A DNA stretch of 64,000 nt from an uncultured virus (IMG/VR IMGVR_UViG_2806310702_000001) (Duplodnaviria; Heunggongvirae; Uroviricota; Caudoviricetes): IMG/VR virus record IMGVR_UViG_2806310702_000001; one strand, written 5' to 3'. The first letter of the stretch is position 1. The number at the start of each line of letters is the position of its first letter. Positions 1-64,000 of the stretch are shown piece after piece. A program made the translations under genes and the position numbers. A model generated the notes under the pieces. It worked only from the letters and a program-made list of their open reading frames with translations, was not told the DNA's origin and made no database searches.

Positions 1-770
1 ATAAAATAATAAAAAATTTTTTATTTATAAGTAGTATTGATTACTATTTAATATTATTTTAAAAACTATATTAAGAAGTAATAATTATTATATAGTTAAA
101 TTATTGAAAATGCAAGTATTTATTAGTACTTTTGCATTATCGTATTGCAAGTAAATGCATAATAGATAATACATCTTACATTGCTTTATTATTTACTATT
201 TTCTTATCTTTATTATTTATTATTCTTATTATTTACATTATTTTATTTATCTGTTTATATTTTCTTTATTATTCTTATTTTATCTTATTACTTATTTTAT
301 CTTCTTGTATAACTATCTTCTTGTATTATTATTCTTCTTTTTATTTATTTCTCGTTATTTATTATTATTTTATTGATATTATTTATTATCTTTTAATCTT
401 ATTCTTATTCTAATCTTAATCTTGATCTTATTATTATCTTATTATTTTAATATTACTGCTATTAATATTTATACTGCTGTTTTCTTCTTATTATATGTAT
501 ATATTTCTTCTTACTTTCTTACTGCGACTACTACTATTATTATTAATATTACATATATTTCTTACTATTTCTTATATACAACTTAATCTTACTTATACAT
601 TTAATTAATATTATATTACATTATAATATATATAATTTCTAATATCTTATTTGCATTTATCTACTAATTAATATAATAGCTTCTACATTATATATTAATC
701 TATCTACATATATATAATAGTGATCTTTTATCTACTACATTTATATATAAGATTAATCTTTAAATAATCG
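1..770. repeat. Low-complexity AT-rich tract (TTA/TTC/CTTATT-like microrepeats)
   Basis: Very few G on the + strand; degenerate short repeats; no credible ORF or RBS. Confidence 0.6.
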
Positions 771-775
771 CTTAC

Positions 776-835
776 AAAATTAAATTAAAATATTTTGAAA
801 TAAGTATTGACTTACTATATACAATATAATATAAT
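776..835 (+). promoter_or_regulatory. sigA promoter with upstream AAAATTAAATTAAA box
   Basis: Box at 776, TTGACT 807, 17 bp, TATAAT 830. Confidence 0.8.
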
Positions 836-892
836 AGTTATTGTAAGATCAAGAAACCGAGAAGTAAAATTAAATTAAAAAGGAGTGTAAAA

Positions 893-2548
893 ATGTTAAC
901 AAGACAAGAAAAAGCAAAAGCAATTAGAAAAGAATTGAAAGAAAATGGAATCAATTCAAAACAAGTAAGTGTCACATCAAAATCAGCATTATATGATGAT
1001 AGTATCAATTTAAATATAAAAGATTTAAATGTAAATTACAGTTTAGTAAACAACATAGCTAGAAAATATGAATCAATTTCTTATGATCAAGCAAATGGAG
1101 AGATACTATCAGGGGCAAACACTTACATTCATGTTAATTTTAATTATGATGCAATATTAGCACAAAGAGAAAAATATATTGCAAAAGCTGAAGAAATTAT
1201 AAAAGAAGAACAAAAATACACTGAAAACGAATCAATGACGGTATTTGAAAAAGGTGATCTTTTAATTTTATTCTATGGGAAATGGTGCAGTGGAGATTTG
1301 CCTACTATCGCATTATGTAAGAAACCTCAAGGCTGGGAAAATAAATCTTGTTATTGTTTAGATAATATAAAAAAATATGACGCACGATGCAAGGAAGGCA
1401 TCGCAGAAGCTTTATTGATGTTTAGTTGTCAATACGTAATAGACGTATTAGAAGCTAAGCCAGCAGAGCAAACAGATACCAAAATTTTTAAAAGTGAAGA
1501 ATCTAAAATAAATGAAAAAGATAATAATTTTAAAAACGAATCTACTGTAAATGCGAATACTGATATAGATGTAACTGTATCTTTTAACGAATCTAAAAAC
1601 GGAATCGAACTAAAATTTACATCTAAACCATCGCAAGAAATATTATCTCAAATTAAATTTAATGGTTTCAGATGGTCAAAATTTCAAAAAATTTGGTACG
1701 CTAAAGACACTAATGAACGTAGATTATTTTTACAACAAATAGGCTTTTTAAATTCACATATTACTGCAAATAGTACAATTACAGTTAAATCTATGCAGGA
1801 AAAAATTGATTATCCTGAAATAGATATAAATGACGTAGATACTTATACAGTTGATCCGGACTTGTCTAAGCGTGAAAATAATTCTAATTGGATTTTTAGA
1901 AGAAAAGAACGTAATCATACGGAAGAAATACAAAACTACTTACAAAATTATAATAACTTAATTATAGATGTATTAAAAACTACAGATAATAAAGAAATTA
2001 TATACAAAGCAAAATTTTATTTACAATCTTTTAAAAAGAAATATTATAAAAACTATATTCAACGACTAGAAAATAAAGCAAATAATCCAAGCTGGGCTGT
2101 GACTGGAAGAAGTGGTCGCAATATGAATAAATATGAAAAATCTATAAATAAATATAATAATCTAATAGAAGAATCTATAAAATTACAAAATACATTTGAA
2201 AACAAATTAAATAACATTAAAAGTAAAATACATAAATTAAAGCAACAGCAACTACAATATAATATAAATTCTATTACAGATGATATAATTAATAATACTA
2301 AATTTGAACGTATTAAATTAGAAATAGATCTTACTGCAATTAGCAATATATTTGCACAAAATATAGGACATATGAAAGAAATTACAGGATATAAATTTTG
2401 TAATTATATAATAATTAAAAATATGGGTTGTTGGAGGGTGTATAATAGCGTAGGAAGCGAAATATATTCAACTAAAACGACAGGTAATTTAAAAGATGCT
2501 AAACGCTATTTAATATACTATTTAAATACACAAAAGAAAATAGCTTAA
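893..2548 (+). CDS. Multi-domain phage early protein, resembles polyvalent-protein (LPD-type) modules
   Basis: 551 aa, AAGGAG RBS; motifs NGIELKFTSKPS..GFRWS..WYAK and NPSWAVTG recalled from MGE polyvalent proteins. Confidence 0.6.
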   Translation: MLTRQEKAKAIRKELKENGINSKQVSVTSKSALYDDSINLNIKDLNVNYSLVNNIARKYESISYDQANGEILSGANTYIHVNFNYDAILAQREKYIAKAEEIIKEEQKYTENESMTVFEKGDLLILFYGKWCSGDLPTIALCKKPQGWENKSCYCLDNIKKYDARCKEGIAEALLMFSCQYVIDVLEAKPAEQTDTKIFKSEESKINEKDNNFKNESTVNANTDIDVTVSFNESKNGIELKFTSKPSQEILSQIKFNGFRWSKFQKIWYAKDTNERRLFLQQIGFLNSHITANSTITVKSMQEKIDYPEIDINDVDTYTVDPDLSKRENNSNWIFRRKERNHTEEIQNYLQNYNNLIIDVLKTTDNKEIIYKAKFYLQSFKKKYYKNYIQRLENKANNPSWAVTGRSGRNMNKYEKSINKYNNLIEESIKLQNTFENKLNNIKSKIHKLKQQQLQYNINSITDDIINNTKFERIKLEIDLTAISNIFAQNIGHMKEITGYKFCNYIIIKNMGCWRVYNSVGSEIYSTKTTGNLKDAKRYLIYYLNTQKKIA

Positions 2549-2597
2549 TAATTTTATATTTAAAATATTAAAAATACATTCTATATATTCTTTTTTA

Positions 2598-2658
2598 AAA
2601 ATTAAATTAATAATCTTTAAAAAAATTGTTGACAATACAATATATAATATGATATTAT
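2598..2658 (+). promoter_or_regulatory. sigA promoter with upstream box
   Basis: Box 2598, TTGACA 2629, TGnTATTAT 2650-2658. Confidence 0.7.
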
Positions 2659-2737
2659 ATATTTGTAGTCAGAAATCAAACTTAAATAAACAATTCAATT
2701 AAAATACAACAAGCGGTATACAAAGGGGATAGATAGA

Positions 2738-2905
2738 ATGTGTAATAACTGGAGTTATAAATTTAGAGTAGCAACAAAACAAGAAGAGGTTAAAATGGCT
2801 AAAGTAATTTTAAAAACTAAAGAAGTGGTTATGATCCAAGCTTCTTTATTAAACACTTACATACAAAAGCATCATTCAGAAATTTTCACTTATCAGTTTA
2901 TTTAA
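2738..2905 (+). CDS. Small hypothetical protein (55 aa)
   Basis: AAGGGG RBS, own promoter; read by eye as MCNNWSYKF...TYQFI. Confidence 0.55.
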   Translation: MCNNWSYKFRVATKQEEVKMAKVILKTKEVVMIQASLLNTYIQKHHSEIFTYQFI

Positions 2906-2906
2906 C

Positions 2907-2967
2907 AAAATTAAATTAAATTATTTTTTTAAAAAGTGTTGACAAGATAATCTAACAGATATATAAT
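2907..2967 (+). promoter_or_regulatory. sigA promoter with upstream box
   Basis: Box 2907, TTGACA 2939, 17 bp, TATAAT 2962. Confidence 0.8.
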
Positions 2968-3010
2968 ATAATCAAAGGTTAGAAATTAAATTAAAAAGTG
3001 GATAGGTGAA

Positions 3011-3442
3011 ATGGCAAGTAAAAATATTCAGTATAAAATTACAGGAGTTCCAACAATCGAGGAAGTTAGAAAATTTAATGAGGATCCATACATATTTTTT
3101 AGATTTCAAGATCCTCATGAAAGATTGACTAAGCGTAGTTGTAGCTGGGGAATGATATTCCAATCTAAAGCTGAAGCAATTAGGGATTGTGAAAAATGGG
3201 GAATGACACCTGACGAAGCAGTTTTAAATGGTAAAAGCTGTATGGATACTTTGGAAGGATTATACAACTGGATATGTGAATTTGATGAACCTTATGTGTT
3301 GCTAGTTTTTGAAGGCAATGACACAGGTACAACAGGACACGACGGGGAATATGTAGCAACTTATCATAAAAAAGTAGCTGTTTGGAGCTACACAGACGCA
3401 TTAAATATGATATACAAATTAAGAGAAGAAGAAGAAGATTAG
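3011..3442 (+). CDS. Hypothetical phage protein
   Basis: 143 aa, AGGTGA RBS, own promoter. Confidence 0.75.
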   Translation: MASKNIQYKITGVPTIEEVRKFNEDPYIFFRFQDPHERLTKRSCSWGMIFQSKAEAIRDCEKWGMTPDEAVLNGKSCMDTLEGLYNWICEFDEPYVLLVFEGNDTGTTGHDGEYVATYHKKVAVWSYTDALNMIYKLREEEED

Positions 3443-3684
3443 TAGTTTAAATTTTAGATATTACATCTTTTAATTAAAGAATAGTATTAATTTACTATTT
3501 TTTTTTATTGCTTTTATTTATTGAGCATGATCCTGCATTAAATGTATAAAAAACGTAGCTCTTATTTAGTGTATAAGGTGCTTTAAATTATCTCTTAGAG
3601 TGTTTATACCTTAAGATCGTAAAACGCCTTATATGCTAAATTTAAAGTAAATCAATAAAATTACTCTTTTAAATAATTAATTTA

Positions 3685-3745
3685 AAAATTAAATTAAATT
3701 ATTTTCAAAAAAGTATTGACTTATGTACTTATTATATGATATTAT
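3685..3745 (+). promoter_or_regulatory. sigA promoter with upstream box
   Basis: Box 3685, TTGACT 3716, TGnTATTAT to 3745. Confidence 0.7.
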
Positions 3746-3933
3746 AAGTACATAAGATCAAGGAACAACATTTCAATTTAGTTTTCATATCAAGTTGACA
3801 GTTGCTAAGTAAAGACAAACAAAGCTATTCGTATTCAAACGAAAATTAAATTAAAAAATACACTTGACAATATGAGTCGTTTATATTATAATTAGTATTG
3901 TTAAGAGATAAAATTAAAAAGGAGTGTATTAAA

Positions 3934-5025
3934 ATGTTAAAAATATATAAAACAATTCAAGAAGCTGTAAAATATAACAAGGATACAAAGTGCTTTAACT
4001 TATATATACAAGATGCTAACATAAGAGTTGAACTTTTTGTTAACTGTTTAAAAATAACAGACCTTACAAACGCGCTTAAAAGGGGTAAAGAGTGTAAACA
4101 AATAACAGTTACATATTCAGAATTAACATCAGAAGATTTTTATATAGAATTACAAAATAAATACTTAAATCCAAGCAAAAAAGATTTGGAAGACTTAATA
4201 AATGAAATCAAAAATTTAAAAATTTTTGATTTACAAGATGTAGGATTCAATGTAGAATTAAGATTCCTAAAATCAATAGATATATTTTCACCTTTTGCAG
4301 ATATTAAGCCAATTAAACTTCCTAAAAACGGTAAATGGACTAAATCTCATGTTATCAAAGCAATTTTATCAGGTCAAATTTACGAAGGTAAGATAAACGG
4401 TATATATACGAATGACTATGCACACGATAATGCTGTACATTGTCACAAAAACGAAAACGTAGATTTAATGGGAATAGCTCAAAAATTAACAGAATCTAGT
4501 GGCGGTTGGGCTGTTAGATTTAAAGAAGAAAAAAACGATAATATAGCTTTAAATGTAGATTGCTGTACATTTAATTGTAATACATTATATTTTAATATAG
4601 ATAGCAGAAAAGATAATATAGAGTATGTAGAAAATCAAATAGAAGATATACAAGATCAAACTGCTGTTATAGATAATGTAATAACTTCAACAATAGAAAA
4701 AACAAATATAGATACTAATTCTAAAGTTGTAAATTTATTTGCTTACAAACAACAAAAACAAGAGAATAAACAACAATTATTTAAGAATTTATTATCTTGT
4801 AATAGTTTAGATCAGTTCAAAAATATTATAGAGAATTATTTAAAATATACTAAGAAAAAACATATTTATATAGAAGATAGCTTAACTAATACTAAACTAT
4901 TAGATAAATTAGAAATGTTATGCAAAGGTAACTTAGTAAAAATGATAGAATGCATAGACATTGTCGGTTACTTCATGATTAACGAAGATATTCAAGAGAA
5001 AAAATTGCATGACGACCAAAATTAA
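3934..5025 (+). CDS. Hypothetical phage protein
   Basis: ORF 3898-5025; start moved to ATG 3934, which follows AAGGAG. Confidence 0.75.
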   Translation: MLKIYKTIQEAVKYNKDTKCFNLYIQDANIRVELFVNCLKITDLTNALKRGKECKQITVTYSELTSEDFYIELQNKYLNPSKKDLEDLINEIKNLKIFDLQDVGFNVELRFLKSIDIFSPFADIKPIKLPKNGKWTKSHVIKAILSGQIYEGKINGIYTNDYAHDNAVHCHKNENVDLMGIAQKLTESSGGWAVRFKEEKNDNIALNVDCCTFNCNTLYFNIDSRKDNIEYVENQIEDIQDQTAVIDNVITSTIEKTNIDTNSKVVNLFAYKQQKQENKQQLFKNLLSCNSLDQFKNIIENYLKYTKKKHIYIEDSLTNTKLLDKLEMLCKGNLVKMIECIDIVGYFMINEDIQEKKLHDDQN

Positions 5026-5076
5026 ATTAAGAAATTTTCAAAAAGTGTTGACAATATAATTAAAATAATATATAAT
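5018..5076 (+). promoter_or_regulatory. sigA promoter with upstream box
   Basis: Box 5018, TTGACA 5048, 17 bp, TATAAT 5071. Confidence 0.8.
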
Positions 5077-5137
5077 AAATATTGTAAGGTTAAGGAAATT
5101 AAAAAAATAAAATTAAATTAAAGAGGAGAAATGAAAA

Positions 5138-5440
5138 ATGTCATTAGAAAAAATATTAGAAACTATAAAAGATTCTTATATAGGAGGTCACTTTACAATA
5201 TTGTCGCTAGACAATCAGTTGCAATGTGATGCAGAAAGATACGGACATGAAAATATATATTTCGACTCTATATACGATGGCGAAATGAGAGAAGAAGTAG
5301 AAAGCGAATCACATTGTTTTATAATCGAACGTAAGACAAATATAACTGATCAACTACTAGTTGAATATGAGATTATCGAAAAATGCGAAGATGATTTAGG
5401 TCAGACAGAAGTTAAAGTGACAGATATGAGTATAATATAA
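5138..5440 (+). CDS. Small acidic hypothetical protein
   Basis: 100 aa, GAGGAG RBS. Confidence 0.75.
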   Translation: MSLEKILETIKDSYIGGHFTILSLDNQLQCDAERYGHENIYFDSIYDGEMREEVESESHCFIIERKTNITDQLLVEYEIIEKCEDDLGQTEVKVTDMSII

Positions 5441-5482
5441 GTCGTTTGAGCGACTATAAATAGTACTTTAAGCTCAAAGCGT

Positions 5483-5505
5483 TATCCGACATCTAGTGTC
5501 GGATA
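5483..5505 (+). terminator. Stem-loop
   Basis: TATCCGACA-TCTAG-TGTCGGATA; no clear U-tail. Confidence 0.45.
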
Positions 5506-5526
5506 GGTAGTAAAATAAATTTTACA

Positions 5527-5586
5527 AAAATTAAATTAAATTATTTTTTAAAAAGTGTTGACAAGATAATTAAAATAATATATAAT
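5527..5586 (+). promoter_or_regulatory. sigA promoter with upstream box
   Basis: Box 5527, TTGACA 5558, 17 bp, TATAAT 5581. Confidence 0.8.
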
Positions 5587-5632
5587 AAATATTGTAAGGT
5601 TAAGGAAATTAACTTAAAAAGGAGAGTAGAAA

Positions 5633-6003
5633 ATGGATAGAGAATCAATTGCCAAGATAATTTAACTAGAATCATTATAGTAGATAACAAATTAGATTTA
5701 AAAGAAGGTCAAATTTACAACAATATGGGAAACATAGAAAGCTGGATGGGATCAAGTTCAACTGAAGATTTTAGGCCTGAATTAGATAATGAATATATGT
5801 ATGTATTCCATTGCGACAACGTGCCTTGTCATCAAGTCGATTATGAAGATGAGGAAGAGTGTGAAATTCTAGGAGCTACAGATTGCGAATCTGAAGGGGA
5901 ATGCCTCGTACTACCTTCAGTAAAAATGAAGATAGTTGACGTTGGTACAGATGAGGATCTAAAAGAGTTGGGATATATTCCTGTTCAACTAGAATTAGTT
6001 TAA
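5633..6003 (+). pseudogene. Acidic hypothetical protein, 5' end frameshifted or deleted
   Basis: The RBS-linked ATG at 5633 stops after 10 codons; the 5725-6003 frame stays open upstream (TRIIIVDNKLDL) without its own RBS. Confidence 0.5.
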
Positions 6004-6061
6004 AAGTCAGAATTATATGAGATCAGCTTTAGTTTGTTTTATAATAAACTCATATAATTTC

Positions 6062-6121
6062 AAAATTAAATTAATAATTTTTTAAAAAAACATTGACAGT
6101 ATTAACTAATAGATATATAAT
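6062..6121 (+). promoter_or_regulatory. sigA promoter with upstream box
   Basis: Box 6062, TTGACA 6093, 17 bp, TATAAT 6116. Confidence 0.8.
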
Positions 6122-6179
6122 ATAATTAAAGGTTAAGGAAATTAAATTAAATTAAAAAATACAAAAGGGAAAATGAAAA

Positions 6180-6434
6180 ATGAAAAATATTAAAGAAATA
6201 AAAAAGGTGTTATTAGATGATGAAAATATTGTAGATGTAGATTTAGATGAACAAAATCAATTGGTTATTACGCCTAATCTATCAAAAAGTTATTTCAATA
6301 CGTTCGAGCCGATTGAAAAATATTTAACCAGCGACCAAGGGAACATTGTACAAATTCTTGATAATCGTTTTAAAGTAGTTAATGTAGAGTGGTTTAATAC
6401 TACAATTTATCAAATAGTTTTAAAAGCAATATAG
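6180..6434 (+). CDS. Hypothetical protein
   Basis: 84 aa, AAGGGA RBS, own promoter. Confidence 0.7.
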   Translation: MKNIKEIKKVLLDDENIVDVDLDEQNQLVITPNLSKSYFNTFEPIEKYLTSDQGNIVQILDNRFKVVNVEWFNTTIYQIVLKAI

Positions 6435-6440
6435 CGTAGA

Positions 6441-6557
6441 ATGCTAAGAAGCCTAATAGCAGAAATAAAAGGGTTCAATTTTGAATTCGAGATTATAGAA
6501 GAAACAGAAGATATTTTAAATACCGTAGTAAAAGTTATAAGTATAGATATTATATAA
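6441..6557 (+). pseudogene. 3' fragment paralogous to 5138-5440
   Basis: FEFEIIEETEDILNTVVKVISIDII versus VEYEIIEKCEDDLGQTEVKVTDMSII. Confidence 0.55.
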
Positions 6558-6677
6558 TAAGAATAGTAAAACTTTTAACAGGTAGGTAATAATTATTATC
6601 TACCTTATTTTATTTTTTATACAAATTGGGATATAATTAATATAATATGTATTTATATAAAGGGAGGGGTTCGTCGT

Positions 6678-7658
6678 ATGTCGAGACAGAAAATAAATAT
6701 TTCTAAATTAACAGATACAGATATATACAAACTAGTTTTAAATCGAAAATTATATAGATTTCCTCGTAATTTTTGGGAAAAACCAGACGCTTTAAATTCT
6801 GCAAAAGAAATTACAATTTATTTAATAGAAGAAATTTTGCAATGGACAGATGAAGATATCAAAGAAAAGCTTAGCAGAGCTTTATTTTATAATTATAAGC
6901 TAGGCGGAATGATAAATGTGTTATTTGATAGCAGTCCTTATAGAACTATAAATAATGCTTATCCAAATAAATTTAAGCCTTGGGAATTAAAAAGAACTCC
7001 AGCGAAATTTTGGAACAAAGAAACTTCATACGAATTTATACGATGGTTTATTGAAGAAAAAAATAACTGGACAGATGAAGAAATAAAAAATAATTTTAGT
7101 AAAACGTTATTGATTAATATGGGTTTCGATGCTCCTATGGATCGTATAAAAGAAGATACATTTGGAATTATAAATAAACTATATCCTAATAAATTTAAGC
7201 CTTGGGAATTAAAACAAGTAGCTATAGACTATTGGGATAAAAAAACTATAAGTAATGCTATAAAGTGGCTTATAGAAGAAAAATTACATTTAGATATAGA
7301 AAAGGATAAAATCAATTTTTCAACTGAATTATTAGAAAATAATGGATTAAAAAGGTTAACAAGTTTCATGTCAAGAAAAAAGATATCTTTATATGAAATG
7401 TTTAATTATGCTTATCCAAATAAATTTAAAGAATGGGAGATAATTCGTATACACTTATGGACTAACCAAAAGAAAATAGAAGCCGTAAAATGGTTAGTAG
7501 AAGAAAAATTGCGTTTAGATCCAAAAACAGAATTAAACAAAGTGCTTACGAAACATTTTTGGGAATATGGATTAAGTGGACTCCTAACATCTTGTGGTCA
7601 ATCTTATAAAAAGGCTTTAGAATTAGCTTACGCAGATTATTATAGTCCTTACAAATAA
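6678..7658 (+). CDS. DUF4046-like tandem-repeat protein
   Basis: Repeats of YPNKFKPWELK...W...WxIEEK; GGGAGGGG RBS. Confidence 0.7.
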   Translation: MSRQKINISKLTDTDIYKLVLNRKLYRFPRNFWEKPDALNSAKEITIYLIEEILQWTDEDIKEKLSRALFYNYKLGGMINVLFDSSPYRTINNAYPNKFKPWELKRTPAKFWNKETSYEFIRWFIEEKNNWTDEEIKNNFSKTLLINMGFDAPMDRIKEDTFGIINKLYPNKFKPWELKQVAIDYWDKKTISNAIKWLIEEKLHLDIEKDKINFSTELLENNGLKRLTSFMSRKKISLYEMFNYAYPNKFKEWEIIRIHLWTNQKKIEAVKWLVEEKLRLDPKTELNKVLTKHFWEYGLSGLLTSCGQSYKKALELAYADYYSPYK

Positions 7659-7730
7659 GCACAGATTATTAATTTCTATGCTTATTATTATTTAATTCCT
7701 ATATAAAAAATATAAAATATTGATTTAAAC

Positions 7731-7788
7731 AAAATTAAATTAGAAAATATTTTATTTTTATTGACAAATGATTCTATAAGAGTATAAT
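7731..7788 (+). promoter_or_regulatory. sigA promoter with upstream box
   Basis: AAAATTAAATTAGA 7731, TTGACA 7761, TATAAT 7783. Confidence 0.7.
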
Positions 7789-7885
7789 TATAAATATAAG
7801 TAATATTTATCAAAATCTAAGAATAATATATATCATGTGCAAAAGTTAAAGTCAATAATAAAATAAAGGAGACGCTTATAAGATT

Positions 7886-8377
7886 ATGGAAAATATCAAA
7901 GTATTATATATGAATGGGGCTGTTGTAAATTATAGCTCAATCGTAGAATTTAAGAGTGATTATAATATATTAAATAGTTTGGACTATAGCAAAATAAATA
8001 AAATAATAGTTGCTCCAAGTCCAACAGGATATTATAAGTATTTAAAAATTATTTATAAAAATGCAAAAGTCGAATGGTTTAGACAAGTAGCAAAAGGCAA
8101 TAATTATAAAAAATACAATGTTGAAGATCAAGAGATAAATAATGTTTGTGTAGACAATTTAGGTAACGAAAAAAAATTAATAAACTTAGTACTAGATAAT
8201 AAAGATGTAGTAGTATACTATAAATTAAAGCAAAAAGAATTAGATACTTTAGAAAATCGAATTAAAAGTATAGGTTATTCTAAGGAAGCTATCGAAAAAT
8301 TAAAGAAAAACGTAGATGGTGCAGAAACTATAGAAGATTTTATAGATAATTTAAAATATGTAGTAGAAAATAATTAA
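7886..8377 (+). CDS. Hypothetical protein
   Basis: 163 aa, AAGGAG RBS. Confidence 0.7.
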   Translation: MENIKVLYMNGAVVNYSSIVEFKSDYNILNSLDYSKINKIIVAPSPTGYYKYLKIIYKNAKVEWFRQVAKGNNYKKYNVEDQEINNVCVDNLGNEKKLINLVLDNKDVVVYYKLKQKELDTLENRIKSIGYSKEAIEKLKKNVDGAETIEDFIDNLKYVVENN

Positions 8378-8460
8378 AAAAATATAATTAATATCTTATT
8401 CTTTTCTAATTTACATATTATAATGATTAAAATAAATTTTAAAATTAAGGAGGAAATAAA

Positions 8461-9273
8461 ATGAGTTCAATAAATGAAAAATTAAAAGATTATACAAAAG
8501 TAATACTCATGAGTCATTTTCAAGAAATTATAAGAGATAATTTAAATTTAAATAGAGGCCTAAATGGAAGTATAATAACCGAGTCCTTAATAATTAAGGC
8601 CTCTGAATTTGAGGATTTTAGACTTATAAATCTTTTAAACAAAATAAGATATATCGAAGATAAATTAACATTTTTAGAAATGGTGGAAAGAATAAAGAAT
8701 CTTATTCCAAATATGAGGTTAATACAAAGGATTGATAAGAATACTGTGGCGAGCGAAGATAGATTAAAATGTTATAAAAATTTTGGCATTATATGTTTTG
8801 AAGATAACTATTTTGCTGAATCCAAAGATGAAATTGTAGGACAATATATAAATAATTTCTCGAATAAAAATTTAATTGATGCTCTACAAGACTATATGCT
8901 TAGTTATTCTATTTTAGACAATATTTCGAATAAAAAATTAATCGATATGTGTTACCATATAATTAAAAATATAAAAAATACACAAGAAATTTTAACGAAT
9001 GATGGCTGTATATGGGCATTTGAAGAATTAATAATTAGAGATTTAACAGATGACTATAAACGAATATGTAATACTATAAACAGGCTTTTTATTGCAGAGT
9101 CTCGATTTTTTAACTCTGGCAAAAAAAATGATTTTAGTACTAAAACTGATGAAACTCTATATTTTTTAGCATCATGTAAAGCTGTACATACAAATTTTAA
9201 AATGGGATTAATAAAGAACACTGGAAGATATGAGGAAATTTTCAAAGAAGTGTTTCCAAATTTTAAATGTTAA
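8461..9273 (+). CDS. Hypothetical protein
   Basis: 270 aa, AGGAGG RBS. Confidence 0.75.
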   Translation: MSSINEKLKDYTKVILMSHFQEIIRDNLNLNRGLNGSIITESLIIKASEFEDFRLINLLNKIRYIEDKLTFLEMVERIKNLIPNMRLIQRIDKNTVASEDRLKCYKNFGIICFEDNYFAESKDEIVGQYINNFSNKNLIDALQDYMLSYSILDNISNKKLIDMCYHIIKNIKNTQEILTNDGCIWAFEELIIRDLTDDYKRICNTINRLFIAESRFFNSGKKNDFSTKTDETLYFLASCKAVHTNFKMGLIKNTGRYEEIFKEVFPNFKC

Positions 9274-9377
9274 TTTACATGACAAAGAGATAGAAAGATT
9301 AAAAGAATTTAACGATTTGGAAGAGTAAAATAATCAAAAATAAATTAAAAATAATAAAAATTTAAGGAGGTATATTT

Positions 9378-10139
9378 ATGGAAAATAAACAAATACAGAT
9401 ATTTAAAAATAACTTATTTGAAGTAGCAGTGAAATTAGATAATGAGGAAATGATTTTTGATGCTGAAAGAGTAGCAAAATGCTTGGGAATTGGCGAAAGA
9501 AAAAATGATAAGTTCTATGTTAAGTGGAAAAGAATTAATAAGTATTTAGGCAAAAATGTTTCGACACAAGTGGCGAAAGGCGATTACATCCCAGAATCAG
9601 CAGTATATAAATTAGCTTTTAAAGCTAATAATGATGTAGCTGAACAGTTTCAAGATTGGTTAGCTGTAGATGTAATTCCATCCATACGTAAGCATGGTGC
9701 ATACATGACAGAAAATGTCATAGAAGAAATATTAACCAATCCTGACACAATAATTAAATTAGCAACTACCTTAAAAGAAGAAAAACAGAAAAGAAAACTA
9801 GCCGAACAGCAACTTGAAGAAGCTAAACCAAAAATTAATTTTGCTGAGAAAATAGAATTTACTAAGGCAAGTATTAGCATGAAAAAATTCGCTGACCTAA
9901 TGAATATCAAGAATTTTGGAAGAAATAAATTGTTGCAATGGTTGAGAAATAAAGAATATTTAAATAAAAGTAATCAACCTTATAGACAATACATAGAACG
10001 AGATTTATTTGAAATAAAAGAAAGAGTAGTTGATTTAGGATTTAAAGGAGAAAAAATTCAAACTACTACATATGTAACAGGAAAAGGACAAACATATTTA
10101 TATAATAAAATTATGCAAGATATAAACATAAGAGCTTAA
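9378..10139 (+). CDS. Phage antirepressor (Bro-N + KilAC/ANT)
   Basis: FQDWLAVDVIPSIRKHGAY, NPDTIIKLA, GRNKLLQWLR, TYVTGKGQ. Confidence 0.9.
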   Translation: MENKQIQIFKNNLFEVAVKLDNEEMIFDAERVAKCLGIGERKNDKFYVKWKRINKYLGKNVSTQVAKGDYIPESAVYKLAFKANNDVAEQFQDWLAVDVIPSIRKHGAYMTENVIEEILTNPDTIIKLATTLKEEKQKRKLAEQQLEEAKPKINFAEKIEFTKASISMKKFADLMNIKNFGRNKLLQWLRNKEYLNKSNQPYRQYIERDLFEIKERVVDLGFKGEKIQTTTYVTGKGQTYLYNKIMQDINIRA

Positions 10140-10302
10140 TTATACATATAAGAATATAAAATTTAATTAAAAGTTATAAACATATGCATATGGACTAGAT
10201 TATACTTAGTCTAGTCCCATAAATATGAATATATGTAAATAACTACTTTTAATTAAGTAGTTATTTTTTTATTGCGTAAAAATAGACGGCAATCTAAAGA
10301 AT

Positions 10303-10512
10303 TTATTTAAGATCGTCTTCATATTCTATTAAGTCATTTATTTTACAATTAAAGAATTTACATAGAATGTTAAGATGGTCTTTTTTAATAGAAACAAAAG
10401 AATCATTGCAGTATGCAGAAATCGTAGGCTGTCTAATACCTGTGATTTTAGATAATTCTGATTGAGTAAGCCTACTCTCAGCCAATTTTATATGAAGTTT
10501 CATTTTAATCAT
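10303..10512 (-). CDS. XRE/Cro-C1 family HTH regulator
   Basis: TQSELSKITGIRQPTIS...LCKFFNC; AGGAGTGA RBS. Confidence 0.9.
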   Translation of the reverse strand: MIKMKLHIKLAESRLTQSELSKITGIRQPTISAYCNDSFVSIKKDHLNILCKFFNCKINDLIEYEDDLK

Positions 10513-10548
10513 ATATAGTTTATCACTCCTTTGAATATTATATCTACA

Positions 10549-10654
10549 ATTATACTACTTTAGTATATAGTATTCAACTTATATATTGTTTTATACGAAA
10601 ATAGTATAAAATGTTTAAAAATAGTATTGACTTTATACGAAAAACGTATATAAT
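10549..10654. promoter_or_regulatory. Divergent promoters with three TATAC-N7-GTATA operators
   Basis: Operators at 10551, 10592, 10634; leftward TTGAAT-17-TATAAT; rightward TTGACT-16-TATAAT. Confidence 0.75.
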
Positions 10655-10712
10655 TATATTTGTAAGGTAAATGAAACCAACAAATCCAAAAAATAAATAG
10701 GAGGTTTTAAAT

Positions 10713-11015
10713 ATGGAAATTAAAACAATTTATCTAATAATCAAGGAACAATACAAAGATAAGAAAGGTAAATTATACGATGTAATTACATATACAGATA
10801 GTTTAGAAACAATAGAAAAATGTAAGGATGAGATTTTAGGATATGAAGTAGCAAGTATTGATGATCTTAATAGTAGTGAAGTATTTGATGATACTTTTGG
10901 AGTTGATACACTAAGAGTTAAAGAGGGAATTGTTACATATAAGAGGCATTTAGTTGGATATGATGGCTGGGATATTGAAGACTATTTAGAAGTTGGTAAG
11001 TGGGAATTAGTTTAG
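10713..11015 (+). CDS. Hypothetical acidic protein
   Basis: 100 aa, GGAGG RBS. Confidence 0.75.
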   Translation: MEIKTIYLIIKEQYKDKKGKLYDVITYTDSLETIEKCKDEILGYEVASIDDLNSSEVFDDTFGVDTLRVKEGIVTYKRHLVGYDGWDIEDYLEVGKWELV

Positions 11016-11054
11016 AGTCTTAAAATATTAAGAATGGAGGAATATAAATATGTT

Positions 11055-11272
11055 GTCAACTGCCAACTACCCTAAAGGTACGTGTTTTCTTGTTAATGTA
11101 TTATAAAGATGATAAAGACATATGGAATGAAGATATTCAAATTCAAAGAGATATGTATTCTGCATTTTTAATAATGAATGTTGTAGGTAAAACATTAGAT
11201 AAAATAGATAGAGATTTATGTATTGAAACTTATGATAATTTTAGGAGATTACATGACAAAGAGATAGTTTAG
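11055..11272 (+). pseudogene. Remnant of a TnpB-like (IS200/IS605/IS607-type) element
   Basis: IQRDMYSAFLIMNV resembles the final RuvC motif of clostridial TnpB-like proteins; preceded by a GTCAAC..TACC-CTAAA-GGTA end-like hairpin. Confidence 0.55.
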
Positions 11273-11369
11273 ACTAATAATAAAAATTAATAAAAATATT
11301 AAAAAAGTATTGACATTACGTTTAAACGCGATATAATATAATTAAGGATAAGGAAAGGGGATATATAGA

Positions 11370-11603
11370 ATGAATAGAAAAATAGTTGTAGTTAAAGAAA
11401 CAGAAAAGGCAAAATGTTTAATTCTTTTCTTTGATGATATTTGTGGAAATAGAAAACAAGTTAATGCTTGGTTTCCTCATGGTTGGTTAGAAGAAAATAA
11501 TAAACCTAAAACTTGGGCTTTAAATAAGAAGATCACAGAAATAAAAAAGGTGTATAATCAATGGGACCTAGCTTACTGTGGAATAGGTACTTCTTTATCA
11601 TAA
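11370..11603 (+). CDS. Hypothetical protein
   Basis: 77 aa, RBS, promoter TTGACA 11310 / TATAAT 11332. Confidence 0.7.
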   Translation: MNRKIVVVKETEKAKCLILFFDDICGNRKQVNAWFPHGWLEENNKPKTWALNKKITEIKKVYNQWDLAYCGIGTSLS

Positions 11604-11648
11604 TTGATAAAGTCGTTTATGAAAAATAATTCATTGGAGGTATTAATT

Positions 11649-12158
11649 ATGAGAGAATTAACATGGGCTGAGTATTGTAAAGAGTATCAAGAAAGTCAAA
11701 AGCATTTAAGAAGTTTGATTAAAAGATTGTATAAGACGCCGAACAATTCAGTATCAGATAATACAGTTCACATAGTGGAAAGAGAGCTTGAAAAAAGTAG
11801 TACATTTTCTATAGAAGATATTACCATCAACGTTAAAAAAGAAAATGTGGAAGTTTTATATAATTGTGATGATATTGAGGAAATAAAGGAAATGGAAGAG
11901 AATTATAACATAAAAGAAATTAATGACTTAGATATTATTTTAAATTGTGATATTGAATCATTTGAGATAGTTTTTAATAATATATTAGGAGATATATTAA
12001 CAAGTAATGAAGCTTCAGAAATGTACGGGGTAGCAGAAGGAACTATTAGAAGTGCTATGAAAACAGGAAAGCTTAAATATGGCACTGATTATAGAAAAGC
12101 TGGGAGGATCACACTTATTAGAAAAGAAGCTATGGAAAGAGAATATGGGACTAATTAA
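11649..12158 (+). CDS. Protein with C-terminal excisionase-like HTH
   Basis: ILTSNEASEMYGVAEGTIR...DYRKAGRITLI; start at the ATG after GGAGG. Confidence 0.75.
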   Translation: MRELTWAEYCKEYQESQKHLRSLIKRLYKTPNNSVSDNTVHIVERELEKSSTFSIEDITINVKKENVEVLYNCDDIEEIKEMEENYNIKEINDLDIILNCDIESFEIVFNNILGDILTSNEASEMYGVAEGTIRSAMKTGKLKYGTDYRKAGRITLIRKEAMEREYGTN

Positions 12159-12335
12159 AAAGATGGATATATTCCATCTTTTATTTTTATTAAAAATTGT
12201 ATTTAAAACCACTTTAAGTGGTAAAGATAAAAGTATGATTTTATAGTGATTCCAAGCTTGAAAAACGGAGTAAAATGAAGTATAAGAGAGTATTCAAGAG
12301 GAATTTTTTAAAAATAATATAATAAATAAAAAAAT

Positions 12336-12362
12336 AAAACTAGGAAACAATTTCCTAGTTTT
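12336..12362. terminator. Bidirectional intrinsic terminator
   Basis: AAAACTAGGAAA-CAA-TTTCCTAGTTTT. Confidence 0.7.
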
Positions 12363-12431
12363 TATCTATATCTATATACTCTATAAGATCTTCGATTCTA
12401 CAGTTAAAGAATTTGCATAACTGTATATCAT
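12355..12431 (-). pseudogene. 3' fragment of a second XRE gene
   Basis: Reads QLCKFFNCRIEDLIEYIDIDKN*, versus LCKFFNCKINDLIEY in 10303-10512. Confidence 0.7.
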
Positions 12432-12434
12432 ATA

Positions 12435-12494
12435 GAAATTAAATTAAATAATTTTTAAAAAACTATTGCAAAAATATAATTATAGGTATATAAT
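12435..12494 (+). promoter_or_regulatory. sigA promoter with upstream box
   Basis: Box 12435, TTGCAA 12466, 17 bp, TATAAT 12489. Confidence 0.65.
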
Positions 12495-12557
12495 ATATTT
12501 AAAGTTAAAAAATATATTAATCGCATATAACAAAATTAAATTAAGGTATTAGGAGGT

Positions 12558-12800
12558 TTGATTATGGGTGCTTTAAAATTGCAAGATATGTATTATCCTT
12601 TACCAATAGATCAAAAGGGGGTTTGTAAAAGAAATAAAAAAGTGGTAAAGAGATATAAAGTTAGAAAAAGAATAGTTACTACTCAAAAAACAAAAGATGT
12701 GTTATATAAGTTTTTGGGTCTACCTATAGGATTATCATTATTCACAATGTTAATATATGGTTTCTTTTATATAGGTAGCGACTGCGTTAATTACATATAA
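12558..12800 (+). CDS. Small basic protein with a C-terminal TM helix
   Basis: AGGAGG RBS; hydrophobic FLGLPIGLSLFTMLIYGFFYIG. Confidence 0.65.
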   Translation: MIMGALKLQDMYYPLPIDQKGVCKRNKKVVKRYKVRKRIVTTQKTKDVLYKFLGLPIGLSLFTMLIYGFFYIGSDCVNYI

Positions 12801-12988
12801 AATGGGGTATGGGATATGTTAATGAAAATATTGAGCAAAATAAAAAGACATTTTAACAAATATAAAGTTGAGCAAGATTATTATATAAGTAGATTAAAAA
12901 ATAAAAATAATTATGTAGATAAGGTTTGTTAAATTGTTATATCACTTTATTGCAAAATTAAATTAATATATTAAAAGGAGGAATTAAA

Positions 12989-13861
12989 ATGAATTTATTA
13001 AATAAATTCGAAAATATAGAAATAAAAAATGATGCTAGAGTACCTGCAGAGGATTTAAAAGTTATAGAAGGGTATTCAAAAGAATTTGAAGAATATCGAA
13101 ATAGAGTGTTGCAATATGAATTAATATTTAAAAATAAACCATTAATTTATCCAAGTTACAATGACGATAAGATTGGCTCAGATCATAAACAAAAACAGTT
13201 TTTAGTTCATTTTTATGAAGAGTTTATGAATGAAAGTCAAGGTTTTATAAGTAAGATTATTCGTTATTTTAAGAATAAATATCAAATCGAATTAGAAAAT
13301 AATTTTAAAAAGAAAGGCAAAGAATACAATGCCTATAGAAAGATTGAAAGTGAAGAAATATTAAATTTTTATAAAAATTTTACTTATAATGATGTATTGG
13401 ATGACATATTTGAACAGCTTGGAGGATTTGACCTTAATAGTAAAGCTGAACAAGAAATTAAAGAAAATATGAAAAAATTGTGTAGGAATCACAGAGATAA
13501 AGAAAAAATTAAATTAGGTAGGAATAAAATTAGTTTAAAGGATATTTGTATTATTACATATGATAGCATATGGGAAAGATATGAAATAAATAATAGAGAA
13601 AATTTTGAGATATTCATTAATGCATTAAATCATTTCGAGAATTACTTTATAAAAGAAACTATATTAAATAATATGTTTTTAAACGAATATGGAGGCATTA
13701 ATAAAAAATTAGGTAATGAATTTTTATTTAAAAAGCATAGATTAAATTTTAATAAAATAAAATCTTTTAAGTTTTTTAAAAATAGAAGAATTGATATAGA
13801 GTTCACAAGTGGTCAATATGCTTTAGAATTTGCTAGAGATTACTGTGGATATATGGGTTAA
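12989..13861 (+). CDS. Hypothetical protein, probable operon partner of the methylase-helicase
   Basis: 290 aa, AGGAGG RBS. Confidence 0.8.
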   Translation: MNLLNKFENIEIKNDARVPAEDLKVIEGYSKEFEEYRNRVLQYELIFKNKPLIYPSYNDDKIGSDHKQKQFLVHFYEEFMNESQGFISKIIRYFKNKYQIELENNFKKKGKEYNAYRKIESEEILNFYKNFTYNDVLDDIFEQLGGFDLNSKAEQEIKENMKKLCRNHRDKEKIKLGRNKISLKDICIITYDSIWERYEINNRENFEIFINALNHFENYFIKETILNNMFLNEYGGINKKLGNEFLFKKHRLNFNKIKSFKFFKNRRIDIEFTSGQYALEFARDYCGYMG

Positions 13862-13921
13862 TTCCTATGTATCTGCATTAATATTTATAAATAAAATTTT
13901 ATACAAGGAGCGTGATGTATT

Positions 13922-16900
13922 ATTAAATACACATATAAAAATGAAACAATACCAACAGATAAAAGAAAAGAAATAAACGAAAAAATACTTTATCTTATCA
14001 ATAATAATTTATGTGAAAAATATGGCATAACTCAAAATGATGTGTATAACTCGTATACAGGGGACGGAGGACTACACGGCTTAAACTTTAAAGATTTTAA
14101 TAACTTTTATTCTTTTACTAAAGCAAAACAAGAGGTAGAAAATGCTCAATTCTTTACACCACCAGAATTAGCACAATATTTAGTAAATATATTGAAACCT
14201 AGTAAACATGATTTAATTTTAGATTTAACTTGTGGACATGGATCATTTTTTAATTTTCTACCTAATGAATTTAACGTATATGGCAATGAATTAGACATGA
14301 AAGCCTATAAGGTAGCTAAGTATTTATATCCTAATACAATCCTTACACAGGGAGATATGAGGGAATATAGTCCTCATATAAAATTTGATTTTGTGATAGG
14401 GAATCCACCTTTTAATTTAGATTTACATTATAACGATAGAAATGTATTATCTCAAATGGTTTATATTCAAAAATCATTAGGTTTATTAAAAACGGGTGGT
14501 ATATTAGCTTTAATAGTACCTAATTCATTCCTAAATGACGATTTTAGCAATAAATCTGATATAGAGTATATGGATACCAATTTCAATTTTATATGTCAAA
14601 TAGGGCTAAATAATAAAGAATTTGAGTATTTAGGCGTAAATAACTTTGCAACTAAAATAATAATATTCCAAAAGAAAAGTGAATATTTACAGGATAAAAA
14701 ATATAATTTAGAAATGTTGAATAAAATTGATCCTGATATAGTCTATCAAAAATATTTATTACCTACATATCAAGAAAAAGAAAAATTAAAAAATAAAATT
14801 TTCTTAGAAAATGCGAACTTAAATTCTGAGGACTTAGACAAAGAGTTCCAAGATAAAGTTAAGAAACTGCTGTTTGATATAAAAAGAACTAAAAGTATAA
14901 GTAATAAATACGCAGAATGTAAATTGTATTTAGATAAATATTATAATCAAAAACAACCTGACAGCATGGATTATAAAGAGTGGCAAAAAATAAGAATTAC
15001 TAAAGAAAAGGTTATAAAATATTTTAAAAATGTACTTAGCAAACAACATATAAGAGAAATAAATAAAGTAGAATTAGTTAAATGGAACTATGGGTTAAAA
15101 TTAAAAGGATATTCAGAAAAGACTAAATTATATGTTAGAAGTTTAAAAAATAATTTTATAAGTTTTGATGACATGATTATTAATAGTAACTATCCTTTTG
15201 AAGATAAAAAATATTATAAATTATACATAAAAAAGAAAAAAGAATATGAGAAACAAAGCAAAAGTTTTGAGAATATGCAAGAAGATAAAAATATTAAAAT
15301 TTGGTTAGATGAATTGGTTATAAAGGATTATACAAAAAAAATAGACATTAGATTAAATGATGTTCAGAAAAATATTGTAAATAAAATGCTACAAAAGAAA
15401 TATGGATATATCCAAGCCGAACAAGGAAGTGGAAAAACTTTAATGTCTATATGTTACGCTTTACATAGAAAACAATTTACGAATATTAAAAATGTATTTG
15501 TGGTCGCTCCAAGTATTGCAATTAATGGCACATGGATAACTACGTTACAAGATTATAAAATACCTTATATAGTATTAAATAAATTTACAGATATTAAGAA
15601 TATTAAAAAAGGAGATTTTGTTCTAGTTACTTTTAATTTATTAATCAAGTTACAAAAAAGAATTAAAAAATATCTTAAACAAATCAACAAAAATTATGTA
15701 CTAGTTGTTGATGAAGCTGATTCTATTTGTAGGATTGATAGCAAAAGAACTAAAGCAACTCTAGGGACATTTAAAAAGGCTAGATATATTGAACTCTTGA
15801 GTGGTACGATGACCAGAAATAACATTACAGAAGCATATACTCAATTTAACCTACTGTATGGATCAAGTATTAATTTTTTAACTAGGAACGAATACATATT
15901 AGAGGAAGATGAAAAAACTAAAGAATTACATGAAAGACAAAATGAATATTATTTAAAGCCATTTCCAGAATATAAAAAAGGACATAAATTATTTATGCAA
16001 TCTTTCAATCCTCAAAAAGTTACAGTTTTTGGAGTAGGACAAAATACACAAAATATATACAACTCAGAAATTCTAAAAGAATTGATAAATAAAACTATAA
16101 TTACAAAAACATTCGAAGAAGTTGTAGGTAAAAAAATATATGAAATAATACAACATACTGTTAAATTTAACGATTCTGAAAGGGAATTATATTATAAAGC
16201 TATAAATGAATTTTATAGTATGAAATATTTATTTACTAGTACAGGAAACCCTCGAAAAGACCGAATGATGGAGATAATACAACAAATAACTTTATTATTA
16301 AATATCTGTCAACATCCTCAAACTTATAGGGAATATAATCATTTAGAAACTCCTAATAAATATAAAAAGGTAATAGAATTATTAAATAAATGGAACGATG
16401 AACAGGTTTCTATAGGTTGCAGGAGTTTAAAGGAAATTAACTGTTACACTCTTTTAATTAAAAAAAATTTTCCAAACAGAAGGCTGTTTATTATAACAGG
16501 TAGTATTCCTATGGAAAGAAGAAGAGAAATAATAAAAGAATTAAAAAATTATAAAAATGGAATATTGTTGTGCACTCAACAAAGTCTATCATCTTCAATT
16601 TCTATAGACTATATAAATAAAGTAATAATAACTGCGTTGAGCTGGAATTTCTCTAGCTTGTCACAATTCTTCTTTCGTTTTATAAGATATACAAGTACAA
16701 AACATAAGGAAATACATTTTATAACTTATCAAAATTCGTTAGAATCTAATTTGTTAGGCTTAATTATGGCTAAGGAAAATTTAACGATGTTTATGAAAAA
16801 TAAAGATGTGACAGATGATGAACTATATGAGAAATTTGGAGTCGATTTTAATTTAATAGATATGCTGTTGAGTAAAGAAAGAGACTCTGAAGGTCATACA

Positions 16901-16936
16901 CATATTGTAAACTGGGGTAATCAAGAGATTAATTAA
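13922..16936 (+). CDS. N6-adenine DNA methyltransferase fused to an SF2 (SNF2-like) helicase, DarB-like architecture
   Basis: QFFTP, LDLTCGHG, GNPPF; AEQGSGKT, DEAD, SGT; frame open upstream of 14042 to a probable ATT start after AAGGAGCGTGAT. Confidence 0.8.
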   Translation: MKYTYKNETIPTDKRKEINEKILYLINNNLCEKYGITQNDVYNSYTGDGGLHGLNFKDFNNFYSFTKAKQEVENAQFFTPPELAQYLVNILKPSKHDLILDLTCGHGSFFNFLPNEFNVYGNELDMKAYKVAKYLYPNTILTQGDMREYSPHIKFDFVIGNPPFNLDLHYNDRNVLSQMVYIQKSLGLLKTGGILALIVPNSFLNDDFSNKSDIEYMDTNFNFICQIGLNNKEFEYLGVNNFATKIIIFQKKSEYLQDKKYNLEMLNKIDPDIVYQKYLLPTYQEKEKLKNKIFLENANLNSEDLDKEFQDKVKKLLFDIKRTKSISNKYAECKLYLDKYYNQKQPDSMDYKEWQKIRITKEKVIKYFKNVLSKQHIREINKVELVKWNYGLKLKGYSEKTKLYVRSLKNNFISFDDMIINSNYPFEDKKYYKLYIKKKKEYEKQSKSFENMQEDKNIKIWLDELVIKDYTKKIDIRLNDVQKNIVNKMLQKKYGYIQAEQGSGKTLMSICYALHRKQFTNIKNVFVVAPSIAINGTWITTLQDYKIPYIVLNKFTDIKNIKKGDFVLVTFNLLIKLQKRIKKYLKQINKNYVLVVDEADSICRIDSKRTKATLGTFKKARYIELLSGTMTRNNITEAYTQFNLLYGSSINFLTRNEYILEEDEKTKELHERQNEYYLKPFPEYKKGHKLFMQSFNPQKVTVFGVGQNTQNIYNSEILKELINKTIITKTFEEVVGKKIYEIIQHTVKFNDSERELYYKAINEFYSMKYLFTSTGNPRKDRMMEIIQQITLLLNICQHPQTYREYNHLETPNKYKKVIELLNKWNDEQVSIGCRSLKEINCYTLLIKKNFPNRRLFIITGSIPMERRREIIKELKNYKNGILLCTQQSLSSSISIDYINKVIITALSWNFSSLSQFFFRFIRYTSTKHKEIHFITYQNSLESNLLGLIMAKENLTMFMKNKDVTDDELYEKFGVDFNLIDMLLSKERDSEGHTHIVNWGNQEIN

Positions 16937-16998
16937 AACATACATATAAAGTAATAGAACTAAAAAATATAAATAAAATTTAGGGAGGAATTATACAT

Positions 16999-17787
16999 AT
17001 GGAAAATAATAACCAAATATCAATCTTAGAAAATGAATTAGGGTTAAAATTAAATGAGGGAAAAGTTGCTGTTGTAAGTAGTAGAGTGATTGCGAAAAAC
17101 TTTAAGAAAAGACCAAGCGAGATCAATAGAAAAATAGAAGATTTAATAAACGATTTAGAGGGTGTGCAAAATTGCACAACCCTATTTATAGAAACAAAAT
17201 ACCAACATTTGCAAAACAAACAATGGTATAAGGAATATTTATTAACAAAAGACGGATTTAGTTTATTGGTTATGGGCTTAACAGGTAAAGAAGCGTTAGA
17301 ATGGAAATTAAAATATATTAATGCTTTTAATAAGATGGAAGAATATATTAAAAATCAAAATTCACTAGTACAAGGTAATCAGACCATGTTTTTAGCACAA
17401 AATATTCAACAAATAGCAAGTACAATGGCTCAGTTTATGGAAAATTCAGTTATTCAATTACAACAAATTAAAGAACAAACAAAGGGTGAAGTTAAAGAAA
17501 TTGTAAGAGATTCGATTATAATTAAGGATCAACAAATAGAGCAAACTGCACAATTAATAGGATTAAGAGCTAAAAATACTAAAATGTTAGTTAACGCATT
17601 AAAAGAAAAATTAAAAAATTTAACAGGTTGTAAAGTAACTGCTAAAGATTATATATACGAAAAAGCTAAAAATAAACTATTTAAGGAGTTTGGAGTAGTT
17701 GCATGGGAGGATATTTCGATTAGTAAATTTAATACGGTGTATTCATTTATAGATGGATTAGAAAAAGAAGATATAAAAATATATTAA
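16999..17787 (+). CDS. Rha-family phage regulatory protein with ORF6C-like C-terminus
   Basis: SSRVIAKNF, YLLTKDGFSLLVMGLTGKEALEWKLKYINAFNKME. Confidence 0.9.
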   Translation: MENNNQISILENELGLKLNEGKVAVVSSRVIAKNFKKRPSEINRKIEDLINDLEGVQNCTTLFIETKYQHLQNKQWYKEYLLTKDGFSLLVMGLTGKEALEWKLKYINAFNKMEEYIKNQNSLVQGNQTMFLAQNIQQIASTMAQFMENSVIQLQQIKEQTKGEVKEIVRDSIIIKDQQIEQTAQLIGLRAKNTKMLVNALKEKLKNLTGCKVTAKDYIYEKAKNKLFKEFGVVAWEDISISKFNTVYSFIDGLEKEDIKIY

Positions 17788-17834
17788 ATAATATATATTT
17801 TTAAACAATTAAATTAAAAATAAATTATACATAT

Positions 17835-17872
17835 ATGAAAAGGATAGATTAATTAAAATCTATCCTTTTCAT
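17835..17872. terminator. Bidirectional terminator between convergent genes
   Basis: ATGAAAAGGATAGATT / AATCTATCCTTTTCAT. Confidence 0.75.
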
Positions 17873-17930
17873 TATCCATAAAAATTATATTTTATTTAAT
17901 TATAACAAATTCAAATATACGATTGATTTG

Positions 17931-18572
17931 TTACTTATTTTTATTTAATATATTTAAACAAATATCATGTTTATTTTCATTATAATATTTTAGAATTCTG
18001 ACAATTCTATTCAAATCATCATAATTGGTAGCTTCAATTGACACATGTTTGCCTTCTAATTTAGAATAATAGTAATTCAATACATCTCCTGCGCTATTTA
18101 TTATTTTTTCTATATTGCCATATGTTAATTTCGCATCATTTGATACTTCGTTGTTAGTTAAAAAATATTTTTTATCAAAATGAGCAAAATGCTTGTCTCT
18201 CCATGTAAATAGATTATTTAGAATATCAGAACATTCTTCTAGTTCTTGTATATGTTGTTTGATAATATTATTATTAATATCATCATGATTAATTCGTTTT
18301 ATATCTTGTTGAACTTTATTTAATAATTTATAAATACTACTATTGGTTTTACATGGTTTTTCATATATTTTAGCTAAAGTCATTATTATATCATTAATTA
18401 AAGCTTTAAGCGTTAATCCAAAAAACGCAGGTGCTATATTAAGTTCGTCTAAATTATCATTGGTTTTTTGTAACATTAATTTATAAAGTTTATATTCTGA
18501 ATTACAGTTAGTTAGTTCTTTTAATAGCCCTTCTGTATGTTTTTTTATTTGTTGTATATTATTATTTGTCAC
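17931..18572 (-). CDS. HEPN-domain (AbiU2-like) putative RNase
   Basis: Apparently helical, with an Rx4-6H motif WRDKHFAH; GAGGAGG RBS, GTG start. Confidence 0.7.
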   Translation of the reverse strand: MTNNNIQQIKKHTEGLLKELTNCNSEYKLYKLMLQKTNDNLDELNIAPAFFGLTLKALINDIIMTLAKIYEKPCKTNSSIYKLLNKVQQDIKRINHDDINNNIIKQHIQELEECSDILNNLFTWRDKHFAHFDKKYFLTNNEVSNDAKLTYGNIEKIINSAGDVLNYYYSKLEGKHVSIEATNYDDLNRIVRILKYYNENKHDICLNILNKNK

Positions 18573-18609
18573 TATATAGTCCTCCTCTAAATACTATTTG
18601 TGATTTCAT

Positions 18610-20107
18610 TTATTTGAAAATAATATTACACGTCTCGCTTAAACAAATATCAATATTATTATTGTTCAAGAAATAAATATCTTTATCAATTTTATTAGTT
18701 ATTTGCGTTACTTTGTAGTACATTGCGTGACTAAGTACATTTACATTTAAGAAGATATAATCTGCATTTTTAAGTATATCTACGTCAAAATTTAAAGTAT
18801 CTACAGAAATAAGATCCCAGTTAGTTAATATATTTTTTAATTTTTGTTGAAGAGTATTTCTACCACCAATAATTACGCCTTTTACCTCATTTAATTTAGA
18901 AATATCTATATTATTTATATTGGATTCTGTAGTATTTTTATTATCTTGTACAGATTGTTCAAATACAAAATTTCTCAATGCAAATAGCTCACTTTTACTA
19001 GTATTCAACTTAGTATTTTCATCTTGTAATTTACGATTTTTACTCTTTAGTAGTTCAATTTCTTGTTTTAATTTTTCATTCTCATCTTGCAATATTAAAT
19101 TAGATTTTTTCAATTCTCTATTTTCATTTTCTACTTTAGAAATTTCATCATAAAGTTGTTCATCAAAATTTTCAAAGAAATATTTTTTTAGCTTTCTTAT
19201 ATTCTTTACATAAATATCGAATCTGTATTGCAGGATATATATACTTTAAAAATTCGTCATAATTAATATTCTCTGAGTCCTGAAATTGAGAATATGCGAA
19301 AATTAGTTCTTGTAATTCTTTAGAAGATAAATAATCAGCTCCAACAATACTTATAAGAGAAATTCTTTCATAATCAAAAATATACTCAAAGCTACTAAAA
19401 AATTTATCATCTTTAGACAGTTTTTCAGGTATTATTCTCATTCCTTGCTGTTGTTCATCAGAAAATCGATAAGATGATGGCATTACCTTTATTTTTTTAT
19501 TGTTTTTTAGTTTTAATTCTAAATCTCTAATTATTTTTTTCTGTTCCTTAGATATATTATTTATATTAATTCTATAACTATCATTTAGATGCATTAAACG
19601 TTGAAAATAAGTAGATATAATACATTTACACATATCATCATTTTCGTCTAATGCTTTTCCTTCGTAGATTGTACTCATAAATATAAGCATTAAGCCGTTA
19701 GAATTAAGTTCGTCGTCTGTTACATTGTCAATTCCGTGCTTTTTCTTTATATAACTACCTATAAAGTGTGATAAACTTAATATATTATGTTGATTAACGT
19801 ATGTATGTGCATATCTCCACCCTTTAGTTATAATTTTCAATACTTCATCTGTAATATATCGATCCTCTCTTGCAACTAAAAGTATTCCAAGAGATTTTTT
19901 AAAATAATATTCTTGTTCTATGCTACCTTCTTGAGAAATTGGACTGTTGTACCATTTATTTTCTTTAGCTTTAGCAATAAATCTTATTTTATCTGTATTG
20001 TATATTTTATCGATTAATTTGTAAATTCTAGGATTAACAGAAAAAGCTTCGGCCATAAAAGGCAACAGATCAAGAGGGGTTCTATTATTATTAGTGTTGT
20101 TATTCAT
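18610..20107 (-). pseudogene. Coiled-coil protein with C-terminal DUF2325, split by a +1 frameshift in an A7 run
   Basis: ORFs 19172-20107 and 18610-19113 join (AKKYFFENFDEQ...) if one base is removed from T7 at 19183-19189; VIIGG...ADY...LSH is DUF2325-like. Confidence 0.7.
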
Positions 20108-20347
20108 ATATATTAAACTCCTTGTATAAAGTTGTTTTCTAAAATTTTCTATAATAATTATAACATACTTTCCACAAATAATAGAATAGTAAAAATAATA
20201 AAATTAAATTAAGATATTTTATATATCATAGATATGTAATTATAATCATTTATAAAATTATTGCACAATAATACAATATATGACATAATATTGACTAACT
20301 TCTATTTTAATTATACAAATATATATATAACATTTGGAGGAAATTTT

Positions 20348-21649
20348 ATGAATTTACTTGATATTTTTAAAATTAAAAAATTTAAACAAGATATAGAAAG
20401 ATTAACAAAAGAGAATTCTGAGCTGAGTAAAATAAAACATACCGTTGAACAATTGAAGTATTTAGATATGGAAAAAGAGATAAATTCACTTATATCTAAA
20501 AAAGAAGATTTAAATAAAAAAATTAATAATCTAAAAAATGAAGAAACTAAATATAAAAATCAAATTGATACTTTACAAAAATCTATTATTGTATTAAAAG
20601 ACGAAGATTTATTACAGTCTTTCGGATTTTATGAACCTAAATATAACTTAATGGATTCAGAAAAATACAAAGTAAGATTATCTGAAATTCGAGATAAACA
20701 AAAAATAATGGTTAAAAATAAAACTGCTGTAAATTATTATGATGAATGGACATTGAATGATAGCAAGGTTGAAGGTAGAAAAATGAATAATGATAATATA
20801 AAACTTATTATCAGATCATTTAATAATGAATGTGATGCCAGTATAATAAAAATAAAATTTAATAATATAGATTCTATAGAAAAGAAAATAAAAAAAGCTT
20901 TTGAGGTATTAAATAAATTAGGCAAAAGAATGAAAATAAGCATAACCCATGATTATTTAAATTTAAAAATTGAAGAACTATACTTGGCCTATGAATACGA
21001 AATAAAGAAACAAGAAGAAAAAGAAGAACAACGCAGAATTAAAGAACAAATACGTGAAGAGCAAAAAGTCTTAAAAGAAATAGAATCAATGAAACAAAAA
21101 ATTGAAAAAGAAGAAAAACATTTTAGACAAGCTATAGACGAATTATCTTTAAAATGTGAGAATGCTTCAGAAGAAGATAAGCTAAAATATAAAGAAAAAA
21201 TGAAAGAATTGCAAAGTCAATTAGAAGCACTAGAAAAGGATAAAGAAGACGTTTATAATCGTGAACAAAATACTAGAGCTGGTTATGTATATGTAATATC
21301 AAATATAGGTTCATTTGGTGAAAATGTGTATAAAATAGGCATGACAAGAAGATTAGAGCCTACTGACAGAGTTAAAGAACTATCAGGAACATCTGTTCCT
21401 TTTGCTTTTGATATACACGCAATGATTTTTAGTGAAGATGCTCCTAAATTAGAATCTAAATTACACGAAGTATTTAGAGATAAAGAGGTTAACAAAGTTA
21501 ATCATAGAAAAGAATTTTTTAAAGTTTCTCTTGAAGAAATTGAAAAAGTAGTAAAAGAAGAGTTCGATAAGCCTGTGGAATTTATAAAATTAGCACAAGC
21601 TGAAGAGTATAGACAATCTTTAGTAATAGAAAACAATGTAACTGCTTAA
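20348..21649 (+). CDS. DUF4041 + T5orf172/MUG113 (GIY-YIG-like) protein
   Basis: RSFNNECD, AGYVYVISNIGSFGENVYKIGMTRRLEP; ATG after GGAGG. Confidence 0.9.
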   Translation: MNLLDIFKIKKFKQDIERLTKENSELSKIKHTVEQLKYLDMEKEINSLISKKEDLNKKINNLKNEETKYKNQIDTLQKSIIVLKDEDLLQSFGFYEPKYNLMDSEKYKVRLSEIRDKQKIMVKNKTAVNYYDEWTLNDSKVEGRKMNNDNIKLIIRSFNNECDASIIKIKFNNIDSIEKKIKKAFEVLNKLGKRMKISITHDYLNLKIEELYLAYEYEIKKQEEKEEQRRIKEQIREEQKVLKEIESMKQKIEKEEKHFRQAIDELSLKCENASEEDKLKYKEKMKELQSQLEALEKDKEDVYNREQNTRAGYVYVISNIGSFGENVYKIGMTRRLEPTDRVKELSGTSVPFAFDIHAMIFSEDAPKLESKLHEVFRDKEVNKVNHRKEFFKVSLEEIEKVVKEEFDKPVEFIKLAQAEEYRQSLVIENNVTA

Positions 21650-22051
21650 AACTGTTATTTTATAGAGATTTTTATATATACTAAAATTTAATTCTAAAGA
21701 GGTCTATAGTAAAAAAGATATAACAATATTAAATATAAGCCATATTTAAGCCTAAGAGCCTTTTAAATTATAAAAAGGTATCTTAGGTTATTTTAGTGTT
21801 TAAAATCGAATTTAAGGGTAAATAAGGCTAAAATAAAAGGTATATATGGATAACGATATAAATATATGTTTTAGATAGAAAAAATATGAGTAAAAAACAA
21901 CGATAAAAGTGATTAATAAGAGTGTACAAAAACACGTTGCAAATATTGTAGTATATTCTAACTGAATATATACAAGTATATATTACTAAAAGAATGTAAT
22001 AGTATATAGAATTGCTAGAGGCGTTGATATGACTAGGGTGTAGAGGTGTTT

Positions 22052-22210
22052 GGTGATTAAAAAGCATGTAGTTGGTGATTAAAAAGCTTGTGGATATTTT
22101 AAAACGGTGAGTGAAAAGCTTGTGGATAGTGATTAAAGGGCTTGACATTGGTGATTAAAAAGCGTATAGTAAATTTAACAAATAAATTTACTTGTGGATA
22201 GTGTGGATAA
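22052..22210. promoter_or_regulatory. Iteron origin with DnaA boxes and rep promoter
   Basis: GGTGATTAAAAAGC-type iterons at 22052, 22074, 22106, 22128, 22150; four TGTGGATA boxes, perfect TGTGGATAA at 22202; TTGACA 22142-17-TATAGT. Confidence 0.85.
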
Positions 22211-22257
22211 GTTATGTTAAGCAACGATATATCTACTGTGGAGGTGTGCATAACTCG

Positions 22258-23433
22258 TTGGGAAACAACAATTTGATAAAAAAGCAAAAAGCGAAAGTTT
22301 TTCGATACAATGCGGGAATAGAAGGAGCTGTTGAAGGGAATACGGTACAATTGCCTTTCGTAGCAGAATATAAGGGCGATAGGCAAACTTTAATGGAGTA
22401 TATTTGGTATACAAAAGAGAACAATCAATTAACAAAAAGGGGAATTGAAGTATCTGGACACGGCGAATTTGGAGTACCCACATTAAGAGAATACGATGTT
22501 TTAGTTAGTTTGCAAAGATTATTTTTAAACGAAAAAACAGACCATGGAAGGTGTGAATTAAGAACAGAAGACGTGACAGATGAATATTTGACTATAAACT
22601 TTACAATATATCAATTGGCTAAAGAAATGGGATATAAATCTCCTAATAGCTTAGTTTTAAATAATTTAAGACGATCTATAAAAATACTGCTAGCTACTAC
22701 AGTGACAGGGAAATATAGTGGTGGAATATATGACATAAAGAAAAAAAAGTATGTTGAAGACGAAATATCATTTCATCTGCTAGAATCTGCACATAGTCGT
22801 ATTGAATATGAAGAAACGGAGAATAATGAATTAATCGAAGTAAATAATAAGCTTAGGATCAAACTAAGTCGATTTACATACAATCAAATGATTAATGATT
22901 ATAAATTATTTTATAATAAAGGATTGTATTTAAAAACAAAGAACTTGATGGCACGAAAATTATATCATTTAGCATTGCAATGGAAGGGAAGTAACAATTT
23001 TGCGTGGGCAAATATAAATACTCTTATGGAAAAAATACCCATGATAGAAAATCAAGAAAAATACAGAAAAAGATATATAAAAAAAGCACTGAAAATACTA
23101 AATGATAAAAAAATATTAAAAATTAAATATGATGATCAAAATAAAGATTTGGTTTATTTTATATTCAACGACAGTGAAGAAACTGGCTTTTTACTCACCA
23201 AATATAATAAGTTTTCTGAAATACGAGATGCTTTTTATAATTTAGGGTTTACATTAGATGAAGTGGATGAATACTTAGATATACAAGAAATTAGATACAT
23301 TCAGGCTCTATTAAGATATATGGATTTGCAATTAAAAAGAGATAATATAGAAAAGCCTAAAGAATATTTTAAAAAATGCTTGGAGCAACGTATAAAGCTA
23401 GATGGAAGGTTTTTTAATCAAATTGGTGATTAA
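22258..23433 (+). CDS. repA: Plasmid-type replication initiator protein
   Basis: GVPTLREYDVL, FTIYQLAKEMG, ARKLY are Rep-like; flanked by iterons; TTG start after GGAGGTG. Confidence 0.75.
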   Translation: MGNNNLIKKQKAKVFRYNAGIEGAVEGNTVQLPFVAEYKGDRQTLMEYIWYTKENNQLTKRGIEVSGHGEFGVPTLREYDVLVSLQRLFLNEKTDHGRCELRTEDVTDEYLTINFTIYQLAKEMGYKSPNSLVLNNLRRSIKILLATTVTGKYSGGIYDIKKKKYVEDEISFHLLESAHSRIEYEETENNELIEVNNKLRIKLSRFTYNQMINDYKLFYNKGLYLKTKNLMARKLYHLALQWKGSNNFAWANINTLMEKIPMIENQEKYRKRYIKKALKILNDKKILKIKYDDQNKDLVYFIFNDSEETGFLLTKYNKFSEIRDAFYNLGFTLDEVDEYLDIQEIRYIQALLRYMDLQLKRDNIEKPKEYFKKCLEQRIKLDGRFFNQIGD

Positions 23434-23557
23434 AAAGCGTGTTTTGAGATAACTAATATTATATATTCGGTGATTAAAAGGCGTGTAATAGGACAACGAA
23501 GAGCCTAGAAAACACATAAATCAGTAGCAATATATTAAATACACGCCTTTTAATCAC
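23425..23557. repeat. Downstream control iterons (incA-like)
   Basis: Iterons at 23425 (over the rep stop codon) and 23469; inverted copy 23540-23557. Confidence 0.8.
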
Positions 23558-23584
23558 TTTTAAAAATAAAAGGGAGGATAATAA

Positions 23585-24352
23585 ATGTTTTTATATATTT
23601 TAAATATGGATAAAGAAAAAATGATTAAAATAGGAATAGCAACAAGCATAGAAAGAATAAAACAACATTTAAGAACTTATAATAATCTTATAGATTTAGA
23701 AGAATCTTATATAGTTACGGCTAAGGATGATAATACTATAAGAATGCTAGAGAGACAATTTTTAAATGATTATAAAGAATTTGCAATTGATAATATTAAA
23801 TTTAGTAATTTAGATGGAGCTACAGAACTAAGAAGAATTGAAATTTTAAAGGATATATTAGAAGATATACAGTATAAGAGCAATAAATTAAAATTAAAAG
23901 ATATAAAAATTAAAAAAGGTATAATAATAGAAAACAAAACTCAAAGTCGATCAAATAATAAGGTTAATAATAATAAGAAAAAAATTAATATAACCAACAT
24001 GGATCATTTACTTAACATAGGTCAAATAGAAGCGTTCATTAGGCGTTTAAAAAAATATAAAGATAATATCGTTAGTATTCATTATTCAAACGAGAATGTG
24101 GTAGAGCGAATAAATTTTGAATTTAAAGATGAAAATGAATATGAAGGTATTGGTGTTATTAGCTTGCATGCTCAAAAAGGTGGTTGTAATTTGATTAATT
24201 ATGAAGAACATTTTTTAGATGATGATAGTATTATATTAGAATTATATATAAATTCCAAAAACAAGAACGGTCATAAAAAAGATGGATTAAATTATTATAC
24301 AAATATGTTTTTTGATAATATACAAGAAGTTTTAAAGAGTGTTTGTGTATAA
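23585..24352 (+). CDS. GIY-YIG/T5orf172-like domain protein
   Basis: FLYIL...IKIGIA...RIK...LE...GATE. Confidence 0.6.
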   Translation: MFLYILNMDKEKMIKIGIATSIERIKQHLRTYNNLIDLEESYIVTAKDDNTIRMLERQFLNDYKEFAIDNIKFSNLDGATELRRIEILKDILEDIQYKSNKLKLKDIKIKKGIIIENKTQSRSNNKVNNNKKKINITNMDHLLNIGQIEAFIRRLKKYKDNIVSIHYSNENVVERINFEFKDENEYEGIGVISLHAQKGGCNLINYEEHFLDDDSIILELYINSKNKNGHKKDGLNYYTNMFFDNIQEVLKSVCV

Positions 24353-24402
24353 TAATATAGAACGAACAATATTTATATAGTATTTATCTATTTATCATAA
24401 AC

Positions 24403-24462
24403 AAAATTAAATTAAATATTTTCGAAAAAAGTATTGACATAGTTTGGGTATCATGGTAAACT
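24403..24462 (+). promoter_or_regulatory. sigA promoter with upstream box
   Basis: Box 24403, TTGACA 24434, 17 bp, TGnTAAACT. Confidence 0.7.
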
Positions 24463-24670
24463 TATAAATGTAGACGGAAGCAGATATTATTGTCAACTAC
24501 TCTAAAGAGTATATATTTTTATTGTTTATGAATTATAAAATTAAATTAAAACATTTTAAGAGTTCGATAACGGTAAATAGTTGTGCAAAAGCAGTATATG
24601 TCGAATAGAATTTATTGACAACACAATATTTGCAGGAATATAATAGAAAATGTAGAAAGGAGATACTAAA

Positions 24671-24808
24671 ATGGAATTTAACAAGTTAATATTAACATCA
24701 ACAATGGCTCATTTCAAAAGTGGAATCAATGGAAAAAATCAAAATACTTTTAGAGTTCCTCCTATATCAACTATAGTTGGTATATTAAAAAACATATGTA
24801 TTAATTAA
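24671..24808 (+). pseudogene. cas5: N-terminal fragment of type I Cas5 (45 aa)
   Basis: MEFNKLILTSTMAHFK...TFRVPPISTIVGILKNI fits the Cas5 N-terminal signature; AAGGAG RBS; stop lies inside CRISPR repeat 1. Confidence 0.7.
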
Positions 24809-24950
24809 ACTATATGTGTTGTAGGTTTTTTAATTGGTGCAAGTGTATCTATTTGTATTAATTAAACTATATTAGTTATAAAGACTTGTATGTTAGAATT
24901 TATGAAGGAAACGTTAAATATGTATTAATTGAACTATATTAGTTATAAAT
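24798..24950 (+). CRISPR. CRISPR mini-array, 3 repeats and 2 spacers, type I-B-like
   Basis: 29-nt repeats GTATTAATT(A/G)AACTATATTAGTTATAAA(G/T) at 24855 and 24922, degenerate copy at 24798; spacers 28 and 38 nt. Confidence 0.75.
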
Positions 24951-24981
24951 GAGTCATTAAAATCTATCTTTTATGATGATA

Positions 24982-25041
24982 GAAATTAAATTAAAATATT
25001 TCAAAATAACCATTGACATAAATGGAAAACAGTAGTAGAAT
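24982..25041 (+). promoter_or_regulatory. sigA promoter with upstream box
   Basis: Box 24982, TTGACA 25013, 17 bp, TAGAAT. Confidence 0.75.
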
Positions 25042-25148
25042 AATAAATGTGGAAAGAAAATATAAGGTTAGTATGGGTTGGAACATTTTGTTCAAGCCCT
25101 TTACATAAAAATATTAACAAAATTAAATTAAACAAGAGGAGGAATTAT

Positions 25149-26156
25149 ATGACGAATAGTTTAATGATTTTTGAAGGCTCAGAGTTAGAAATTTTAACAA
25201 AAGAGGATATAAATTTTGAGTTTGAAGGCACAGTTTTATTCAATGGGAAACAAGTTCAAGGTATATTAGGATATTCAACATCGAGCAAGACGATTATTAG
25301 ATTAATTAGAGAAAATCAAAAGTATAAGGTGAAAAATTCAGATGTGCTAAATCAGCACTTCCGAAAATTGAATAATGCAGGTGAAACATTTATCACTGAA
25401 AAGGGTGTAATGAAACTTATTATAAATAGTGATATGCCCAAAGCAGATGAATTTGAAGAAAAAGTGTGGGATATAGTAACTAAAGTTCATCAAACTGGAA
25501 AATATGATTCTACAGAAGAACAAATTAAATTGATACAAGATAAAAAGGAACGAGAACTAAGTTTAGGATTGTACTCTTTGCAACAAGCGTTAAAAGTTAA
25601 TCCGAGTGATTATAGTTTATCTATATTAGTAAATCAAAAAGATCAGGAGTTAAAGTTGTATAAGCAAGAAAAACAATTAGAACAAATTCAAAATGGAATA
25701 GAAGAACTCGATAGTAAGATTAAAAAAGCTACGGTACTAAGAGAAGGAGATAAAAGTGCTAAAAACATAGCTAAATATTTCAAAGTATATTCCAAAAATA
25801 ATAAGCCACATAATCAATTTGCGGATAAAATAGCTAAAGAATTAGGATTTTATATCAATCCGATAGGTAATGCAGGCTATCAAGATAAATATATTAGTAT
25901 AAATTTAACTAATATTGGAGGAACTACAGTATCAGAAATAAAATATAGCAGGGAAGCACTAGAATTAATGAAAGAGTATATTCGTACATATGGTTTGCAA
26001 GTGAAAGCTCAATATGGTAAAAGGGGGTTAAATAAAGGTAAAATTATAAAAGCTGAGATGATATTTAAAAATGGAGAACATATTTTTATAAATGAAAATA
26101 CATATAACATATATTCAACTAGATCAACAGTTTCTTATGATATAAAGGGAATTTAA
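25149..26156 (+). CDS. Bro-N domain protein
   Basis: FITEKGVMKLIINSDMPKADEFEEKVWD...TGKY; ATG after GAGGAGG. Confidence 0.8.
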   Translation: MTNSLMIFEGSELEILTKEDINFEFEGTVLFNGKQVQGILGYSTSSKTIIRLIRENQKYKVKNSDVLNQHFRKLNNAGETFITEKGVMKLIINSDMPKADEFEEKVWDIVTKVHQTGKYDSTEEQIKLIQDKKERELSLGLYSLQQALKVNPSDYSLSILVNQKDQELKLYKQEKQLEQIQNGIEELDSKIKKATVLREGDKSAKNIAKYFKVYSKNNKPHNQFADKIAKELGFYINPIGNAGYQDKYISINLTNIGGTTVSEIKYSREALELMKEYIRTYGLQVKAQYGKRGLNKGKIIKAEMIFKNGEHIFINENTYNIYSTRSTVSYDIKGI

Positions 26157-26420
26157 GCACATATAATACATATTAAAATTCAGATTAAACGAAAGATTAT
26201 CATATTTAATCAACAAAAGATAAAAATATTAGAAATATGAACAGAGGTGAAATTTGTGAAAGTGAATGAATCTAAGTTGCAAGAATACATATTAAAAATA
26301 GCGAAAAAATATAAAGAATCTACAAAAGAAGATAGAATTAAAGTAGGACAAAGGATTAATTGTCATATAGATTAGTAATTAAAAACAAAATTAATATCAA
26401 TAAGAAAGAGAGGAAGAAAA

Positions 26421-27339
26421 ATGAATAAAGAACAGTTGTTAAATATTATGAAGGTATTAGCAAACAATAAAATTGTAGAGGCTCATAAGAAAGATTTAGT
26501 TAATTTGCATGGGGATACTAATACACCACAAGTAACGAGATTATTAGATATATTAGAAAAGCAAGGGTATATAAGTACAATAGAAAAAACTAAAAATTTA
26601 GGTAGAGGTAAATGGACTCCATATAAGTGGAAAATTAATGAAAATGTTAATATTCCTAAAGATAACAACCGTGACAACGTAAAGTTGACAGATGTTATTA
26701 ATAAAAATACTAATGACTATGAAAATGTGATTAATATATTCAATTATCAGCAAGAGAAATTCAATAATATTGATATTGATGTGATAGACACAGAGAAGGG
26801 CAAAGTAATACCTGTATCTAATATTTATAATGCTTTAGGACTAAGTAGACAAGCAATTTATCAATTATTGGATAGAAATAAAGAGTTGTTTGATGGAATG
26901 ATATTTAATATAAATATGGGAGATGGTGATAGAATATGTGTAAATAAAGAAGGAATAATTGGATTATTGATGAAAATGCAGTATGAAAGATTAAAGGAAG
27001 ATAAAAAAACAATTGGTATTGCAATTTCAAAAATGGTGCATGAAAACTTTAAGCGAACTTGTGTCTAATGGCAAGGTAGAATTAAAGAATCAAGAACAAC
27101 AAGAAGTTAAAAATAACATAGGTAGCACAACAGGATTGAGCGATAAAGATATAGATACGTTATTTGGAGATATAGAAGAGTTATTATACAATAAATTACA
27201 TATATTACATAAGGTTGTCAACGAATTAAAAGATGAGAGAAATAATTGTAAAATCATAGCTGAGTCTGAAAAACAAAGAAGTGAAAGACTGATAGCTAAG
27301 ACAGTAGAATTAAGAGAAAAGATTTATAGTATTAGATAG
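26421..27339 (+). pseudogene. wHTH + antirepressor-like protein split by a +1 frameshift in an A7 run
   Basis: ORFs 26421-27068 and 27013-27339 join (EDKKQLVLQFQKWCM) if one A is removed from 27003-27009. Confidence 0.65.
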
Positions 27340-27378
27340 TCAATTAAAAAATTAAATTAAATTTGGAGGAAAGATAAA

Positions 27379-27540
27379 ATGGCAATTAGTTCAAGAATTA
27401 AAGAGATGGCAAAGCAACAATTTTTATTAAAAAGAGATAACGTAATATCTAAAGCAACTCGAAAAGCAAAACAGGAACAGTATGAAATTCTATTTGGTGG
27501 TCATTCAGCTAAAATGCAAGGTAAAACAATACATATATAA
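27379..27540 (+). CDS. Small basic hypothetical protein (53 aa)
   Basis: GGAGGA RBS; MAISSRIKEMAK... Confidence 0.55.
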   Translation: MAISSRIKEMAKQQFLLKRDNVISKATRKAKQEQYEILFGGHSAKMQGKTIHI

Positions 27541-27591
27541 ATTGAAATATACTTTTAACGGTAACAAACATCCATTCTTTTATAATTATAT

Positions 27592-27728
27592 AAAATTAAA
27601 TTAAAAATAAGTATTGACATTAACACTCCTATTTGATATACTTACAATAAGTTAAGGAAAGAAATAAATAAATGTTAGCGAAAATAAATTAAAAAAGTGT
27701 TGACAGTGTAAAAAATAAGTGGTAAAAT
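27592..27728 (+). promoter_or_regulatory. Tandem sigA promoters
   Basis: Box 27592; TTGACA 27614-17-TATACT; TTGACA 27700-17-TAAAAT. Confidence 0.75.
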
Positions 27729-27764
27729 TAAGTTAATAAATAATTAAAGAGGAGTGGATGTTAA

Positions 27765-28427
27765 ATGTTAAAAGGATTAGAAGCTTTAAAAGCAGTACAG
27801 AGGAATATGGAAATTAAGAGAGGTGATGTGTGGATAGTCGATATACCAAAAGAAGCTAGAGAAATTTTTGGGAATAATATTCAGATAGGGCTAAGACCTT
27901 GTATAATAATTTCAGGCGAAGGTAATAACAGACATGCCAACATAGTAAATATATTACCTATAAGTAGTAAAATAAATAAGGTGTACCCACAACATACTGA
28001 AATCAATACATATGACGAATTAAGAGATTGTGGGTTATCTAAAAGAAGTATTATTTTATCTGAACAAATGATGACAATAGACAAAAGTAAATTAATAGAT
28101 AAACTAGGAAGAGCTAATTCAAAATTAATGGAAAGAGTAGAAAAAGGATTAGATGTTCAACAAGGTAAAAATTTAAGAGATGTATCAAGAGGTAATTATA
28201 TACAAAATTTCAATAAAGAAAATTTTAGTTTAAAAAAAGCGTTTGACAAAATAACAATGCTAAATAAAGCTAAAACATTAGATGCAGAATTGTATATGTA
28301 TCTTTATTCAGAACTTAAAGAATATTGCGAAAGTTATAAGATCAAATATTATGAAGTGGTGAGTAAATATAACAATAGTAGACTTAATTCTGCAATGATA
28401 AATGATATGGTTTCTGTAAGTTGTTAA
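27765..28427 (+). CDS. PemK/MazF-family protein with C-terminal extension
   Basis: KRGDVWIVD, QIGLRPCIIIS..NN, ILPISS, EQMMTIDKSKL. Confidence 0.85.
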   Translation: MLKGLEALKAVQRNMEIKRGDVWIVDIPKEAREIFGNNIQIGLRPCIIISGEGNNRHANIVNILPISSKINKVYPQHTEINTYDELRDCGLSKRSIILSEQMMTIDKSKLIDKLGRANSKLMERVEKGLDVQQGKNLRDVSRGNYIQNFNKENFSLKKAFDKITMLNKAKTLDAELYMYLYSELKEYCESYKIKYYEVVSKYNNSRLNSAMINDMVSVSC

Positions 28428-28540
28428 CTATTGTACACAGTAGCAAAAGACGGCAAACTAAGGAAATTGGGGGAAGTAAAATGATTAAATGTAGGAGTAA
28501 TAGACACCCCTCGGATAGACAACATATAGACTCAACTATA

Positions 28541-28606
28541 TCTAGGTGGCTATTCTAATTTAATATAATAGTAAATAAAAATGTTAAATTAGAATAGCCA
28601 CCTAGA
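28541..28606. repeat. 23-bp perfect inverted repeat
   Basis: TCTAGGTGGCTATTCTAATTTAA / TTAAATTAGAATAGCCACCTAGA. Confidence 0.9.
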
Positions 28607-28637
28607 CGAAAATTAAAAACAAAAAGGAGAGATTAAA

Positions 28638-29294
28638 ATGAAACTAATAATAACTGATTATATAATTAAACAATATAGAAAAGAAATCAAAACTGATAAA
28701 AAGCTAGATGATGTAATTATAAGGAAGAAAATAGAAGCTTTAGTTGAAGTATCAAACAGAAATGTTATTAATAATAAATGTATATATAACTACCAAGGAA
28801 ATGTAATAATAGTGGAAATTCTAACAAATAAAGTAACAGAAGCTACTTTTGTATACTTAAAAAATACACCAGAATTAAAAGGTGCGTATATTAAAGTAGG
28901 ATTAACTGAAAATGGAAATAAACTGGTTTATAGTAATACGTTACCTACGGCAAAAGAAGTTAAAAAAATAATCAAAAACAACAAATATAATATAAAATTC
29001 ACATTAGACGAAAAGCAATTGTATCCATTACATTTCGTTTCAGGAAATGATGAATTTGTAGCTAGATTAGATCATAACAATCTATTTGAGGTTAAACATT
29101 TGAATGATAAATTCTTCTTAAAAGGACATAATAAAAACAAGCTACATAGTCACTTGCAAAGAAGATATGGTAAGTTAACAGACATGTTAGAATCCATTCA
29201 TAATCATGCTAGATTTCAATTAGAACAAGATTATAGAGATAGACAATTATTAAATGTATTAGGAATAAATAATATGAGCATGGTCAACTGTTAA
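28638..29294 (+). CDS. Hypothetical protein
   Basis: 218 aa, AAGGAG RBS. Confidence 0.75.
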   Translation: MKLIITDYIIKQYRKEIKTDKKLDDVIIRKKIEALVEVSNRNVINNKCIYNYQGNVIIVEILTNKVTEATFVYLKNTPELKGAYIKVGLTENGNKLVYSNTLPTAKEVKKIIKNNKYNIKFTLDEKQLYPLHFVSGNDEFVARLDHNNLFEVKHLNDKFFLKGHNKNKLHSHLQRRYGKLTDMLESIHNHARFQLEQDYRDRQLLNVLGINNMSMVNC

Positions 29295-29460
29295 TTAAGA
29301 CGTAAAATGAGAAATAAAATAAAAAATGTTATACTATTAAGTTAAAATATGTTTATTTTTTAATTAATTTGTGGTATTATATAAGAGAAGCCATAATATT
29401 TATTTAAAAATAATCTTCGGCAAGATTAAAATAGATAATATGTAACGGAGGAGAATAAAA

Positions 29461-30867
29461 ATGAAAATAAAAAGTCGAGATGAATTGGGAAAAATAAAAA
29501 ATGAAATAGACGAATTGTTGGAAGAAGAACTTCCTAAAATGTATGCTTTGTATCCTAAAATGGTATATGATGTAGCAGATGTTTTAGAAGATAAAAACAT
29601 AATGATAGGAACTGTAAGTAGTTTATTTGGAGGAATAAATCCAATATACAAATTAGAGGAAATCAAAGAGTTAGGAAGCTTTTTGAAGGCAGTTTATGAA
29701 GTTGGGAAAAGATATGCTAAGAACAACATATTAGTTATTCCTAATTTAGAGAAATTGAACCCAAAGGATTTTTACACTGAAACAGAAATTAACGCAATTA
29801 ATTTATATAAGAAAGATATAATAAAAGAAAGTAATATAATGAAGTTATTTGTAAGAAAAAATGCAGAAAATCATTATGTATGTGCTTATATATCAATGGT
29901 AGAGTATATAGATTATTATAAAAGAGGATTAATAAATTACAATCCTAATACACAAAGAGAAACAACTAAAAAGGTTGTTGGTGGTCAAATAAATGAATTT
30001 ATTACAATCTATCAAAAAAATATCAATAAAATATATGAAAATCTAAAAAATGATAAGTTTGATCCTAATATGTTGACTCTAAATATTAGAGATAACAAAG
30101 ACGATAATCCTCAATTTGATGATGGAGATATGAATATTGGAGATTATGGATGGCTAAAAATTAAAGTTGACAGTAAAGAACGTTCTTACGTTGATTTACT
30201 CGATGGTCAACATAGAACGTCCGCACAAGAAAGATATGTAGAAGAATATCCAAATACAGATAAATATAATATGTTGAGTATATTTGTATTTAACGAAGAA
30301 CAAGCTATTCATCATATCATTCAAGAAAACTCAGGTACAAAAATTGATGAAACATCTTTACAAAGACGTGATCCTGATAACAAAGGTGTTGCGATAGCAA
30401 AGGAATTAAAAACGCTAAGCAAAGAATTAACAGGTCAAATAGCAGATGACTTAATTGAGTTGACACAACATAAAAAGTATACAGATATAGTAACATTAGG
30501 TTCAGCTATAAATAATTGTTTTACAATTGATGGTAGACGAGAATATAAAAAAGTTAAAGAATATTTAAGGGATTTCTTTGATGTTGTCATAGATTGCTAT
30601 AGGGATTATTTTAATAAAGATAATTTACAACCTAAAGAATTATTTTATAGAAAAAACACCTTTGTAGCCTTTTGTTATATTGCTAAAAAATTGTACCAAA
30701 ATGATAACTGGGAAGACTTGGCGTTTGACATCTTTGATACATTACAAATAGAAGAAATTGAAAGTATATCAAGCAATAGAAAGATATTAAAGCCGAGTGA
30801 TTATAAAATTATATCTAATAAAATTCAGAGTATACTAGAGAAAAGCGAGGTGGCAATAGATGGCTAA
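29461..30867 (+). CDS. DGQHR/DndB-like (ParB superfamily) protein, SPbeta YopQ-like
   Basis: YNPNTQR and LLDGQHR motifs; overlaps the next gene. Confidence 0.75.
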   Translation: MKIKSRDELGKIKNEIDELLEEELPKMYALYPKMVYDVADVLEDKNIMIGTVSSLFGGINPIYKLEEIKELGSFLKAVYEVGKRYAKNNILVIPNLEKLNPKDFYTETEINAINLYKKDIIKESNIMKLFVRKNAENHYVCAYISMVEYIDYYKRGLINYNPNTQRETTKKVVGGQINEFITIYQKNINKIYENLKNDKFDPNMLTLNIRDNKDDNPQFDDGDMNIGDYGWLKIKVDSKERSYVDLLDGQHRTSAQERYVEEYPNTDKYNMLSIFVFNEEQAIHHIIQENSGTKIDETSLQRRDPDNKGVAIAKELKTLSKELTGQIADDLIELTQHKKYTDIVTLGSAINNCFTIDGRREYKKVKEYLRDFFDVVIDCYRDYFNKDNLQPKELFYRKNTFVAFCYIAKKLYQNDNWEDLAFDIFDTLQIEEIESISSNRKILKPSDYKIISNKIQSILEKSEVAIDG

Positions 30868-31966
30868 AAAAAGACAATATAAAAGAAGATTTGTTACAGA
30901 AGAAAAAATGTATAATGAAGATATAAAAAATAGATTTATAGATTATTTCTACGATAACGAACAAACTAAAGAAAGTATAAAAAGAACATTTTATTTAACA
31001 AATTGTTATATGGAATCAGATTTAGATAAAGATGTCTATGATTTCAATAAATATGAGATAGAAAATTTATTAAAGTCATTTAAAGCCACATCGGAGGGTA
31101 GCCTAGGAGTAAGATTAGCTCATTTAAAGAAATATATCGATTTTTGTATTAGCATGGGTATTAGAGCTAATGCAATAAATTTCTGTGATAGTATAACAAA
31201 TTTAAAAGATTATGTTGTTAGAAATATGGATAAATATAAATATATAACTAGAGAACAGTTATATAATATTTGTGAAACTATACCTAGTGCACAAACGGCG
31301 ATAATTTTTATACTAGCATTTGAAGGTATAGTAGGTAAAGATAAATGTGAAATGCGAAATTTAAAAATTGAAGATGTAGATTTTGAAAATAGAACAATTA
31401 CGGTACGTGCATATGATGAAGTTAATCCACGTACAGGTGAGATAGTTTATAAGCCTGAAAGGGTATTAAAAAATGTAGATTCAAGAACTTTACAATATAT
31501 ACAAGATGCTATAAACGAAACAGTTATGGTTTTACCAGAAAATAAATCCTTTACTAGTCCAGAAATAGAAGTAGAAAAAATGCGAGGAGCTAGAGATGAG
31601 CGCAATAGGATTTTTTATCTTGTTAAAACAGATTACGTATTAAGAAAATCTGCATCTAAAGGGGAGGATACTGAGTATAGCGAGGAACTAAATGAACCTA
31701 TTCCATCTCCTACAATCCAGACTCGAATTTATAATGCTATAAATTTCTTTGTGGGTAATGAAAGTGAAGAAATGTATTTTGTAAAAAAACTTAATGCTAC
31801 TTCTTTAGAACAAAGTGGTATGATAGAAGAATTAGAAAAAATTGAAAAACAAAAAGGTGATCTAAAAGTATCTGATTTTAAATATGTAATAGAATCTAGG
31901 AATAAAAAGACGTACTATTCATTAAAAAAATTATGGGATCATATCAAAAAAGAGATGGATAATTAA
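30860..31966 (+). CDS. Degenerate tyrosine-recombinase-fold protein, SPbeta YopR/MrpR-like candidate repressor
   Basis: ILAFEGIVGKDKCEMRNLKIEDVD (box I without Arg); TSLEQSG in place of HxLRHS. Confidence 0.7.
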   Translation: MAKKRQYKRRFVTEEKMYNEDIKNRFIDYFYDNEQTKESIKRTFYLTNCYMESDLDKDVYDFNKYEIENLLKSFKATSEGSLGVRLAHLKKYIDFCISMGIRANAINFCDSITNLKDYVVRNMDKYKYITREQLYNICETIPSAQTAIIFILAFEGIVGKDKCEMRNLKIEDVDFENRTITVRAYDEVNPRTGEIVYKPERVLKNVDSRTLQYIQDAINETVMVLPENKSFTSPEIEVEKMRGARDERNRIFYLVKTDYVLRKSASKGEDTEYSEELNEPIPSPTIQTRIYNAINFFVGNESEEMYFVKKLNATSLEQSGMIEELEKIEKQKGDLKVSDFKYVIESRNKKTYYSLKKLWDHIKKEMDN

Positions 31967-31984
31967 GAATAACAAAAAATAAAA

Positions 31985-32016
31985 TTATAAGGAGTTAGCA
32001 AATTAACTCCTTATAA
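31985..32016. terminator. Stem-loop
   Basis: TTATAAGGAGTTA / TAACTCCTTATAA. Confidence 0.6.
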
Positions 32017-32058
32017 AAAAGAAATATATAAAAATAAATTAAAGTGAGGGAAATATAA

Positions 32059-32430
32059 ATGGAAAGTAGATTAGATAGAGAATTAATTATAAATGGATGT
32101 AAGGAAAGAGAATTAAAGGTACAAGCAATATATAATAAAAAAGGCAATATATTTGATTGCAGACATGAAATAATTAAAACAAGAAAATTACAAGATGACT
32201 TGAGTTTAGAACAATTCCAAGAGGATTTTAATGAAAACAACATAGATAAATTAAAAATAGATTTTGAAAAATTAGATTTAATACATAAAAGACAAAATGA
32301 AATACATACAATATTACATATAATGCAAATTAATAATTGGACAATTAAGGATATTTACAGGGAGTATGAAAGTGGTTACACATGTAATGTTTTATCATTA
32401 TTATTACAACCAAACGAAAACATTTGTTAA
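32059..32430 (+). CDS. Hypothetical protein
   Basis: 123 aa, GAGGG RBS. Confidence 0.65.
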   Translation: MESRLDRELIINGCKERELKVQAIYNKKGNIFDCRHEIIKTRKLQDDLSLEQFQEDFNENNIDKLKIDFEKLDLIHKRQNEIHTILHIMQINNWTIKDIYREYESGYTCNVLSLLLQPNENIC

Positions 32431-32487
32431 CACTGCTAAAACATTATATAATATAAAAATAAATTAAATAAGAAAGGGCGTTTTAAT

Positions 32488-33762
32488 ATGAAAAATATTT
32501 ATAAAATTATTACTGAAATAGCTAGTACATCTAGCAGAAATGAAAAGGAAACTATATTACATAATAATAAGGAAAACGAACTATTATCAAGTATATTTCA
32601 ATTTATATTTAATCCATATATAGTAACAGGAATTAGTAGTAAGAAATATAATAAATTCAAAGATATTAATTCAAATAGTAGTATAACAAGCATAGAAGAA
32701 ATGATGGAATATTTAAAAGTTAATAATACAGGTAAGGATACGGATATTAAAAGCATTATTGGATTTATTAATAACCAAGATGAAGAATTGAGAGGCTTAC
32801 TGAAACAAATAGCAACCAAATCTTTAAAAATAGGTGTAACTGCAAAAACATTAAATAAAGTGTATGGAAAAGGATTTATACCAGAATTTAATGTCATGTT
32901 GGCGGATAAATATTTTACTAATCAGAATAGGATCGACGGTGAATTTATTGTTACAACAAAATTAGATGGTGGGCGTGCAGTAACAATAAAAGAGAAAAGA
33001 GATGCTAAATTTTTTACTAGACAAGGACAAACCATTGAAAACATGGTAGAAATACAAGAAGAAGCTAAGTTATTACCTGACAATATGGTTTACGACGGGG
33101 AGTTGCTTTTAAGAAATGATAAAAAGTTGGTTAGTAAAGATTTATACAGGGCTACTATGAAAGAAACTCGTAAAGATGGAATTAAAAAGAATTTAATATT
33201 TAATTGTTTTGATATAATCCCGATTAATGATTTTATGAATGGGAAATGTAAAATTCCTTGTATAGAAAGAAAAAATCAACTGCATGAAATATTAAGTGGA
33301 TTGAATTTGGAACATATAGTAGAAGTACCTATGTTGTATGTAGGAACGGATAAGAATGAAATTATTAAATTACTAGATGAGGCTAGAAGTAGGGATGAAG
33401 AAGGCGTTATGGTAAATTTAAGCAATGCTCCTTACGAATGTAAAAGAAGCAAAAGTCTATTAAAAGTTAAAGTTATGCAATCAGCAGATTTAAAAATAAT
33501 TGGATTTGAAAAAGGTGAAGGTAAATTATCTAATACATTAGGAAAAATAGTTGTAGACTATAAAGGCAATGAAGTTAGCGTAGGATCAGGATTTTCAGAT
33601 CAAGATAGAGAATATATATGGAATAATCAAACTGATTTATTAGGGAGAATAGTAGAGGTGCAATATTTTGAAGAAACTCAAAATCAAAATGGTGGTATAT
33701 CTGTAAGATTCCCTGTGTTTAAGGGAATAAGACACGATAAAACTGAACCAAGTTACTATTAA
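32488..33762 (+). CDS. ATP-dependent DNA ligase
   Basis: KLDGGR, YDGEL, FDII, EGVMV, LLKVK, VGSGFSD, RFPVF. Confidence 0.95.
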   Translation: MKNIYKIITEIASTSSRNEKETILHNNKENELLSSIFQFIFNPYIVTGISSKKYNKFKDINSNSSITSIEEMMEYLKVNNTGKDTDIKSIIGFINNQDEELRGLLKQIATKSLKIGVTAKTLNKVYGKGFIPEFNVMLADKYFTNQNRIDGEFIVTTKLDGGRAVTIKEKRDAKFFTRQGQTIENMVEIQEEAKLLPDNMVYDGELLLRNDKKLVSKDLYRATMKETRKDGIKKNLIFNCFDIIPINDFMNGKCKIPCIERKNQLHEILSGLNLEHIVEVPMLYVGTDKNEIIKLLDEARSRDEEGVMVNLSNAPYECKRSKSLLKVKVMQSADLKIIGFEKGEGKLSNTLGKIVVDYKGNEVSVGSGFSDQDREYIWNNQTDLLGRIVEVQYFEETQNQNGGISVRFPVFKGIRHDKTEPSYY

Positions 33763-33811
33763 TATCCATATTGAATAAATTAATTAAAATATAATAATAA
33801 AGGAGAGAAAA

Positions 33812-36800
33812 ATGAACAAAAAAAATAAACAATATGCTAAAATAAGCAAAAAAACATTACATAATTATTTGATAAGCCATTATAATGGTTTATCAAATAA
33901 AGAAATAAATAAATTAGAATATATTTGGTTTAGTAAATATAACATGATTAAATACATAGAATATAATTTCAAAGATGTTGTTAATATAAACATGATAAAA
34001 AATTTTTTTGACAATATAGTTTTTACTTATATAAAAGATGAAGAAAATACATTTAGATATAGTATAGTAGACAAATTATTAAATTTAAAAATTACAGACG
34101 ATATGCAAAAAGAATGGGAAGATCCTTGTATTATAGGGTGGCTTTATCAATATTATAATTCAGAAGCAAAAGATAATGTTATACAGGCTAAAAAGAAATA
34201 TACAAAAGAAGAAATCCCATTTGCTACTCAGCTATTTACGCCTGATTGGATAATTAGATATATGGTTCAAAACTCATTAGGGAGGTATTGGGTGGAATCT
34301 CATCCAGAGAATAATGAATTAAAGAAAGAATGGGAATTTTATCTTAAAAATCCTAATCCAGAACCAGATTTTGAAGAAAAGTTAGCTCCATATATAAATA
34401 AGGAACTAAAGGTAGAGGATATTAAATGTTTTGACCCTGCTTGTGGTTCAGGTCATATATTAGTTTATATGTTTGATGTACTATATCAGATATATGAAAA
34501 GTGTGGATATATGAATAGAGAAATACCAAGGCTTATTATAGAAAATAATCTTTATGGGCTTGATATAGATGATAGAGCTTACCAGCTTGCTTGTTTTGCT
34601 GTTGTTATGAAAGGAATGAAATATAATAATAGACTTCTTAGAAGTATAGAAAAAGAAGAAATAAGAATAAACATAGCATCCATACAAGAAACTAACAAAT
34701 TAGATAACATGGATATAGAGTATATAGCAGGGGAATCTTCAGGAGAAAATTATGATAAAGTACAAGCCTTTATTGAGCAGTTTAGAGATGCTAAGATATA
34801 TGGTTCACTTATAAAGTTAAAAGAGTTTGATAAAGAGTTTTTAGAAAAAAGATGTGATTATATATCAAATATTTTTATAAAAAAAACAATAGTCGAAGAA
34901 GATTTAAGGTATAAAAGAATAACTGCGTTATTACAAGATTTATTAAAACAAACAAATATAATGATGAATACATATGATATTTTAGTTACAAATCCACCTT
35001 ATTTAAAAAGCAAATATATGAATTCAGTTTTATTTAACTTTGCAAAGGAGAACTATGATAAAACAAAATCGGATTTATTTACAATGTTTATTGATTGTTG
35101 TATGCAAAAAGTAAAAAGAAATGGTCATTTGGGATTTGTTGTACCTTTTGTTTGGACAATATTACCTTCCCATAAAAATATTAGAAAACATATAATATCT
35201 AATAAAAATATAAGTTCATTTATAGAACTTGAATACAACGCATTTCCTGAAGCATGTGTTCCAGTATGCACATTTACATTAAGAAACTACAACGTTGATT
35301 TATTTGGCGAGTATATTAAATTATCTAAGTTTAAAAAATACAGTAGCCAATCAATTAAAACTTTAGAGGCGATTAACAATCCTAAAGCAAATTATAGATA
35401 TAAATGTAAAAGTAGTACGTTTGGTTTGCTACCCAATTATTTTATGTCGGGATATTGGGCGAGTGAAAAAATTTTAAAACTTTTTAAAGAAAATAAAGCT
35501 GAAGATTATGTAAATGCTTGTACTGGAATACAAACAGGGGATAATAGAATGTTTATACGTTTTTGGTATGAAGTTAATATAAATAAAACTAATATTATTA
35601 ATAAAAATAATTGTAAATGGTATAGATATAATGGAGGAGGTAAGCTAAGAAAGTGGTATGGAAATTACCTTAAATTAGTGAATTGGGAAAATGACGGGCA
35701 AGAAATCAGAAATCATAAAAGTTCCATAATAAGCAATGAAAATTTTCACTTTAAAGAAGGATTGACATGGAAACGCATCGGTACAGAAATAGTATTAAGA
35801 TATTTACCTAATGGATTTTTATTCGATCAATCTGGAGATTCATTGTTTGCAAAAGATCGAGATAAGCTTTATTATTTTTTAGGATATTTTAACAGCAAAG
35901 TAGGAAAATATCTTTATAAAATAATTGCGCCAACCATGAATCTAACATCAGGTAATATCAAACGTTTCCCCGTTATTACGTCTAATTCATCAAATATAAA
36001 TAAAAAAATAGATCATTTGGTAAAACAAAACATTGATATAGCAAAAACCGATTGGGACTTTTTCGAAACTTCATGGGATTTTAAACTTCATCCATTACTA
36101 GAATTTCAAGAAAATAGTATAGAGGAATCATTCAATAGATGGAGCGAGTTTACAAATAAACAATTTAATCAATTAAAAATTAATGAAGAAGAATTAAATA
36201 GACTATTTATAAATATATATAATCTTCAAGATGAAATAGCGTCAGAAATTGAAGAAAGGGGTATAACTATAAGAAAAGCTGACAAAGAAAGAGATATTAA
36301 ATCATTTATATCATATGCAGTAGGTTGTATGCTTGGTAGATATTCATTAGATCAAGAAGGACTTGTATATGCTGGAGGAAAATTTGATTCTTCAAAATAT
36401 AAGATTTTTAAAGTTGATGAGGATAATATTGTACCAATACTTTCAGATAGTTATTTTGAAGATGATATAGTAGCTAAGTTTGTAGAGTTCGTTAAAGTTA
36501 CTTTTGGAGAAGAGAGTTTGTCAGAAAATCTTAATTTTATAGCTGAAACACTTGGTAAGAAGAGTAATGAAACTGCAAAAGATACTATAAGAAGATATTT
36601 CCTTAATGATTTCTTTAAAGACCATGTTCAATTATATAAAAAGAGACCTATATACTGGTTATTTACATCAGGAGGGGAAAAAGTTTTTAACTGTTTGATT
36701 TACATACATAGATACGATAAAACAACTTTATCAAGAATAAGAACAGATTATTTACATAACGTTAAAAATAAACTTGAAATAAAAAGAGAGTTCTTATCTA

Positions 36801-37000
36801 ATATAATACATAGTGATTATGGTACTAAGGAAAAGAATAATGCTAAGAAAAAACTTCGATTTATTGACAAGCAAATAGATGAATTAAAGCAATATGATGA
36901 AGTTTTACAGCATATGGCAGATATGCAAATAGAAATGGACTTAGATGACGGGGTAAAAGTAAACTATGAAAAATTTAAGGGATTGTTAAGCAAAATATAA
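33812..37000 (+). CDS. pglX: BREX-1 PglX-type adenine methyltransferase, orphan, with a short divergent N-terminus
   Basis: IIGWLYQYY, ATQLFTPDWIIRYMVQNSLG, DPACGSGHIL, NPPY, KKRPIYWLFTSG, DLDDGVKVNY. Confidence 0.9.
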   Translation: MNKKNKQYAKISKKTLHNYLISHYNGLSNKEINKLEYIWFSKYNMIKYIEYNFKDVVNINMIKNFFDNIVFTYIKDEENTFRYSIVDKLLNLKITDDMQKEWEDPCIIGWLYQYYNSEAKDNVIQAKKKYTKEEIPFATQLFTPDWIIRYMVQNSLGRYWVESHPENNELKKEWEFYLKNPNPEPDFEEKLAPYINKELKVEDIKCFDPACGSGHILVYMFDVLYQIYEKCGYMNREIPRLIIENNLYGLDIDDRAYQLACFAVVMKGMKYNNRLLRSIEKEEIRINIASIQETNKLDNMDIEYIAGESSGENYDKVQAFIEQFRDAKIYGSLIKLKEFDKEFLEKRCDYISNIFIKKTIVEEDLRYKRITALLQDLLKQTNIMMNTYDILVTNPPYLKSKYMNSVLFNFAKENYDKTKSDLFTMFIDCCMQKVKRNGHLGFVVPFVWTILPSHKNIRKHIISNKNISSFIELEYNAFPEACVPVCTFTLRNYNVDLFGEYIKLSKFKKYSSQSIKTLEAINNPKANYRYKCKSSTFGLLPNYFMSGYWASEKILKLFKENKAEDYVNACTGIQTGDNRMFIRFWYEVNINKTNIINKNNCKWYRYNGGGKLRKWYGNYLKLVNWENDGQEIRNHKSSIISNENFHFKEGLTWKRIGTEIVLRYLPNGFLFDQSGDSLFAKDRDKLYYFLGYFNSKVGKYLYKIIAPTMNLTSGNIKRFPVITSNSSNINKKIDHLVKQNIDIAKTDWDFFETSWDFKLHPLLEFQENSIEESFNRWSEFTNKQFNQLKINEEELNRLFINIYNLQDEIASEIEERGITIRKADKERDIKSFISYAVGCMLGRYSLDQEGLVYAGGKFDSSKYKIFKVDEDNIVPILSDSYFEDDIVAKFVEFVKVTFGEESLSENLNFIAETLGKKSNETAKDTIRRYFLNDFFKDHVQLYKKRPIYWLFTSGGEKVFNCLIYIHRYDKTTLSRIRTDYLHNVKNKLEIKREFLSNIIHSDYGTKEKNNAKKKLRFIDKQIDELKQYDEVLQHMADMQIEMDLDDGVKVNYEKFKGLLSKI

Positions 37001-37050
37001 TTAAAATTCAAGTTTTATACAACACAAAATTAAATTATGGAGGGATAAAA

Positions 37051-37461
37051 ATGATAAGATTAAATTATTTAGATAACTTTATACCTAAGATAAAGAGTAA
37101 ATTAATAAAGGAACTAAATTATAGAAATCAAGTGAAATATAGTGGTAAAGAGACATGGTACGATTTGAGATATGGAGTATATGAATATTACATAAATAAT
37201 GTTCAAGGCAATGAAAATCTTACATATAATCAAGTTAAAAAGAAATTAAGCAGTAATGCATTGTCAGGTGTTAAAATGCATGATGATAGAGAAGGCGTGG
37301 AAGTCTATAGGTATGGCAATATGGCTATTAAAATTCAAAACGAAGAAATAGTATATATACATAATAATAAGGGAATTAAAAATTTTGAGAGGTATAAGTT
37401 TAATATTGATAGCAAATATAGAGACTATCTAAGAAAACTATGGAATATTGATAGTATATAA
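37051..37461 (+). CDS. Hypothetical protein
   Basis: 136 aa, GGAGGG RBS. Confidence 0.7.
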   Translation: MIRLNYLDNFIPKIKSKLIKELNYRNQVKYSGKETWYDLRYGVYEYYINNVQGNENLTYNQVKKKLSSNALSGVKMHDDREGVEVYRYGNMAIKIQNEEIVYIHNNKGIKNFERYKFNIDSKYRDYLRKLWNIDSI

Positions 37462-37535
37462 AACAAAATTACATTAAAACAATAGTTGACATTAAGAGAT
37501 AATAAGAATATAATAATAATTGTGGGAGGAATAAA

Positions 37536-37715
37536 ATGTTAATAGAATCAAAAGATATAGAAAAATTAATTAATACATATCAAATACAAATTAAAACTTG
37601 TAAAGAAATATTAAATAAAAATCCTATCAGTATAGCCGATAATGAATACTTAGAAACTAGAATCAATACTTATAGAGATGTAATATGGGATTTAAAAAGA
37701 ATTATAGGATTGTAA
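37536..37715 (+). CDS. Small hypothetical protein (59 aa)
   Basis: GGGAGGA RBS; promoter TTGACA 37486-17-TATAAT. Confidence 0.6.
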   Translation: MLIESKDIEKLINTYQIQIKTCKEILNKNPISIADNEYLETRINTYRDVIWDLKRIIGL

Positions 37716-37773
37716 AACATATCTTTTATGAGGTATAACAGATAATTAAAAAATAATATATGGAGGGGTTAAT

Positions 37774-38283
37774 ATGAGTAAATTAATTAAATATATAGGG
37801 GAGAATAATGATTATCACGAATTAGAAAAAAATAAACTATATTTTGTTAAGGACGAAATAACAGAAGATTCGTGTGAAACAATTAAAGGGTATGGGACGT
37901 TATATAAAGATGAGACTTATGTAGATGTATCAAAAGAAGAAATAGTGAATTATATTTATAATAGACTTGATGACGAGATACAGGAAATACAGGAGGTTAT
38001 TAAAAACAGAGATGAATATTTAATGAGCAACGATCCATATTACACTTTTTATGAAGTAGATAATAAAACACAAGAAATATTGGATATGATACATAACGAA
38101 TTTTTTACACTACGTGACAAATTAGCATTTTTAAAATTATTAAAAAAATATATTAACAACCCAATAAATGCGATACTAGAATATATGAGATATTTAAATA
38201 TGGAAGAAAAAGAAGAATATAATCAAAATATAGATAATCTATATAAAGAAACTGATAGCAGTATTTTTGATATAGAACAATAA
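37774..38283 (+). CDS. Hypothetical acidic protein
   Basis: 169 aa, GGAGG RBS. Confidence 0.7.
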   Translation: MSKLIKYIGENNDYHELEKNKLYFVKDEITEDSCETIKGYGTLYKDETYVDVSKEEIVNYIYNRLDDEIQEIQEVIKNRDEYLMSNDPYYTFYEVDNKTQEILDMIHNEFFTLRDKLAFLKLLKKYINNPINAILEYMRYLNMEEKEEYNQNIDNLYKETDSSIFDIEQ

Positions 38284-38303
38284 ACATAGAAGGAGGGATA
38301 ATA

Positions 38304-38714
38304 ATGGGATTAGATGCAACTTTATTTAAAATTAAATTTAAAGTAAAAAGTGATTTAGAATATGAAAAGATTAGAGATAAAAAGTGGAAGGAATTAAATA
38401 AAGACTGTAAGCAATTTGAAAAATGGGAACGTGATATTTGGACAGAAGTGTTATATACATCTAGTTGGGATATTGCTCATTTAATAGACCAAAGAAATAT
38501 TGGAGACAAAAAAGTAGATTTTGAAGAAGCTAGGGATTTGGTATTAGACGAAGAAGATATAAAAATTATATTACAATCAATGAAATCAGCAAGACAAGAT
38601 GCTAGATATGAAAATGTATATGAAGAATTAGATAAACATATAGAAGAATTAGCAAAATGCTTAGAAATAATAGATTTTAAGAAAGAGACACTATTATATG
38701 GAGAATGGTTTTAA
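38304..38714 (+). CDS. Hypothetical phage protein (MGLD N-terminus)
   Basis: 136 aa, GGAGGG RBS. Confidence 0.7.
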   Translation: MGLDATLFKIKFKVKSDLEYEKIRDKKWKELNKDCKQFEKWERDIWTEVLYTSSWDIAHLIDQRNIGDKKVDFEEARDLVLDEEDIKIILQSMKSARQDARYENVYEELDKHIEELAKCLEIIDFKKETLLYGEWF

Positions 38715-38879
38715 AGGGTTAAAGTATAAAAAGGGTAAATGTGAGAGGACAATGGGTTGATTATGAACGTTTTGATTTAATAGGTTTGATTGATGAATTA
38801 AAAATAAGAATTAAACCACCACATAGTGTAGAAATAATTTGGAAATTATAATATTATATTAATAAAGGATGTGAAAAAT

Positions 38880-40700
38880 ATGGAGTGGAATACAGAAAAA
38901 ATAGAAGTAAGATCTATAATCGCATTAAAAGATTATATTACTAGAAATAATAGATTACAACCCTTTATTAATGAAAATGATAAAACTCCTTCTTGGGATG
39001 GTGAAGTATTTGTTTATAATTCAAATTCTAGGAATAAAAAAGACTTATATGGTAAAGTACCAGTACAAGTAAAAGGAGTATGCAATGAAGACTTAAGTAA
39101 AAAAGAAATAAAATATTCTTTTGATAGTAGTGACTTACAAAATTATAAAGATGAAGGTATAATTATTTTTGTGGTTTATATGAAAAATTATGATGAAAAT
39201 AAAATATACTATAGTGCTTTATTACCATTTGATTTGCATAGAATAACTAAAGATCTTAAAGAAAATCAGAAAACAAAATCTATTACATTAAAGGAGTTTC
39301 CTAAACAAAATCAGGAAGAAATATTAAAGATTTTTGATAATTTTATAGAAAATAAAAAAATATCGGGTGGAATTGTAGATAACAGAATTTTATCACTACA
39401 GGATATGAGAAGTTTAGGTATAAAAACTGATAGATTTTATTTTAAGTGTTGTAGAGATTTTCAAAAAATGATTAAAGATTCATGCGAATATGATATATAT
39501 ATTTATGCAAAACCTCAGGGATATGATGTTAAAATTCCGGTAGATAAATTAGGAATTATAAAACAGATTGTTCAAAATGTATCATCCAATGTTACTATTA
39601 ACAATAAAGTTTTTTATAATAATTATGAAGTAATAACAAAATTAGATGAATATATAATAGTTATTGGTAATAGTTTTAAATTAAATATTAGCACAGGTAA
39701 AATTCATTACGATATTTGTGGTACTTTAACGCAGAGAATTCAAGGTATTAAATTTTTTATTGAATTATTGAATTATAAAAAAGTACAAATTAATGGAATT
39801 GAGTTACCCAATATAATACCAAATAGTTGTTCTGGAAATATAAAGGATTTAGAAAAAGAGTTGAATAGACTTGAAATAATTAGAAGTGTATTAATAGATA
39901 AATTAGGTGTGAGTGAAGATCTAGAAATGGACAATCTATCTGAAGAAGATAATTGCAAAATTGTATGTTTAATTAAGTCATTTGTTAATAATGAAAGTGT
40001 GTATATGGACATTGAGACTGAAAATATATATAATACTAAAAATCCTATTGATGCAGGTATGATTATGGGAAATTTAAATATAGGAAATTTAAGTGTAAAA
40101 CTATTATTTGTTGTTGAAGGAAATAATAAATATAAATTAATGAACTTTTTCGGTAGTAATATACGTAAAGTAGATTTAATAGATAGTGACAATCAAGTGC
40201 ATACAGTTAGCCTATATACTCAGCTAAAAAAAGAAGATTTTCTTGTAACCTCTAACATAAACTACAAAAACATAATAGATTCGTATATTAAAATGCCTAA
40301 ATCAGAAACACAAAATAATTTATATAATAATTTGGTGCTTGAAATACTAAGAGCTTATGATGAACAAAAAGAAAAAAACATAAAACTTTTAAAATTAGCG
40401 ATAGAAATTACAGAATTACTTTTAAAAGAATTTAAAAAATCCGAAGCATTGTTTTTAAAGCTGAATAAATTTCAAATCATCAAAAGAGAAAGGAAATTTA
40501 ATTTAAATGAGATAGAAGAACTTTACAAGCTAAAATTTAGTACAAAAGATAACGTAAATTTAATGGTAATCAATATTTTATTGGATAATTTTCAAGAGGC
40601 CAATGATTACTTCAACAAATTATCTAAAGAAGAGAAGGAGCAGTTTAATAAATATCCTATTGCAAATTTATGGGATAAAAATTGTAACAATACTATATAG
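38880..40700 (+). CDS. DUF4365-like (PD-(D/E)XK-type N-terminus) protein
   Basis: NENDKTPSWDGEVFVY...VPVQVKG; helical C-terminus ending YPIANLW. Confidence 0.7.
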   Translation: MEWNTEKIEVRSIIALKDYITRNNRLQPFINENDKTPSWDGEVFVYNSNSRNKKDLYGKVPVQVKGVCNEDLSKKEIKYSFDSSDLQNYKDEGIIIFVVYMKNYDENKIYYSALLPFDLHRITKDLKENQKTKSITLKEFPKQNQEEILKIFDNFIENKKISGGIVDNRILSLQDMRSLGIKTDRFYFKCCRDFQKMIKDSCEYDIYIYAKPQGYDVKIPVDKLGIIKQIVQNVSSNVTINNKVFYNNYEVITKLDEYIIVIGNSFKLNISTGKIHYDICGTLTQRIQGIKFFIELLNYKKVQINGIELPNIIPNSCSGNIKDLEKELNRLEIIRSVLIDKLGVSEDLEMDNLSEEDNCKIVCLIKSFVNNESVYMDIETENIYNTKNPIDAGMIMGNLNIGNLSVKLLFVVEGNNKYKLMNFFGSNIRKVDLIDSDNQVHTVSLYTQLKKEDFLVTSNINYKNIIDSYIKMPKSETQNNLYNNLVLEILRAYDEQKEKNIKLLKLAIEITELLLKEFKKSEALFLKLNKFQIIKRERKFNLNEIEELYKLKFSTKDNVNLMVINILLDNFQEANDYFNKLSKEEKEQFNKYPIANLWDKNCNNTI

Positions 40701-40706
40701 GAATAC

Positions 40707-40750
40707 TCTTATGCTTTATCATAAATACAAACATTTGATAAAGCATAAGA
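40707..40750. terminator. 15-bp inverted repeat
   Basis: TCTTATGCTTTATCA / TGATAAAGCATAAGA. Confidence 0.6.
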
Positions 40751-40828
40751 AACAAAGCTACAAATAAAAAACTCATTTTATGGGTTATAATAATGAATTA
40801 AAATATATTAATAATAGGAGGGACTTAA

Positions 40829-42031
40829 ATGATAGAATTAAAAGGAAAATATAATATAGCTAAAGTATTTACAGATAATATAGAAGAAGGCACTATTGCA
40901 CAAATTATAGAATTATGTAATCAAGAATTTATTAATGAAAGTAAGATACGAATTATGCCTGATGTTCATGCGGGTGCAGGATGTACAATAGGTACAACCA
41001 TGACATTAAAAGATAAAGTAATTCCAAATTTAGTTGGAGTAGATATAGGGTGTGGAGTATTTACTGTTAAATTAGGAAATATAGAAATCGATTTAAATAG
41101 ACTAGATAATGTAATAAGAAAAAATGTACCTTTTGGTCAAGACGTACATAACATATCTCAAGAACAAATATTAGATAATCATGGCATTGATTTAAATAAT
41201 TTAAAATGTGCAAAATATATTAATTTAGATAGAGCATATAAATCTGTTGGCACGCTCGGAGGAGGGAATCATTATATAGAATTAGATAAAGATAGTAAAG
41301 GTAATATTTATTTATCAATTCATACAGGCAGTAGATATTTAGGAAAACAAGTGGCAGAATATTATCAAAATGTAGGCATAGTAAAGTTGTCAGATAATAC
41401 GGAACAAAAGGAGAATATAATTAGGCAATTAAAAGCAGAAGGTAGAGAAAAAGAAATTCAAAAAGAATTAAAAAAGATTAAACCTAAGGCAATAAATAAA
41501 CAATTAGCCTATATTGAAAATGAGGACTTTAATAATTACATTCATGACATGAAGATAGTCCAAAAGTACGCTCATATTAATAGAAAAAGTATTGCACATA
41601 ATATTATTTTATTATTAGGGCTAGACAGTATTAATATTGATGCATTTGATACTATTCATAACTATATTGATACGGATAATATGATATTAAGAAAAGGAGC
41701 TATTTCAGCACAAAAGGGTGAGTTACTAGCTATCCCTATGAATATGAAGGATGGAGTTATAATAGGAACAGGTAAAGGTAATCCAGATTGGAATTACTCA
41801 GCACCTCATGGAGCAGGAAGGCTAATGAGTAGGAGAGTGGCTAAGGAAAATGTAAATATGCAAAAGTTTAAAGATAGTATGAAAGATATTTATAGCACTT
41901 GTGTAACTGAAAATACAATAGATGAGTCACCTATGGCTTATAAACCAATACAAGAGATAGTAGATAATATAAAAGATACAGTTGATATTATAGAGATAGT
42001 AAAACCTATATATAATTTCAAGGCTAATTAA
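40829..42031 (+). CDS. rtcB: RtcB RNA ligase
   Basis: MPDVHAG, GVDIGCG, GTLGGGNH, HTGSR, HNY, SAPHGAGR, DESPMAYK. Confidence 0.95.
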   Translation: MIELKGKYNIAKVFTDNIEEGTIAQIIELCNQEFINESKIRIMPDVHAGAGCTIGTTMTLKDKVIPNLVGVDIGCGVFTVKLGNIEIDLNRLDNVIRKNVPFGQDVHNISQEQILDNHGIDLNNLKCAKYINLDRAYKSVGTLGGGNHYIELDKDSKGNIYLSIHTGSRYLGKQVAEYYQNVGIVKLSDNTEQKENIIRQLKAEGREKEIQKELKKIKPKAINKQLAYIENEDFNNYIHDMKIVQKYAHINRKSIAHNIILLLGLDSINIDAFDTIHNYIDTDNMILRKGAISAQKGELLAIPMNMKDGVIIGTGKGNPDWNYSAPHGAGRLMSRRVAKENVNMQKFKDSMKDIYSTCVTENTIDESPMAYKPIQEIVDNIKDTVDIIEIVKPIYNFKAN

Positions 42032-42174
42032 TTTTAGCCTTGAAAGAGGTGTCATACATAAAATGTCTATTTTAAAATCGTTGAAAAATTAAATTAAATA
42101 TATTAATTAAAGTAAGAACAATATATCTACTGATAGCATATATTATTAGTAGATATATAAGGGAGGTATTATTT

Positions 42175-42831
42175 ATGGATAAAATCATAAGAGAATTACA
42201 CAAAGCATATGATATTTTTAACGAAAGGAAATTTAATGGTCAATTATTACCTTGTGTAATAACAATTCAATCTCAACAAAAGAGTAAAAGCAAACAAGTG
42301 TTAGGATGGTGTTCTTGTGAACCTTGGTGGTGCGAGAAAATAGGTGATAAAGAAAACTATATGTATGAAATAAATATTGTAGCTGATTTTCTAAATAGAA
42401 CCTATGAGGAAATTATGGAGACATTTCTGCATGAGTTAGTCCATATTTCATGTAATTTTAAAGGAGTAATTTCAGCTTCCTCAAGAGGGTATCATAATGA
42501 AAATTTCAAAGAAGAAGCTGAAAGAATAGGGTTAAATGTAGAGAAAGTATCGAGAATTGGTTGGAGTATGACTAGCTTATCAGAAAGTTTATTGCAAGAA
42601 GTGAGAGATTTAGAAATAGATCAAAGCGTATTTTGTTTAAGTAAGGTTGTTGTACCTAAAGAAAAGAAACCTAGAAAACCTGCAGTCAAGTATAAATACA
42701 GATGCCCAAATTGTCATAGAGAAGTAGTTAGTAAGGAAAGTGGTATCGGAATTAAGTGTTTGTATTGTAATACTGATTTTGAGGAGTTAGAGGATAAGAA
42801 TAAGGAAGATAAAGAAAATTTACAAAATTAA
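42175..42831 (+). CDS. SprT-like zinc metalloprotease with zinc ribbon
   Basis: HELVH..C...YH; CPNC...CLYC. Confidence 0.85.
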   Translation: MDKIIRELHKAYDIFNERKFNGQLLPCVITIQSQQKSKSKQVLGWCSCEPWWCEKIGDKENYMYEINIVADFLNRTYEEIMETFLHELVHISCNFKGVISASSRGYHNENFKEEAERIGLNVEKVSRIGWSMTSLSESLLQEVRDLEIDQSVFCLSKVVVPKEKKPRKPAVKYKYRCPNCHREVVSKESGIGIKCLYCNTDFEELEDKNKEDKENLQN

Positions 42832-42916
42832 ATTTAATAAACATACATATATATAAAGCAATAAACTAATAAAGATGGTTAAAAATTAAAATTGTGAGTG
42901 AAAGGAAGGTTTTAAT

Positions 42917-43507
42917 ATGAGTTTTGATATTAGTGAAAACAATGTAAAAGCTTTAAAATTTAGAGATGAATTAATTGAGTTGCTTAAAAAATATAAATGC
43001 AGTTTGTCGACTACAGGAAAAGATGATAGGAATATGGTTTTAGAATTTCATGATAGGGAATTAAATCAATGTCAATCTTATACAATGACAGATGAAGGTG
43101 AACATTATAATCTATATGTAAAAAATAGTAGTGATTGTATTATGGATACATTAATTAAAGACGCTTTTGATAAAGATTGTGGTGAGATGAGTGGTCTAAA
43201 TAGTATATACGTTACATATGGAATAGTAACCAATGATGGCAATAAAGCTAAAGCAAAACTGATAGAAATATATAATAAATTCAATCCACTAGGTGAGGTT
43301 AAATTTTTTGCATTGACAAGAAATGATAAATATATACAATTAAAAAATGGAGAATCATATCGTTGGATTAAACCTAATACAACAACTAGTAGAGGATATA
43401 GGTGTAGAAAAATAATTATAGATAGAAATATAACAATGGAAGAATTGTATAGTAATATACTTCCTATATGTAGGACTAAAGGACTTGAAGATGTAGAGAT
43501 ATTTTAA
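42917..43507 (+). CDS. Hypothetical protein
   Basis: 196 aa, RBS present. Confidence 0.7.
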   Translation: MSFDISENNVKALKFRDELIELLKKYKCSLSTTGKDDRNMVLEFHDRELNQCQSYTMTDEGEHYNLYVKNSSDCIMDTLIKDAFDKDCGEMSGLNSIYVTYGIVTNDGNKAKAKLIEIYNKFNPLGEVKFFALTRNDKYIQLKNGESYRWIKPNTTTSRGYRCRKIIIDRNITMEELYSNILPICRTKGLEDVEIF

Positions 43508-43711
43508 TAACAAACAATTAAAATACACAATAATCATCATTTTAAACGCTTAATTCTTGTAAAATCTTAAAAATTTAAAATTATCTAATACATTTCATTT
43601 AAAATTGATTTTTAAGATTTTGAAGGATTTTGTTACAAATGAATTTCTTAAACCGTTGATACATAAGGGTTTAAAGGGTGTTGAAAGTGTTTAAAATTTG
43701 AGTTTTAAATA

Positions 43712-43751
43712 ATTAAACCCTAGTAGAAGCAAATATCTACTAGGGTTTAAT
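43712..43751. terminator. Bidirectional terminator
   Basis: ATTAAACCCTAGTAGA / TCTACTAGGGTTTAAT. Confidence 0.75.
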
Positions 43752-43779
43752 ATTATATAAATAAAATTTTTTGTGGAGA

Positions 43780-45324
43780 TTACTTGCTTGTGAATATTAC
43801 AACTCCTGTATTTCCATTCTCATCTATACTTCCAGCTGGTACGTTCCATATAGAACCTACACCTATCTTAGTCATTTCAGGGTTTAAGATGTGTTCTTTT
43901 AAATTAGGTGTTTGGTCTAGATATTGTAATTCTTCCATACCTGTCATTGTCCAATGTCCTGCATTTACCTGAGTAACTAATTTTTGAATTAATCCTTTAC
44001 CTGTTAAACCTGTGTTGTCAGCAAATGCAAAGTATCCAACCTCCTTATCATATCCAAATAGTTTACCACTGTTTTTATCCATTAGTTTATATAATTGTTT
44101 ATTTCTATAAGCTTGACCTCTAGCTTCACTATAGCTAGAATAGTAATCATGTCTATCACTACAATTTGGATTGCAGTGGGACTCTGCTCCTACTAAACCT
44201 TTATTTAACCATTGATTTAAATTTCCGCGACCATAGTCTGCACCTGCATTTCTAGAGTAACTTATCTCAAAATTGTTTCTTTTAGCTGAATATCTTCCCA
44301 TTGCATGAAGGTCTACATTATATTCTAATGGTTTTAAACCTTTTGATTGTCTTAATTCATTTATCGCTTGTACTATTTCTTTTTCTATATCGGGTCTCCA
44401 AATTGCCATATTCAACCATGAACATTGATAGATGTATTTAGTAGCATCATAGCCATCTATATTGTTAATCAATTTACAACTAGGACTAGATTTAACATGT
44501 AGTATATCTCTAAATTCTTTTTCTGATGTTGTACTTTTTGGTTCACATATATTTACCTCACTTAAATCCATATGTTCTTCTACATTTTGTAGTCCGTCAA
44601 ATTTTACACTTAATCCTTTGAACTTCATAAAGTTGTTTAAGTCGAATATTTCTGCTTCTTTTTTATTCTGTCTTTTTTGATTGTATTCAGGTTTTTTAGC
44701 TATTAATTTTTTGATAGTACTTAATGTATAATATTGAGAATCTAAAGGACGTGTCTTACTTATATCATCTTCCCATTGGTAATATTTATCTATAAAAACG
44801 TCACCTTCAGGTAGTAACTTATTTGGGGCTAAAGATTTCATAACATTCCAAATCATTTCCCTTGTGTAATGTATTGCTTCATCTGTCTCGCTCTTTATCT
44901 CTTCTTTCTTTACTTCGTCTTTCTTTTCTGTTATCTTTTCTTCATGTACATAATCATCTAATTTTCCATACTTTCCATCAATATTAAATCCATTTGCATT
45001 TTTTATGAATTCATTTAAATCAAAAGTTTTTCCTTCATTTTTAACTTTTAAGAAAGCTTCTATAATAGTAGAGTAATCTACATATTTTCCACTATCATCT
45101 TTAATAGCTATAAAGTCACCTTTGCTTAAGTCTCTGATAAACGAATCGTAAATTTTATGATCTTGACCCGTCTTGCTATTTAGAAAACTTTCTTGTAATT
45201 CTGCAATACTATATGATTTTCTAGTATTATTAGTATACAATTCATAATTGATAGGTAGTGCATAAGCAACGCTACTATTTAGCATTAGTAAAGTAATTAA
45301 TGCTGTTAGTTTTTTCTTTAACAT
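43780..45324 (-). CDS. Secreted protein with C-terminal CAP/SCP domain
   Basis: Signal peptide MLKKKL...AYA; INELRQSKGLKPL; HILNPEMTKIGVG. Confidence 0.8.
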   Translation of the reverse strand: MLKKKLTALITLLMLNSSVAYALPINYELYTNNTRKSYSIAELQESFLNSKTGQDHKIYDSFIRDLSKGDFIAIKDDSGKYVDYSTIIEAFLKVKNEGKTFDLNEFIKNANGFNIDGKYGKLDDYVHEEKITEKKDEVKKEEIKSETDEAIHYTREMIWNVMKSLAPNKLLPEGDVFIDKYYQWEDDISKTRPLDSQYYTLSTIKKLIAKKPEYNQKRQNKKEAEIFDLNNFMKFKGLSVKFDGLQNVEEHMDLSEVNICEPKSTTSEKEFRDILHVKSSPSCKLINNIDGYDATKYIYQCSWLNMAIWRPDIEKEIVQAINELRQSKGLKPLEYNVDLHAMGRYSAKRNNFEISYSRNAGADYGRGNLNQWLNKGLVGAESHCNPNCSDRHDYYSSYSEARGQAYRNKQLYKLMDKNSGKLFGYDKEVGYFAFADNTGLTGKGLIQKLVTQVNAGHWTMTGMEELQYLDQTPNLKEHILNPEMTKIGVGSIWNVPAGSIDENGNTGVVIFTSK

Positions 45325-45360
45325 ATAAAATCTCCTCTGTTGTTTGATATATATTCTATA

Positions 45361-46739
45361 CTATAATAGTGCATTTTAAATTGAATAATTTTACAGTTAA
45401 ATAGATAAATACTATTTTATGCTATTTTTAAATTTTCAAAAATTTTTTCTATAGGTTGACCGTTTAAGGCTGCTGAATAAATAAAAATAATTTGAGATTT
45501 TTTAAAATCATTTTTAGCTAATTTTAACCCTGTATTGAATTGTAAAGTTTTGCTTGAGTATAACTTACAATAAGTATAGGTTATAAACATTATAGTAAGA
45601 TATCGAAGGATACTTCTTTCACTTCTTACTTGATAACTATCTAAACCTAAATAATTTTTACAATCTCTGAAGAATGGTTCAATAGCCCACCTATCGGTGT
45701 ATTTAAATATAATATCTAAAGGTTTTAACACTAGGTCTGTAGATATAAATGCTTTTAAAGAACCTTCTTTTTGAAAGGATTCTTTGGGATAACTTAAAAT
45801 TATTGAAACATTTTTCATATCATTTAAGTGTCCAGTATAGTTATAAATATAGTAATGTCTACCTTTAACTTTGACGAGGTCAAAGGAATCTTTATTTAAA
45901 CTAGTAGCAAATTTATGTAATTTTATCCCTAATCTTTCATGACCTTTAGGATATATAACTCTATTAGTTTTAAGTGCACCAATATAAGCGTAGCCTGCTA
46001 ACGCAGAAGCTTTAAAAATAGCTTTACAACTATACCAACTATCACATAAAATATACCCTTTATTAACAGGCTTAGGCATTGATTTAATTAATTTAGTAGC
46101 TATATCTATCTTACTCATATTACTCTTATCGTAGATTTTTATTGAGTAAGGTAAAACTAAACCATCACAAGAAAGTAAGGCAACTACTAATTGATGACCA
46201 TATTCTGTTTTCCTTTTTAAATGTGAATTATGGAAATAACATTTTTCTATAGGATTTACTGCCTTTGACGAGGGCTTTGTTTTTTCAGAAATAGTGTCAT
46301 CAATTATTAAATAAATTGGTTTTTGTGATTTCTCGGATTTATTCCAAATAAGATCTATAACCTTAGATTTCAAAGCATTTATTAATAAATTTTCATCCCA
46401 ATTGCTTTTAGATAAAAATCTTGTAATACTAGTTCTATGCCTTTTAGAAGCAAGTTCCGCTATGTCAGATACTTTACCATTAAATCCTTTTAAAATCATA
46501 GCGTTCATAATACCTTCTAAATGCTTTAATTGAGGTTTAGTTAGATATAAATCAAAATTTAATTGTTTAAAAAATTTGTATAGTGATAATTCATTTGATA
46601 TAATTGAGTTCTGAAACATTTATGCATAACTCCTTGTTATTGTTATTGTGTGAGAACTTAATTATAACAGGATTTTGTATAAATGTTTTTTTGTTTTATT
46701 TAACTGTAAAATTATTCAATCATTTTTGCACCATTATAG
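45361..46739 (-). mobile_element. IS701-like insertion sequence, 1379 bp
   Basis: Imperfect ~43-bp terminal IRs (CTATAAT.GTGCA...TTGAATAATTTTACAGTTAAATA); 7-bp direct repeat TTCTATA at 45354-45360 and 46740-46746. Confidence 0.9.
45417..46619 (-). CDS. DDE transposase (IS701-like)
   Basis: IIDDT, CDSWY, YTDRWAIEPFFRDCKNYLGL. Confidence 0.95.
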   Translation of the reverse strand: MFQNSIISNELSLYKFFKQLNFDLYLTKPQLKHLEGIMNAMILKGFNGKVSDIAELASKRHRTSITRFLSKSNWDENLLINALKSKVIDLIWNKSEKSQKPIYLIIDDTISEKTKPSSKAVNPIEKCYFHNSHLKRKTEYGHQLVVALLSCDGLVLPYSIKIYDKSNMSKIDIATKLIKSMPKPVNKGYILCDSWYSCKAIFKASALAGYAYIGALKTNRVIYPKGHERLGIKLHKFATSLNKDSFDLVKVKGRHYYIYNYTGHLNDMKNVSIILSYPKESFQKEGSLKAFISTDLVLKPLDIIFKYTDRWAIEPFFRDCKNYLGLDSYQVRSERSILRYLTIMFITYTYCKLYSSKTLQFNTGLKLAKNDFKKSQIIFIYSAALNGQPIEKIFENLKIA

Positions 46740-46748
46740 TTCTATATA

Positions 46749-46777
46749 ATTATAAGTTAAATTTTGTTAAAACGCAA
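46749..46777 (-). promoter_or_regulatory. Leftward sigA promoter, probably the original CAP-gene promoter
   Basis: TTGCGT-17-TATAAT on the minus strand. Confidence 0.6.
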
Positions 46778-46830
46778 TAAAATGTAATAATAAGAATATT
46801 ATAATTAAAAAAGAAAGATTTACATATTAT

Positions 46831-46891
46831 AAAATTAAATTAAAATATTTTAAAATTAATTGTTGACATTATAAAAATATAGTAGTATACT
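46831..46891 (+). promoter_or_regulatory. sigA promoter with upstream box
   Basis: Box 46831, TTGACA 46863, 17 bp, TATACT. Confidence 0.8.
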
Positions 46892-46957
46892 TATAAATGT
46901 AGACAGAAAGAAACACTACATACGGTAGCAAAATTAAATTAAAGGTGGTGAATAAAA

Positions 46958-47161
46958 TTGCTAAATTATAATTCGCAAAAATTAACAAAAGACAATAAGA
47001 TTTATATTAAAGACTTTAATGACGTAGAATATTGTTTGACTGTAGGCGGATTAAAATTAATGGACTATCATACACAAGAATTTATAAGAGTAATCAGTTT
47101 TAATGAGTATGATAAGATTAATAATAAGCTAGATGAAATATTAATATCAAAATTAAATTAA
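46958..47161 (+). CDS. Hypothetical protein
   Basis: 67 aa, GGTGGTGA RBS, TTG start. Confidence 0.55.
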   Translation: MLNYNSQKLTKDNKIYIKDFNDVEYCLTVGGLKLMDYHTQEFIRVISFNEYDKINNKLDEILISKLN

Positions 47162-47187
47162 AGAATTATAAAGAAAGGAATGAGTTT

Positions 47188-47778
47188 ATGAATAAGCCAA
47201 AAATAATTCTAGTATTAGGTCAATCAGCAAGTGGCAAATCAACTTTAATAGAAGAAATGGAATGGTATGGGTATAAAGCCGTACAAAGCTATACTACTAG
47301 ACCAAAGCGAACTAAAAATGAAAAAGGACATATATTTGTAAAAGAAAGTGATTATACTTTTATTCAGGATAATAAAACCAATGAAGTAAGAATATATGAC
47401 AAACTAGGGAATGAAGTCAATATAGTAGCTTATACATATTTCAATGAAAATCATTATTGGGCAACCATGGATCAAGTGGCAGGAAGTACGTATTACATAA
47501 TAGATAAAGCAGGTGTAGATGATTTCATTGATAAAGTAGGAGATAAAGTAGATTATAAAATAGTATATATAACTGTTCCGTTCTTTACTAGGATTAAAAG
47601 ATTAATAAAGAGAGATGGATTAGTGAAGGGAGTATCAAGACTAATTAATGATTTTAAAATGTTTAGAAGATTAAAATATGATGAAAGGATAATTAATAAA
47701 GATTTAGAACATAGTGTTCAAGAATTAAGAATGATAACAGAAAAATTTATAAAATCAAAAGAAAAGGTGATTAAATGA
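47188..47778 (+). CDS. Guanylate-kinase-like NMP kinase
   Basis: GQSASGKST, SYTTRPKR..E..H.FV. Confidence 0.85.
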   Translation: MNKPKIILVLGQSASGKSTLIEEMEWYGYKAVQSYTTRPKRTKNEKGHIFVKESDYTFIQDNKTNEVRIYDKLGNEVNIVAYTYFNENHYWATMDQVAGSTYYIIDKAGVDDFIDKVGDKVDYKIVYITVPFFTRIKRLIKRDGLVKGVSRLINDFKMFRRLKYDERIINKDLEHSVQELRMITEKFIKSKEKVIK

Positions 47779-48242
47779 TAAAATTATATATATTGGTATT
47801 TATACTAAAGTTGGTGGATTGCATATTCACTACAACCAAGACAAAAGCTTTGATTTATGGATATGACAAATTTGCAGGAATATTAAAAGGAGTAGCATCC
47901 ATTACAAATGCGATAATATTAATGAATGTAGTAATAGCTAAAAGCTATACAGGAATAATTGTAATAGGTGTCGCAGAAACTCTAGGAACATTTTTGGCTA
48001 CAGGATTATTTAATAAGTTTAAGAAGGATGAAGAATGGACATTCTTTGTAGCTCCAAAGACAAGAGAAGATAGTAAAGTAATTGCAGATACTTTAAGAGA
48101 TGAAGGTATACATACTTATACAATTGAAGGATATTATAATAAAAATTCTGTATTGAGTTGTATTGTATCAGCTAAAACTAAAGAAGAAAGCAAGATTGTA
48201 AATCAAGTTTGTAAGGACAAAGCAAAATGTAAAAGGATATAA
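47775..48242 (+). CDS. Membrane protein (DUF5698/DUF2179-like)
   Basis: About three TM helices followed by a LRDEG..TY soluble domain. Confidence 0.6.
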   Translation: MIKLYILVFILKLVDCIFTTTKTKALIYGYDKFAGILKGVASITNAIILMNVVIAKSYTGIIVIGVAETLGTFLATGLFNKFKKDEEWTFFVAPKTREDSKVIADTLRDEGIHTYTIEGYYNKNSVLSCIVSAKTKEESKIVNQVCKDKAKCKRI

Positions 48243-48280
48243 AAAACGGCTTTTATTGTGAAAATAGGGAGGAATAATTA

Positions 48281-48544
48281 ATGAAAAAGTATACTTATGT
48301 AACAATATTAACACCAGAATTAGATGGAAATGGATTATATGCAACATTTCCAGATTTAAAAGGTTGTTTCACTTGTGGAGATACCATCAAAGATACTTGT
48401 AATCGAGCTAAAGAAGCATTAGAAGGATATTTAGGTGTATTAATAGAAAAGGGACAAAAACCACCTACGCCAACACATATAAATGATATTAAAGTAAACT
48501 CAACGGATTTTCCATTGTTAGCGTTAATTGAAGCTGAAATATAG
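48281..48544 (+). CDS. HicB-like antitoxin domain protein, orphan
   Basis: FPDLKGCFTCGDT...AKEALEG...PPTP. Confidence 0.85.
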   Translation: MKKYTYVTILTPELDGNGLYATFPDLKGCFTCGDTIKDTCNRAKEALEGYLGVLIEKGQKPPTPTHINDIKVNSTDFPLLALIEAEI

Positions 48545-48563
48545 AGGAGGAGGATTAGTAATT

Positions 48564-48824
48564 ATGAAGTGTAGAAAATATGAAGGTTATAGTGTGTTAT
48601 GCCAAGACTGTGATATAAAGGAACATATAGCATGTAGTAAGAAATTTCATTTTGATAAGAAAGAAAAATATATAAGTGTACAAAGAAAAGATTTTATGAA
48701 TGCAACTTGAAATGAGTGTCCCACTTGTGGAAACTCTATTGGATATCAACCGTTGAATAATAGCTACAGATGTCCTAAATGTAGCCAATTAATATCTTGG
48801 GAAACTGAAGAGGAGGAAAATTAA
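48564..48824 (+). pseudogene. Zinc-ribbon protein interrupted by an in-frame TGA
   Basis: Frame continues past TGA 48708-48710 as NECPTCG...RCPKCSQLISW. Confidence 0.65.
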
Positions 48825-48825
48825 T

Positions 48826-49173
48826 ATGAACAAAACATATAAAGGTTGGGAAATTCTTAAAATGACAGAGGAAGGAAAATTTAAAGAGGGTGATAGAATC
48901 CATAACGATATTACTGGCTATGAATTCGATGGTGAATTGTGGATTGACATGTATGATGTATCAGCAGGAGTAGAAATATCAGAATTTATAGGTCAAGAGT
49001 TCGAAATTATAACTAAACCAGTAACTTTTATGGAAGCATTTACAGCATTGCAAAGTAACAAAAATATCAAAGTTGAACATAATGGAGTTAAACATTTTAA
49101 AGGAAATCATCCTGAAGATTATTTATTTAATGAGAGTGATATATCTAGGGGTGTATGGTATATCGAAGAATAA
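48826..49173 (+). CDS. Hypothetical phage protein
   Basis: 115 aa, GAGGAGG RBS. Confidence 0.75.
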   Translation: MNKTYKGWEILKMTEEGKFKEGDRIHNDITGYEFDGELWIDMYDVSAGVEISEFIGQEFEIITKPVTFMEAFTALQSNKNIKVEHNGVKHFKGNHPEDYLFNESDISRGVWYIEE

Positions 49174-49242
49174 TTAAAAATTAAACTCATAAAATGGAGT
49201 TTTTATCGTGATATAATTTAAATAGAATAGGAGAGATCAAAC

Positions 49243-49626
49243 ATGCTTTACACATCATATCTAAATAAACTAAATGCGTTACCAAAGGATACACCTAAAA
49301 TGTTAATCACTAGATTCATACCTAAATGGTTTAATATTAAGAAATATCCTAATACATATTTAAAACGAGAATTAGCACCATCTCAAGATTTATTATTGCG
49401 ATTTAAGAAAGATAATGATTGGGACGAGTATATTGAAAATTTCACTAAGGAAATGGAAGCTAGACAAGATATGAAAGAAGCTTTAAATAAAATGTTAGAA
49501 TATTTAAGGAAGGGCAATGATGTTGTACTAATTTGTTATGAGAAAGACTATAAACATTGTCATAGAAGTTTAATAGGTAAATGGGTACAATCTCAGGGCA
49601 TAGAGTGGAAAGAATATAATTTTTAA
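49243..49626 (+). CDS. DUF488-family protein
   Basis: YTSY, ELAPS, LICYEKD...CHR. Confidence 0.8.
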   Translation: MLYTSYLNKLNALPKDTPKMLITRFIPKWFNIKKYPNTYLKRELAPSQDLLLRFKKDNDWDEYIENFTKEMEARQDMKEALNKMLEYLRKGNDVVLICYEKDYKHCHRSLIGKWVQSQGIEWKEYNF

Positions 49627-49638
49627 GGAGGAGTTATT

Positions 49639-50079
49639 ATGGAATTAATAGAAAAGAAAATGAATTTATTTGAGGTAGACGATAGATATTATCTAGCACA
49701 TTGTATTAGTGCTGATTGTACTACAGATAGTAGAAGTATGGGTAGAGGTATAGTTGTAGAATTTAATAAAAGGTTTAATATGAAAAATAAGATAAGAGAA
49801 TTCTATGGAAAAACTACAGTTAAAATTGGAGACGTAGCATTGATAGGAAGAGTCTTTAACCTTATCACAAAAGGTAAATACTATGGTAAACCTACTTATC
49901 TTTCATTTAGTATAATGCTAGAAGAATTAAAATCACAAGTAGTAGAAAACAATATTAAATATTTAGCTATTCCTAAAATAGGATGTGGATTGGATCGTCT
50001 TTCATGGGGTAGAGTTAGAGAAATGATTAAAGAGACATTTCAAGATATAGATATAAAAATATTAGTATGTAGTTTATAG
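49639..50079 (+). CDS. Macro domain (Poa1p/TARG1/DarG-like) ADP-ribose hydrolase
   Basis: LAHCISAD, MGRGI, FNLITK, AIPKIGCGLDRLSW. Confidence 0.9.
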   Translation: MELIEKKMNLFEVDDRYYLAHCISADCTTDSRSMGRGIVVEFNKRFNMKNKIREFYGKTTVKIGDVALIGRVFNLITKGKYYGKPTYLSFSIMLEELKSQVVENNIKYLAIPKIGCGLDRLSWGRVREMIKETFQDIDIKILVCSL

Positions 50080-50091
50080 GAGGGTGTTTTA

Positions 50092-50493
50092 ATGGTAAAA
50101 GTAATGATATTCGGTGGAAGAGATTTTAATAACTATAATTTATTAAAAGAAAAGTGTGATGAAATTTTAAAAGATATTGAAGATGAAATTGTTATTGTTT
50201 CAGGCAAAGCTAGTGGGGCAGATAGTTTGGGTGAAAGATACGCTAAAGAAAAAGGGTATATCGTAGAAGAACATCCTGCAAAATGGAATGATTTAAATTC
50301 TACACCATGCAGAATAAAAGTTAATAGGTATGGCAGAGAATACAATGCATTAGCAGGGATGAATAGAAACAAAGATATGGTAAATGCTTCAGATATAGCT
50401 ATAGGATTTTGGGATGGTAAAAGTAAAGGTACTGCTAATAGTATTGCATTGGCTAAAAAGAAAGGAATAAGATTAGAAATAATTAAATATTAG
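50092..50493 (+). CDS. SLOG-superfamily protein (YspA/DUF2493-like)
   Basis: FGGRDF, VSGKASGAD, AGMNRN, FWDGKSKGT. Confidence 0.85.
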   Translation: MVKVMIFGGRDFNNYNLLKEKCDEILKDIEDEIVIVSGKASGADSLGERYAKEKGYIVEEHPAKWNDLNSTPCRIKVNRYGREYNALAGMNRNKDMVNASDIAIGFWDGKSKGTANSIALAKKKGIRLEIIKY

Positions 50494-50636
50494 AATGATG
50501 ATATACCTAGACATACACATATATAAATTTGTATACGATAAAAATGGATGAAGCAGTATAGCAATATATTGCGTATGGAATAAAATTCTAGTACCATATA
50601 TGTAGAGAGTAGATAAATTAGAAAGAAGGTAAGTAT

Positions 50637-51149
50637 ATGTATGAAATAATTAAAGTAGAACAATTAGGAAGTACAATAAACAAGTACGATATGTCTATTG
50701 TAATAAAGAATAATACCAGCTTAGAACATTTAAAGCATATTATCGAAACTGAGATAATACCAAAGGCACAACAGAAATATAATTTTGATGAATTGTATAT
50801 CGGATTTTTTGAGGACAAAAATTTAATAGGATTTGGAACAACTTTAGGTTATGCAATATGTTCACCAACAGGAGATTTTTCAGGTAAATATAAACTAAAT
50901 CACGATTTATCTAATATGAAAATAGGTTATGATAATTTATCAAATTTTGAGGACAAGTGGAATAATAGACTAACTCATAAAGAAGCTATTATATTTAAAG
51001 ATATTAAAAGTGGTTTTACAAATGAAGCTACTAGTGGAGATATAGAAGCAGAAAATGAGGTAATTAGAAAAGTAGCAAGTAAACATAACGTATCATTTGA
51101 TGAAGTTAATGAGGTTATATTCAAACACGCTAAACATTTTCGCTATTAA
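50637..51149 (+). CDS. Hypothetical protein flanked by inverted repeats
   Basis: 170 aa. Confidence 0.7.
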   Translation: MYEIIKVEQLGSTINKYDMSIVIKNNTSLEHLKHIIETEIIPKAQQKYNFDELYIGFFEDKNLIGFGTTLGYAICSPTGDFSGKYKLNHDLSNMKIGYDNLSNFEDKWNNRLTHKEAIIFKDIKSGFTNEATSGDIEAENEVIRKVASKHNVSFDEVNEVIFKHAKHFRY

Positions 51150-51208
51150 AATAATAATATAACAATTGATCTACTCTCTTTATATAAAAACTTGATTTTA
51201 TAACCAAC

Positions 51209-51269
51209 GAAATTAAATTAAATTATTTTAAAAATAACTGTTGACAAATAAAAATAAACATGGTAATAT
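51209..51269 (+). promoter_or_regulatory. sigA promoter with upstream box
   Basis: Box 51209, TTGACA 51241, 17 bp, TGnTAATAT. Confidence 0.75.
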
Positions 51270-51333
51270 ATACTTGTAGCAACAAGGAAGCACAAAAATA
51301 ACAAAAACAATACATATAAGGAGATACAAAACT

Positions 51334-51501
51334 ATGAAAACTTTAAAATGCATTAAAAGTACAGAAGGATTTATAATAGGAAAGGAATACAAAAGCTTAG
51401 GATCAGATGAGTTTGGCTTTGGTCAAAGAATTATCAATGATAATAATGAGGAAATAGTTATGAACCTAGATAGTGTTAAAGAGTATTTTCAAGAAATGTA
51501 G
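51334..51501 (+). CDS. Small hypothetical protein (55 aa)
   Basis: AAGGAG RBS; MKTLKCIKS... Confidence 0.6.
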   Translation: MKTLKCIKSTEGFIIGKEYKSLGSDEFGFGQRIINDNNEEIVMNLDSVKEYFQEM

Positions 51502-51586
51502 TCAATCTGAAAATAAATATATTTTTCAAGAGTCACAAAATTAAATTAAATAAAAAACAATATATGAAAGGTAAAGGTGAATTAAT

Positions 51587-52213
51587 ATGACAAACATAAA
51601 AAAATTATCAAACAAAGAAATAAGAAAAGCTGATGAGTTTACAAAAGCAATATTTAATGGAGATGAAAATCTATTAGGAAGTTTATTAGGAGTTAAACCA
51701 ATGGTATTGGGAGATCAAGAAAGTATCTTCTTACGTAACAATTGGGGCGATTTATCCAAATATATAGAAAAATTATCAACAAAGGTTGAAGAAAATAAAT
51801 TACATAAACAAGAAATTATTAAAGAAAAGGAATATCAACCACAAGTAGGAGATGAAGTTCTAATATTAGATAGTCCTGAAGGTATTAAGAATGTAAAAGG
51901 AACTATAGTTGATGAAGTTAAAGGAACTGAACAATTCTTAATCAAACTAAGCGAATTAAATGCATTATATGTAGATAAAGATAAAGTACAAGTTGTTAAG
52001 AAAAAACAAAATGTCGAAGAGATAAACAAGTTAAAAGATAAAATTCAAAAATTGAAAGATTGTAAAGATATTCTTATAGATGAAATACAGTGTGTAACAA
52101 AGCAAATTAAAGATTTAGAAGATAATAAAATAAATATCCAACAAGAACTTAAGCAGACTACTACAAAATTGGAACAATGTAAACAACAATTAGAACAAAT
52201 AGAAAGTAGATAA
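51587..52213 (+). CDS. KOW/SH3-like + coiled-coil protein
   Basis: QVGDEVLILD...GTIV; heptad-rich C-terminus. Confidence 0.65.
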   Translation: MTNIKKLSNKEIRKADEFTKAIFNGDENLLGSLLGVKPMVLGDQESIFLRNNWGDLSKYIEKLSTKVEENKLHKQEIIKEKEYQPQVGDEVLILDSPEGIKNVKGTIVDEVKGTEQFLIKLSELNALYVDKDKVQVVKKKQNVEEINKLKDKIQKLKDCKDILIDEIQCVTKQIKDLEDNKINIQQELKQTTTKLEQCKQQLEQIESR

Positions 52214-52214
52214 T

Positions 52215-52436
52215 ATGAAATTTAAAACTGGAGATTTAGTATTAGTTAAAAATGTAGGTGTGGATCATCTAAAACAATATAAAAATATGTGTGGTGAGAT
52301 TATAAGTTGGATTAAAACTAAAAGCGAAGTTAAATATAAAGTTAGAATATATAATTCAAATGATTGGGAAACTGCTTATTTTAAGCAAAATGAATTGGAA
52401 TTATTAGATACTAAAGGAGATGATAAAAATATATAG
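52215..52436 (+). CDS. Small KOW/SH3-like protein
   Basis: KFKTGDLVLV...GEI...F..NELE. Confidence 0.65.
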   Translation: MKFKTGDLVLVKNVGVDHLKQYKNMCGEIISWIKTKSEVKYKVRIYNSNDWETAYFKQNELELLDTKGDDKNI

Positions 52437-52770
52437 TGATACTGTAGAATGTCCTTATTGTGGATATAAGAATAACATGACAGACGCATTATGTGACGGA
52501 TTGGGTGATGACAATACTTTAGATTGGGAATGTGAGAATGAGAATTGTGGTAAAGAGTTTGAGATATACGTTGAGTTTGAGCCTACATATAATGCTAAAA
52601 AGATAGAATATGTAAAATGTGATTCATGTGGTAGAGCTATAAGGGATAGCGAAGCATCTATATATGGGAGAACTAATCCATTTCCTCAAAGATTTAAAAC
52701 AGAAGGTCTAAAATTATGTCATAGGTGCTATTGTAGAGAAATGGTTAGAGAATTAGAAGGAGATGATTAG
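52420..52770 (+). CDS. Cys-rich zinc-finger protein
   Basis: CPYC, CxxxxC, CDSC, CHRC. Confidence 0.7.
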   Translation: MIKIYSDTVECPYCGYKNNMTDALCDGLGDDNTLDWECENENCGKEFEIYVEFEPTYNAKKIEYVKCDSCGRAIRDSEASIYGRTNPFPQRFKTEGLKLCHRCYCREMVRELEGDD

Positions 52771-53076
52771 ATGGTTAAGAAATACCTATTATTGTGCAAC
52801 AGACATAACAGTATATATGGAGATAATTGGTGTTTGTTTTGGGGCCGTAGAGAGGACAAGGCAGGTTATACATCTGATGTAAGAATAGCTCATAGATTCA
52901 ACGAAGAAGAAATTCAAGGATATAAAGGTGGAACAGATGATATACCCATACCTATAGATGAGTTAGGATTATCTGAATACTATGTGAACGAAGAAGACTA
53001 TAACGAAAATATTAGAGTTATGATTGAAAAGGAGGTTTTGAATAAGATATTGGGATTAAATTTAAAAACATTATAA
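52771..53076 (+). CDS. Hypothetical phage protein
   Basis: 101 aa, directly abuts the previous gene. Confidence 0.7.
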   Translation: MVKKYLLLCNRHNSIYGDNWCLFWGRREDKAGYTSDVRIAHRFNEEEIQGYKGGTDDIPIPIDELGLSEYYVNEEDYNENIRVMIEKEVLNKILGLNLKTL

Positions 53077-53109
53077 GTTATTTAAAATATGTAAAAATAC
53101 GGAGGGAGT

Positions 53110-53301
53110 ATGAGGTATTGGAATGTAGTTAAAAGAGAAGTGAAAACCAACGAATATGTAAAAATAGTTAAATCATATCCTTGCTTTGGAAGGACAGATA
53201 TTGATATAAAATATAAAGCAGAATCTAAAACGAGGCTTCTAAATTTATTAAGATATATAAATAATAAATATTATTATGTAGTAGAATTTGATTTTGAATA
53301 G
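53110..53301 (+). CDS. Hypothetical protein
   Basis: 63 aa, GGAGGG RBS. Confidence 0.55.
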   Translation: MRYWNVVKREVKTNEYVKIVKSYPCFGRTDIDIKYKAESKTRLLNLLRYINNKYYYVVEFDFE

Positions 53302-53315
53302 ATTATAAAAAGAAG

Positions 53316-53564
53316 GTGAAGTCAATGGATGAATGGGCTTTGTTAAAATGTTTAAAATGTGATTTCCCATTTATAGTACATTCCAAAGAATATATAGCAG
53401 TTATAAATAGTAATTATCCATTTATGTATTGTCCTAAATGTGGTAAAGAGAATAATGTAAGCAAAGATTGTTTTCAAGAACATATAGAATTACCATTAAC
53501 AGTTAAAAAGGTAATGAAATATGTAGTTAGTAAGAAATCATATAAGAAAGAAATGAGGGGCTAA
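53316..53564 (+). CDS. Zinc-ribbon protein
   Basis: CLKC...CPKC. Confidence 0.6.
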   Translation: MKSMDEWALLKCLKCDFPFIVHSKEYIAVINSNYPFMYCPKCGKENNVSKDCFQEHIELPLTVKKVMKYVVSKKSYKKEMRG

Positions 53565-53566
53565 TT

Positions 53567-53767
53567 ATGATGAAAGCAACGCCAAAGTTTAATAAAGATT
53601 CATCGAAATGGATAATTGATATTGAGACAGAAGAAGGCGAAATTTTGCCTGTAGGAACAATGATAGATGATAAGATAGGAATGTATATAGTTTCAGAATG
53701 GAACACTAAAAAACTAGCAGAAGAATGGATTAAGACAAAGCCTAAAATATTAACCTTGGGATATTAG
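53567..53767 (+). CDS. Hypothetical protein
   Basis: 66 aa, GAGGGG RBS. Confidence 0.6.
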   Translation: MMKATPKFNKDSSKWIIDIETEEGEILPVGTMIDDKIGMYIVSEWNTKKLAEEWIKTKPKILTLGY

Positions 53768-53812
53768 TTCTCAAAAATAAAATTAAATTATAATGTTTAA
53801 AGGTGGTGTAAA

Positions 53813-53911
53813 ATGAATTTTACCCGAGTTTTATTGGACTTATTTCTAGGATTTTCAATTGGATCGATACTAGCGTTTATAATAGCAATACATATTAAAT
53901 CACAAAAATAG
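53813..53911 (+). CDS. Small single-TM peptide (32 aa)
   Basis: AAGGTGG RBS; MNFTRVLLDLFLGFSIGSILAFIIAIHIKSQK. Confidence 0.45.
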   Translation: MNFTRVLLDLFLGFSIGSILAFIIAIHIKSQK

Positions 53912-53937
53912 TAGATTGTGAAGGAGGAGTGATTAGG

Positions 53938-54087
53938 ATGTTAGAAGAAATGGAAATAGAAGCAATAAAAAATTTACTGATTAAAAAAGGAATAATAACA
54001 GAGAAAGAAATTAAAGATGAGTATGACAGTATTTTAAGAAAAAGATGGGAAGATAATGAAGATGGTAGATTTCGTCACACATATTAA
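53938..54087 (+). CDS. Small hypothetical protein (49 aa)
   Basis: AAGGAGG RBS; LLIKKGIITEKE. Confidence 0.55.
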   Translation: MLEEMEIEAIKNLLIKKGIITEKEIKDEYDSILRKRWEDNEDGRFRHTY

Positions 54088-54154
54088 AGTTCGTTCGCAA
54101 AAATAAAGGTTACAGAGATAGTAGATTGGTGAAATAAGAAAGGAGATAGATTAT

Positions 54155-54418
54155 ATGAAAAATAAAATATTAACGTTATTAATCGGAGCAATAATAGGTG
54201 GGGCGGTGAGTTGTTTAGCAGTAAAGGCAGACACAAAGCCTAAAACTGATTATGAAACAGCAATTGAACAGATTAACAAAGCAAATGACACAATGTGGAC
54301 AGATAGCGTAAATGCTCATACGAATATGGCTTCATCATATTTGTTGAAAGGGATTTATGAAGAACAAAAGAAACAAACGGATATATTACAAAAAATATTG
54401 GTTAATTGGCAAAAATAA
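54155..54418 (+). CDS. Small secreted or membrane-anchored protein
   Basis: Signal-like N-terminus ending AVKA; AAGGAG RBS. Confidence 0.65.
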   Translation: MKNKILTLLIGAIIGGAVSCLAVKADTKPKTDYETAIEQINKANDTMWTDSVNAHTNMASSYLLKGIYEEQKKQTDILQKILVNWQK

Positions 54419-54493
54419 AGGGCTACACGCAACAAAGAGTAATTCATAAAACAATGCTTTTATTGAAATATACAACATAGGGGATTCTATATC

Positions 54494-54586
54494 CCCAACT
54501 CTTAATGCAACTTTATATTAATATCCACGTTGGTTCGTAGAGATATAATATAGAACGGTCACAAGTCCGTATAAATGCAGAGTGGG
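54494..54586 (+). ncRNA. Candidate structured RNA
   Basis: Closing stem CCCAACTC..TGCA..TTTATA / TATAAA-TGCA-GAGTGGG enclosing two hairpins; non-coding gap. Confidence 0.35.
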
Positions 54587-54883
54587 AGTAAAAAATATTA
54601 AAAAATGCAAGTAATTCAAAAACAATGGATCAAAGAAATGGAGGGATAAAGGAAGTAAAAGAAGTGAAGGTCAATGTCAAATACTAAATAAGTGGCTCTA
54701 TAAATGATTTTAAACACTTTAAAGTTGAAAAAATGTATTTTATCAATACAAACGATTCTATGGCGATATTTACAAAAATCACGAATTTTGATAAAATACA
54801 ATTGCTAGAACCATTGATTTATAAGGGTTTCAGAGGTTCAAAATCACTATAAAAGTGCAATTTTATGTAAAGTAAAATATAGC

Positions 54884-54942
54884 AAAATTAAGTTAAAATA
54901 TTTAAAAAAGTAGTTGACAAAAATAACAATAGATGATATACT
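54884..54942 (+). promoter_or_regulatory. sigA promoter with upstream box, heading the replication region
   Basis: AAAATTAAGTTAAA 54884, TTGACA 54914, 17 bp, TGnTATACT. Confidence 0.8.
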
Positions 54943-55015
54943 AGTAAATGTAGTAAGGAGTTGGAAACAAAACAAAAGCTTATTACAAAATTAAATTAAG
55001 AAGGGAGGTTAAAAC

Positions 55016-55579
55016 ATGAAAGAAAATCTCAATATATTCAAATCAGAAATTGAAGCAATTAAGGATATAAGCATTAAGCAATTTACAATTAAAGCATTAG
55101 AAAGTTTGCCAGAATATTTTTGGGAAGTACCTGCAAGTTCTACTGGTAAATATCATCCTCAATATGCATTAGGTGAAGGTGGATTAGCGAGACACACAAA
55201 AGGAGCTGTAAAAATCGCATTAGAATTATTCAATAATCATACAGTTCAAGATTTCACATCAATTCAAAAAGATATGATCATAAGTGCCTTACTATTACAC
55301 GATGGATGTAAAAGTGGAATAGAACAATCAAGATACACACAAACAGAACATCCATTAATAGTTGCAGATTACATATATAAGAATGATGAGATTAATAAAT
55401 TGATAAAACAAGAAATTCTGGAACAAATCCTCAAGGCAATAAGAAGTCATATGGGTGAATGGAATAAGGATTATAAGACTAAAAGGGAAGTATTACCAAA
55501 ACCCAAAACTAGAATGGAAAGATTTGTTCATATGTGTGATTATTTGGCTAGTAGAAAAAGTATAAACATAGAATTTTAA
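55016..55579 (+). CDS. HD-domain phosphohydrolase
   Basis: PASSTGKYHP, GGLARHT, LLLHDGCK, SHMG, HMCDYLAS. Confidence 0.85.
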   Translation: MKENLNIFKSEIEAIKDISIKQFTIKALESLPEYFWEVPASSTGKYHPQYALGEGGLARHTKGAVKIALELFNNHTVQDFTSIQKDMIISALLLHDGCKSGIEQSRYTQTEHPLIVADYIYKNDEINKLIKQEILEQILKAIRSHMGEWNKDYKTKREVLPKPKTRMERFVHMCDYLASRKSINIEF

Positions 55580-55780
55580 AGGATTATTAGCAAGTGTGGG
55601 TTAAATATAAACTGGCACTTGCCCAATATAAAATAGTGAATACAAAAATAAATTAAATACAGAAAGAAGTGATTAATTGAAATTTAAAAAAGGTTGTAAA
55701 AAACCAATCAAAAGAGTAAGATCGCCTACATTTATTAAGAATCACGATAAAATTGAATCAATAGAAGGGAGGAATTAAAC

Positions 55781-56014
55781 TTGAATAATAAAGAAAGCAA
55801 AGTAATTGTAACTGATAAAACTCAACTAATCTATTTAACTTCAAAAGGTATTAAACCAAACGATGTGAATAGAGTTGGAAATCAAGTGCAAGTTACATAT
55901 AATTATGATGAATATTTTAAAAAAGCCAATTTAGATTTTATGACAGATAGTCAATTTAAGGATTACAGAATGGCTGAAAAAACAGTAGAACAGTTATTAA
56001 GAACTACAATTTAA
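55781..56014 (+). CDS. Hypothetical protein
   Basis: 77 aa, GGGAGG RBS, TTG start. Confidence 0.6.
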   Translation: MNNKESKVIVTDKTQLIYLTSKGIKPNDVNRVGNQVQVTYNYDEYFKKANLDFMTDSQFKDYRMAEKTVEQLLRTTI

Positions 56015-56025
56015 TATAAAAGAAT

Positions 56026-56133
56026 AAACAAATTAAAATTAGAATTAAAAATTAGAATTTCTCTTTAATAATAAAAAATTATAAAAAAAATATTCCAATG
56101 AGACTTAAAAATTAGGAGGAATTTAATATGGCA
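56026..56133 (+). repeat. 108-bp direct repeat, copy 1 (leader, RBS, first two codons)
   Basis: One mismatch to 57417-57524. Confidence 0.95.
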
Positions 56134-57354
56134 AAGAATAATGAAAGAGTACAAGTAAAAAAAGGAACAGCAAAATTTAATTTAGTGGGAACTGCTTCAG
56201 TTAATGATTATACTTTTAAAATCGATGTACCAAGTCAAAAATCAGATTGGGTATACAACCAAATGAATTTATCTATTGATTGTGGAGATGATGGAAAAAT
56301 ATATGCTGATATGATGGGTGGTTATGGATCAGAAAGACAAAATGTAGTATATGTACATGGTAAAAAAGAAAATGGTCAAGATGATTTTAAAAACTTCTTT
56401 ACATTAGATTGGGATGATAGAAACGATGAAACTATATTAGAATCTGTCGGTGATATGTGCTTTATAACTGTAGGATTAGAAAAAGATATAAATAATAAAA
56501 CAGTTTATAAAAAGTTTGTTTCTCAATATGATGCAATACAATATATAAATGATAATTTAACAGATGGAATGGTTGTTAATGTTAAAGGAAATCTTACATA
56601 TTCAATATATAACGACAATGTGCAGGTAAAGAAAGATATAACTAGTATATGTTTATCAGAAGCCACAGAGGATAAGTTTAAAGCTACATTTACTCAAATG
56701 TTATTGTTAGACAGTGATAGCGTTGGAAAAGTAGATAAAGAAACGTTAACAATACCTATTTATGCAAGAGTAGTTGATTACGTAAAAGAATATGATGGAA
56801 AGCTAGTTAAAACGATGTTACCACTTGCTAAAACATTTAGCGTAAAAATAAGTAAAGAAACAATTGAGAAAACTAATAAAATGTTAAAGCATTTTAAAGC
56901 TAAAAAAGGTACAATTACCGCATTAACAATTGATGGTAGATTTTCAAGAGGCGAAATTAACACTGTTACTACATCAGAAGATGATATTCCAGATGATATA
57001 AAAGATTTGATAGAATTAGGATTTATAGAAAAAGACGAAGTATTAAACAAAATGGCTTTAGCCAATGGAGGAGGAAACAAACCAGAACAAATGATTATAA
57101 CAAACCCTCATATCAAATTTACAGGCGAAGATACTAAAATGCCCATGATAGACAAGCTAACAGAAGCATATAGCGAAGATGATTTAAATATCTCTTTGAT
57201 AATAGAAAGTAAATCAAAAGGAAATCAAAGACAAGAGAATGATGAAGTCGAAAAGAATATAGATAAGTCCGAAGAAAAAATAGCAAACCAAACAAACGAT
57301 GTAATAGAGGAGTCAGAAGACAACGACGATGATTGGCTAAATGCTTTAGATTAA
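56128..57354 (+). CDS. Probable ssDNA-binding protein (SPbeta YorF-like position)
   Basis: Beta-rich, acidic tail DDDWLNALD, first gene of the replisome cluster. Confidence 0.55.
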   Translation: MAKNNERVQVKKGTAKFNLVGTASVNDYTFKIDVPSQKSDWVYNQMNLSIDCGDDGKIYADMMGGYGSERQNVVYVHGKKENGQDDFKNFFTLDWDDRNDETILESVGDMCFITVGLEKDINNKTVYKKFVSQYDAIQYINDNLTDGMVVNVKGNLTYSIYNDNVQVKKDITSICLSEATEDKFKATFTQMLLLDSDSVGKVDKETLTIPIYARVVDYVKEYDGKLVKTMLPLAKTFSVKISKETIEKTNKMLKHFKAKKGTITALTIDGRFSRGEINTVTTSEDDIPDDIKDLIELGFIEKDEVLNKMALANGGGNKPEQMIITNPHIKFTGEDTKMPMIDKLTEAYSEDDLNISLIIESKSKGNQRQENDEVEKNIDKSEEKIANQTNDVIEESEDNDDDWLNALD

Positions 57355-57416
57355 TAAACATAAAATAAATTAAATATCGTAGAGGGTTATATATTCTATG
57401 ATCCTCTACCTTATAA

Positions 57417-57524
57417 AAACAAATTAAAATTAGAATTAAAAATTAGAATTTCTCTTTAATAATAAAAAATTATAAAAAAAATAGTCCAATGAGACTTAAA
57501 AATTAGGAGGAATTTAATATGGCA
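57417..57524 (+). repeat. 108-bp direct repeat, copy 2
   Basis: One mismatch to 56026-56133. Confidence 0.95.
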
Positions 57525-58493
57525 TTTAGAAAACCAAGAGAAAATAAAATAGGTGGAAAATTCTTAGTAGAAGGACTTACTCATGAAGGAAAATCATGGT
57601 TTGGTCTTACATTCCCTAAAATTGGGGCTATTGATAGCGAAGCAGGTTTAGCATTTGAAGAAGGTAAGGATATTGAAATAAACGGTAAAAAATATAATAA
57701 CTTAAAATTCGTTGATACTACTAGTGATTTAGACACTTTAGAAGAAGACTTAGATGCTATCATGGACGGAGAAATTGAAATAGAAACATTATTAATAGAT
57801 TCAGAAACTAAATTTTATAATACAATTGACATTGGAGCAACAGAGGTTGAAGAAAGAAAAGCTAGAGCAAATGGAAAAAACTTAGATGCTAGAAGCAAAT
57901 GGGGAAGAGTGAAGAATATAGTTATGAAATTACAACAGGCAAAAATAACCTTATCTGCACAAGGTAAACATGTTGTATCAACTGCACAGGCTAAAGAAAT
58001 TACAGATGATAAAACTCAAAAGGTGATAGGATATAAACCAGATGTTCACAAGTCTTTGCCTTTTGATTACGATGTGATTTTGAGATTCTTTGCTGAAACT
58101 GATAAAAAAACAAATGAAAGAAAGTTTTATGCAGAAGTTTTAAAAGATAGAACTCATGTAACTAAGGTAGGAGATATTATCGAAAATTGCACATATGATG
58201 TTTGGAAACCTTATTTCGATAAAAGAAATCAGTCAGGTTCTAAATTAGAAACAAACTTTTCAAAAGACCTTAATAATTCTATATCAGGCGTTCTAAATAG
58301 AGCAGAACAATCAGAACAACTAGCTAAAGAATTTAGAAAACTTGTAACATCAGAAGAATTAAAAGGAGAAAGTGAGAAACAGCAATTAATTAAAAACAAA
58401 TTGAAAGAATTAAAAATAGAAGTTAAGAACATAGAGCTTACAGATTCAAAGATTTTACAAGAATTAATATCTTATATAAAAACTTTAATATAA
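57519..58493 (+). CDS. RecA-fold ATPase, AAA_24/Sak4-like
   Basis: GLTHEGKS, IDSEAG, LLIDS, YDYDV, KDRT. Confidence 0.75.
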   Translation: MAFRKPRENKIGGKFLVEGLTHEGKSWFGLTFPKIGAIDSEAGLAFEEGKDIEINGKKYNNLKFVDTTSDLDTLEEDLDAIMDGEIEIETLLIDSETKFYNTIDIGATEVEERKARANGKNLDARSKWGRVKNIVMKLQQAKITLSAQGKHVVSTAQAKEITDDKTQKVIGYKPDVHKSLPFDYDVILRFFAETDKKTNERKFYAEVLKDRTHVTKVGDIIENCTYDVWKPYFDKRNQSGSKLETNFSKDLNNSISGVLNRAEQSEQLAKEFRKLVTSEELKGESEKQQLIKNKLKELKIEVKNIELTDSKILQELISYIKTLI

Positions 58494-58499
58494 AATTTA

Positions 58500-58525
58500 A
58501 TAGGGAAGAAATGTTTCTTCCCTAT
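58500..58525 (+). terminator. Stem-loop
   Basis: ATAGGGAAGAAA / TTTCTTCCCTAT then GGTTTT. Confidence 0.6.
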
Positions 58526-58551
58526 GGTTTTAATATGAAAGAGGTGTTGGT

Positions 58552-58998
58552 ATGGATAAAAAGATTGAATATCAGAAGTTTCTTGAATTATGCGATTATG
58601 TTCACAGAGAAATATTAGAATATGGCAAAGATATTAAATTTCCAAAACATTTAGCCTTAAGATTGAGGGGGTTACATAAAGGACAATTTATAGCCCAAAA
58701 TAACTCTAAACCATTAGCTAATTATGATTATGATACGATATTATTAACATTTAAAATATGCAAGTTTGATATATTGTCTAAAATTAGACAAAAGGACAAC
58801 TTTCAACATGAAAAACATAGAATCAATTATATGATGGTTATTATTGAAGATAAAATTAACGACGTTGTATTAAGAATAGAAAAGAATAAAAAAGCTAAAC
58901 AAAAATCCGAATTAATAGAAATATATGATGATAACGGTGCTGAATACAAGACAAAAACTAAAGAGATTAAAAGTAGTATAATTAATAATTTATGGTAA
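58552..58998 (+). CDS. Hypothetical replication-cluster protein
   Basis: 148 aa between the ATPase and the helicase. Confidence 0.7.
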   Translation: MDKKIEYQKFLELCDYVHREILEYGKDIKFPKHLALRLRGLHKGQFIAQNNSKPLANYDYDTILLTFKICKFDILSKIRQKDNFQHEKHRINYMMVIIEDKINDVVLRIEKNKKAKQKSELIEIYDDNGAEYKTKTKEIKSSIINNLW

Positions 58999-59010
58999 AG
59001 GAGGCTTTAA

Positions 59011-60507
59011 ATGGGTAAGGATACTAACAAAGAAAATAAATTAAAAGATGATGAGATAAAAGCATTACTGCAGATCAAAGAATTTAAAAAGAATTGTGAA
59101 GCCAATATAGTATCTATATTGTGGAAAAAGCCAGATTTATATTATACATATGATTCCTTAACATTAGAATCCTTTACACATAATGAATGGAGGGTATTTT
59201 GGCAAATTGGATATGACATAGTTATAAAAGAAAATAAACCTAATTTAGATGAAGTTACTATTGGTATGTATTTAGAAAAACATCATAGTCTTAGAGAAAA
59301 GTACGAAGAGTATGGTGGCTTTGAAAAAATTCAATTAGCAACAGAATATATCAAAGTAGAAAATATTAATGGTTATATAGCCGAATTAAATAAGTGGAAT
59401 ACAGTTATGATGTTGGCTAAGGCACGATTCCCAATAGCTAGTAGGTTGAAAGAATTTGTTGATTTAACAGCTGAAGATATATATGATGAGTACGAAGCGT
59501 TATTAAATCATATATTTATAAATGTTGAAGGTGATGATTGTACATATGATATAGCAGATGGTATAGATGAGCTCATTGATGAGTTAGACCAAGGATTGGC
59601 AGTGGGATTACCTTTATATAATTCAGATATGCTAAACAAAGAAATAGGAGGGAATTTAGTAGGTAACATAACTTTATGTGGAGGATTGTCAGGTGTAGGT
59701 AAAACTACTTTTTCAAGAAACGTGAATTTGCCTACTATTATTAAACATAATGAGAAGTTAGTCATTATGATTAATGAAGAAGGTAAGAAAAAATGGCAAA
59801 GAGAATTATTGATATGGGTAGCCAACAATGTTTATAAAACAGATGTTCAAAAATATAAACTAAGAAATGGAAAATATTCATCTGAATTTAAAACATTCTT
59901 AAAAGATAAATGTGCAAAATGGATTAAAGATCATAGTAAAAATATATTATTAAAACCATTTTCCAAATATACAACAAATAAAGCAATTAAGTGTATTAAA
60001 AAATATGCACATATGGGTGTTAAATATTTTATGCTTGATACATTTAAAGCCGATGCAAATGGAAATGTAAGTGATGCAATGTGGCTAGGTATGCAACAAG
60101 CCATGGTAAATATATACGATACTATAAAAGAAGAAGCGTTAAACGTACATATATGGATTACATTCCAATTATCTAAAAGCAGTTCAAAACAAAGATATTA
60201 TACTATGGATAACATAGGTATGGCTAAAAATATGATAGATGTTGCTTCAACTTGTTTGATGATTAGAAATTTATTTGATGATGAATATGATGGTGAAAAA
60301 CATAAATTAAATGTATATAAATTAGCGGGTAAAAATGGAAAAACTAAAATTCCTGTTAAATTAGATAAGAATAAGCACTATCAAGTTATATTTATAATAA
60401 AGAATAGAGAAGGTAGTTCTAATGATTATCAAATAGTGGTAGAACATGATCTGTCAAGAAATACATATAATGAAGTAGGCATAACAGTAGTTCCTACAGA
60501 TTGGTAG
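59011..60507 (+). CDS. dnaB: Replicative DNA helicase
   Basis: GGLSGVGKTT, INEE, MLDT, FQL, KNREG. Confidence 0.85.
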   Translation: MGKDTNKENKLKDDEIKALLQIKEFKKNCEANIVSILWKKPDLYYTYDSLTLESFTHNEWRVFWQIGYDIVIKENKPNLDEVTIGMYLEKHHSLREKYEEYGGFEKIQLATEYIKVENINGYIAELNKWNTVMMLAKARFPIASRLKEFVDLTAEDIYDEYEALLNHIFINVEGDDCTYDIADGIDELIDELDQGLAVGLPLYNSDMLNKEIGGNLVGNITLCGGLSGVGKTTFSRNVNLPTIIKHNEKLVIMINEEGKKKWQRELLIWVANNVYKTDVQKYKLRNGKYSSEFKTFLKDKCAKWIKDHSKNILLKPFSKYTTNKAIKCIKKYAHMGVKYFMLDTFKADANGNVSDAMWLGMQQAMVNIYDTIKEEALNVHIWITFQLSKSSSKQRYYTMDNIGMAKNMIDVASTCLMIRNLFDDEYDGEKHKLNVYKLAGKNGKTKIPVKLDKNKHYQVIFIIKNREGSSNDYQIVVEHDLSRNTYNEVGITVVPTDW

Positions 60508-60519
60508 GTGAATACATGA

Positions 60520-61545
60520 ATGTTAGCATACGAATTAAAGAAGTATATAATTGAGAAAGATAAAATAATGAATGTTTTAGAATCTATTGGATGTCATGGT
60601 ATAAAAACATATCCAAAAGAATATAGATGTGGATTACCTAAACATAGCAATACTACCTCAGTAGCTATAAAAAAAGACACTTTAAAGGTAAAAATATTTA
60701 CATCTGATAAAAAAATAAATGGCGATATTTTTACTTTAGTTATGGAAATAAAAAAATATGAATTTCCACAAGCAGTAAAATATTTACATGAAATATTAGG
60801 ATTAAAATATATTTTTAATATTCAAGACATCAAAAAAGAAGAAAAAAAAGATATTTTAGATGTATTTAAAAAAGCTATGCAAAAGAAGCACTTTAATAAC
60901 GACATAGATGAATTAAAAATTTATAACGAGGATATTTGTAGAGAAATAATTCAAATACCATACATAGGTTGGATAAGGGAGGGCATAATGCCTTTTACAC
61001 AAGAAAGATTTAATATTGGCTACAGTAGAGATAAGAATAGAATAGCAATACCTCATCGTTTTTGGTGTGGTAAAGAGAATGAGTATGTAGGAGTTATGGG
61101 AAGAACGTTGGTTAAAAATTATGATTTATTAGACATACCAAAATATTTTCCATTGAAAGCATTTCCCAAAAGTATGAATTTATATGGGTTACAAGAAAAT
61201 TACAAGTATATACAAAAAGCTAACAAAATAATTGTTTTTGAGGCAGAAAAGTCGGTATTAAAAGCACATTCGTTTTTATGTAGATTAGGAGTTGCATTAG
61301 GTGGACATGAATTGTGTCCCGAACAAATTAGAATATTACTAGGTTTAGATGTAGAAATCATATTTGCTATGGATAACGATATGGATGAACAGTTATCTAT
61401 AAATATGTGTAATCAAGTTAAATCATTTAGAAGAACTAGTTATATATATGATAAATGGGGTTTATTGGGAGAAAAAGACAGCCCTGTTGATAAAGGAATG
61501 AAGGTGTTCAAAGCTTTATATAATAATAGAATTAAAATAGTATAG
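60520..61545 (+). CDS. dnaG: DNA primase (TOPRIM)
   Basis: RIAIP, GR, NLYGL, FEAEKS, AMDND. Confidence 0.85.
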   Translation: MLAYELKKYIIEKDKIMNVLESIGCHGIKTYPKEYRCGLPKHSNTTSVAIKKDTLKVKIFTSDKKINGDIFTLVMEIKKYEFPQAVKYLHEILGLKYIFNIQDIKKEEKKDILDVFKKAMQKKHFNNDIDELKIYNEDICREIIQIPYIGWIREGIMPFTQERFNIGYSRDKNRIAIPHRFWCGKENEYVGVMGRTLVKNYDLLDIPKYFPLKAFPKSMNLYGLQENYKYIQKANKIIVFEAEKSVLKAHSFLCRLGVALGGHELCPEQIRILLGLDVEIIFAMDNDMDEQLSINMCNQVKSFRRTSYIYDKWGLLGEKDSPVDKGMKVFKALYNNRIKIV

Positions 61546-61555
61546 GGGGAATTAT

Positions 61556-62710
61556 ATGAGAAAGACCAAAGAACAATTAAATCAAATAAAAGAAAAGTAT
61601 GGAGTTGATGAATTATGGTCATGGTCAAAATACCATTCATATAAAACTGATCCATATGGATGGTATTTGAAATACCTTAAACATGAAAAGGAAACAAAGC
61701 AAAGTATTTATGGTGTGGAAGGGGGTGTTTGTCATGATATTATAGAACAATTTTATTTAGGCGAGATTAAATATGAACAAATGATTGAAGAATATGAAAA
61801 TAAATTATTTGAAATTAATTTATCAGGATTAAAATATAATCGTAAAGATAAAAAGGCAAATGAAAAAATAGCTAATAAATACGAAGAATGCGTGAGATTG
61901 TTTTATAAAGAACACATACCTATAAAACATAAAGCAATAACAGAACAATTTATATTAATCAAGGTAGGAAAACATATATTTCAGGGATACATAGATTTTA
62001 TACATAAGGATGAAAATAATAATTATATAATCACAGATTGGAAAACATCGACTATATATCAAGGTAAAAAAATTGATAAAGAAAAGGGTCAATTAGTATT
62101 ATATGCTGAAGGATTAATTCAAAAAGGAGTTTCTATAAATAAGATAAAAATTAGATGGGATTTCCTTAAATATTGTAAGCTTACATATACTTTAGCAGGA
62201 ATTGATAAAGAAACAAAACAACACAAAACATCTACTAAAAATGTATTAAGAAACGAGTGGGTAAAATCTATAGAGAGTAATTTAAAGATGTGGTTGAAAA
62301 AAATAAAGCAGTATGACGAATTACAAATAGAAGATATGGTTGCCACTGCAATTGAAAATAATAATTTAGATAATATGCCAGAAGATATACAACAAAAATA
62401 TAAACGAGAGGACTGTTATGTATACATACCTTTGACAAAAGATTCTATAGACGAATTAAAAGAAGATATAATAGATACCATTAATGAAATTAAATTAAAT
62501 AAAAAAGCTTATGATTGTACGGAAGATGATAGAATATGGTGGACAACTATAGATAAATCTAATGAATTTTATTTTGCTAATTTATGTGGATATAGTGCGA
62601 AACAGCATAAACCATATAAAGAGTATTTAGATGACTTAAATTTGTTTGTTAAGGATAGAGAAAATAACGAAGAAGAAACGGATGATAGCTGGTTAAATGA
62701 ATTAGATTAA
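61556..62710 (+). CDS. PD-(D/E)XK (RecB/Cas4-like) nuclease
   Basis: SWSK, G..CH, QGYIDF, DWKTS, QLVLY. Confidence 0.85.
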   Translation: MRKTKEQLNQIKEKYGVDELWSWSKYHSYKTDPYGWYLKYLKHEKETKQSIYGVEGGVCHDIIEQFYLGEIKYEQMIEEYENKLFEINLSGLKYNRKDKKANEKIANKYEECVRLFYKEHIPIKHKAITEQFILIKVGKHIFQGYIDFIHKDENNNYIITDWKTSTIYQGKKIDKEKGQLVLYAEGLIQKGVSINKIKIRWDFLKYCKLTYTLAGIDKETKQHKTSTKNVLRNEWVKSIESNLKMWLKKIKQYDELQIEDMVATAIENNNLDNMPEDIQQKYKREDCYVYIPLTKDSIDELKEDIIDTINEIKLNKKAYDCTEDDRIWWTTIDKSNEFYFANLCGYSAKQHKPYKEYLDDLNLFVKDRENNEEETDDSWLNELD

Positions 62711-62739
62711 ATATAAAAGATAAAATAGGGAGGGGTTAA

Positions 62740-64000
62740 ATGAGGTACAATAATTATCACAAACATACACATTATAGCAATTTAAGAACAATAGATGTAA
62801 TAACAAAACCAATTGATTATATTAAAAGAGCAAAAGAATTAGGTCATAATACATATTTTACAACTGAACATGGATGGGGAGGAAATGTATTAGAAGCATA
62901 TACTTTATGTAAGGAAAATAATTTAAAAATGATATTTGGAGTTGAAGCATATTATGTTGATAATAGATTAGAAAAAGATAGAAGTAATAATCATATAATT
63001 TTAATCGCATTAAATAGAGACGGATTTAAAGACATCAATAGGATTATATCAGAAGCAAATTTAAGTGGGTATTATTATAAGCCAAGAATAGATAAAGAAT
63101 TGATATTATCTCTTAATCCTAAAAATGTTATTGTAACAACAGCTTGTATAGCAGGAAGATTATTCAAAACTAAGGATTATGAAGAAAAATTTGTTATACC
63201 TTTATTAAATCATTTTAAAGATCATTTTTATTTAGAAGTTCAATCACACAAGCAACAATCAGAATATAACAAACAAATATTAGAGTTAAAATTCAAATAT
63301 AATTTATCTTTAATGCATGCTAATGATAGTCATTATATATATAGTAGAGACGCTAAATATCGAGATATGTTCTTAAAAGCCAAGGGCATAATCTACGAAG
63401 ATGAAGGAGGTTTTATATTAGATTATCCGAATTATGATGAAATAGTAAAGCGATATGAAAAGCAAGGAGTATTAAATAAAGAACAAATTCAAGAATCTTT
63501 AAATAATACTTTAATATTTGATAAATGCGAAGATTTAAAGTTTGATAAAGAAATTAAAATACCTAAAGTCCACAAAGATAAAGACAGCAATAAATTATTA
63601 AAAACAATTATATCAAATGAATGGAAAAAGGAACGTAATAATATATGTAGAGATAAATGGAATGAATATGAAAAGGCGATCAAAGAAGAAGTAGATATAG
63701 TGCAAAAAACCAATATGGAAGATTATTTTATATTAGATTATGAAATAGTAAAAAAAGCAGTTGATGAGTATAAAGCTGTTCTCACAAGAACTGGGCGTGG
63801 ATCAGCACCATCATTTTATATAAATAAGTTGTTGGGATTTACAAATATTGATAGAGTTTCGGCACCTATAACATTATATCCTACTAGATTTATGTCTACT
63901 ACGAGAATATTACAAACTCGAAGTTTGCCCGATATAGATTTGAATTGGGCTAATATTGAACCTGTAATAAAAGCTAGTAAAGATATTTTAGGGGAAGACG
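62740..64000 (+). CDS. dnaE: DNA polymerase III alpha subunit, partial (runs off the window)
   Basis: Absent from the ORF track; read by eye: YHKHTHYS, TTEHG, GVEAY, NDSHY, GRGSA, RFMS, PDIDL. Confidence 0.95.
   Translation, partial: MRYNNYHKHTHYSNLRTIDVITKPIDYIKRAKELGHNTYFTTEHGWGGNVLEAYTLCKENNLKMIFGVEAYYVDNRLEKDRSNNHIILIALNRDGFKDINRIISEANLSGYYYKPRIDKELILSLNPKNVIVTTACIAGRLFKTKDYEEKFVIPLLNHFKDHFYLEVQSHKQQSEYNKQILELKFKYNLSLMHANDSHYIYSRDAKYRDMFLKAKGIIYEDEGGFILDYPNYDEIVKRYEKQGVLNKEQIQESLNNTLIFDKCEDLKFDKEIKIPKVHKDKDSNKLLKTIISNEWKKERNNICRDKWNEYEKAIKEEVDIVQKTNMEDYFILDYEIVKKAVDEYKAVLTRTGRGSAPSFYINKLLGFTNIDRVSAPITLYPTRFMSTTRILQTRSLPDIDLNWANIEPVIKASKDILGED

Follow-up and report, generated by a model that had tools for sequence, protein, structure and literature searches.

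Conserved TAAAA-N6-TTTTA palindromes at module junctions in the accessory early region of SPbeta-like phages

In SPbeta-like phages, the junctions of gene modules in the accessory early region carry a strict interrupted palindrome, TAAAA-N6-TTTTA. The exact motif, its junctional position, the colinear series of conserved centres and the replacement of flanking DNA at the site edges were observed in phages of two host genera. We propose that the palindromes are protein-recognized joints at which modules are exchanged by a putative Xer/Cre-type reaction, a reading to which we assign a probability of about 0.5. The window, i.e. the whole stretch of 64,000 nucleotides analysed, represents the early region of a phage related to the SPbeta-like Clostridium phage c-st, and is 83.5% coding in the gene model made for this analysis. 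A literature search found no paper describing the motif or any natural genome-wide series of such sites.

Occurrence and strictness of the palindrome

The initial annotation listed 15 sites, all of which proved to be exact (Table 1), and two further exact matches bring the number in the window to 17, against 3.3 expected. In 100 shuffled sequences the mean was 3.29 (sd 1.94, largest 10), and none reached 17. When the spacing was varied from k = 0 to k = 15, 17 matches were obtained at k = 6 and 0–9 at every other spacing, so that the count against shuffles and spacings proposed at the outset came out in favour of six bases. Swapping the arms (TTTTA-N6-TAAAA) gave three matches. An unbiased scan of all 5-base interrupted palindromes in the window ranked TAAAA with k = 6 first (17 versus 3.0 at other spacings). 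Variants with one mismatch are not enriched in the window (44 at k = 6 versus 57–64 at k = 4, 5, 7 and 8), which indicates that the motif is all-or-none.

As described earlier, the listed sites are intergenic or overlap a stop codon: 12 of the 15 contain no coding base and the remaining three lie on a stop. The two extra matches, at 18159 and 30978, are located wholly within ORFs and are probably due to chance, their number roughly fitting the approximately three expected. The former has no counterpart in the relatives compared; the centre of the latter reads AGAACA in the window and AGAACC in relatives, drifting as coding DNA does. An exact scan of positions 54866–64000, which contain the replisome genes, found no site, in agreement with the initial annotation. 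Its remark that all spacers differ holds for all 17 matches, but says nothing on its own, because collisions are rare among 17 draws from 4096. The informative property of the centres is their conservation between genomes.

Table 1. Junction palindromes and other features of the window
Feature	Position	Strand	Basis
Junction palindrome, centre TTACTC	3656..3671	.	exact match; intergenic
Junction palindrome, centre GTATGA	12228..12243	.	exact match
Junction palindrome, centre ATTATA; left border of HEPN/DUF4041 block	17879..17894	.	exact match
Match within HEPN_AbiU2 ORF; probably chance	18159..18174	.	exact match; all 16 bases coding
Junction palindrome, centre CTGTTA; TAA is the stop codon of the DUF4041 gene	21647..21662	.	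exact match
Junction palindrome, centre TCTATC	24958..24973	.	exact match
MrpR homologue	30860-31966		sequence comparison
Match within MrpR-homologue ORF; probably chance	30978..30993	.	exact match; all 16 bases coding
Junction palindrome, centre TTCAAG	37002..37017	.	exact match
Junction palindrome, centre CATATC; overlaps stop codon	37713..37728	.	exact match
Junction palindrome, centre AACTCA; left border of rtcB slot	40765..40780	.	exact match
Junction palindrome, centre TGTCTA; right border of rtcB slot	42059..42074	.	exact match
Junction palindrome, centre TTTGAG; fusion joint	43692..43707	.	exact match; flank comparison
Junction palindrome, centre AACGGC; left border of hicB block; overlaps stop codon	48240..48255	.	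exact match
Junction palindrome, centre TGGAGT; border of hicB and DUF488/SLOG blocks	49190..49205	.	exact match
Junction palindrome, centre ACTTGA	51185..51200	.	exact match
Junction palindrome, centre CAATGC	54447..54462	.	exact match
Junction palindrome, centre GTGCAA; ahead of HD-domain gene promoter	54850..54865	.	exact match
Sak4-type AAA_24 gene	57519-58493		Pfam

The same enrichment, confined to k = 6, was found in five c-st-type genomes (8–19 sites per 50–100 kb versus 2.3–4.1 expected), in SPbeta (34 sites versus 2.1) and in phi3T (30 sites versus a control of 2). The exact arms and the 6-bp spacing are retained from Bacillus to Clostridium phages. The conserved arms of the clostridial lineage comprise 5–6 bp only, which is short for a recombinase arm and counts against the Xer/Cre reading. 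The site flanks are symmetric, and neither the flanks nor the centre show covariation; this indicates that a symmetric binder recognizes the site as double-stranded DNA rather than as a hairpin. The layout matches that of tyrosine-recombinase core sites, as previously noted.

Position of the sites at module borders

The slots between the palindromes contain a single gene or several, encoded on either strand and provided with promoters and terminators of their own, and the two ends of a slot bear different centres. The module names given initially were supported by Pfam for HEPN_AbiU2, DUF4041/T5orf172, the PglX-type methylase, RtcB, HicB, DUF488 and the SLOG protein, while DUF2325 fell below the cut-off. 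Single sites do follow the CRISPR-like mini-array, whose three 32-nt repeats end at 24949, directly before the TCTATC site, and pglX, which ends at 37000, the TTCAAG site starting 1 nt past its stop codon. Terminator hairpins precede the ATTATA and TGTCTA sites. A sigma-A-type promoter (TTGACA) was read from the sequence about 40 nt downstream of the TCTATC site, and further promoters are located near the ACTTGA site (51241–51269) and after the GTGCAA site (54914–54942).

Comparison with relatives locates replaced DNA at individual sites. The centre GTATGA recurs in p3859 and pBKT2873, where the right flank is conserved and the left flank is unrelated, and an HSP ends at 12228, the first base of the site. 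To the right of the ATTATA site, other DNA has taken the place of the flank in c-st, p1873 and pBKT2873 (HSP end at 17896). All five relatives have the CTGTTA site; two alternatives occur as its right flank, and c-st differs in the left flank as well (HSP end at 21646). The TTCAAG site, also present in all five, has either pglX or a ligA terminator as its left flank and precedes several different right flanks. The CATATC and AACTCA sites are kept in five of five relatives; a contig of run X3 begins to match exactly at 37713, and an internal contig break lies at 40789. None of the rtcB slot content (0%) is alignable in the four of four relatives that have both borders. The centre CAATGC is found in p3859 at 53023 and as a one-mismatch copy in c-st, and an HSP ends beside it at 54446. 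At the position of the TTACTC site, relatives with homologous flanks have no exact site.

Other joints have been fused or emptied. The left flank of the TTTGAG site is that of the TGATTA site in c-st and p1873, and its centre and right flank are those of the TTTGAG site in the same genomes; a methylase gene lies between these two sites in c-st and only 38 bp in p1873. The slot between TGGAGT and ACTTGA measures 1979 bp in the window and contains 320 unrelated bp in p1873, where the right flank of the GTGCAA site follows the centre ACTTGA. p1873 also lacks the hicB block, and the gene that lies left of the AACGGC site in the window there directly abuts the TGGAGT site.

Accessory genes delimited by recombination-type sites are characteristic of the attC/attI arrays of integrons, and the palindromes likewise delimit accessory genes. 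Integron-like capture, as initially proposed, would mean that an integrase cuts out circular cassettes, each with one site, and integrates them at sites already in place. The hicB block has a centre to itself here and is missing from p1873, as expected after insertion of a one-site circle; the empty 38-bp slot of p1873 also fits, and mini-circles bounded by promoter-early stem-loops (PeSLs) are described for T4-type phages in the excerpted text of Arbiol et al. 2010 (PMC2839356). However, no integrase, attI or common promoter (Pc) was found beside the array and no attC-like folded structure or covariation at the sites. The cargo does not consist of promoterless single genes and includes multi-gene, opposite-strand and self-promoted units, and deletion between two sites explains the same patterns equally well. 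Neither an excised circle nor an active reaction was observed, in contigs of a kind that would not reveal a circle and in laboratory hybrids. We consider such capture highly improbable.

Conservation of centres and replacement of flanks

The same six-base centres occur in the same order in six genomes and in the IMG/VR relatives L012–L018. Among 101 pairs of sites with the same centre, 19 have both flanks homologous, 58 have one flank unrelated and 24 have both unrelated; the genomes compared share ancestry, and these counts, like the P values below, overstate the number of independent events. Identity continues past the site for a median of 2 nt, and for at most 4 nt in 52 of 59 left and 40 of 47 right runs. 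Centres mismatch at 5 of 432 positions (1.2%), compared with 314 of 1638 (19%) in the adjacent homologous flank, a figure from an ungapped comparison that may inflate flank divergence. When 53 comparisons were anchored on the flanks without bias, 34 led to the same centre, 4 to another centre and 15 to a place without an exact site. Three fusions joining sites of different centres were found in the comparison of relatives. SPbeta and phi3T share 22 colinear centres, nine of them with one or both flanks unrelated. Since the centres are conserved in order while the neighbouring DNA is replaced, the sites are exchange joints rather than plain operators. The proposal that they border accessory-module exchange is borne out by this swapping of flanks at kept centres.

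The initial annotation named a dimeric regulator as the alternative. The palindromes would then be operators of a dimeric transcription factor, located at borders only because promoters and gene ends lie there. Half-sites one helical turn apart are the classic operator format, and the same consensus, as written, belongs to an unrelated archaeal regulator (PMC5397151, excerpt). SPbeta-like phages also use a repeated intergenic operator, SPBRE, bound by the master repressor MrpR, a protein of tyrosine-recombinase fold (PMC10516654, excerpt), and an MrpR homologue is encoded in the window. SPBRE itself was ruled out as the identity of the palindrome: its motif, derived here from 9 of 10 ChAP-seq target regions, differs in sequence, and it is placed in the spacer of about ten promoters. 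The excerpted ChAP-seq results give ten MrpR peaks, all at SPBRE promoters and none at the 34 palindromes (PMC10516654). The distance from site to promoter or start codon ranges from about 20 to more than 200 nt without a fixed position, and many sites lie within operons that leave no room for a promoter. The all-or-none arms, the conserved centres and the islands that outlive replacement of both flanks also disfavour an operator. The YopQ-MrpR gene pair is found in motif-negative phages as well, and the late operon is transcribed by YonO from a single start site (PMC5467207, excerpt). A purely regulatory role appears quite improbable.

A nuclease hot spot was also considered, in which the sites are cleaved by an endonuclease of phage or host, with a restriction-like specificity for interrupted palindromes, and repair of the break against a co-resident relative sets the junctions there. 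All-or-none arms around a free centre are typical of enzyme recognition sequences, and the format is similar to that of interrupted type II or symmetric type I sites; DNA ligases are encoded in the window and in its relatives (Pfam; annotations). Cleavage would, however, make conserved centres unnecessary, and break repair leads to conversion tracts of variable length, not to junctions about 2 nt from the site. Cut sites are normally lost from phage genomes rather than built up to 30 copies, and the 22 proteins common to SPbeta and c-st at the BLASTP level include no candidate nuclease. This explanation is improbable.

Breakpoints and laboratory hybrids

The expectation that gene gain and loss would break at the sites was only partly confirmed: identity ends about 2 nt beyond the site, as above, but of the 93 breakpoint events in the window, 14 fall within 10 bp of a site and the other 79 farther away. 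Of the intergenic breakpoints, 11 of 55 are within 10 bp of a site, compared with 4.7% expected (P = 4e-5, with shared ancestry among the genomes). The leader box AAATTAAATTAAA, of the same length as the palindrome and more numerous, served as control and gave 7 of 55 versus 6.3% expected (P = 0.06). Contigs also break off-site, at 48895/49624 and 52770/53325. In laboratory hybrids of phi3T and SPbeta no crossover was resolved to a site; the two finely resolved crossovers (87 and 39 bp) contain none. The other major switches fall in stretches of 1.4–5.1 kb that do not differ between the parents, as expected for ordinary homologous recombination.

The hybrids favour a model in which a non-recombinase protein with an architectural, insulating or regulatory function binds the palindromes and keeps the arms strict. 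Exchange would then be a by-product of relaxed or general homologous recombination by host RecA or a phage Sak4-like annealing protein, the 16–20 bp identity islands being the only homology between otherwise unrelated modules. The window encodes a Sak4-type AAA_24 protein; its counterpart in SPbeta, yorG, carries the annotation of a Sak4-like annealing protein. Annealing at shared arms would yield fusions of different centres, and the leader box also gathers some breakpoints (7 of 93 within 10 bp). Per element, however, the palindromes gather about three times the breakpoints of the leader boxes (14 events at 15 elements versus 7 at 24). The conservation of the centres relative to their flanks is left unexplained by this model, as are the exact 6-bp spacing and exact arms from Bacillus to Clostridium phages. 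Taken as a whole, we regard it as a serious, though rather unlikely, explanation.

Candidate recombinase and proposed mechanism

The search for an intact recombinase elsewhere, recommended earlier, was successful: an intact Phage_integrase-family gene is located elsewhere in the genome in five of five complete relatives. The nearest solved relatives of its product are XerC-like proteins and XerA. A palindrome lies 450–593 bp from this gene in all five, and 399 bp from yomM in SPbeta. The clostridial protein CST104 and YomM share 20% identity (E 3e-4), both belong to generic integrase families, and YomM aligns a Lys with the Arg of the H-x-x-R stretch of CST104. With similarity this low and families this generic, a shared dedicated enzyme is not shown by these sequences.

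Several known systems resemble the palindromes in part; the comparisons rest on excerpts of the cited papers. Like the palindromes, PeSLs are short, conserved and intergenic, and they cluster in the hyperplastic regions, where many non-essential genes lie. They bound insertions, deletions and replacements between close relatives, and the palindrome joint similarly lies after a terminator and ahead of the next leader or promoter. PeSLs are, however, functional promoter-plus-terminator units that recombine by homology (PMC2839356), whereas the palindrome is strict, 16–18 bp long and contains neither a promoter nor a terminator. Its copies differ from one another in their conserved centres, and phages of two host genera share the motif. 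The pdif modules of Acinetobacter plasmids comprise many recombinase-type core sites in accessory regions that flank adaptive genes and form putative exchangeable modules, the mechanism again being deduced from comparative genomics (Mindlin et al. 2019, PMC6449649). In contrast to the palindromes, pdif resembles the host chromosomal dif and is attributed to host XerC/XerD; the TAAAA/TTTTA arms are specific to the phage lineage in Bacillus and Clostridium hosts alike and form a colinear series of conserved centres. The difH/XerH and difSL/XerS systems have inverted arms with inner A4/T4 runs (...GAAAA / TTTTC...) around a short strand-exchange centre, and a site near the recombinase gene, as one palindrome is near the CST104-type gene. 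Those sites are single, serve chromosomal dimer resolution and have arms of 10–11 bp (PMC5357621), unlike the approximately 30 palindromes per genome with their shorter arms and an enzyme that is only a candidate.

We propose that each palindrome joins the end of one gene module, marked by a stop codon or terminator, to the leader of the module that follows. Each joint would retain its own six-base centre over evolution, while the flanking DNA is swapped between related phages at the site edge. Two protomers of a simple tyrosine recombinase may occupy the arms, one on each, and carry out strand exchange over the 6 bp between them. As candidate enzyme we consider a Xer-like recombinase encoded by the phage itself outside the window, of the CST104 type in c-st and YomM in SPbeta. 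In recombinase-mediated cassette exchange with engineered Cre or Flp, heterospecific lox or FRT sites have identical arms and different spacers, and only matching spacers recombine. The three fusions differ from this behaviour and count against the Xer/Cre reading, because strict centre matching would forbid them. Spacer matching of this kind would explain both the conserved centres and the in-register exchange: matching centres would hold exchange between co-resident relatives in register, and rare reactions between non-matching centres may lead to the observed fusions and deletions.

Distribution and anatomy of the palindrome

The AT-rich window (G+C 23–28%) contains 17 copies of the palindrome TAAAA-N6-TTTTA. 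One hundred dinucleotide-preserving shuffles averaged 3.29 copies (sd 1.94, largest 10) and never attained 17. The initial annotation had recognized in the inverted TAAAA and TTTTA arms, exactly 6 bp apart, the layout of a tyrosine-recombinase site and had suggested a comparison of spacings. This layout was confirmed; in crossover sites of Xer/Cre type, inverted arms for protein binding enclose a central region of 6–8 bp. The excess is confined to k = 6, where k is the spacing between the arms. For k = 0 to 15 the counts in the window are 1, 3, 5, 0, 6, 5, 17, 1, 1, 3, 3, 2, 3, 9, 3 and 6, that is 0–9 copies at k = 0–5 and 7–15. The swapped arms TTTTA-N6-TAAAA occur three times. Among all 5-base interrupted palindromes with spacings of 2–10, TAAAA with k = 6 ranks first (17 copies; the other spacings average 3.0). 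Variants with one mismatch show no enrichment in the window (44 at k = 6 versus 57–64 at k = 4, 5, 7 and 8), which indicates that the element is all-or-none. The 17 centres, as the six bases between the arms are called here, are mutually different; this is the chance expectation and carries no weight alone.

All 15 sites listed in the initial annotation are exact matches. As stated there, they are intergenic or lie on a stop codon: 12 of them are free of coding bases and the other three share bases with a stop codon. Coding DNA makes up 83.5% of the window according to our own gene model. Two extra exact matches, at 18159 and 30978, are located wholly within ORFs, and their number is close to the chance expectation. 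A one-mismatch copy with the centre AGCGTG lies at the stop codon of ORF 22192–23433. The same centre is found in an exact site of the relative p3859 at 30635, so that this copy is probably a decayed joint.

SPbeta carries 34 exact sites versus 2.07 in shuffles, with an excess at k = 6 only, and phi3T carries 30 sites versus 2 for the reversed control pattern. In the five c-st-type relatives (c-st, p1873, p3859, pBKT2873 and BKT015925), 8–19 sites per 50–100 kb were found versus 2.3–4.1 expected. Their whole records contain 30–36 sites versus 7–16 for the control, and the sites are densest in the first 45–58 kb. Besides the MrpR operator SPBRE, SPbeta-like phages of two host genera thus have the palindrome in common as another repeated element. 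Two exact palindromes are also present in c-st (AP008983) at 67366 and 71974, beside and inside the neurotoxin gene cluster region (annotated at 67935–79540), where the site density is close to chance.

The clostridial consensus, derived from 80 distinct 44-mers, is A-TAAAA-N6-TTTTA-T. G or C was never seen at the positions flanking these sites, and the centre holds no information. In SPbeta the arms reach approximately 11 bp each through symmetric flanks (T at −6, A at +21). Complementarity within the flanks and centres does not exceed that due to column composition, which implies a symmetric double-stranded DNA site rather than a conserved hairpin. An RNA or DNA hairpin was rejected because of the absent covariation and the lack of an Rfam family; the Rfam search returned nothing at the sites and nothing in the slot, as we call the DNA between two sites, at 54447–54865.

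Genomic context of the sites

The window is a mosaic that is related to the Clostridium phage c-st and to plasmid prophages of the p1 type in Clostridium botulinum group III. It matches the first ~53 kb of these relatives, which their annotations identify as an SPbeta-like early and replication region. Most of the module names proposed initially were recovered with Pfam (HEPN_AbiU2, DUF4041, PglX, RtcB, HicB, DUF488 and SLOG), with the exception of DUF2325, which remained below the cut-off.

The sites are usually located 3′ of a stop codon or terminator hairpin and 5′ of the leader of the next gene, at a distance of ~20 to >200 nt from its start codon. Some of them are followed after 41–49 nt by strong sigma-A-type promoters, and others lie within operons immediately 5′ of the ribosome-binding site. 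A leader box, AAATTAAATTAAA, is present in 24 exact copies in intergenic DNA of the window, all on the plus strand and often ~9 nt downstream of a palindrome. It is found upstream of a TTGACA −35 element or just 5′ of a ribosome-binding site, and with up to 2 mismatches it gives 134 matches versus 93 in shuffles. Its role might be that of an UP-like element or of an operator bound by the MrpR homologue. The ~190 bp to the left of the sites 43692 and 54850 are paralogous to each other, the palindrome forming the end of both stretches; both carry the conserved sequence GAACC-TTGAT-ATAAGGGTTT.

Several further features were observed in the window. By its predicted domains, the fusion protein encoded by a single 964-aa ORF resembles single-chain enzymes of restriction-modification or defence. 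The CRISPR-like mini-array has no adjacent cas genes in the window, and the relatives have cas7, cas5 and cas3 nearby. The YopQ homologue matches Pfam DndB below the cut-off (E=3.3e-5). The segment encoding a DDE transposase is skipped by the contigs of three public runs, X3, X5 and X9, with 7 letters fitting both sides, which indicates a recent insertion of an insertion sequence.

Features of the window and site-to-site fusions
Feature	Position	Strand	Remarks
Pistol ribozyme match	5440–5512	+	71.2 bits, gathering score 34.5; full model 1–68; begins on the final base of ORF 5138–5440
Methylase–helicase fusion	14042–16936		N6-adenine methylase domain fused to DEAD/ResIII helicase
HEPN_AbiU2	17931–18572	minus	Pfam
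DUF4041/T5orf172	20261–21649		Pfam
One-mismatch palindrome	23431–23446		final base G for A; at stop of ORF 22192–23433
CRISPR-like mini-array	24794–24949		32-nt repeat, three copies; spacings 57 and 67
YopQ homologue, then MrpR/YopR homologue	29461–31966		YopQ homologue DndB-like, with DGQHR stretch
MrpR/YopR homologue (ORF)	30860–31966		MrpR_N_CB 78.4 bits (cut-off 27); PDB YopR E=1.6e-11
ATP-dependent DNA ligase and PglX-type methylase	32488–37000		NAD-dependent LigA there in c-st, p1873, pBKT2873 and BKT015925
PglX-type methylase	33812–37000		Pfam
RtcB	40829–42031		Pfam
Paralogous stretches	43515–43707; 54672–54865
Segment skipped in three runs	45354–46739		DDE transposase gene 45417–46619, minus
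HicB	48281–48544		Pfam
DUF488	49243–49626		Pfam
SLOG protein	50092–50493		Pfam
Sigma-A-type promoters	51241–51269; 54914–54942
Leader box, examples	777, 867, 2908, 3686, 24983, 42086, 51210	+
Fusion 1	43692		window; left flank of TGATTA site and TTTGAG centre
Fusion 2			p1873; left flank of AACGGC and TGGAGT; hicB block missing
Fusion 3			p1873; ACTTGA and right flank of GTGCAA

Conserved centres and replaced flanks

The centres follow one order common to the window and its five relatives, although not every centre is present in each genome: GTATGA, ATTATA, CTGTTA, TCTATC, TTCAAG, CATATC, AACTCA, TGTCTA, TTTGAG, TGGAGT, ACTTGA, CAATGC, GTGCAA. The same order was found in the further IMG/VR contigs L012–L018. 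Distant relatives were sampled through MrpR: a 6-row alignment retrieved 14 loci, a single-protein search c-st only, and a word-based homologue search two clusters. At orthologous sites the centres differ at 5 of 432 positions versus 314 of 1638 in the adjoining homologous flank, in a comparison with ungapped flanks and pairs that are not independent.

The DNA beside these conserved centres is often replaced. Of 101 pairs of sites with the same centre, 19 are homologous on both sides, 58 on one side only and 24 on neither. The identity continues past the site edge into the unrelated flank by a median of 2 nt, and by at most 4 nt in 52 of 59 left and 40 of 47 right runs. The slot between AACTCA and TGTCTA, which holds rtcB, measures 1278 bp in the window and 2376, 1578, 854 and 1006 bp in the four relatives with both centres; 0% of its content is alignable between the window and those four. 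The slot between TGGAGT and ACTTGA comprises 1979 bp in the window versus 320 unrelated bp in p1873.

The comparison was also started from each homologous flank, without preselecting identical centres. The 53 comparisons yielded the same centre in 34 cases, no exact site in 15, several of which are decayed copies with one mismatch or k = 5, and another centre in four. These last four represent three site-to-site fusions. Between the TGATTA and TTTGAG sites involved in the first of them, c-st carries a methylase gene and p1873 only 38 bp.

SPbeta and phi3T share 22 centres, which are strictly colinear. Both flanks are homologous at 13 of these pairs, one flank at four and neither at five, and identity stops 0–6 nt past the site. 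Of the 54 megablast HSP ends between the two phages, four are no more than 5 bp from a site (P=4.6e-4). The comparisons thus show that phages of Bacillus and Clostridium have conserved a strict and symmetric element at junctions, that its centres are individually conserved and colinear, and that the DNA on either side is replaced up to a junction at the site edge.

Breakpoints and laboratory hybrids

Breakpoints between the window and the five relatives were collected as 93 clustered blastn HSP-end events, 55 of them in intergenic DNA. Within 5 bp of a site lie 8 of the 93 events (expected 0.7%, P about 3e-7) and 6 of the 55 intergenic ones (expected 3.4%, P=0.011); within 10 bp these numbers are 14 of 93 and 11 of 55 (expected 4.7%, P=4e-5). 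For the leader box, an equally intergenic and more numerous control, 7 of 93 events fall within 10 bp, corresponding to 7 of 55 intergenic events versus 6.3% expected (P=0.058). The ends of genes are generally enriched too, with 13 of 93 events within 5 bp of a 3′ end. The majority of the events, 79 of 93, lie elsewhere than at the sites. Contigs of four public runs over 36001–56000 also break at sites (37000 and 40789, and the joints at 37713 and 49209) as well as off-site (48895/49624 and 52770/53325); rare junctions or circles are not visible in contigs of this kind. Where the ligase and PglX-type methylase replace LigA, the left breakpoint at ~32496 is not at a palindrome and the right one is at the palindrome 37002. 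A nuclease hot spot at the sites is a less likely reading.

Parent-specific 21-mers served to paint three phi3T/SPbeta hybrids that had arisen in the laboratory (MT366946-8). Two crossovers, both in Hyb3, were finely resolved, to intervals of 87 and 39 bp, and neither interval contains a site. The other major switches lie within 1.4–5.1 kb that are identical in both parents, some of these stretches ending exactly at sites. Since the switches are located in shared identity and none is resolved to a site, they look like ordinary homologous recombination. The laboratory hybrids decide neither for nor against a use of the sites and lend it no support. The main rival to the mechanism favoured below is relaxed homologous recombination at linkers bound by a protein; we regard it as rather unlikely.

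Operator, promoter and methylase readings

The palindromes were first suspected to be MrpR operators, because the window encodes an MrpR homologue and MrpR binds a repeated element. According to PMC10516654, MrpR is a protein with the fold of a tyrosine recombinase that no longer functions as one. It binds the 15-bp SPBRE at about ten promoters, and the ChAP-seq peaks were reported at the SPBREs. The ten SPbeta regions targeted in ChAP-seq were used here to derive the SPBRE, which was found in nine of them, yorM showing it only with 3 mismatches. It contains AAATAATATGTATA, is placed in the promoter spacer between the −35 element TAGACA and the −10 element TATAAT, and is unrelated to the palindrome in sequence and place. 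The YopQ–MrpR gene pair is also present in the six distant loci L019–L024, which have no excess at k = 6, so the pair does not predict the motif. An MrpR operator was rejected on the grounds of the SPBRE sequence, the ChAP-seq peaks and the motif-negative loci. One of these loci, L021 (20.7 kb, around a distant MrpR-like gene), contains TTAAAA-N5-TTTTAA four times versus 0.25 at other spacings; given these small numbers, it may be a joint variant with a five-base centre in another phage lineage.

A promoter of the phage RNA polymerase YonO was rejected, as YonO uses a single start site for the whole late operon (PMC5467207). A sigma-A promoter element was rejected, since promoter-like matches are not enriched (131 versus 145 in shuffles) and show no fixed spacing to the sites. 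The operator of a dimeric transcription factor would keep a fixed place with respect to the promoters it regulates and would tolerate degenerate copies; the variable position, the many sites inside operons and the lack of a one-mismatch excess speak against it. The variable distance to starts and promoters, the intra-operon sites and the single YonO start thus argue against a promoter or classical operator, and a pure operator function, for which the symmetry of the site would be suited, is considered less likely. The palindrome is likewise not a cassette of the PeSL type of T4-type phages, because the 16-mer holds neither the strong sigma-70-type promoter nor the terminator stem-loop of such cassettes; promoters and terminators occur beside some sites only, at variable distance. 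A recognition site of a type I or BREX-type methylase was dismissed because no such methylase is among the 22 proteins that SPbeta and c-st share at the BLASTP level and because the intergenic placement would be unexplained.

Candidate recombinases and the integron model

Twenty-two proteins, mostly virion proteins, are common to SPbeta and c-st at the BLASTP level. The non-virion ones are YonO, YorJ, YorL, a methylase, a dUTPase, YopQ, YopR, a weak YopO-like HTH match and a YoqD-type antirepressor. As noted initially, no intact recombinase is encoded in the window, where the MrpR homologue is the only recombinase-fold gene (Phage_integrase E=0.061, below the cut-off and not significant). The intact tyrosine recombinase sought elsewhere was found in all five complete relatives, which, unlike the window with its early region, also cover the late region and the recombinase gene. 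It is the CST104-type enzyme of the Phage_integrase family, scoring above the cut-off, with XerC-like proteins and XerA as its nearest solved relatives (E=3.5e-13, PDB).

The intact recombinase genes of the relatives are located at 92–113 kb, far from the site array. A palindrome lies 450–593 bp from the 3′ end of the CST104-type gene in five of five genomes, where the plus- and minus-strand arms meet. In SPbeta, the palindrome 39886 is 399 bp from yomM, a gene for a weakly Cre-like recombinase. CST104 and YomM share 20% identity and both fall into generic integrase PHROGs; a shared dedicated recombinase was rejected, as CST104 resembles YomM and YopP at the family level only. The CST104-type enzyme is a candidate for the recombinase that would act at the sites. 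The single-recombinase Xer sites difH and difSL, as described in PMC5357621, have arms ending in GAAAA and TTTTC around a central region and adjoin the recombinase gene; this is a likeness of layout and not a demonstrated membership.

We propose that DNA is exchanged at these joints, and that the mechanism would be an Xer/Cre-type strand exchange across the centre, in which matching centres would keep the exchange in register. Junctions within the identical 16–20 bp are compatible with strand exchange at the centre borders but not diagnostic of it. As to a requirement for matching centres, the centres are conserved and colinear, yet three fusions join different ones. To this proposal as a whole, including the favoured Xer/Cre-type mechanism, we assign a probability of about 0.5.

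The integron-like cassette capture proposed in the initial annotation was not upheld, as no IntI-type gene, attI or common promoter is present beside the array. Integron attC sites are imperfect inverted repeats with a single-stranded fold, in which the structure is conserved and the sequence varies. The palindromes are not attC sites: they are strictly 5+6+5, and their flanks and centres lack complementarity beyond column composition. Integron cassettes are mostly single promoterless genes in one orientation. A slot here holds one gene or more, in part on the minus strand (17931–20107), and some slots carry their own promoters or terminators. Capture of circles in the manner of an integron, which would also place modules between sites, is thus a less likely reading than exchange at the joints.

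Implications

The closest described systems are the PeSL cassettes of T4-type phages (PMC2839356) and the pdif modules of Acinetobacter plasmids (PMC6449649). The palindrome differs from both in that it is strict and short, keeps a conserved centre at each site and is conserved in phages of more than one host genus. The literature searched, including the available portions of PMC10516654, 10.1101/2021.11.22.469490 and PMC3098183, yielded no account of the motif.

The slots hold defence-type and RNA-repair-type cargo (HEPN/AbiU2, PglX-type methylase, RtcB, HicB, DUF488 and SLOG), and the joints therefore map where new accessory genes sit. How large temperate phages combine a stable gene order with a fast turnover of accessory genes is an old question of the modular theory of phage evolution. 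Since the exchange points are marked by a strict, searchable sequence in the tractable SPbeta and Bacillus subtilis, this question becomes directly testable.

Tentatively, SPbeta-like phages of Bacillus to Clostridium hosts might possess a dedicated natural cassette-exchange system of ~30 sites throughout the genome, whose arms are identical and whose six-base centres serve as individually conserved addresses. Through a simple phage recombinase of the Xer/Cre kind, relatives resident in the same cell would exchange accessory modules, among them those for defence and counter-defence, in register and with the gene order left unscrambled. If true, this would be the natural counterpart of engineered heterospecific lox/FRT exchange and, if the enzyme were found, a natural multi-address recombination system. 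This phage family includes toxin-converting phages of animal-botulism clostridia, and the joints explain the mosaic early region known from its comparative genomics.

Follow-up and report, generated by a model that had tools for sequence, protein, structure and literature searches.

A very small CRISPR array, joined on a phage genome to the opening codons of a broken cas5 gene, raises the question of whether such a locus is a leftover of decay or is still of use to its carrier. Plasmids and phages commonly carry orphan arrays, whose purpose is still in question; the present array provides a concrete, testable case. It lies in a stretch of 64,000 nucleotides, termed the window, from an uncultured virus of the Caudoviricetes (IMG/VR record IMGVR_UViG_2806310702_000001). 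An earlier note, made from the DNA letters, had read in it a promoter, a ribosome-binding site, a 45-codon open reading frame, three 29-nt repeats and spacers of 28 and 38 nt, all of which were found again, position for position. The comparisons described here suggest that the phage array may turn the CRISPR system of a rival element against itself.

The former promoter of the cas5 operon (24615-24644, plus strand) consists of TTGACA (24615-24620) and TATAAT (24639-24644), separated by 18 nt. It agrees with the consensus at 12 of 12 positions and ranks top among the 16 promoter-like sites detected between 24300 and 25200, a region in which shuffled sequences gave 9.6 +/- 2.8 such sites. The 398 nt from 24400 to 24797, which include this promoter, are 98.5% identical to the stretch of Clostridium phage c-st, a type C neurotoxin-converting phage, that lies upstream of and extends into its cas5 gene. 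Since the old cas5 promoter is the sole full-consensus site upstream of the array, and no terminator-like site was detected between 24300 and 25200, the array is likely transcribed from it. A scan of 24400-25150 against Rfam returned no family at E <= 1.

A ribosome-binding site, AAAGGAGA (24656-24663, plus strand), is read from the sequence downstream of the promoter; its GGAG (24659-24662) is located 8 nt upstream of the ATG (24671) of the cas5 stub, an ORF of 45 codons (24671-24808, plus strand). Codons 1-42 of the stub are cas5, and the last three codons and the stop are contributed by the first repeat. The assignment is based on an alignment to the full-length cas5 genes of c-st and three plasmids and on the NCBIfam model TIGR02593 (Cas5 N-terminal domain), which the peptide matched at 30.4 bits (cut-off 17.8, E 2.4e-7), in agreement with the Cas5 N-terminal signature claimed earlier. 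The scores for the longer models, Pfam Cas_Cas5d (14.8 bits, cut-off 23) and TIGR01895, were below their cut-offs. With 42 cas5 codons left, the stub is not a full-length Cas5, which in this family comprises about 214 aa. The claim that the window holds no other cas gene was likewise borne out as far as the scan reached: none of the 55 ORFs scanned, out of 65 of at least 90 aa in the window, matched a PADLOC Cas model at E <= 1e-5, the scan having left out seven short ORFs inside or across longer ones and three short stand-alone ORFs (132-413, 5725-6003 and 21828-22148).

The array itself comprises three 29-nt direct repeats with start-to-start spacings of 57 and 67 nt, and exactly three exact copies of their 18-nt core occur in the whole window, all at this array. 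Repeats 2 (24855-24883) and 3 (24922-24950), both on the plus strand, are intact, with one and no mismatches, respectively, to the 28-nt pattern of the family. Repeat 1 (24798-24826, plus strand) is defective and bears out the claim of three repeats in part only: its first 18 nt are canonical, while its last 11 nt are unlike the family, which gives six mismatches to the pattern, and it lacks the potential for the weak hairpin that is predicted in the other two. The unit that it opens is 10 nt short, and spacer 1 (24827-24854, plus strand) can be read either as 28 nt following a mutated repeat or as 39 nt following a repeat that lacks its last 11 nt. At either length its RNA would lack the normal 5' handle, judging from the way in which type I crRNAs are formed, and spacer 1 is probably dead. 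Spacer 2 (24884-24921, plus strand, 38 nt) is the only spacer located between two intact repeats.

The origin of this arrangement was analysed by comparison with c-st. Window positions 21646-24797 correspond to c-st 11041-14193 at 98% identity, positions 24951-25255 to 20275-20580 at 96%, and positions 26257-32496 to 21426-27659 at 96%. Between these flanks, c-st carries cas5 (214 aa), cas6, IS elements, a cas8b-like gene split by one insertion sequence, a cas7-like gene, a leader and a three-repeat array, whereas in the window the similarity to cas5 ends after codon 42 and the next base begins a repeat. The junction, defined by a three-way alignment with c-st, lies at 24797-24798, where the last base of cas5 directly precedes the first of repeat 1. 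In total, about 5.9 kb are absent from the window relative to c-st, the leader of the c-st array among them. The presence of cas5, cas6, the IS-split cas8b, cas7 and the leader in c-st, at the place where the window joins directly, supports the view taken in the earlier note that a cas operon borne by the phage was collapsed by a deletion, with the array remaining under the cas promoter. By these alignments, the locus is identified as the remnant of a plasmid- or phage-borne partial type I-B module (cas5-cas6-cas8b-cas7-array) in a c-st-like toxin-converting phage, in which a deletion of about 5.9 kb joined codon 42 of cas5 to the array. The flank downstream of repeat 3 is that found after the c-st array, but the two arrays have no spacer in common. 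They must therefore have turned over after the lineages split, which leaves no means of placing precisely where the ancestral deletion ended on its right side.

Arrays built from this repeat family also accompany the type I-B cas genes of c-st and of group III plasmids, and the assignment of the repeats to a clostridial type I-B family was confirmed by their occurrence beside cas5-cas6-cas8b-cas7 in c-st, p2BKT015925 and pCN2/pCLG2. In pCN2 and pCLG2, cas5, cas6, the cas8b-like gene and the cas7-like gene are all whole and are followed by an array, and cas3 is absent. The repeat in these two plasmids is near-identical to that of the window, the window variant differing from the plasmid-type repeats at positions 9, 10 and 17, a difference that might affect its use by the plasmid-type Cas6 and Cascade and so speaks against the trap, and their arrays likewise begin with a degenerate repeat and a short (26-nt) spacer. 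In p2BKT015925, cas5, cas6 and cas3 are whole. Its cas8b-like and cas7-like genes are broken, and this plasmid is therefore not itself an armed rival. The c-st phage has no cas3. The broken Cascade of p2BKT015925, the absence of cas3 from pCLG2 and pCN2 and the IS-split cas8b of c-st are observations that count against a role of the window array as a trap for complete systems.

A second cas5 stub, of independent origin, occurs on plasmid CP063961, in which the gene is broken at about codon 64 and is followed by 27 nt unlike any leader and by an array of six repeats. The two stubs have different end points and unrelated tails. The fusion of promoter, stub and array has thus recurred independently on this plasmid, an observation on the side of such a trap. 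In Le Gratiet et al. (2021, PMC8473940), partial type I-B loci are described as lying beside the gene for replication in toxin phages and plasmids from Clostridium novyi sensu lato, one complete copy of the locus being present on another toxin phage, and the loss of adaptation genes and of cas3, together with IS insertions, is already reported for them. Since several relatives show this type I-B family in decay, a further remnant is unsurprising. The window locus belongs to the same family, with the same position at the replication initiator and the same repeats; in contrast to the loci described, its stub/mini-array allele and both of its spacers are absent from the supplement of that paper, as far as the supplement was available.

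When eight records of related phages and plasmids were searched match by match, spacer 2 was found to agree with positions 78763-78800 of p2BKT015925 at 34 of 38 positions (record E 2.7e-9). In an ungapped scan of 1.2 Mb (the eight records and the window, with arrays masked), the next best place matched at 27 positions, and 20 shuffled spacers reached at most 29 of 38. The match sits inside a gene annotated as Cas3 (HD domain, 49.6 bits; helicase core, 255 bits), starts with base one of codon 365 and reads in the sense direction of the gene. Its four mismatches (spacer positions 10, 24, 30 and 33) are all synonymous, which indicates that spacer 2 derives from another allele of this cas3 gene. 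The trinucleotide CCT is located directly 5' of the protospacer in p2BKT015925, and CCN is the motif of clostridial type I-B systems. Among the 58 spacers of this repeat family, two had matches of at least 34 of 38, and the other one is preceded by CCA; CC accounts for 2.2% of the dinucleotides in these elements, and the evidence for the PAM amounts to two to three cases. The match and its setting establish the source of spacer 2 as a cas3 gene, coding for the helicase-nuclease of this mobile type I-B family, at a site beside CCT. This target is new here and had not been foreseen; the idea of tracing the spacers to targets with a PAM succeeded for spacer 2 and failed for spacer 1, for which no target rose above shuffled controls. 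The one usable guide of this phage-borne orphan array is directed at the gene for the nuclease of its CRISPR family, and the most informative spacer can thus lie in an array too small, with fewer than three good repeats, for the usual limits of detection. The cas3 gene makes up 2.0% of p2BKT015925, and spacer 2 could also be an ordinary anti-plasmid spacer that happened to land in it, a point against the trap.

Spacer 2 had no exact match in IMG/VR, a codon-degenerate pattern of the 13-aa protospacer peptide had none in genome, viral or metagenome contigs, and a Cas3 protein query found no related locus in genome contigs or viral contigs. Both spacers were also compared with 50,697 phage records, in which neither matched above chance, the best place in each record being a repeat. 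The only target found for the window array is a plasmid-borne cas3 and not a related virus. As a candidate for mutual targeting, a spacer of p2BKT015925 was compared with the window near position 5669; the match (30 of 38, in shifted register, in an intergenic A+T-rich stretch) was rejected as too weak.

Public sequencing runs (here X1 to X5) were compared as contigs only, from which absence cannot be shown. X1 holds the whole stretch and may be the source of the window itself. In contigs from X2 (16,279 nt) and X3 (29,670 nt), which belong to two other studies, the window's junction is crossed, 35 nt of the sequence lying in cas5, and both spacers are present. Their alignments extend upstream only to 24728 and 24754, short of the promoter, and over 244 nt they differ from the window by 6 and 8 letters (about 2.5-3.3% local divergence). 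No difference is listed inside spacer 2, which is not significant, about one change being expected in each. X4 and X5, by comparison, run on from 24797 into an intact cas5, as in c-st. A separate piece with spacer 2 was seen once each in X4 and X5 and not in X2 or X3, contigs being unable to show absence; that of X4 is 303 nt long and matches at 37 of 38 positions.

The X5 piece is a 1282-nt contig that contains spacer 2 at 38 of 38 positions, with no repeat adjoining. Its flanks translate to a homologue (P0008) that is 81% identical to the Cas3 of p2BKT015925 over 672 aa, and its 30-nt loose ends are, by eye, about 80% identical to the flanks in the p2BKT015925 cas3. In a search with a 601-nt cas3 segment, p2BKT015925 was the sole plasmid match and no phage matched, so that DNA of the exact allele is visible only as this piece of an X5 contig with its 30-nt loose ends. 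In the X5 allele the place of the PAM is occupied by ACT instead of CCT, which changes Pro364 to Thr (Pro364Thr). Proline is found at this position in 10 of 11 aligned Cas3 homologues, chosen from 120 listed as the nine best and two named C. perfringens proteins. Escape through the PAM would be expected to leave just such a pair of features, a perfect protospacer and an altered PAM codon where the residue is conserved, an inference drawn from one low-depth X5 contig. The sole allele with 38 of 38 matches thus carries ACT and not CCN at the place of the PAM and might escape cutting, which weighs against the trap.

Spacers against this module have been published before. In Table S6 of PMC8473940, as available, all seven rows of pCLG2 protospacers, which represent five distinct places, lie inside cas5, the cas8b-like gene or the cas7-like gene, which together make up 6.8% of the plasmid. 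One of these pCLG2-matching spacers appears also in Table S12, and further rows match cas6 of p2BKT015925 and cas7 of another toxin phage. For the six published anti-cas protospacers whose spacers are presumably of chromosomal origin, TCN is found on one side in all six; the seventh has CCA, and its array of origin is presumptive. The repeated matches to the module indicate that spacers against its cas genes are recurrent in this clostridial group. The passages of the paper examined contain no discussion of cas genes as spacer targets. Elsewhere, a megaplasmid preprint mentions plasmid spacers against the Cas genes of other megaplasmids.

The closest known parallel is found in E. coli. According to Touchon and Rocha (2010, PMC2886076), orphan type I-F arrays carry spacers that match cas1, cas3 and csy2 of the subtype to which they belong, the genomes themselves being devoid of these genes, and they were proposed to stop invasion by elements with a working system. 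Like these arrays, the window array is very short, has no cas genes among the window ORFs scanned and has a spacer that matches a cas gene of its own family; the same rival reading, in which a self-targeting spacer forces the loss of cas genes, applies to both. Unlike them, it is of type I-B, is carried by a toxin-converting phage and not by a chromosome, was made by a deletion that fused the array to a cas promoter, and has one usable spacer. Almendros et al. are said to have presented, in Nat Microbiol in 2016, an experimental paper on the anti-cas orphan arrays of E. coli type I-F. In the open-access literature, no report was found of a phage-borne orphan array aimed at cas3.

Taken with this parallel, the evidence points, tentatively and with a little less than even confidence, to a phage-borne orphan anti-cas mini-array of the E. 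coli type I-F kind. In such an array, the old cas5 promoter would transcribe the stub and the array, and the phage would make no Cas protein from this locus. The cognate Cas6, Cascade and Cas3 would arrive with an incoming phage or plasmid that bears a complete system, or would be pieced together from co-resident plasmids; the phage would need no Cas of its own, since the element with the target also brings the machinery. Cas6 would cut the transcript at repeats 2 and 3 to release one canonical crRNA. Cascade would load the crRNA of spacer 2, and Cas3 would be recruited to its own gene on the element that encodes it, so that a rival armed in this way would end by cutting or blocking the gene for its own nuclease. 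Where Cascade is present without Cas3, as on pCLG2, binding alone would be expected. With regard to this mechanism, the earlier suggestion that the phage borrows Cas proteins to compete with other elements is strengthened, spacer 2 being derived from a cas3 carried by rival elements.

That the guide acts as a booby trap, by which an incoming complete cognate type I-B system destroys or silences its own cas3 and thereby spares the phage and its co-resident elements, is conceivable, and we hold it with some doubt. If it does, the promoter-stub-array fusions, the Pro364Thr change and the published anti-cas spacers could, with the same reserve, be traces of an arms race of CRISPR against CRISPR between the mobile elements that bear the toxins of these clostridia. 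CRISPR systems on mobile elements would then be targets themselves, and traps of this kind would help to decide which toxin phages and plasmids share a cell in the clostridia of animal botulism.

The main rival explanation, that of a simply decaying locus, retains a substantial though less than even probability. It was already among the possibilities of the earlier note and holds that the array is an inert scar, a non-functional remnant that is present only because it has not yet been lost. The scar could stem from neutral decay of the module or be the survivor of autoimmunity: an ancestor with a complete locus would have taken up a spacer from its own cas3, self-targeting would have been lethal to the replicon, and only variants with the cas genes deleted would have survived. 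Decay is evident elsewhere in the family (the IS-split cas8b of c-st, the broken cas8b and cas7 of p2BKT015925, and the stub and array of CP063961), repeat 1 of the window is already defective, and no target was found for spacer 1. The deletion of a whole cas cassette to escape self-targeting is documented (PMC6990116), and for the E. coli arrays, too, this alternative was put forward (PMC2886076). Against an inert scar, the junction allele, with intact repeats and an unchanged spacer 2, is found in three runs from three studies (one of them possibly the source of the window) in spite of about 2.5-3.3% local divergence, and the perfect consensus promoter has been kept. Moreover, two independent deletions have both left the promoter fused to an array, and c-st has neither cas3 nor spacer 2, a combination that agrees better with a foreign cas3 than with one of the phage itself as the source of the spacer. 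The scar and the anti-cas trap are not exclusive, since a scar can later serve as a trap.

It is unlikely, but deserves consideration, that the locus is an ordinary viral mini-array, whose crRNA is loaded by a co-resident Cascade of the pCLG2/pCN2 type or by another resident type I-B system, with the result that rival plasmids and phages are excluded or transcriptionally blocked and that cas3 is an incidental target. Viral mini-arrays of one to two spacers, for example those of Saccharolobus portogloboviruses, are described in PMC11656645 as exploiting host Cas proteins, with spacers that mostly match related viruses. The window array resembles them in its one to two spacers, its location on a viral genome, its reliance on Cas proteins made elsewhere and a repeat family that circulates in the same hosts. 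It differs from them in having cas3 as its target and in being a remnant of the phage's own cas locus instead of a captured host unit. The machinery for such a use is at hand in the four intact Cascade genes and the near-identical repeat of pCLG2 and pCN2, and PMC8473940 reports that some strains hold as many as three type I-B loci and that toxin phages carry spacers directed at other phages of that kind. However, without Cas3 only binding is possible, with an uncertain effect inside a coding region, and the prior for an incidental match to cas3 is about 2%. In addition, every pCLG2 protospacer listed in the published table lies in a cas gene, which suggests that cas genes are not incidental targets.

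A regulatory or decoy RNA, which had been put forward for the short spacer with its degenerate repeat, would act by sequestering Cas proteins or, through partial pairing, by directing them to a cas promoter. PMC10651486 and a preprint (10.1101/2024.10.29.618823) describe Racr, Cracr and CreR as solitary or degenerate repeat units that inhibit or re-program Cas proteins; the preprint also reports that phage crRNA-like RNAs that repress cas promoters do so with short spacers of incomplete pairing, and it predicts type I-B targets for some of these viral RNAs. The window array, in the role proposed for it, shares with them a phage-borne repeat RNA that depends on the Cas proteins of another element and acts against CRISPR-Cas. 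Unlike them, with a short promoter-pairing spacer or none, it offers a 38-nt spacer and a PAM within the cas3 coding region. In favour of a regulatory RNA there is anatomy only, namely a degenerate repeat followed by a 28-nt spacer and the similar opening, with a 26-nt spacer, of the pCLG2 and pCN2 arrays. The longest PAM-proximal match of spacer 1 was 10 nt, compared with up to 12 nt in 30 shuffles (10 kb of the window and four cas loci); this 10-nt prefix match does not lie at a cas promoter, the pairing expected of a CreR or Cracr RNA being PAM-proximal, of at least 9 bp, at a cas or toxin promoter. The short spacer of pCLG2, scanned in the same way, gave 6 nt against up to 13 nt in shuffles. 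At either length, 28 or 39 nt, spacer 1 had no ungapped match above 20 shuffles in the 1.2 Mb of related phage and plasmid DNA. Nor is the tail of repeat 1, the would-be 5' handle, conserved. With neither a target nor a seed match above shuffled controls, this suggestion was not upheld, and we consider it very improbable.

That the 45-aa Cas5 N-terminal peptide is itself the product, as a dominant-negative poison of cognate Cascade assembly, is scarcely credible: its start codon, ribosome-binding site and promoter are intact and a second, independent stub is widespread, but folding or binding of the stub has no support, the two stubs end differently in unrelated tails, retention of the promoter inevitably retains the stub as well, and viruses apparently do not recruit fragments of Cas proteins as inhibitors (2024 review, PMC11656645). 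The 68-aa stub protein of the CP063961 type is recorded on 12 contigs, and the exact 45-aa stub of the window on one.

The cas3 allele with an exact match to the second spacer of the window array, represented by P0008, the Cas3 homologue fitting the flanks of the exactly matching contig from public run X5, encodes threonine at residue 364. Proline occupies this position in 10 of the 11 aligned Cas3 homologues (the nine best plus two named C. perfringens proteins, of 120 listed), and threonine in P0008. Codon 364 is the codon that forms the PAM of the spacer 2 protospacer, and the change from proline to threonine may represent an escape change.

Spacers directed at cas genes are also on record for plasmid pCLG2. 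In supplement Table S6 of PMC8473940, all 7 of the 7 rows listing pCLG2 protospacers, which represent 5 distinct places, fall inside the cas genes of the plasmid; these genes constitute 6.8% of pCLG2, with the cas module located at locus coordinates 5002-8656. The TCN-type flanks of these protospacers suggest that this mobile cas module is targeted by chromosomal type I-B systems. Within this type I-B family, the breakage of the Cascade genes differs between relatives: in plasmid p2BKT015925 (locus coordinates 6413-8710) the cas8b-like gene is in fragments and the cas7-like gene is frameshifted, and in phage c-st (locus coordinates 7653-11073) an insertion sequence splits the cas8b-like gene.

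An independent cas5 stub was observed in plasmid NZ_CP063961.1 (locus coordinates 8033-8610). It encodes 68 amino acids, with the break at about codon 64, and a 6-repeat array is fused to it through 27 nt of spacer-like remnant. The 68-residue stub protein is on record in 12 contigs. A search of eight elements gave no target for any of the five spacers of this array. The arrays of pCN2 (locus coordinates 8711-8857) and pCLG2 (locus coordinates 8699-8845), like that of the window, begin with a degenerate repeat followed by a short spacer, here of 26 nt. No promoter-type seed match was found for this short spacer (the best was 6 nt, versus up to 13 in shuffles).

One spacer of the p2BKT015925 array aligns with an intergenic site at about window 5669-5706 (minus strand), in shifted register. 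At 30/38 the match is too weak to count; were it genuine, plasmids of that type and the window phage would be targeting each other. Downstream of the array, about 1 kb within a Bro-N domain gene (window 25256-26256) lacks a c-st match, and both its flanks match c-st at 96%; this segment looks like a mosaic replacement.

The replication region of the window is surrounded by a group of defence-type genes, encoding a methyltransferase/helicase fusion (14042-16936), a PD-Lambda-1 homologue (20261-21649; 563 bits), a PemK/MazF toxin (27765-28427), a PglX/type IIG-like enzyme (33812-37000; 1177 bits) and a DarG-like macrodomain protein (49639-50079). The 13-mer AAATTAAATTAAA occurs 24 times in the window, always on the plus strand (0.49 copies expected). 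Four copies near the cas5 stub and array (24404-24416, 24538-24550, 24983-24995 and 25120-25132) are intergenic and lie directly upstream of promoter-like sites or ribosome-binding sites, and the element may serve in the early region of the phage as a signal for regulation or for transcript processing.
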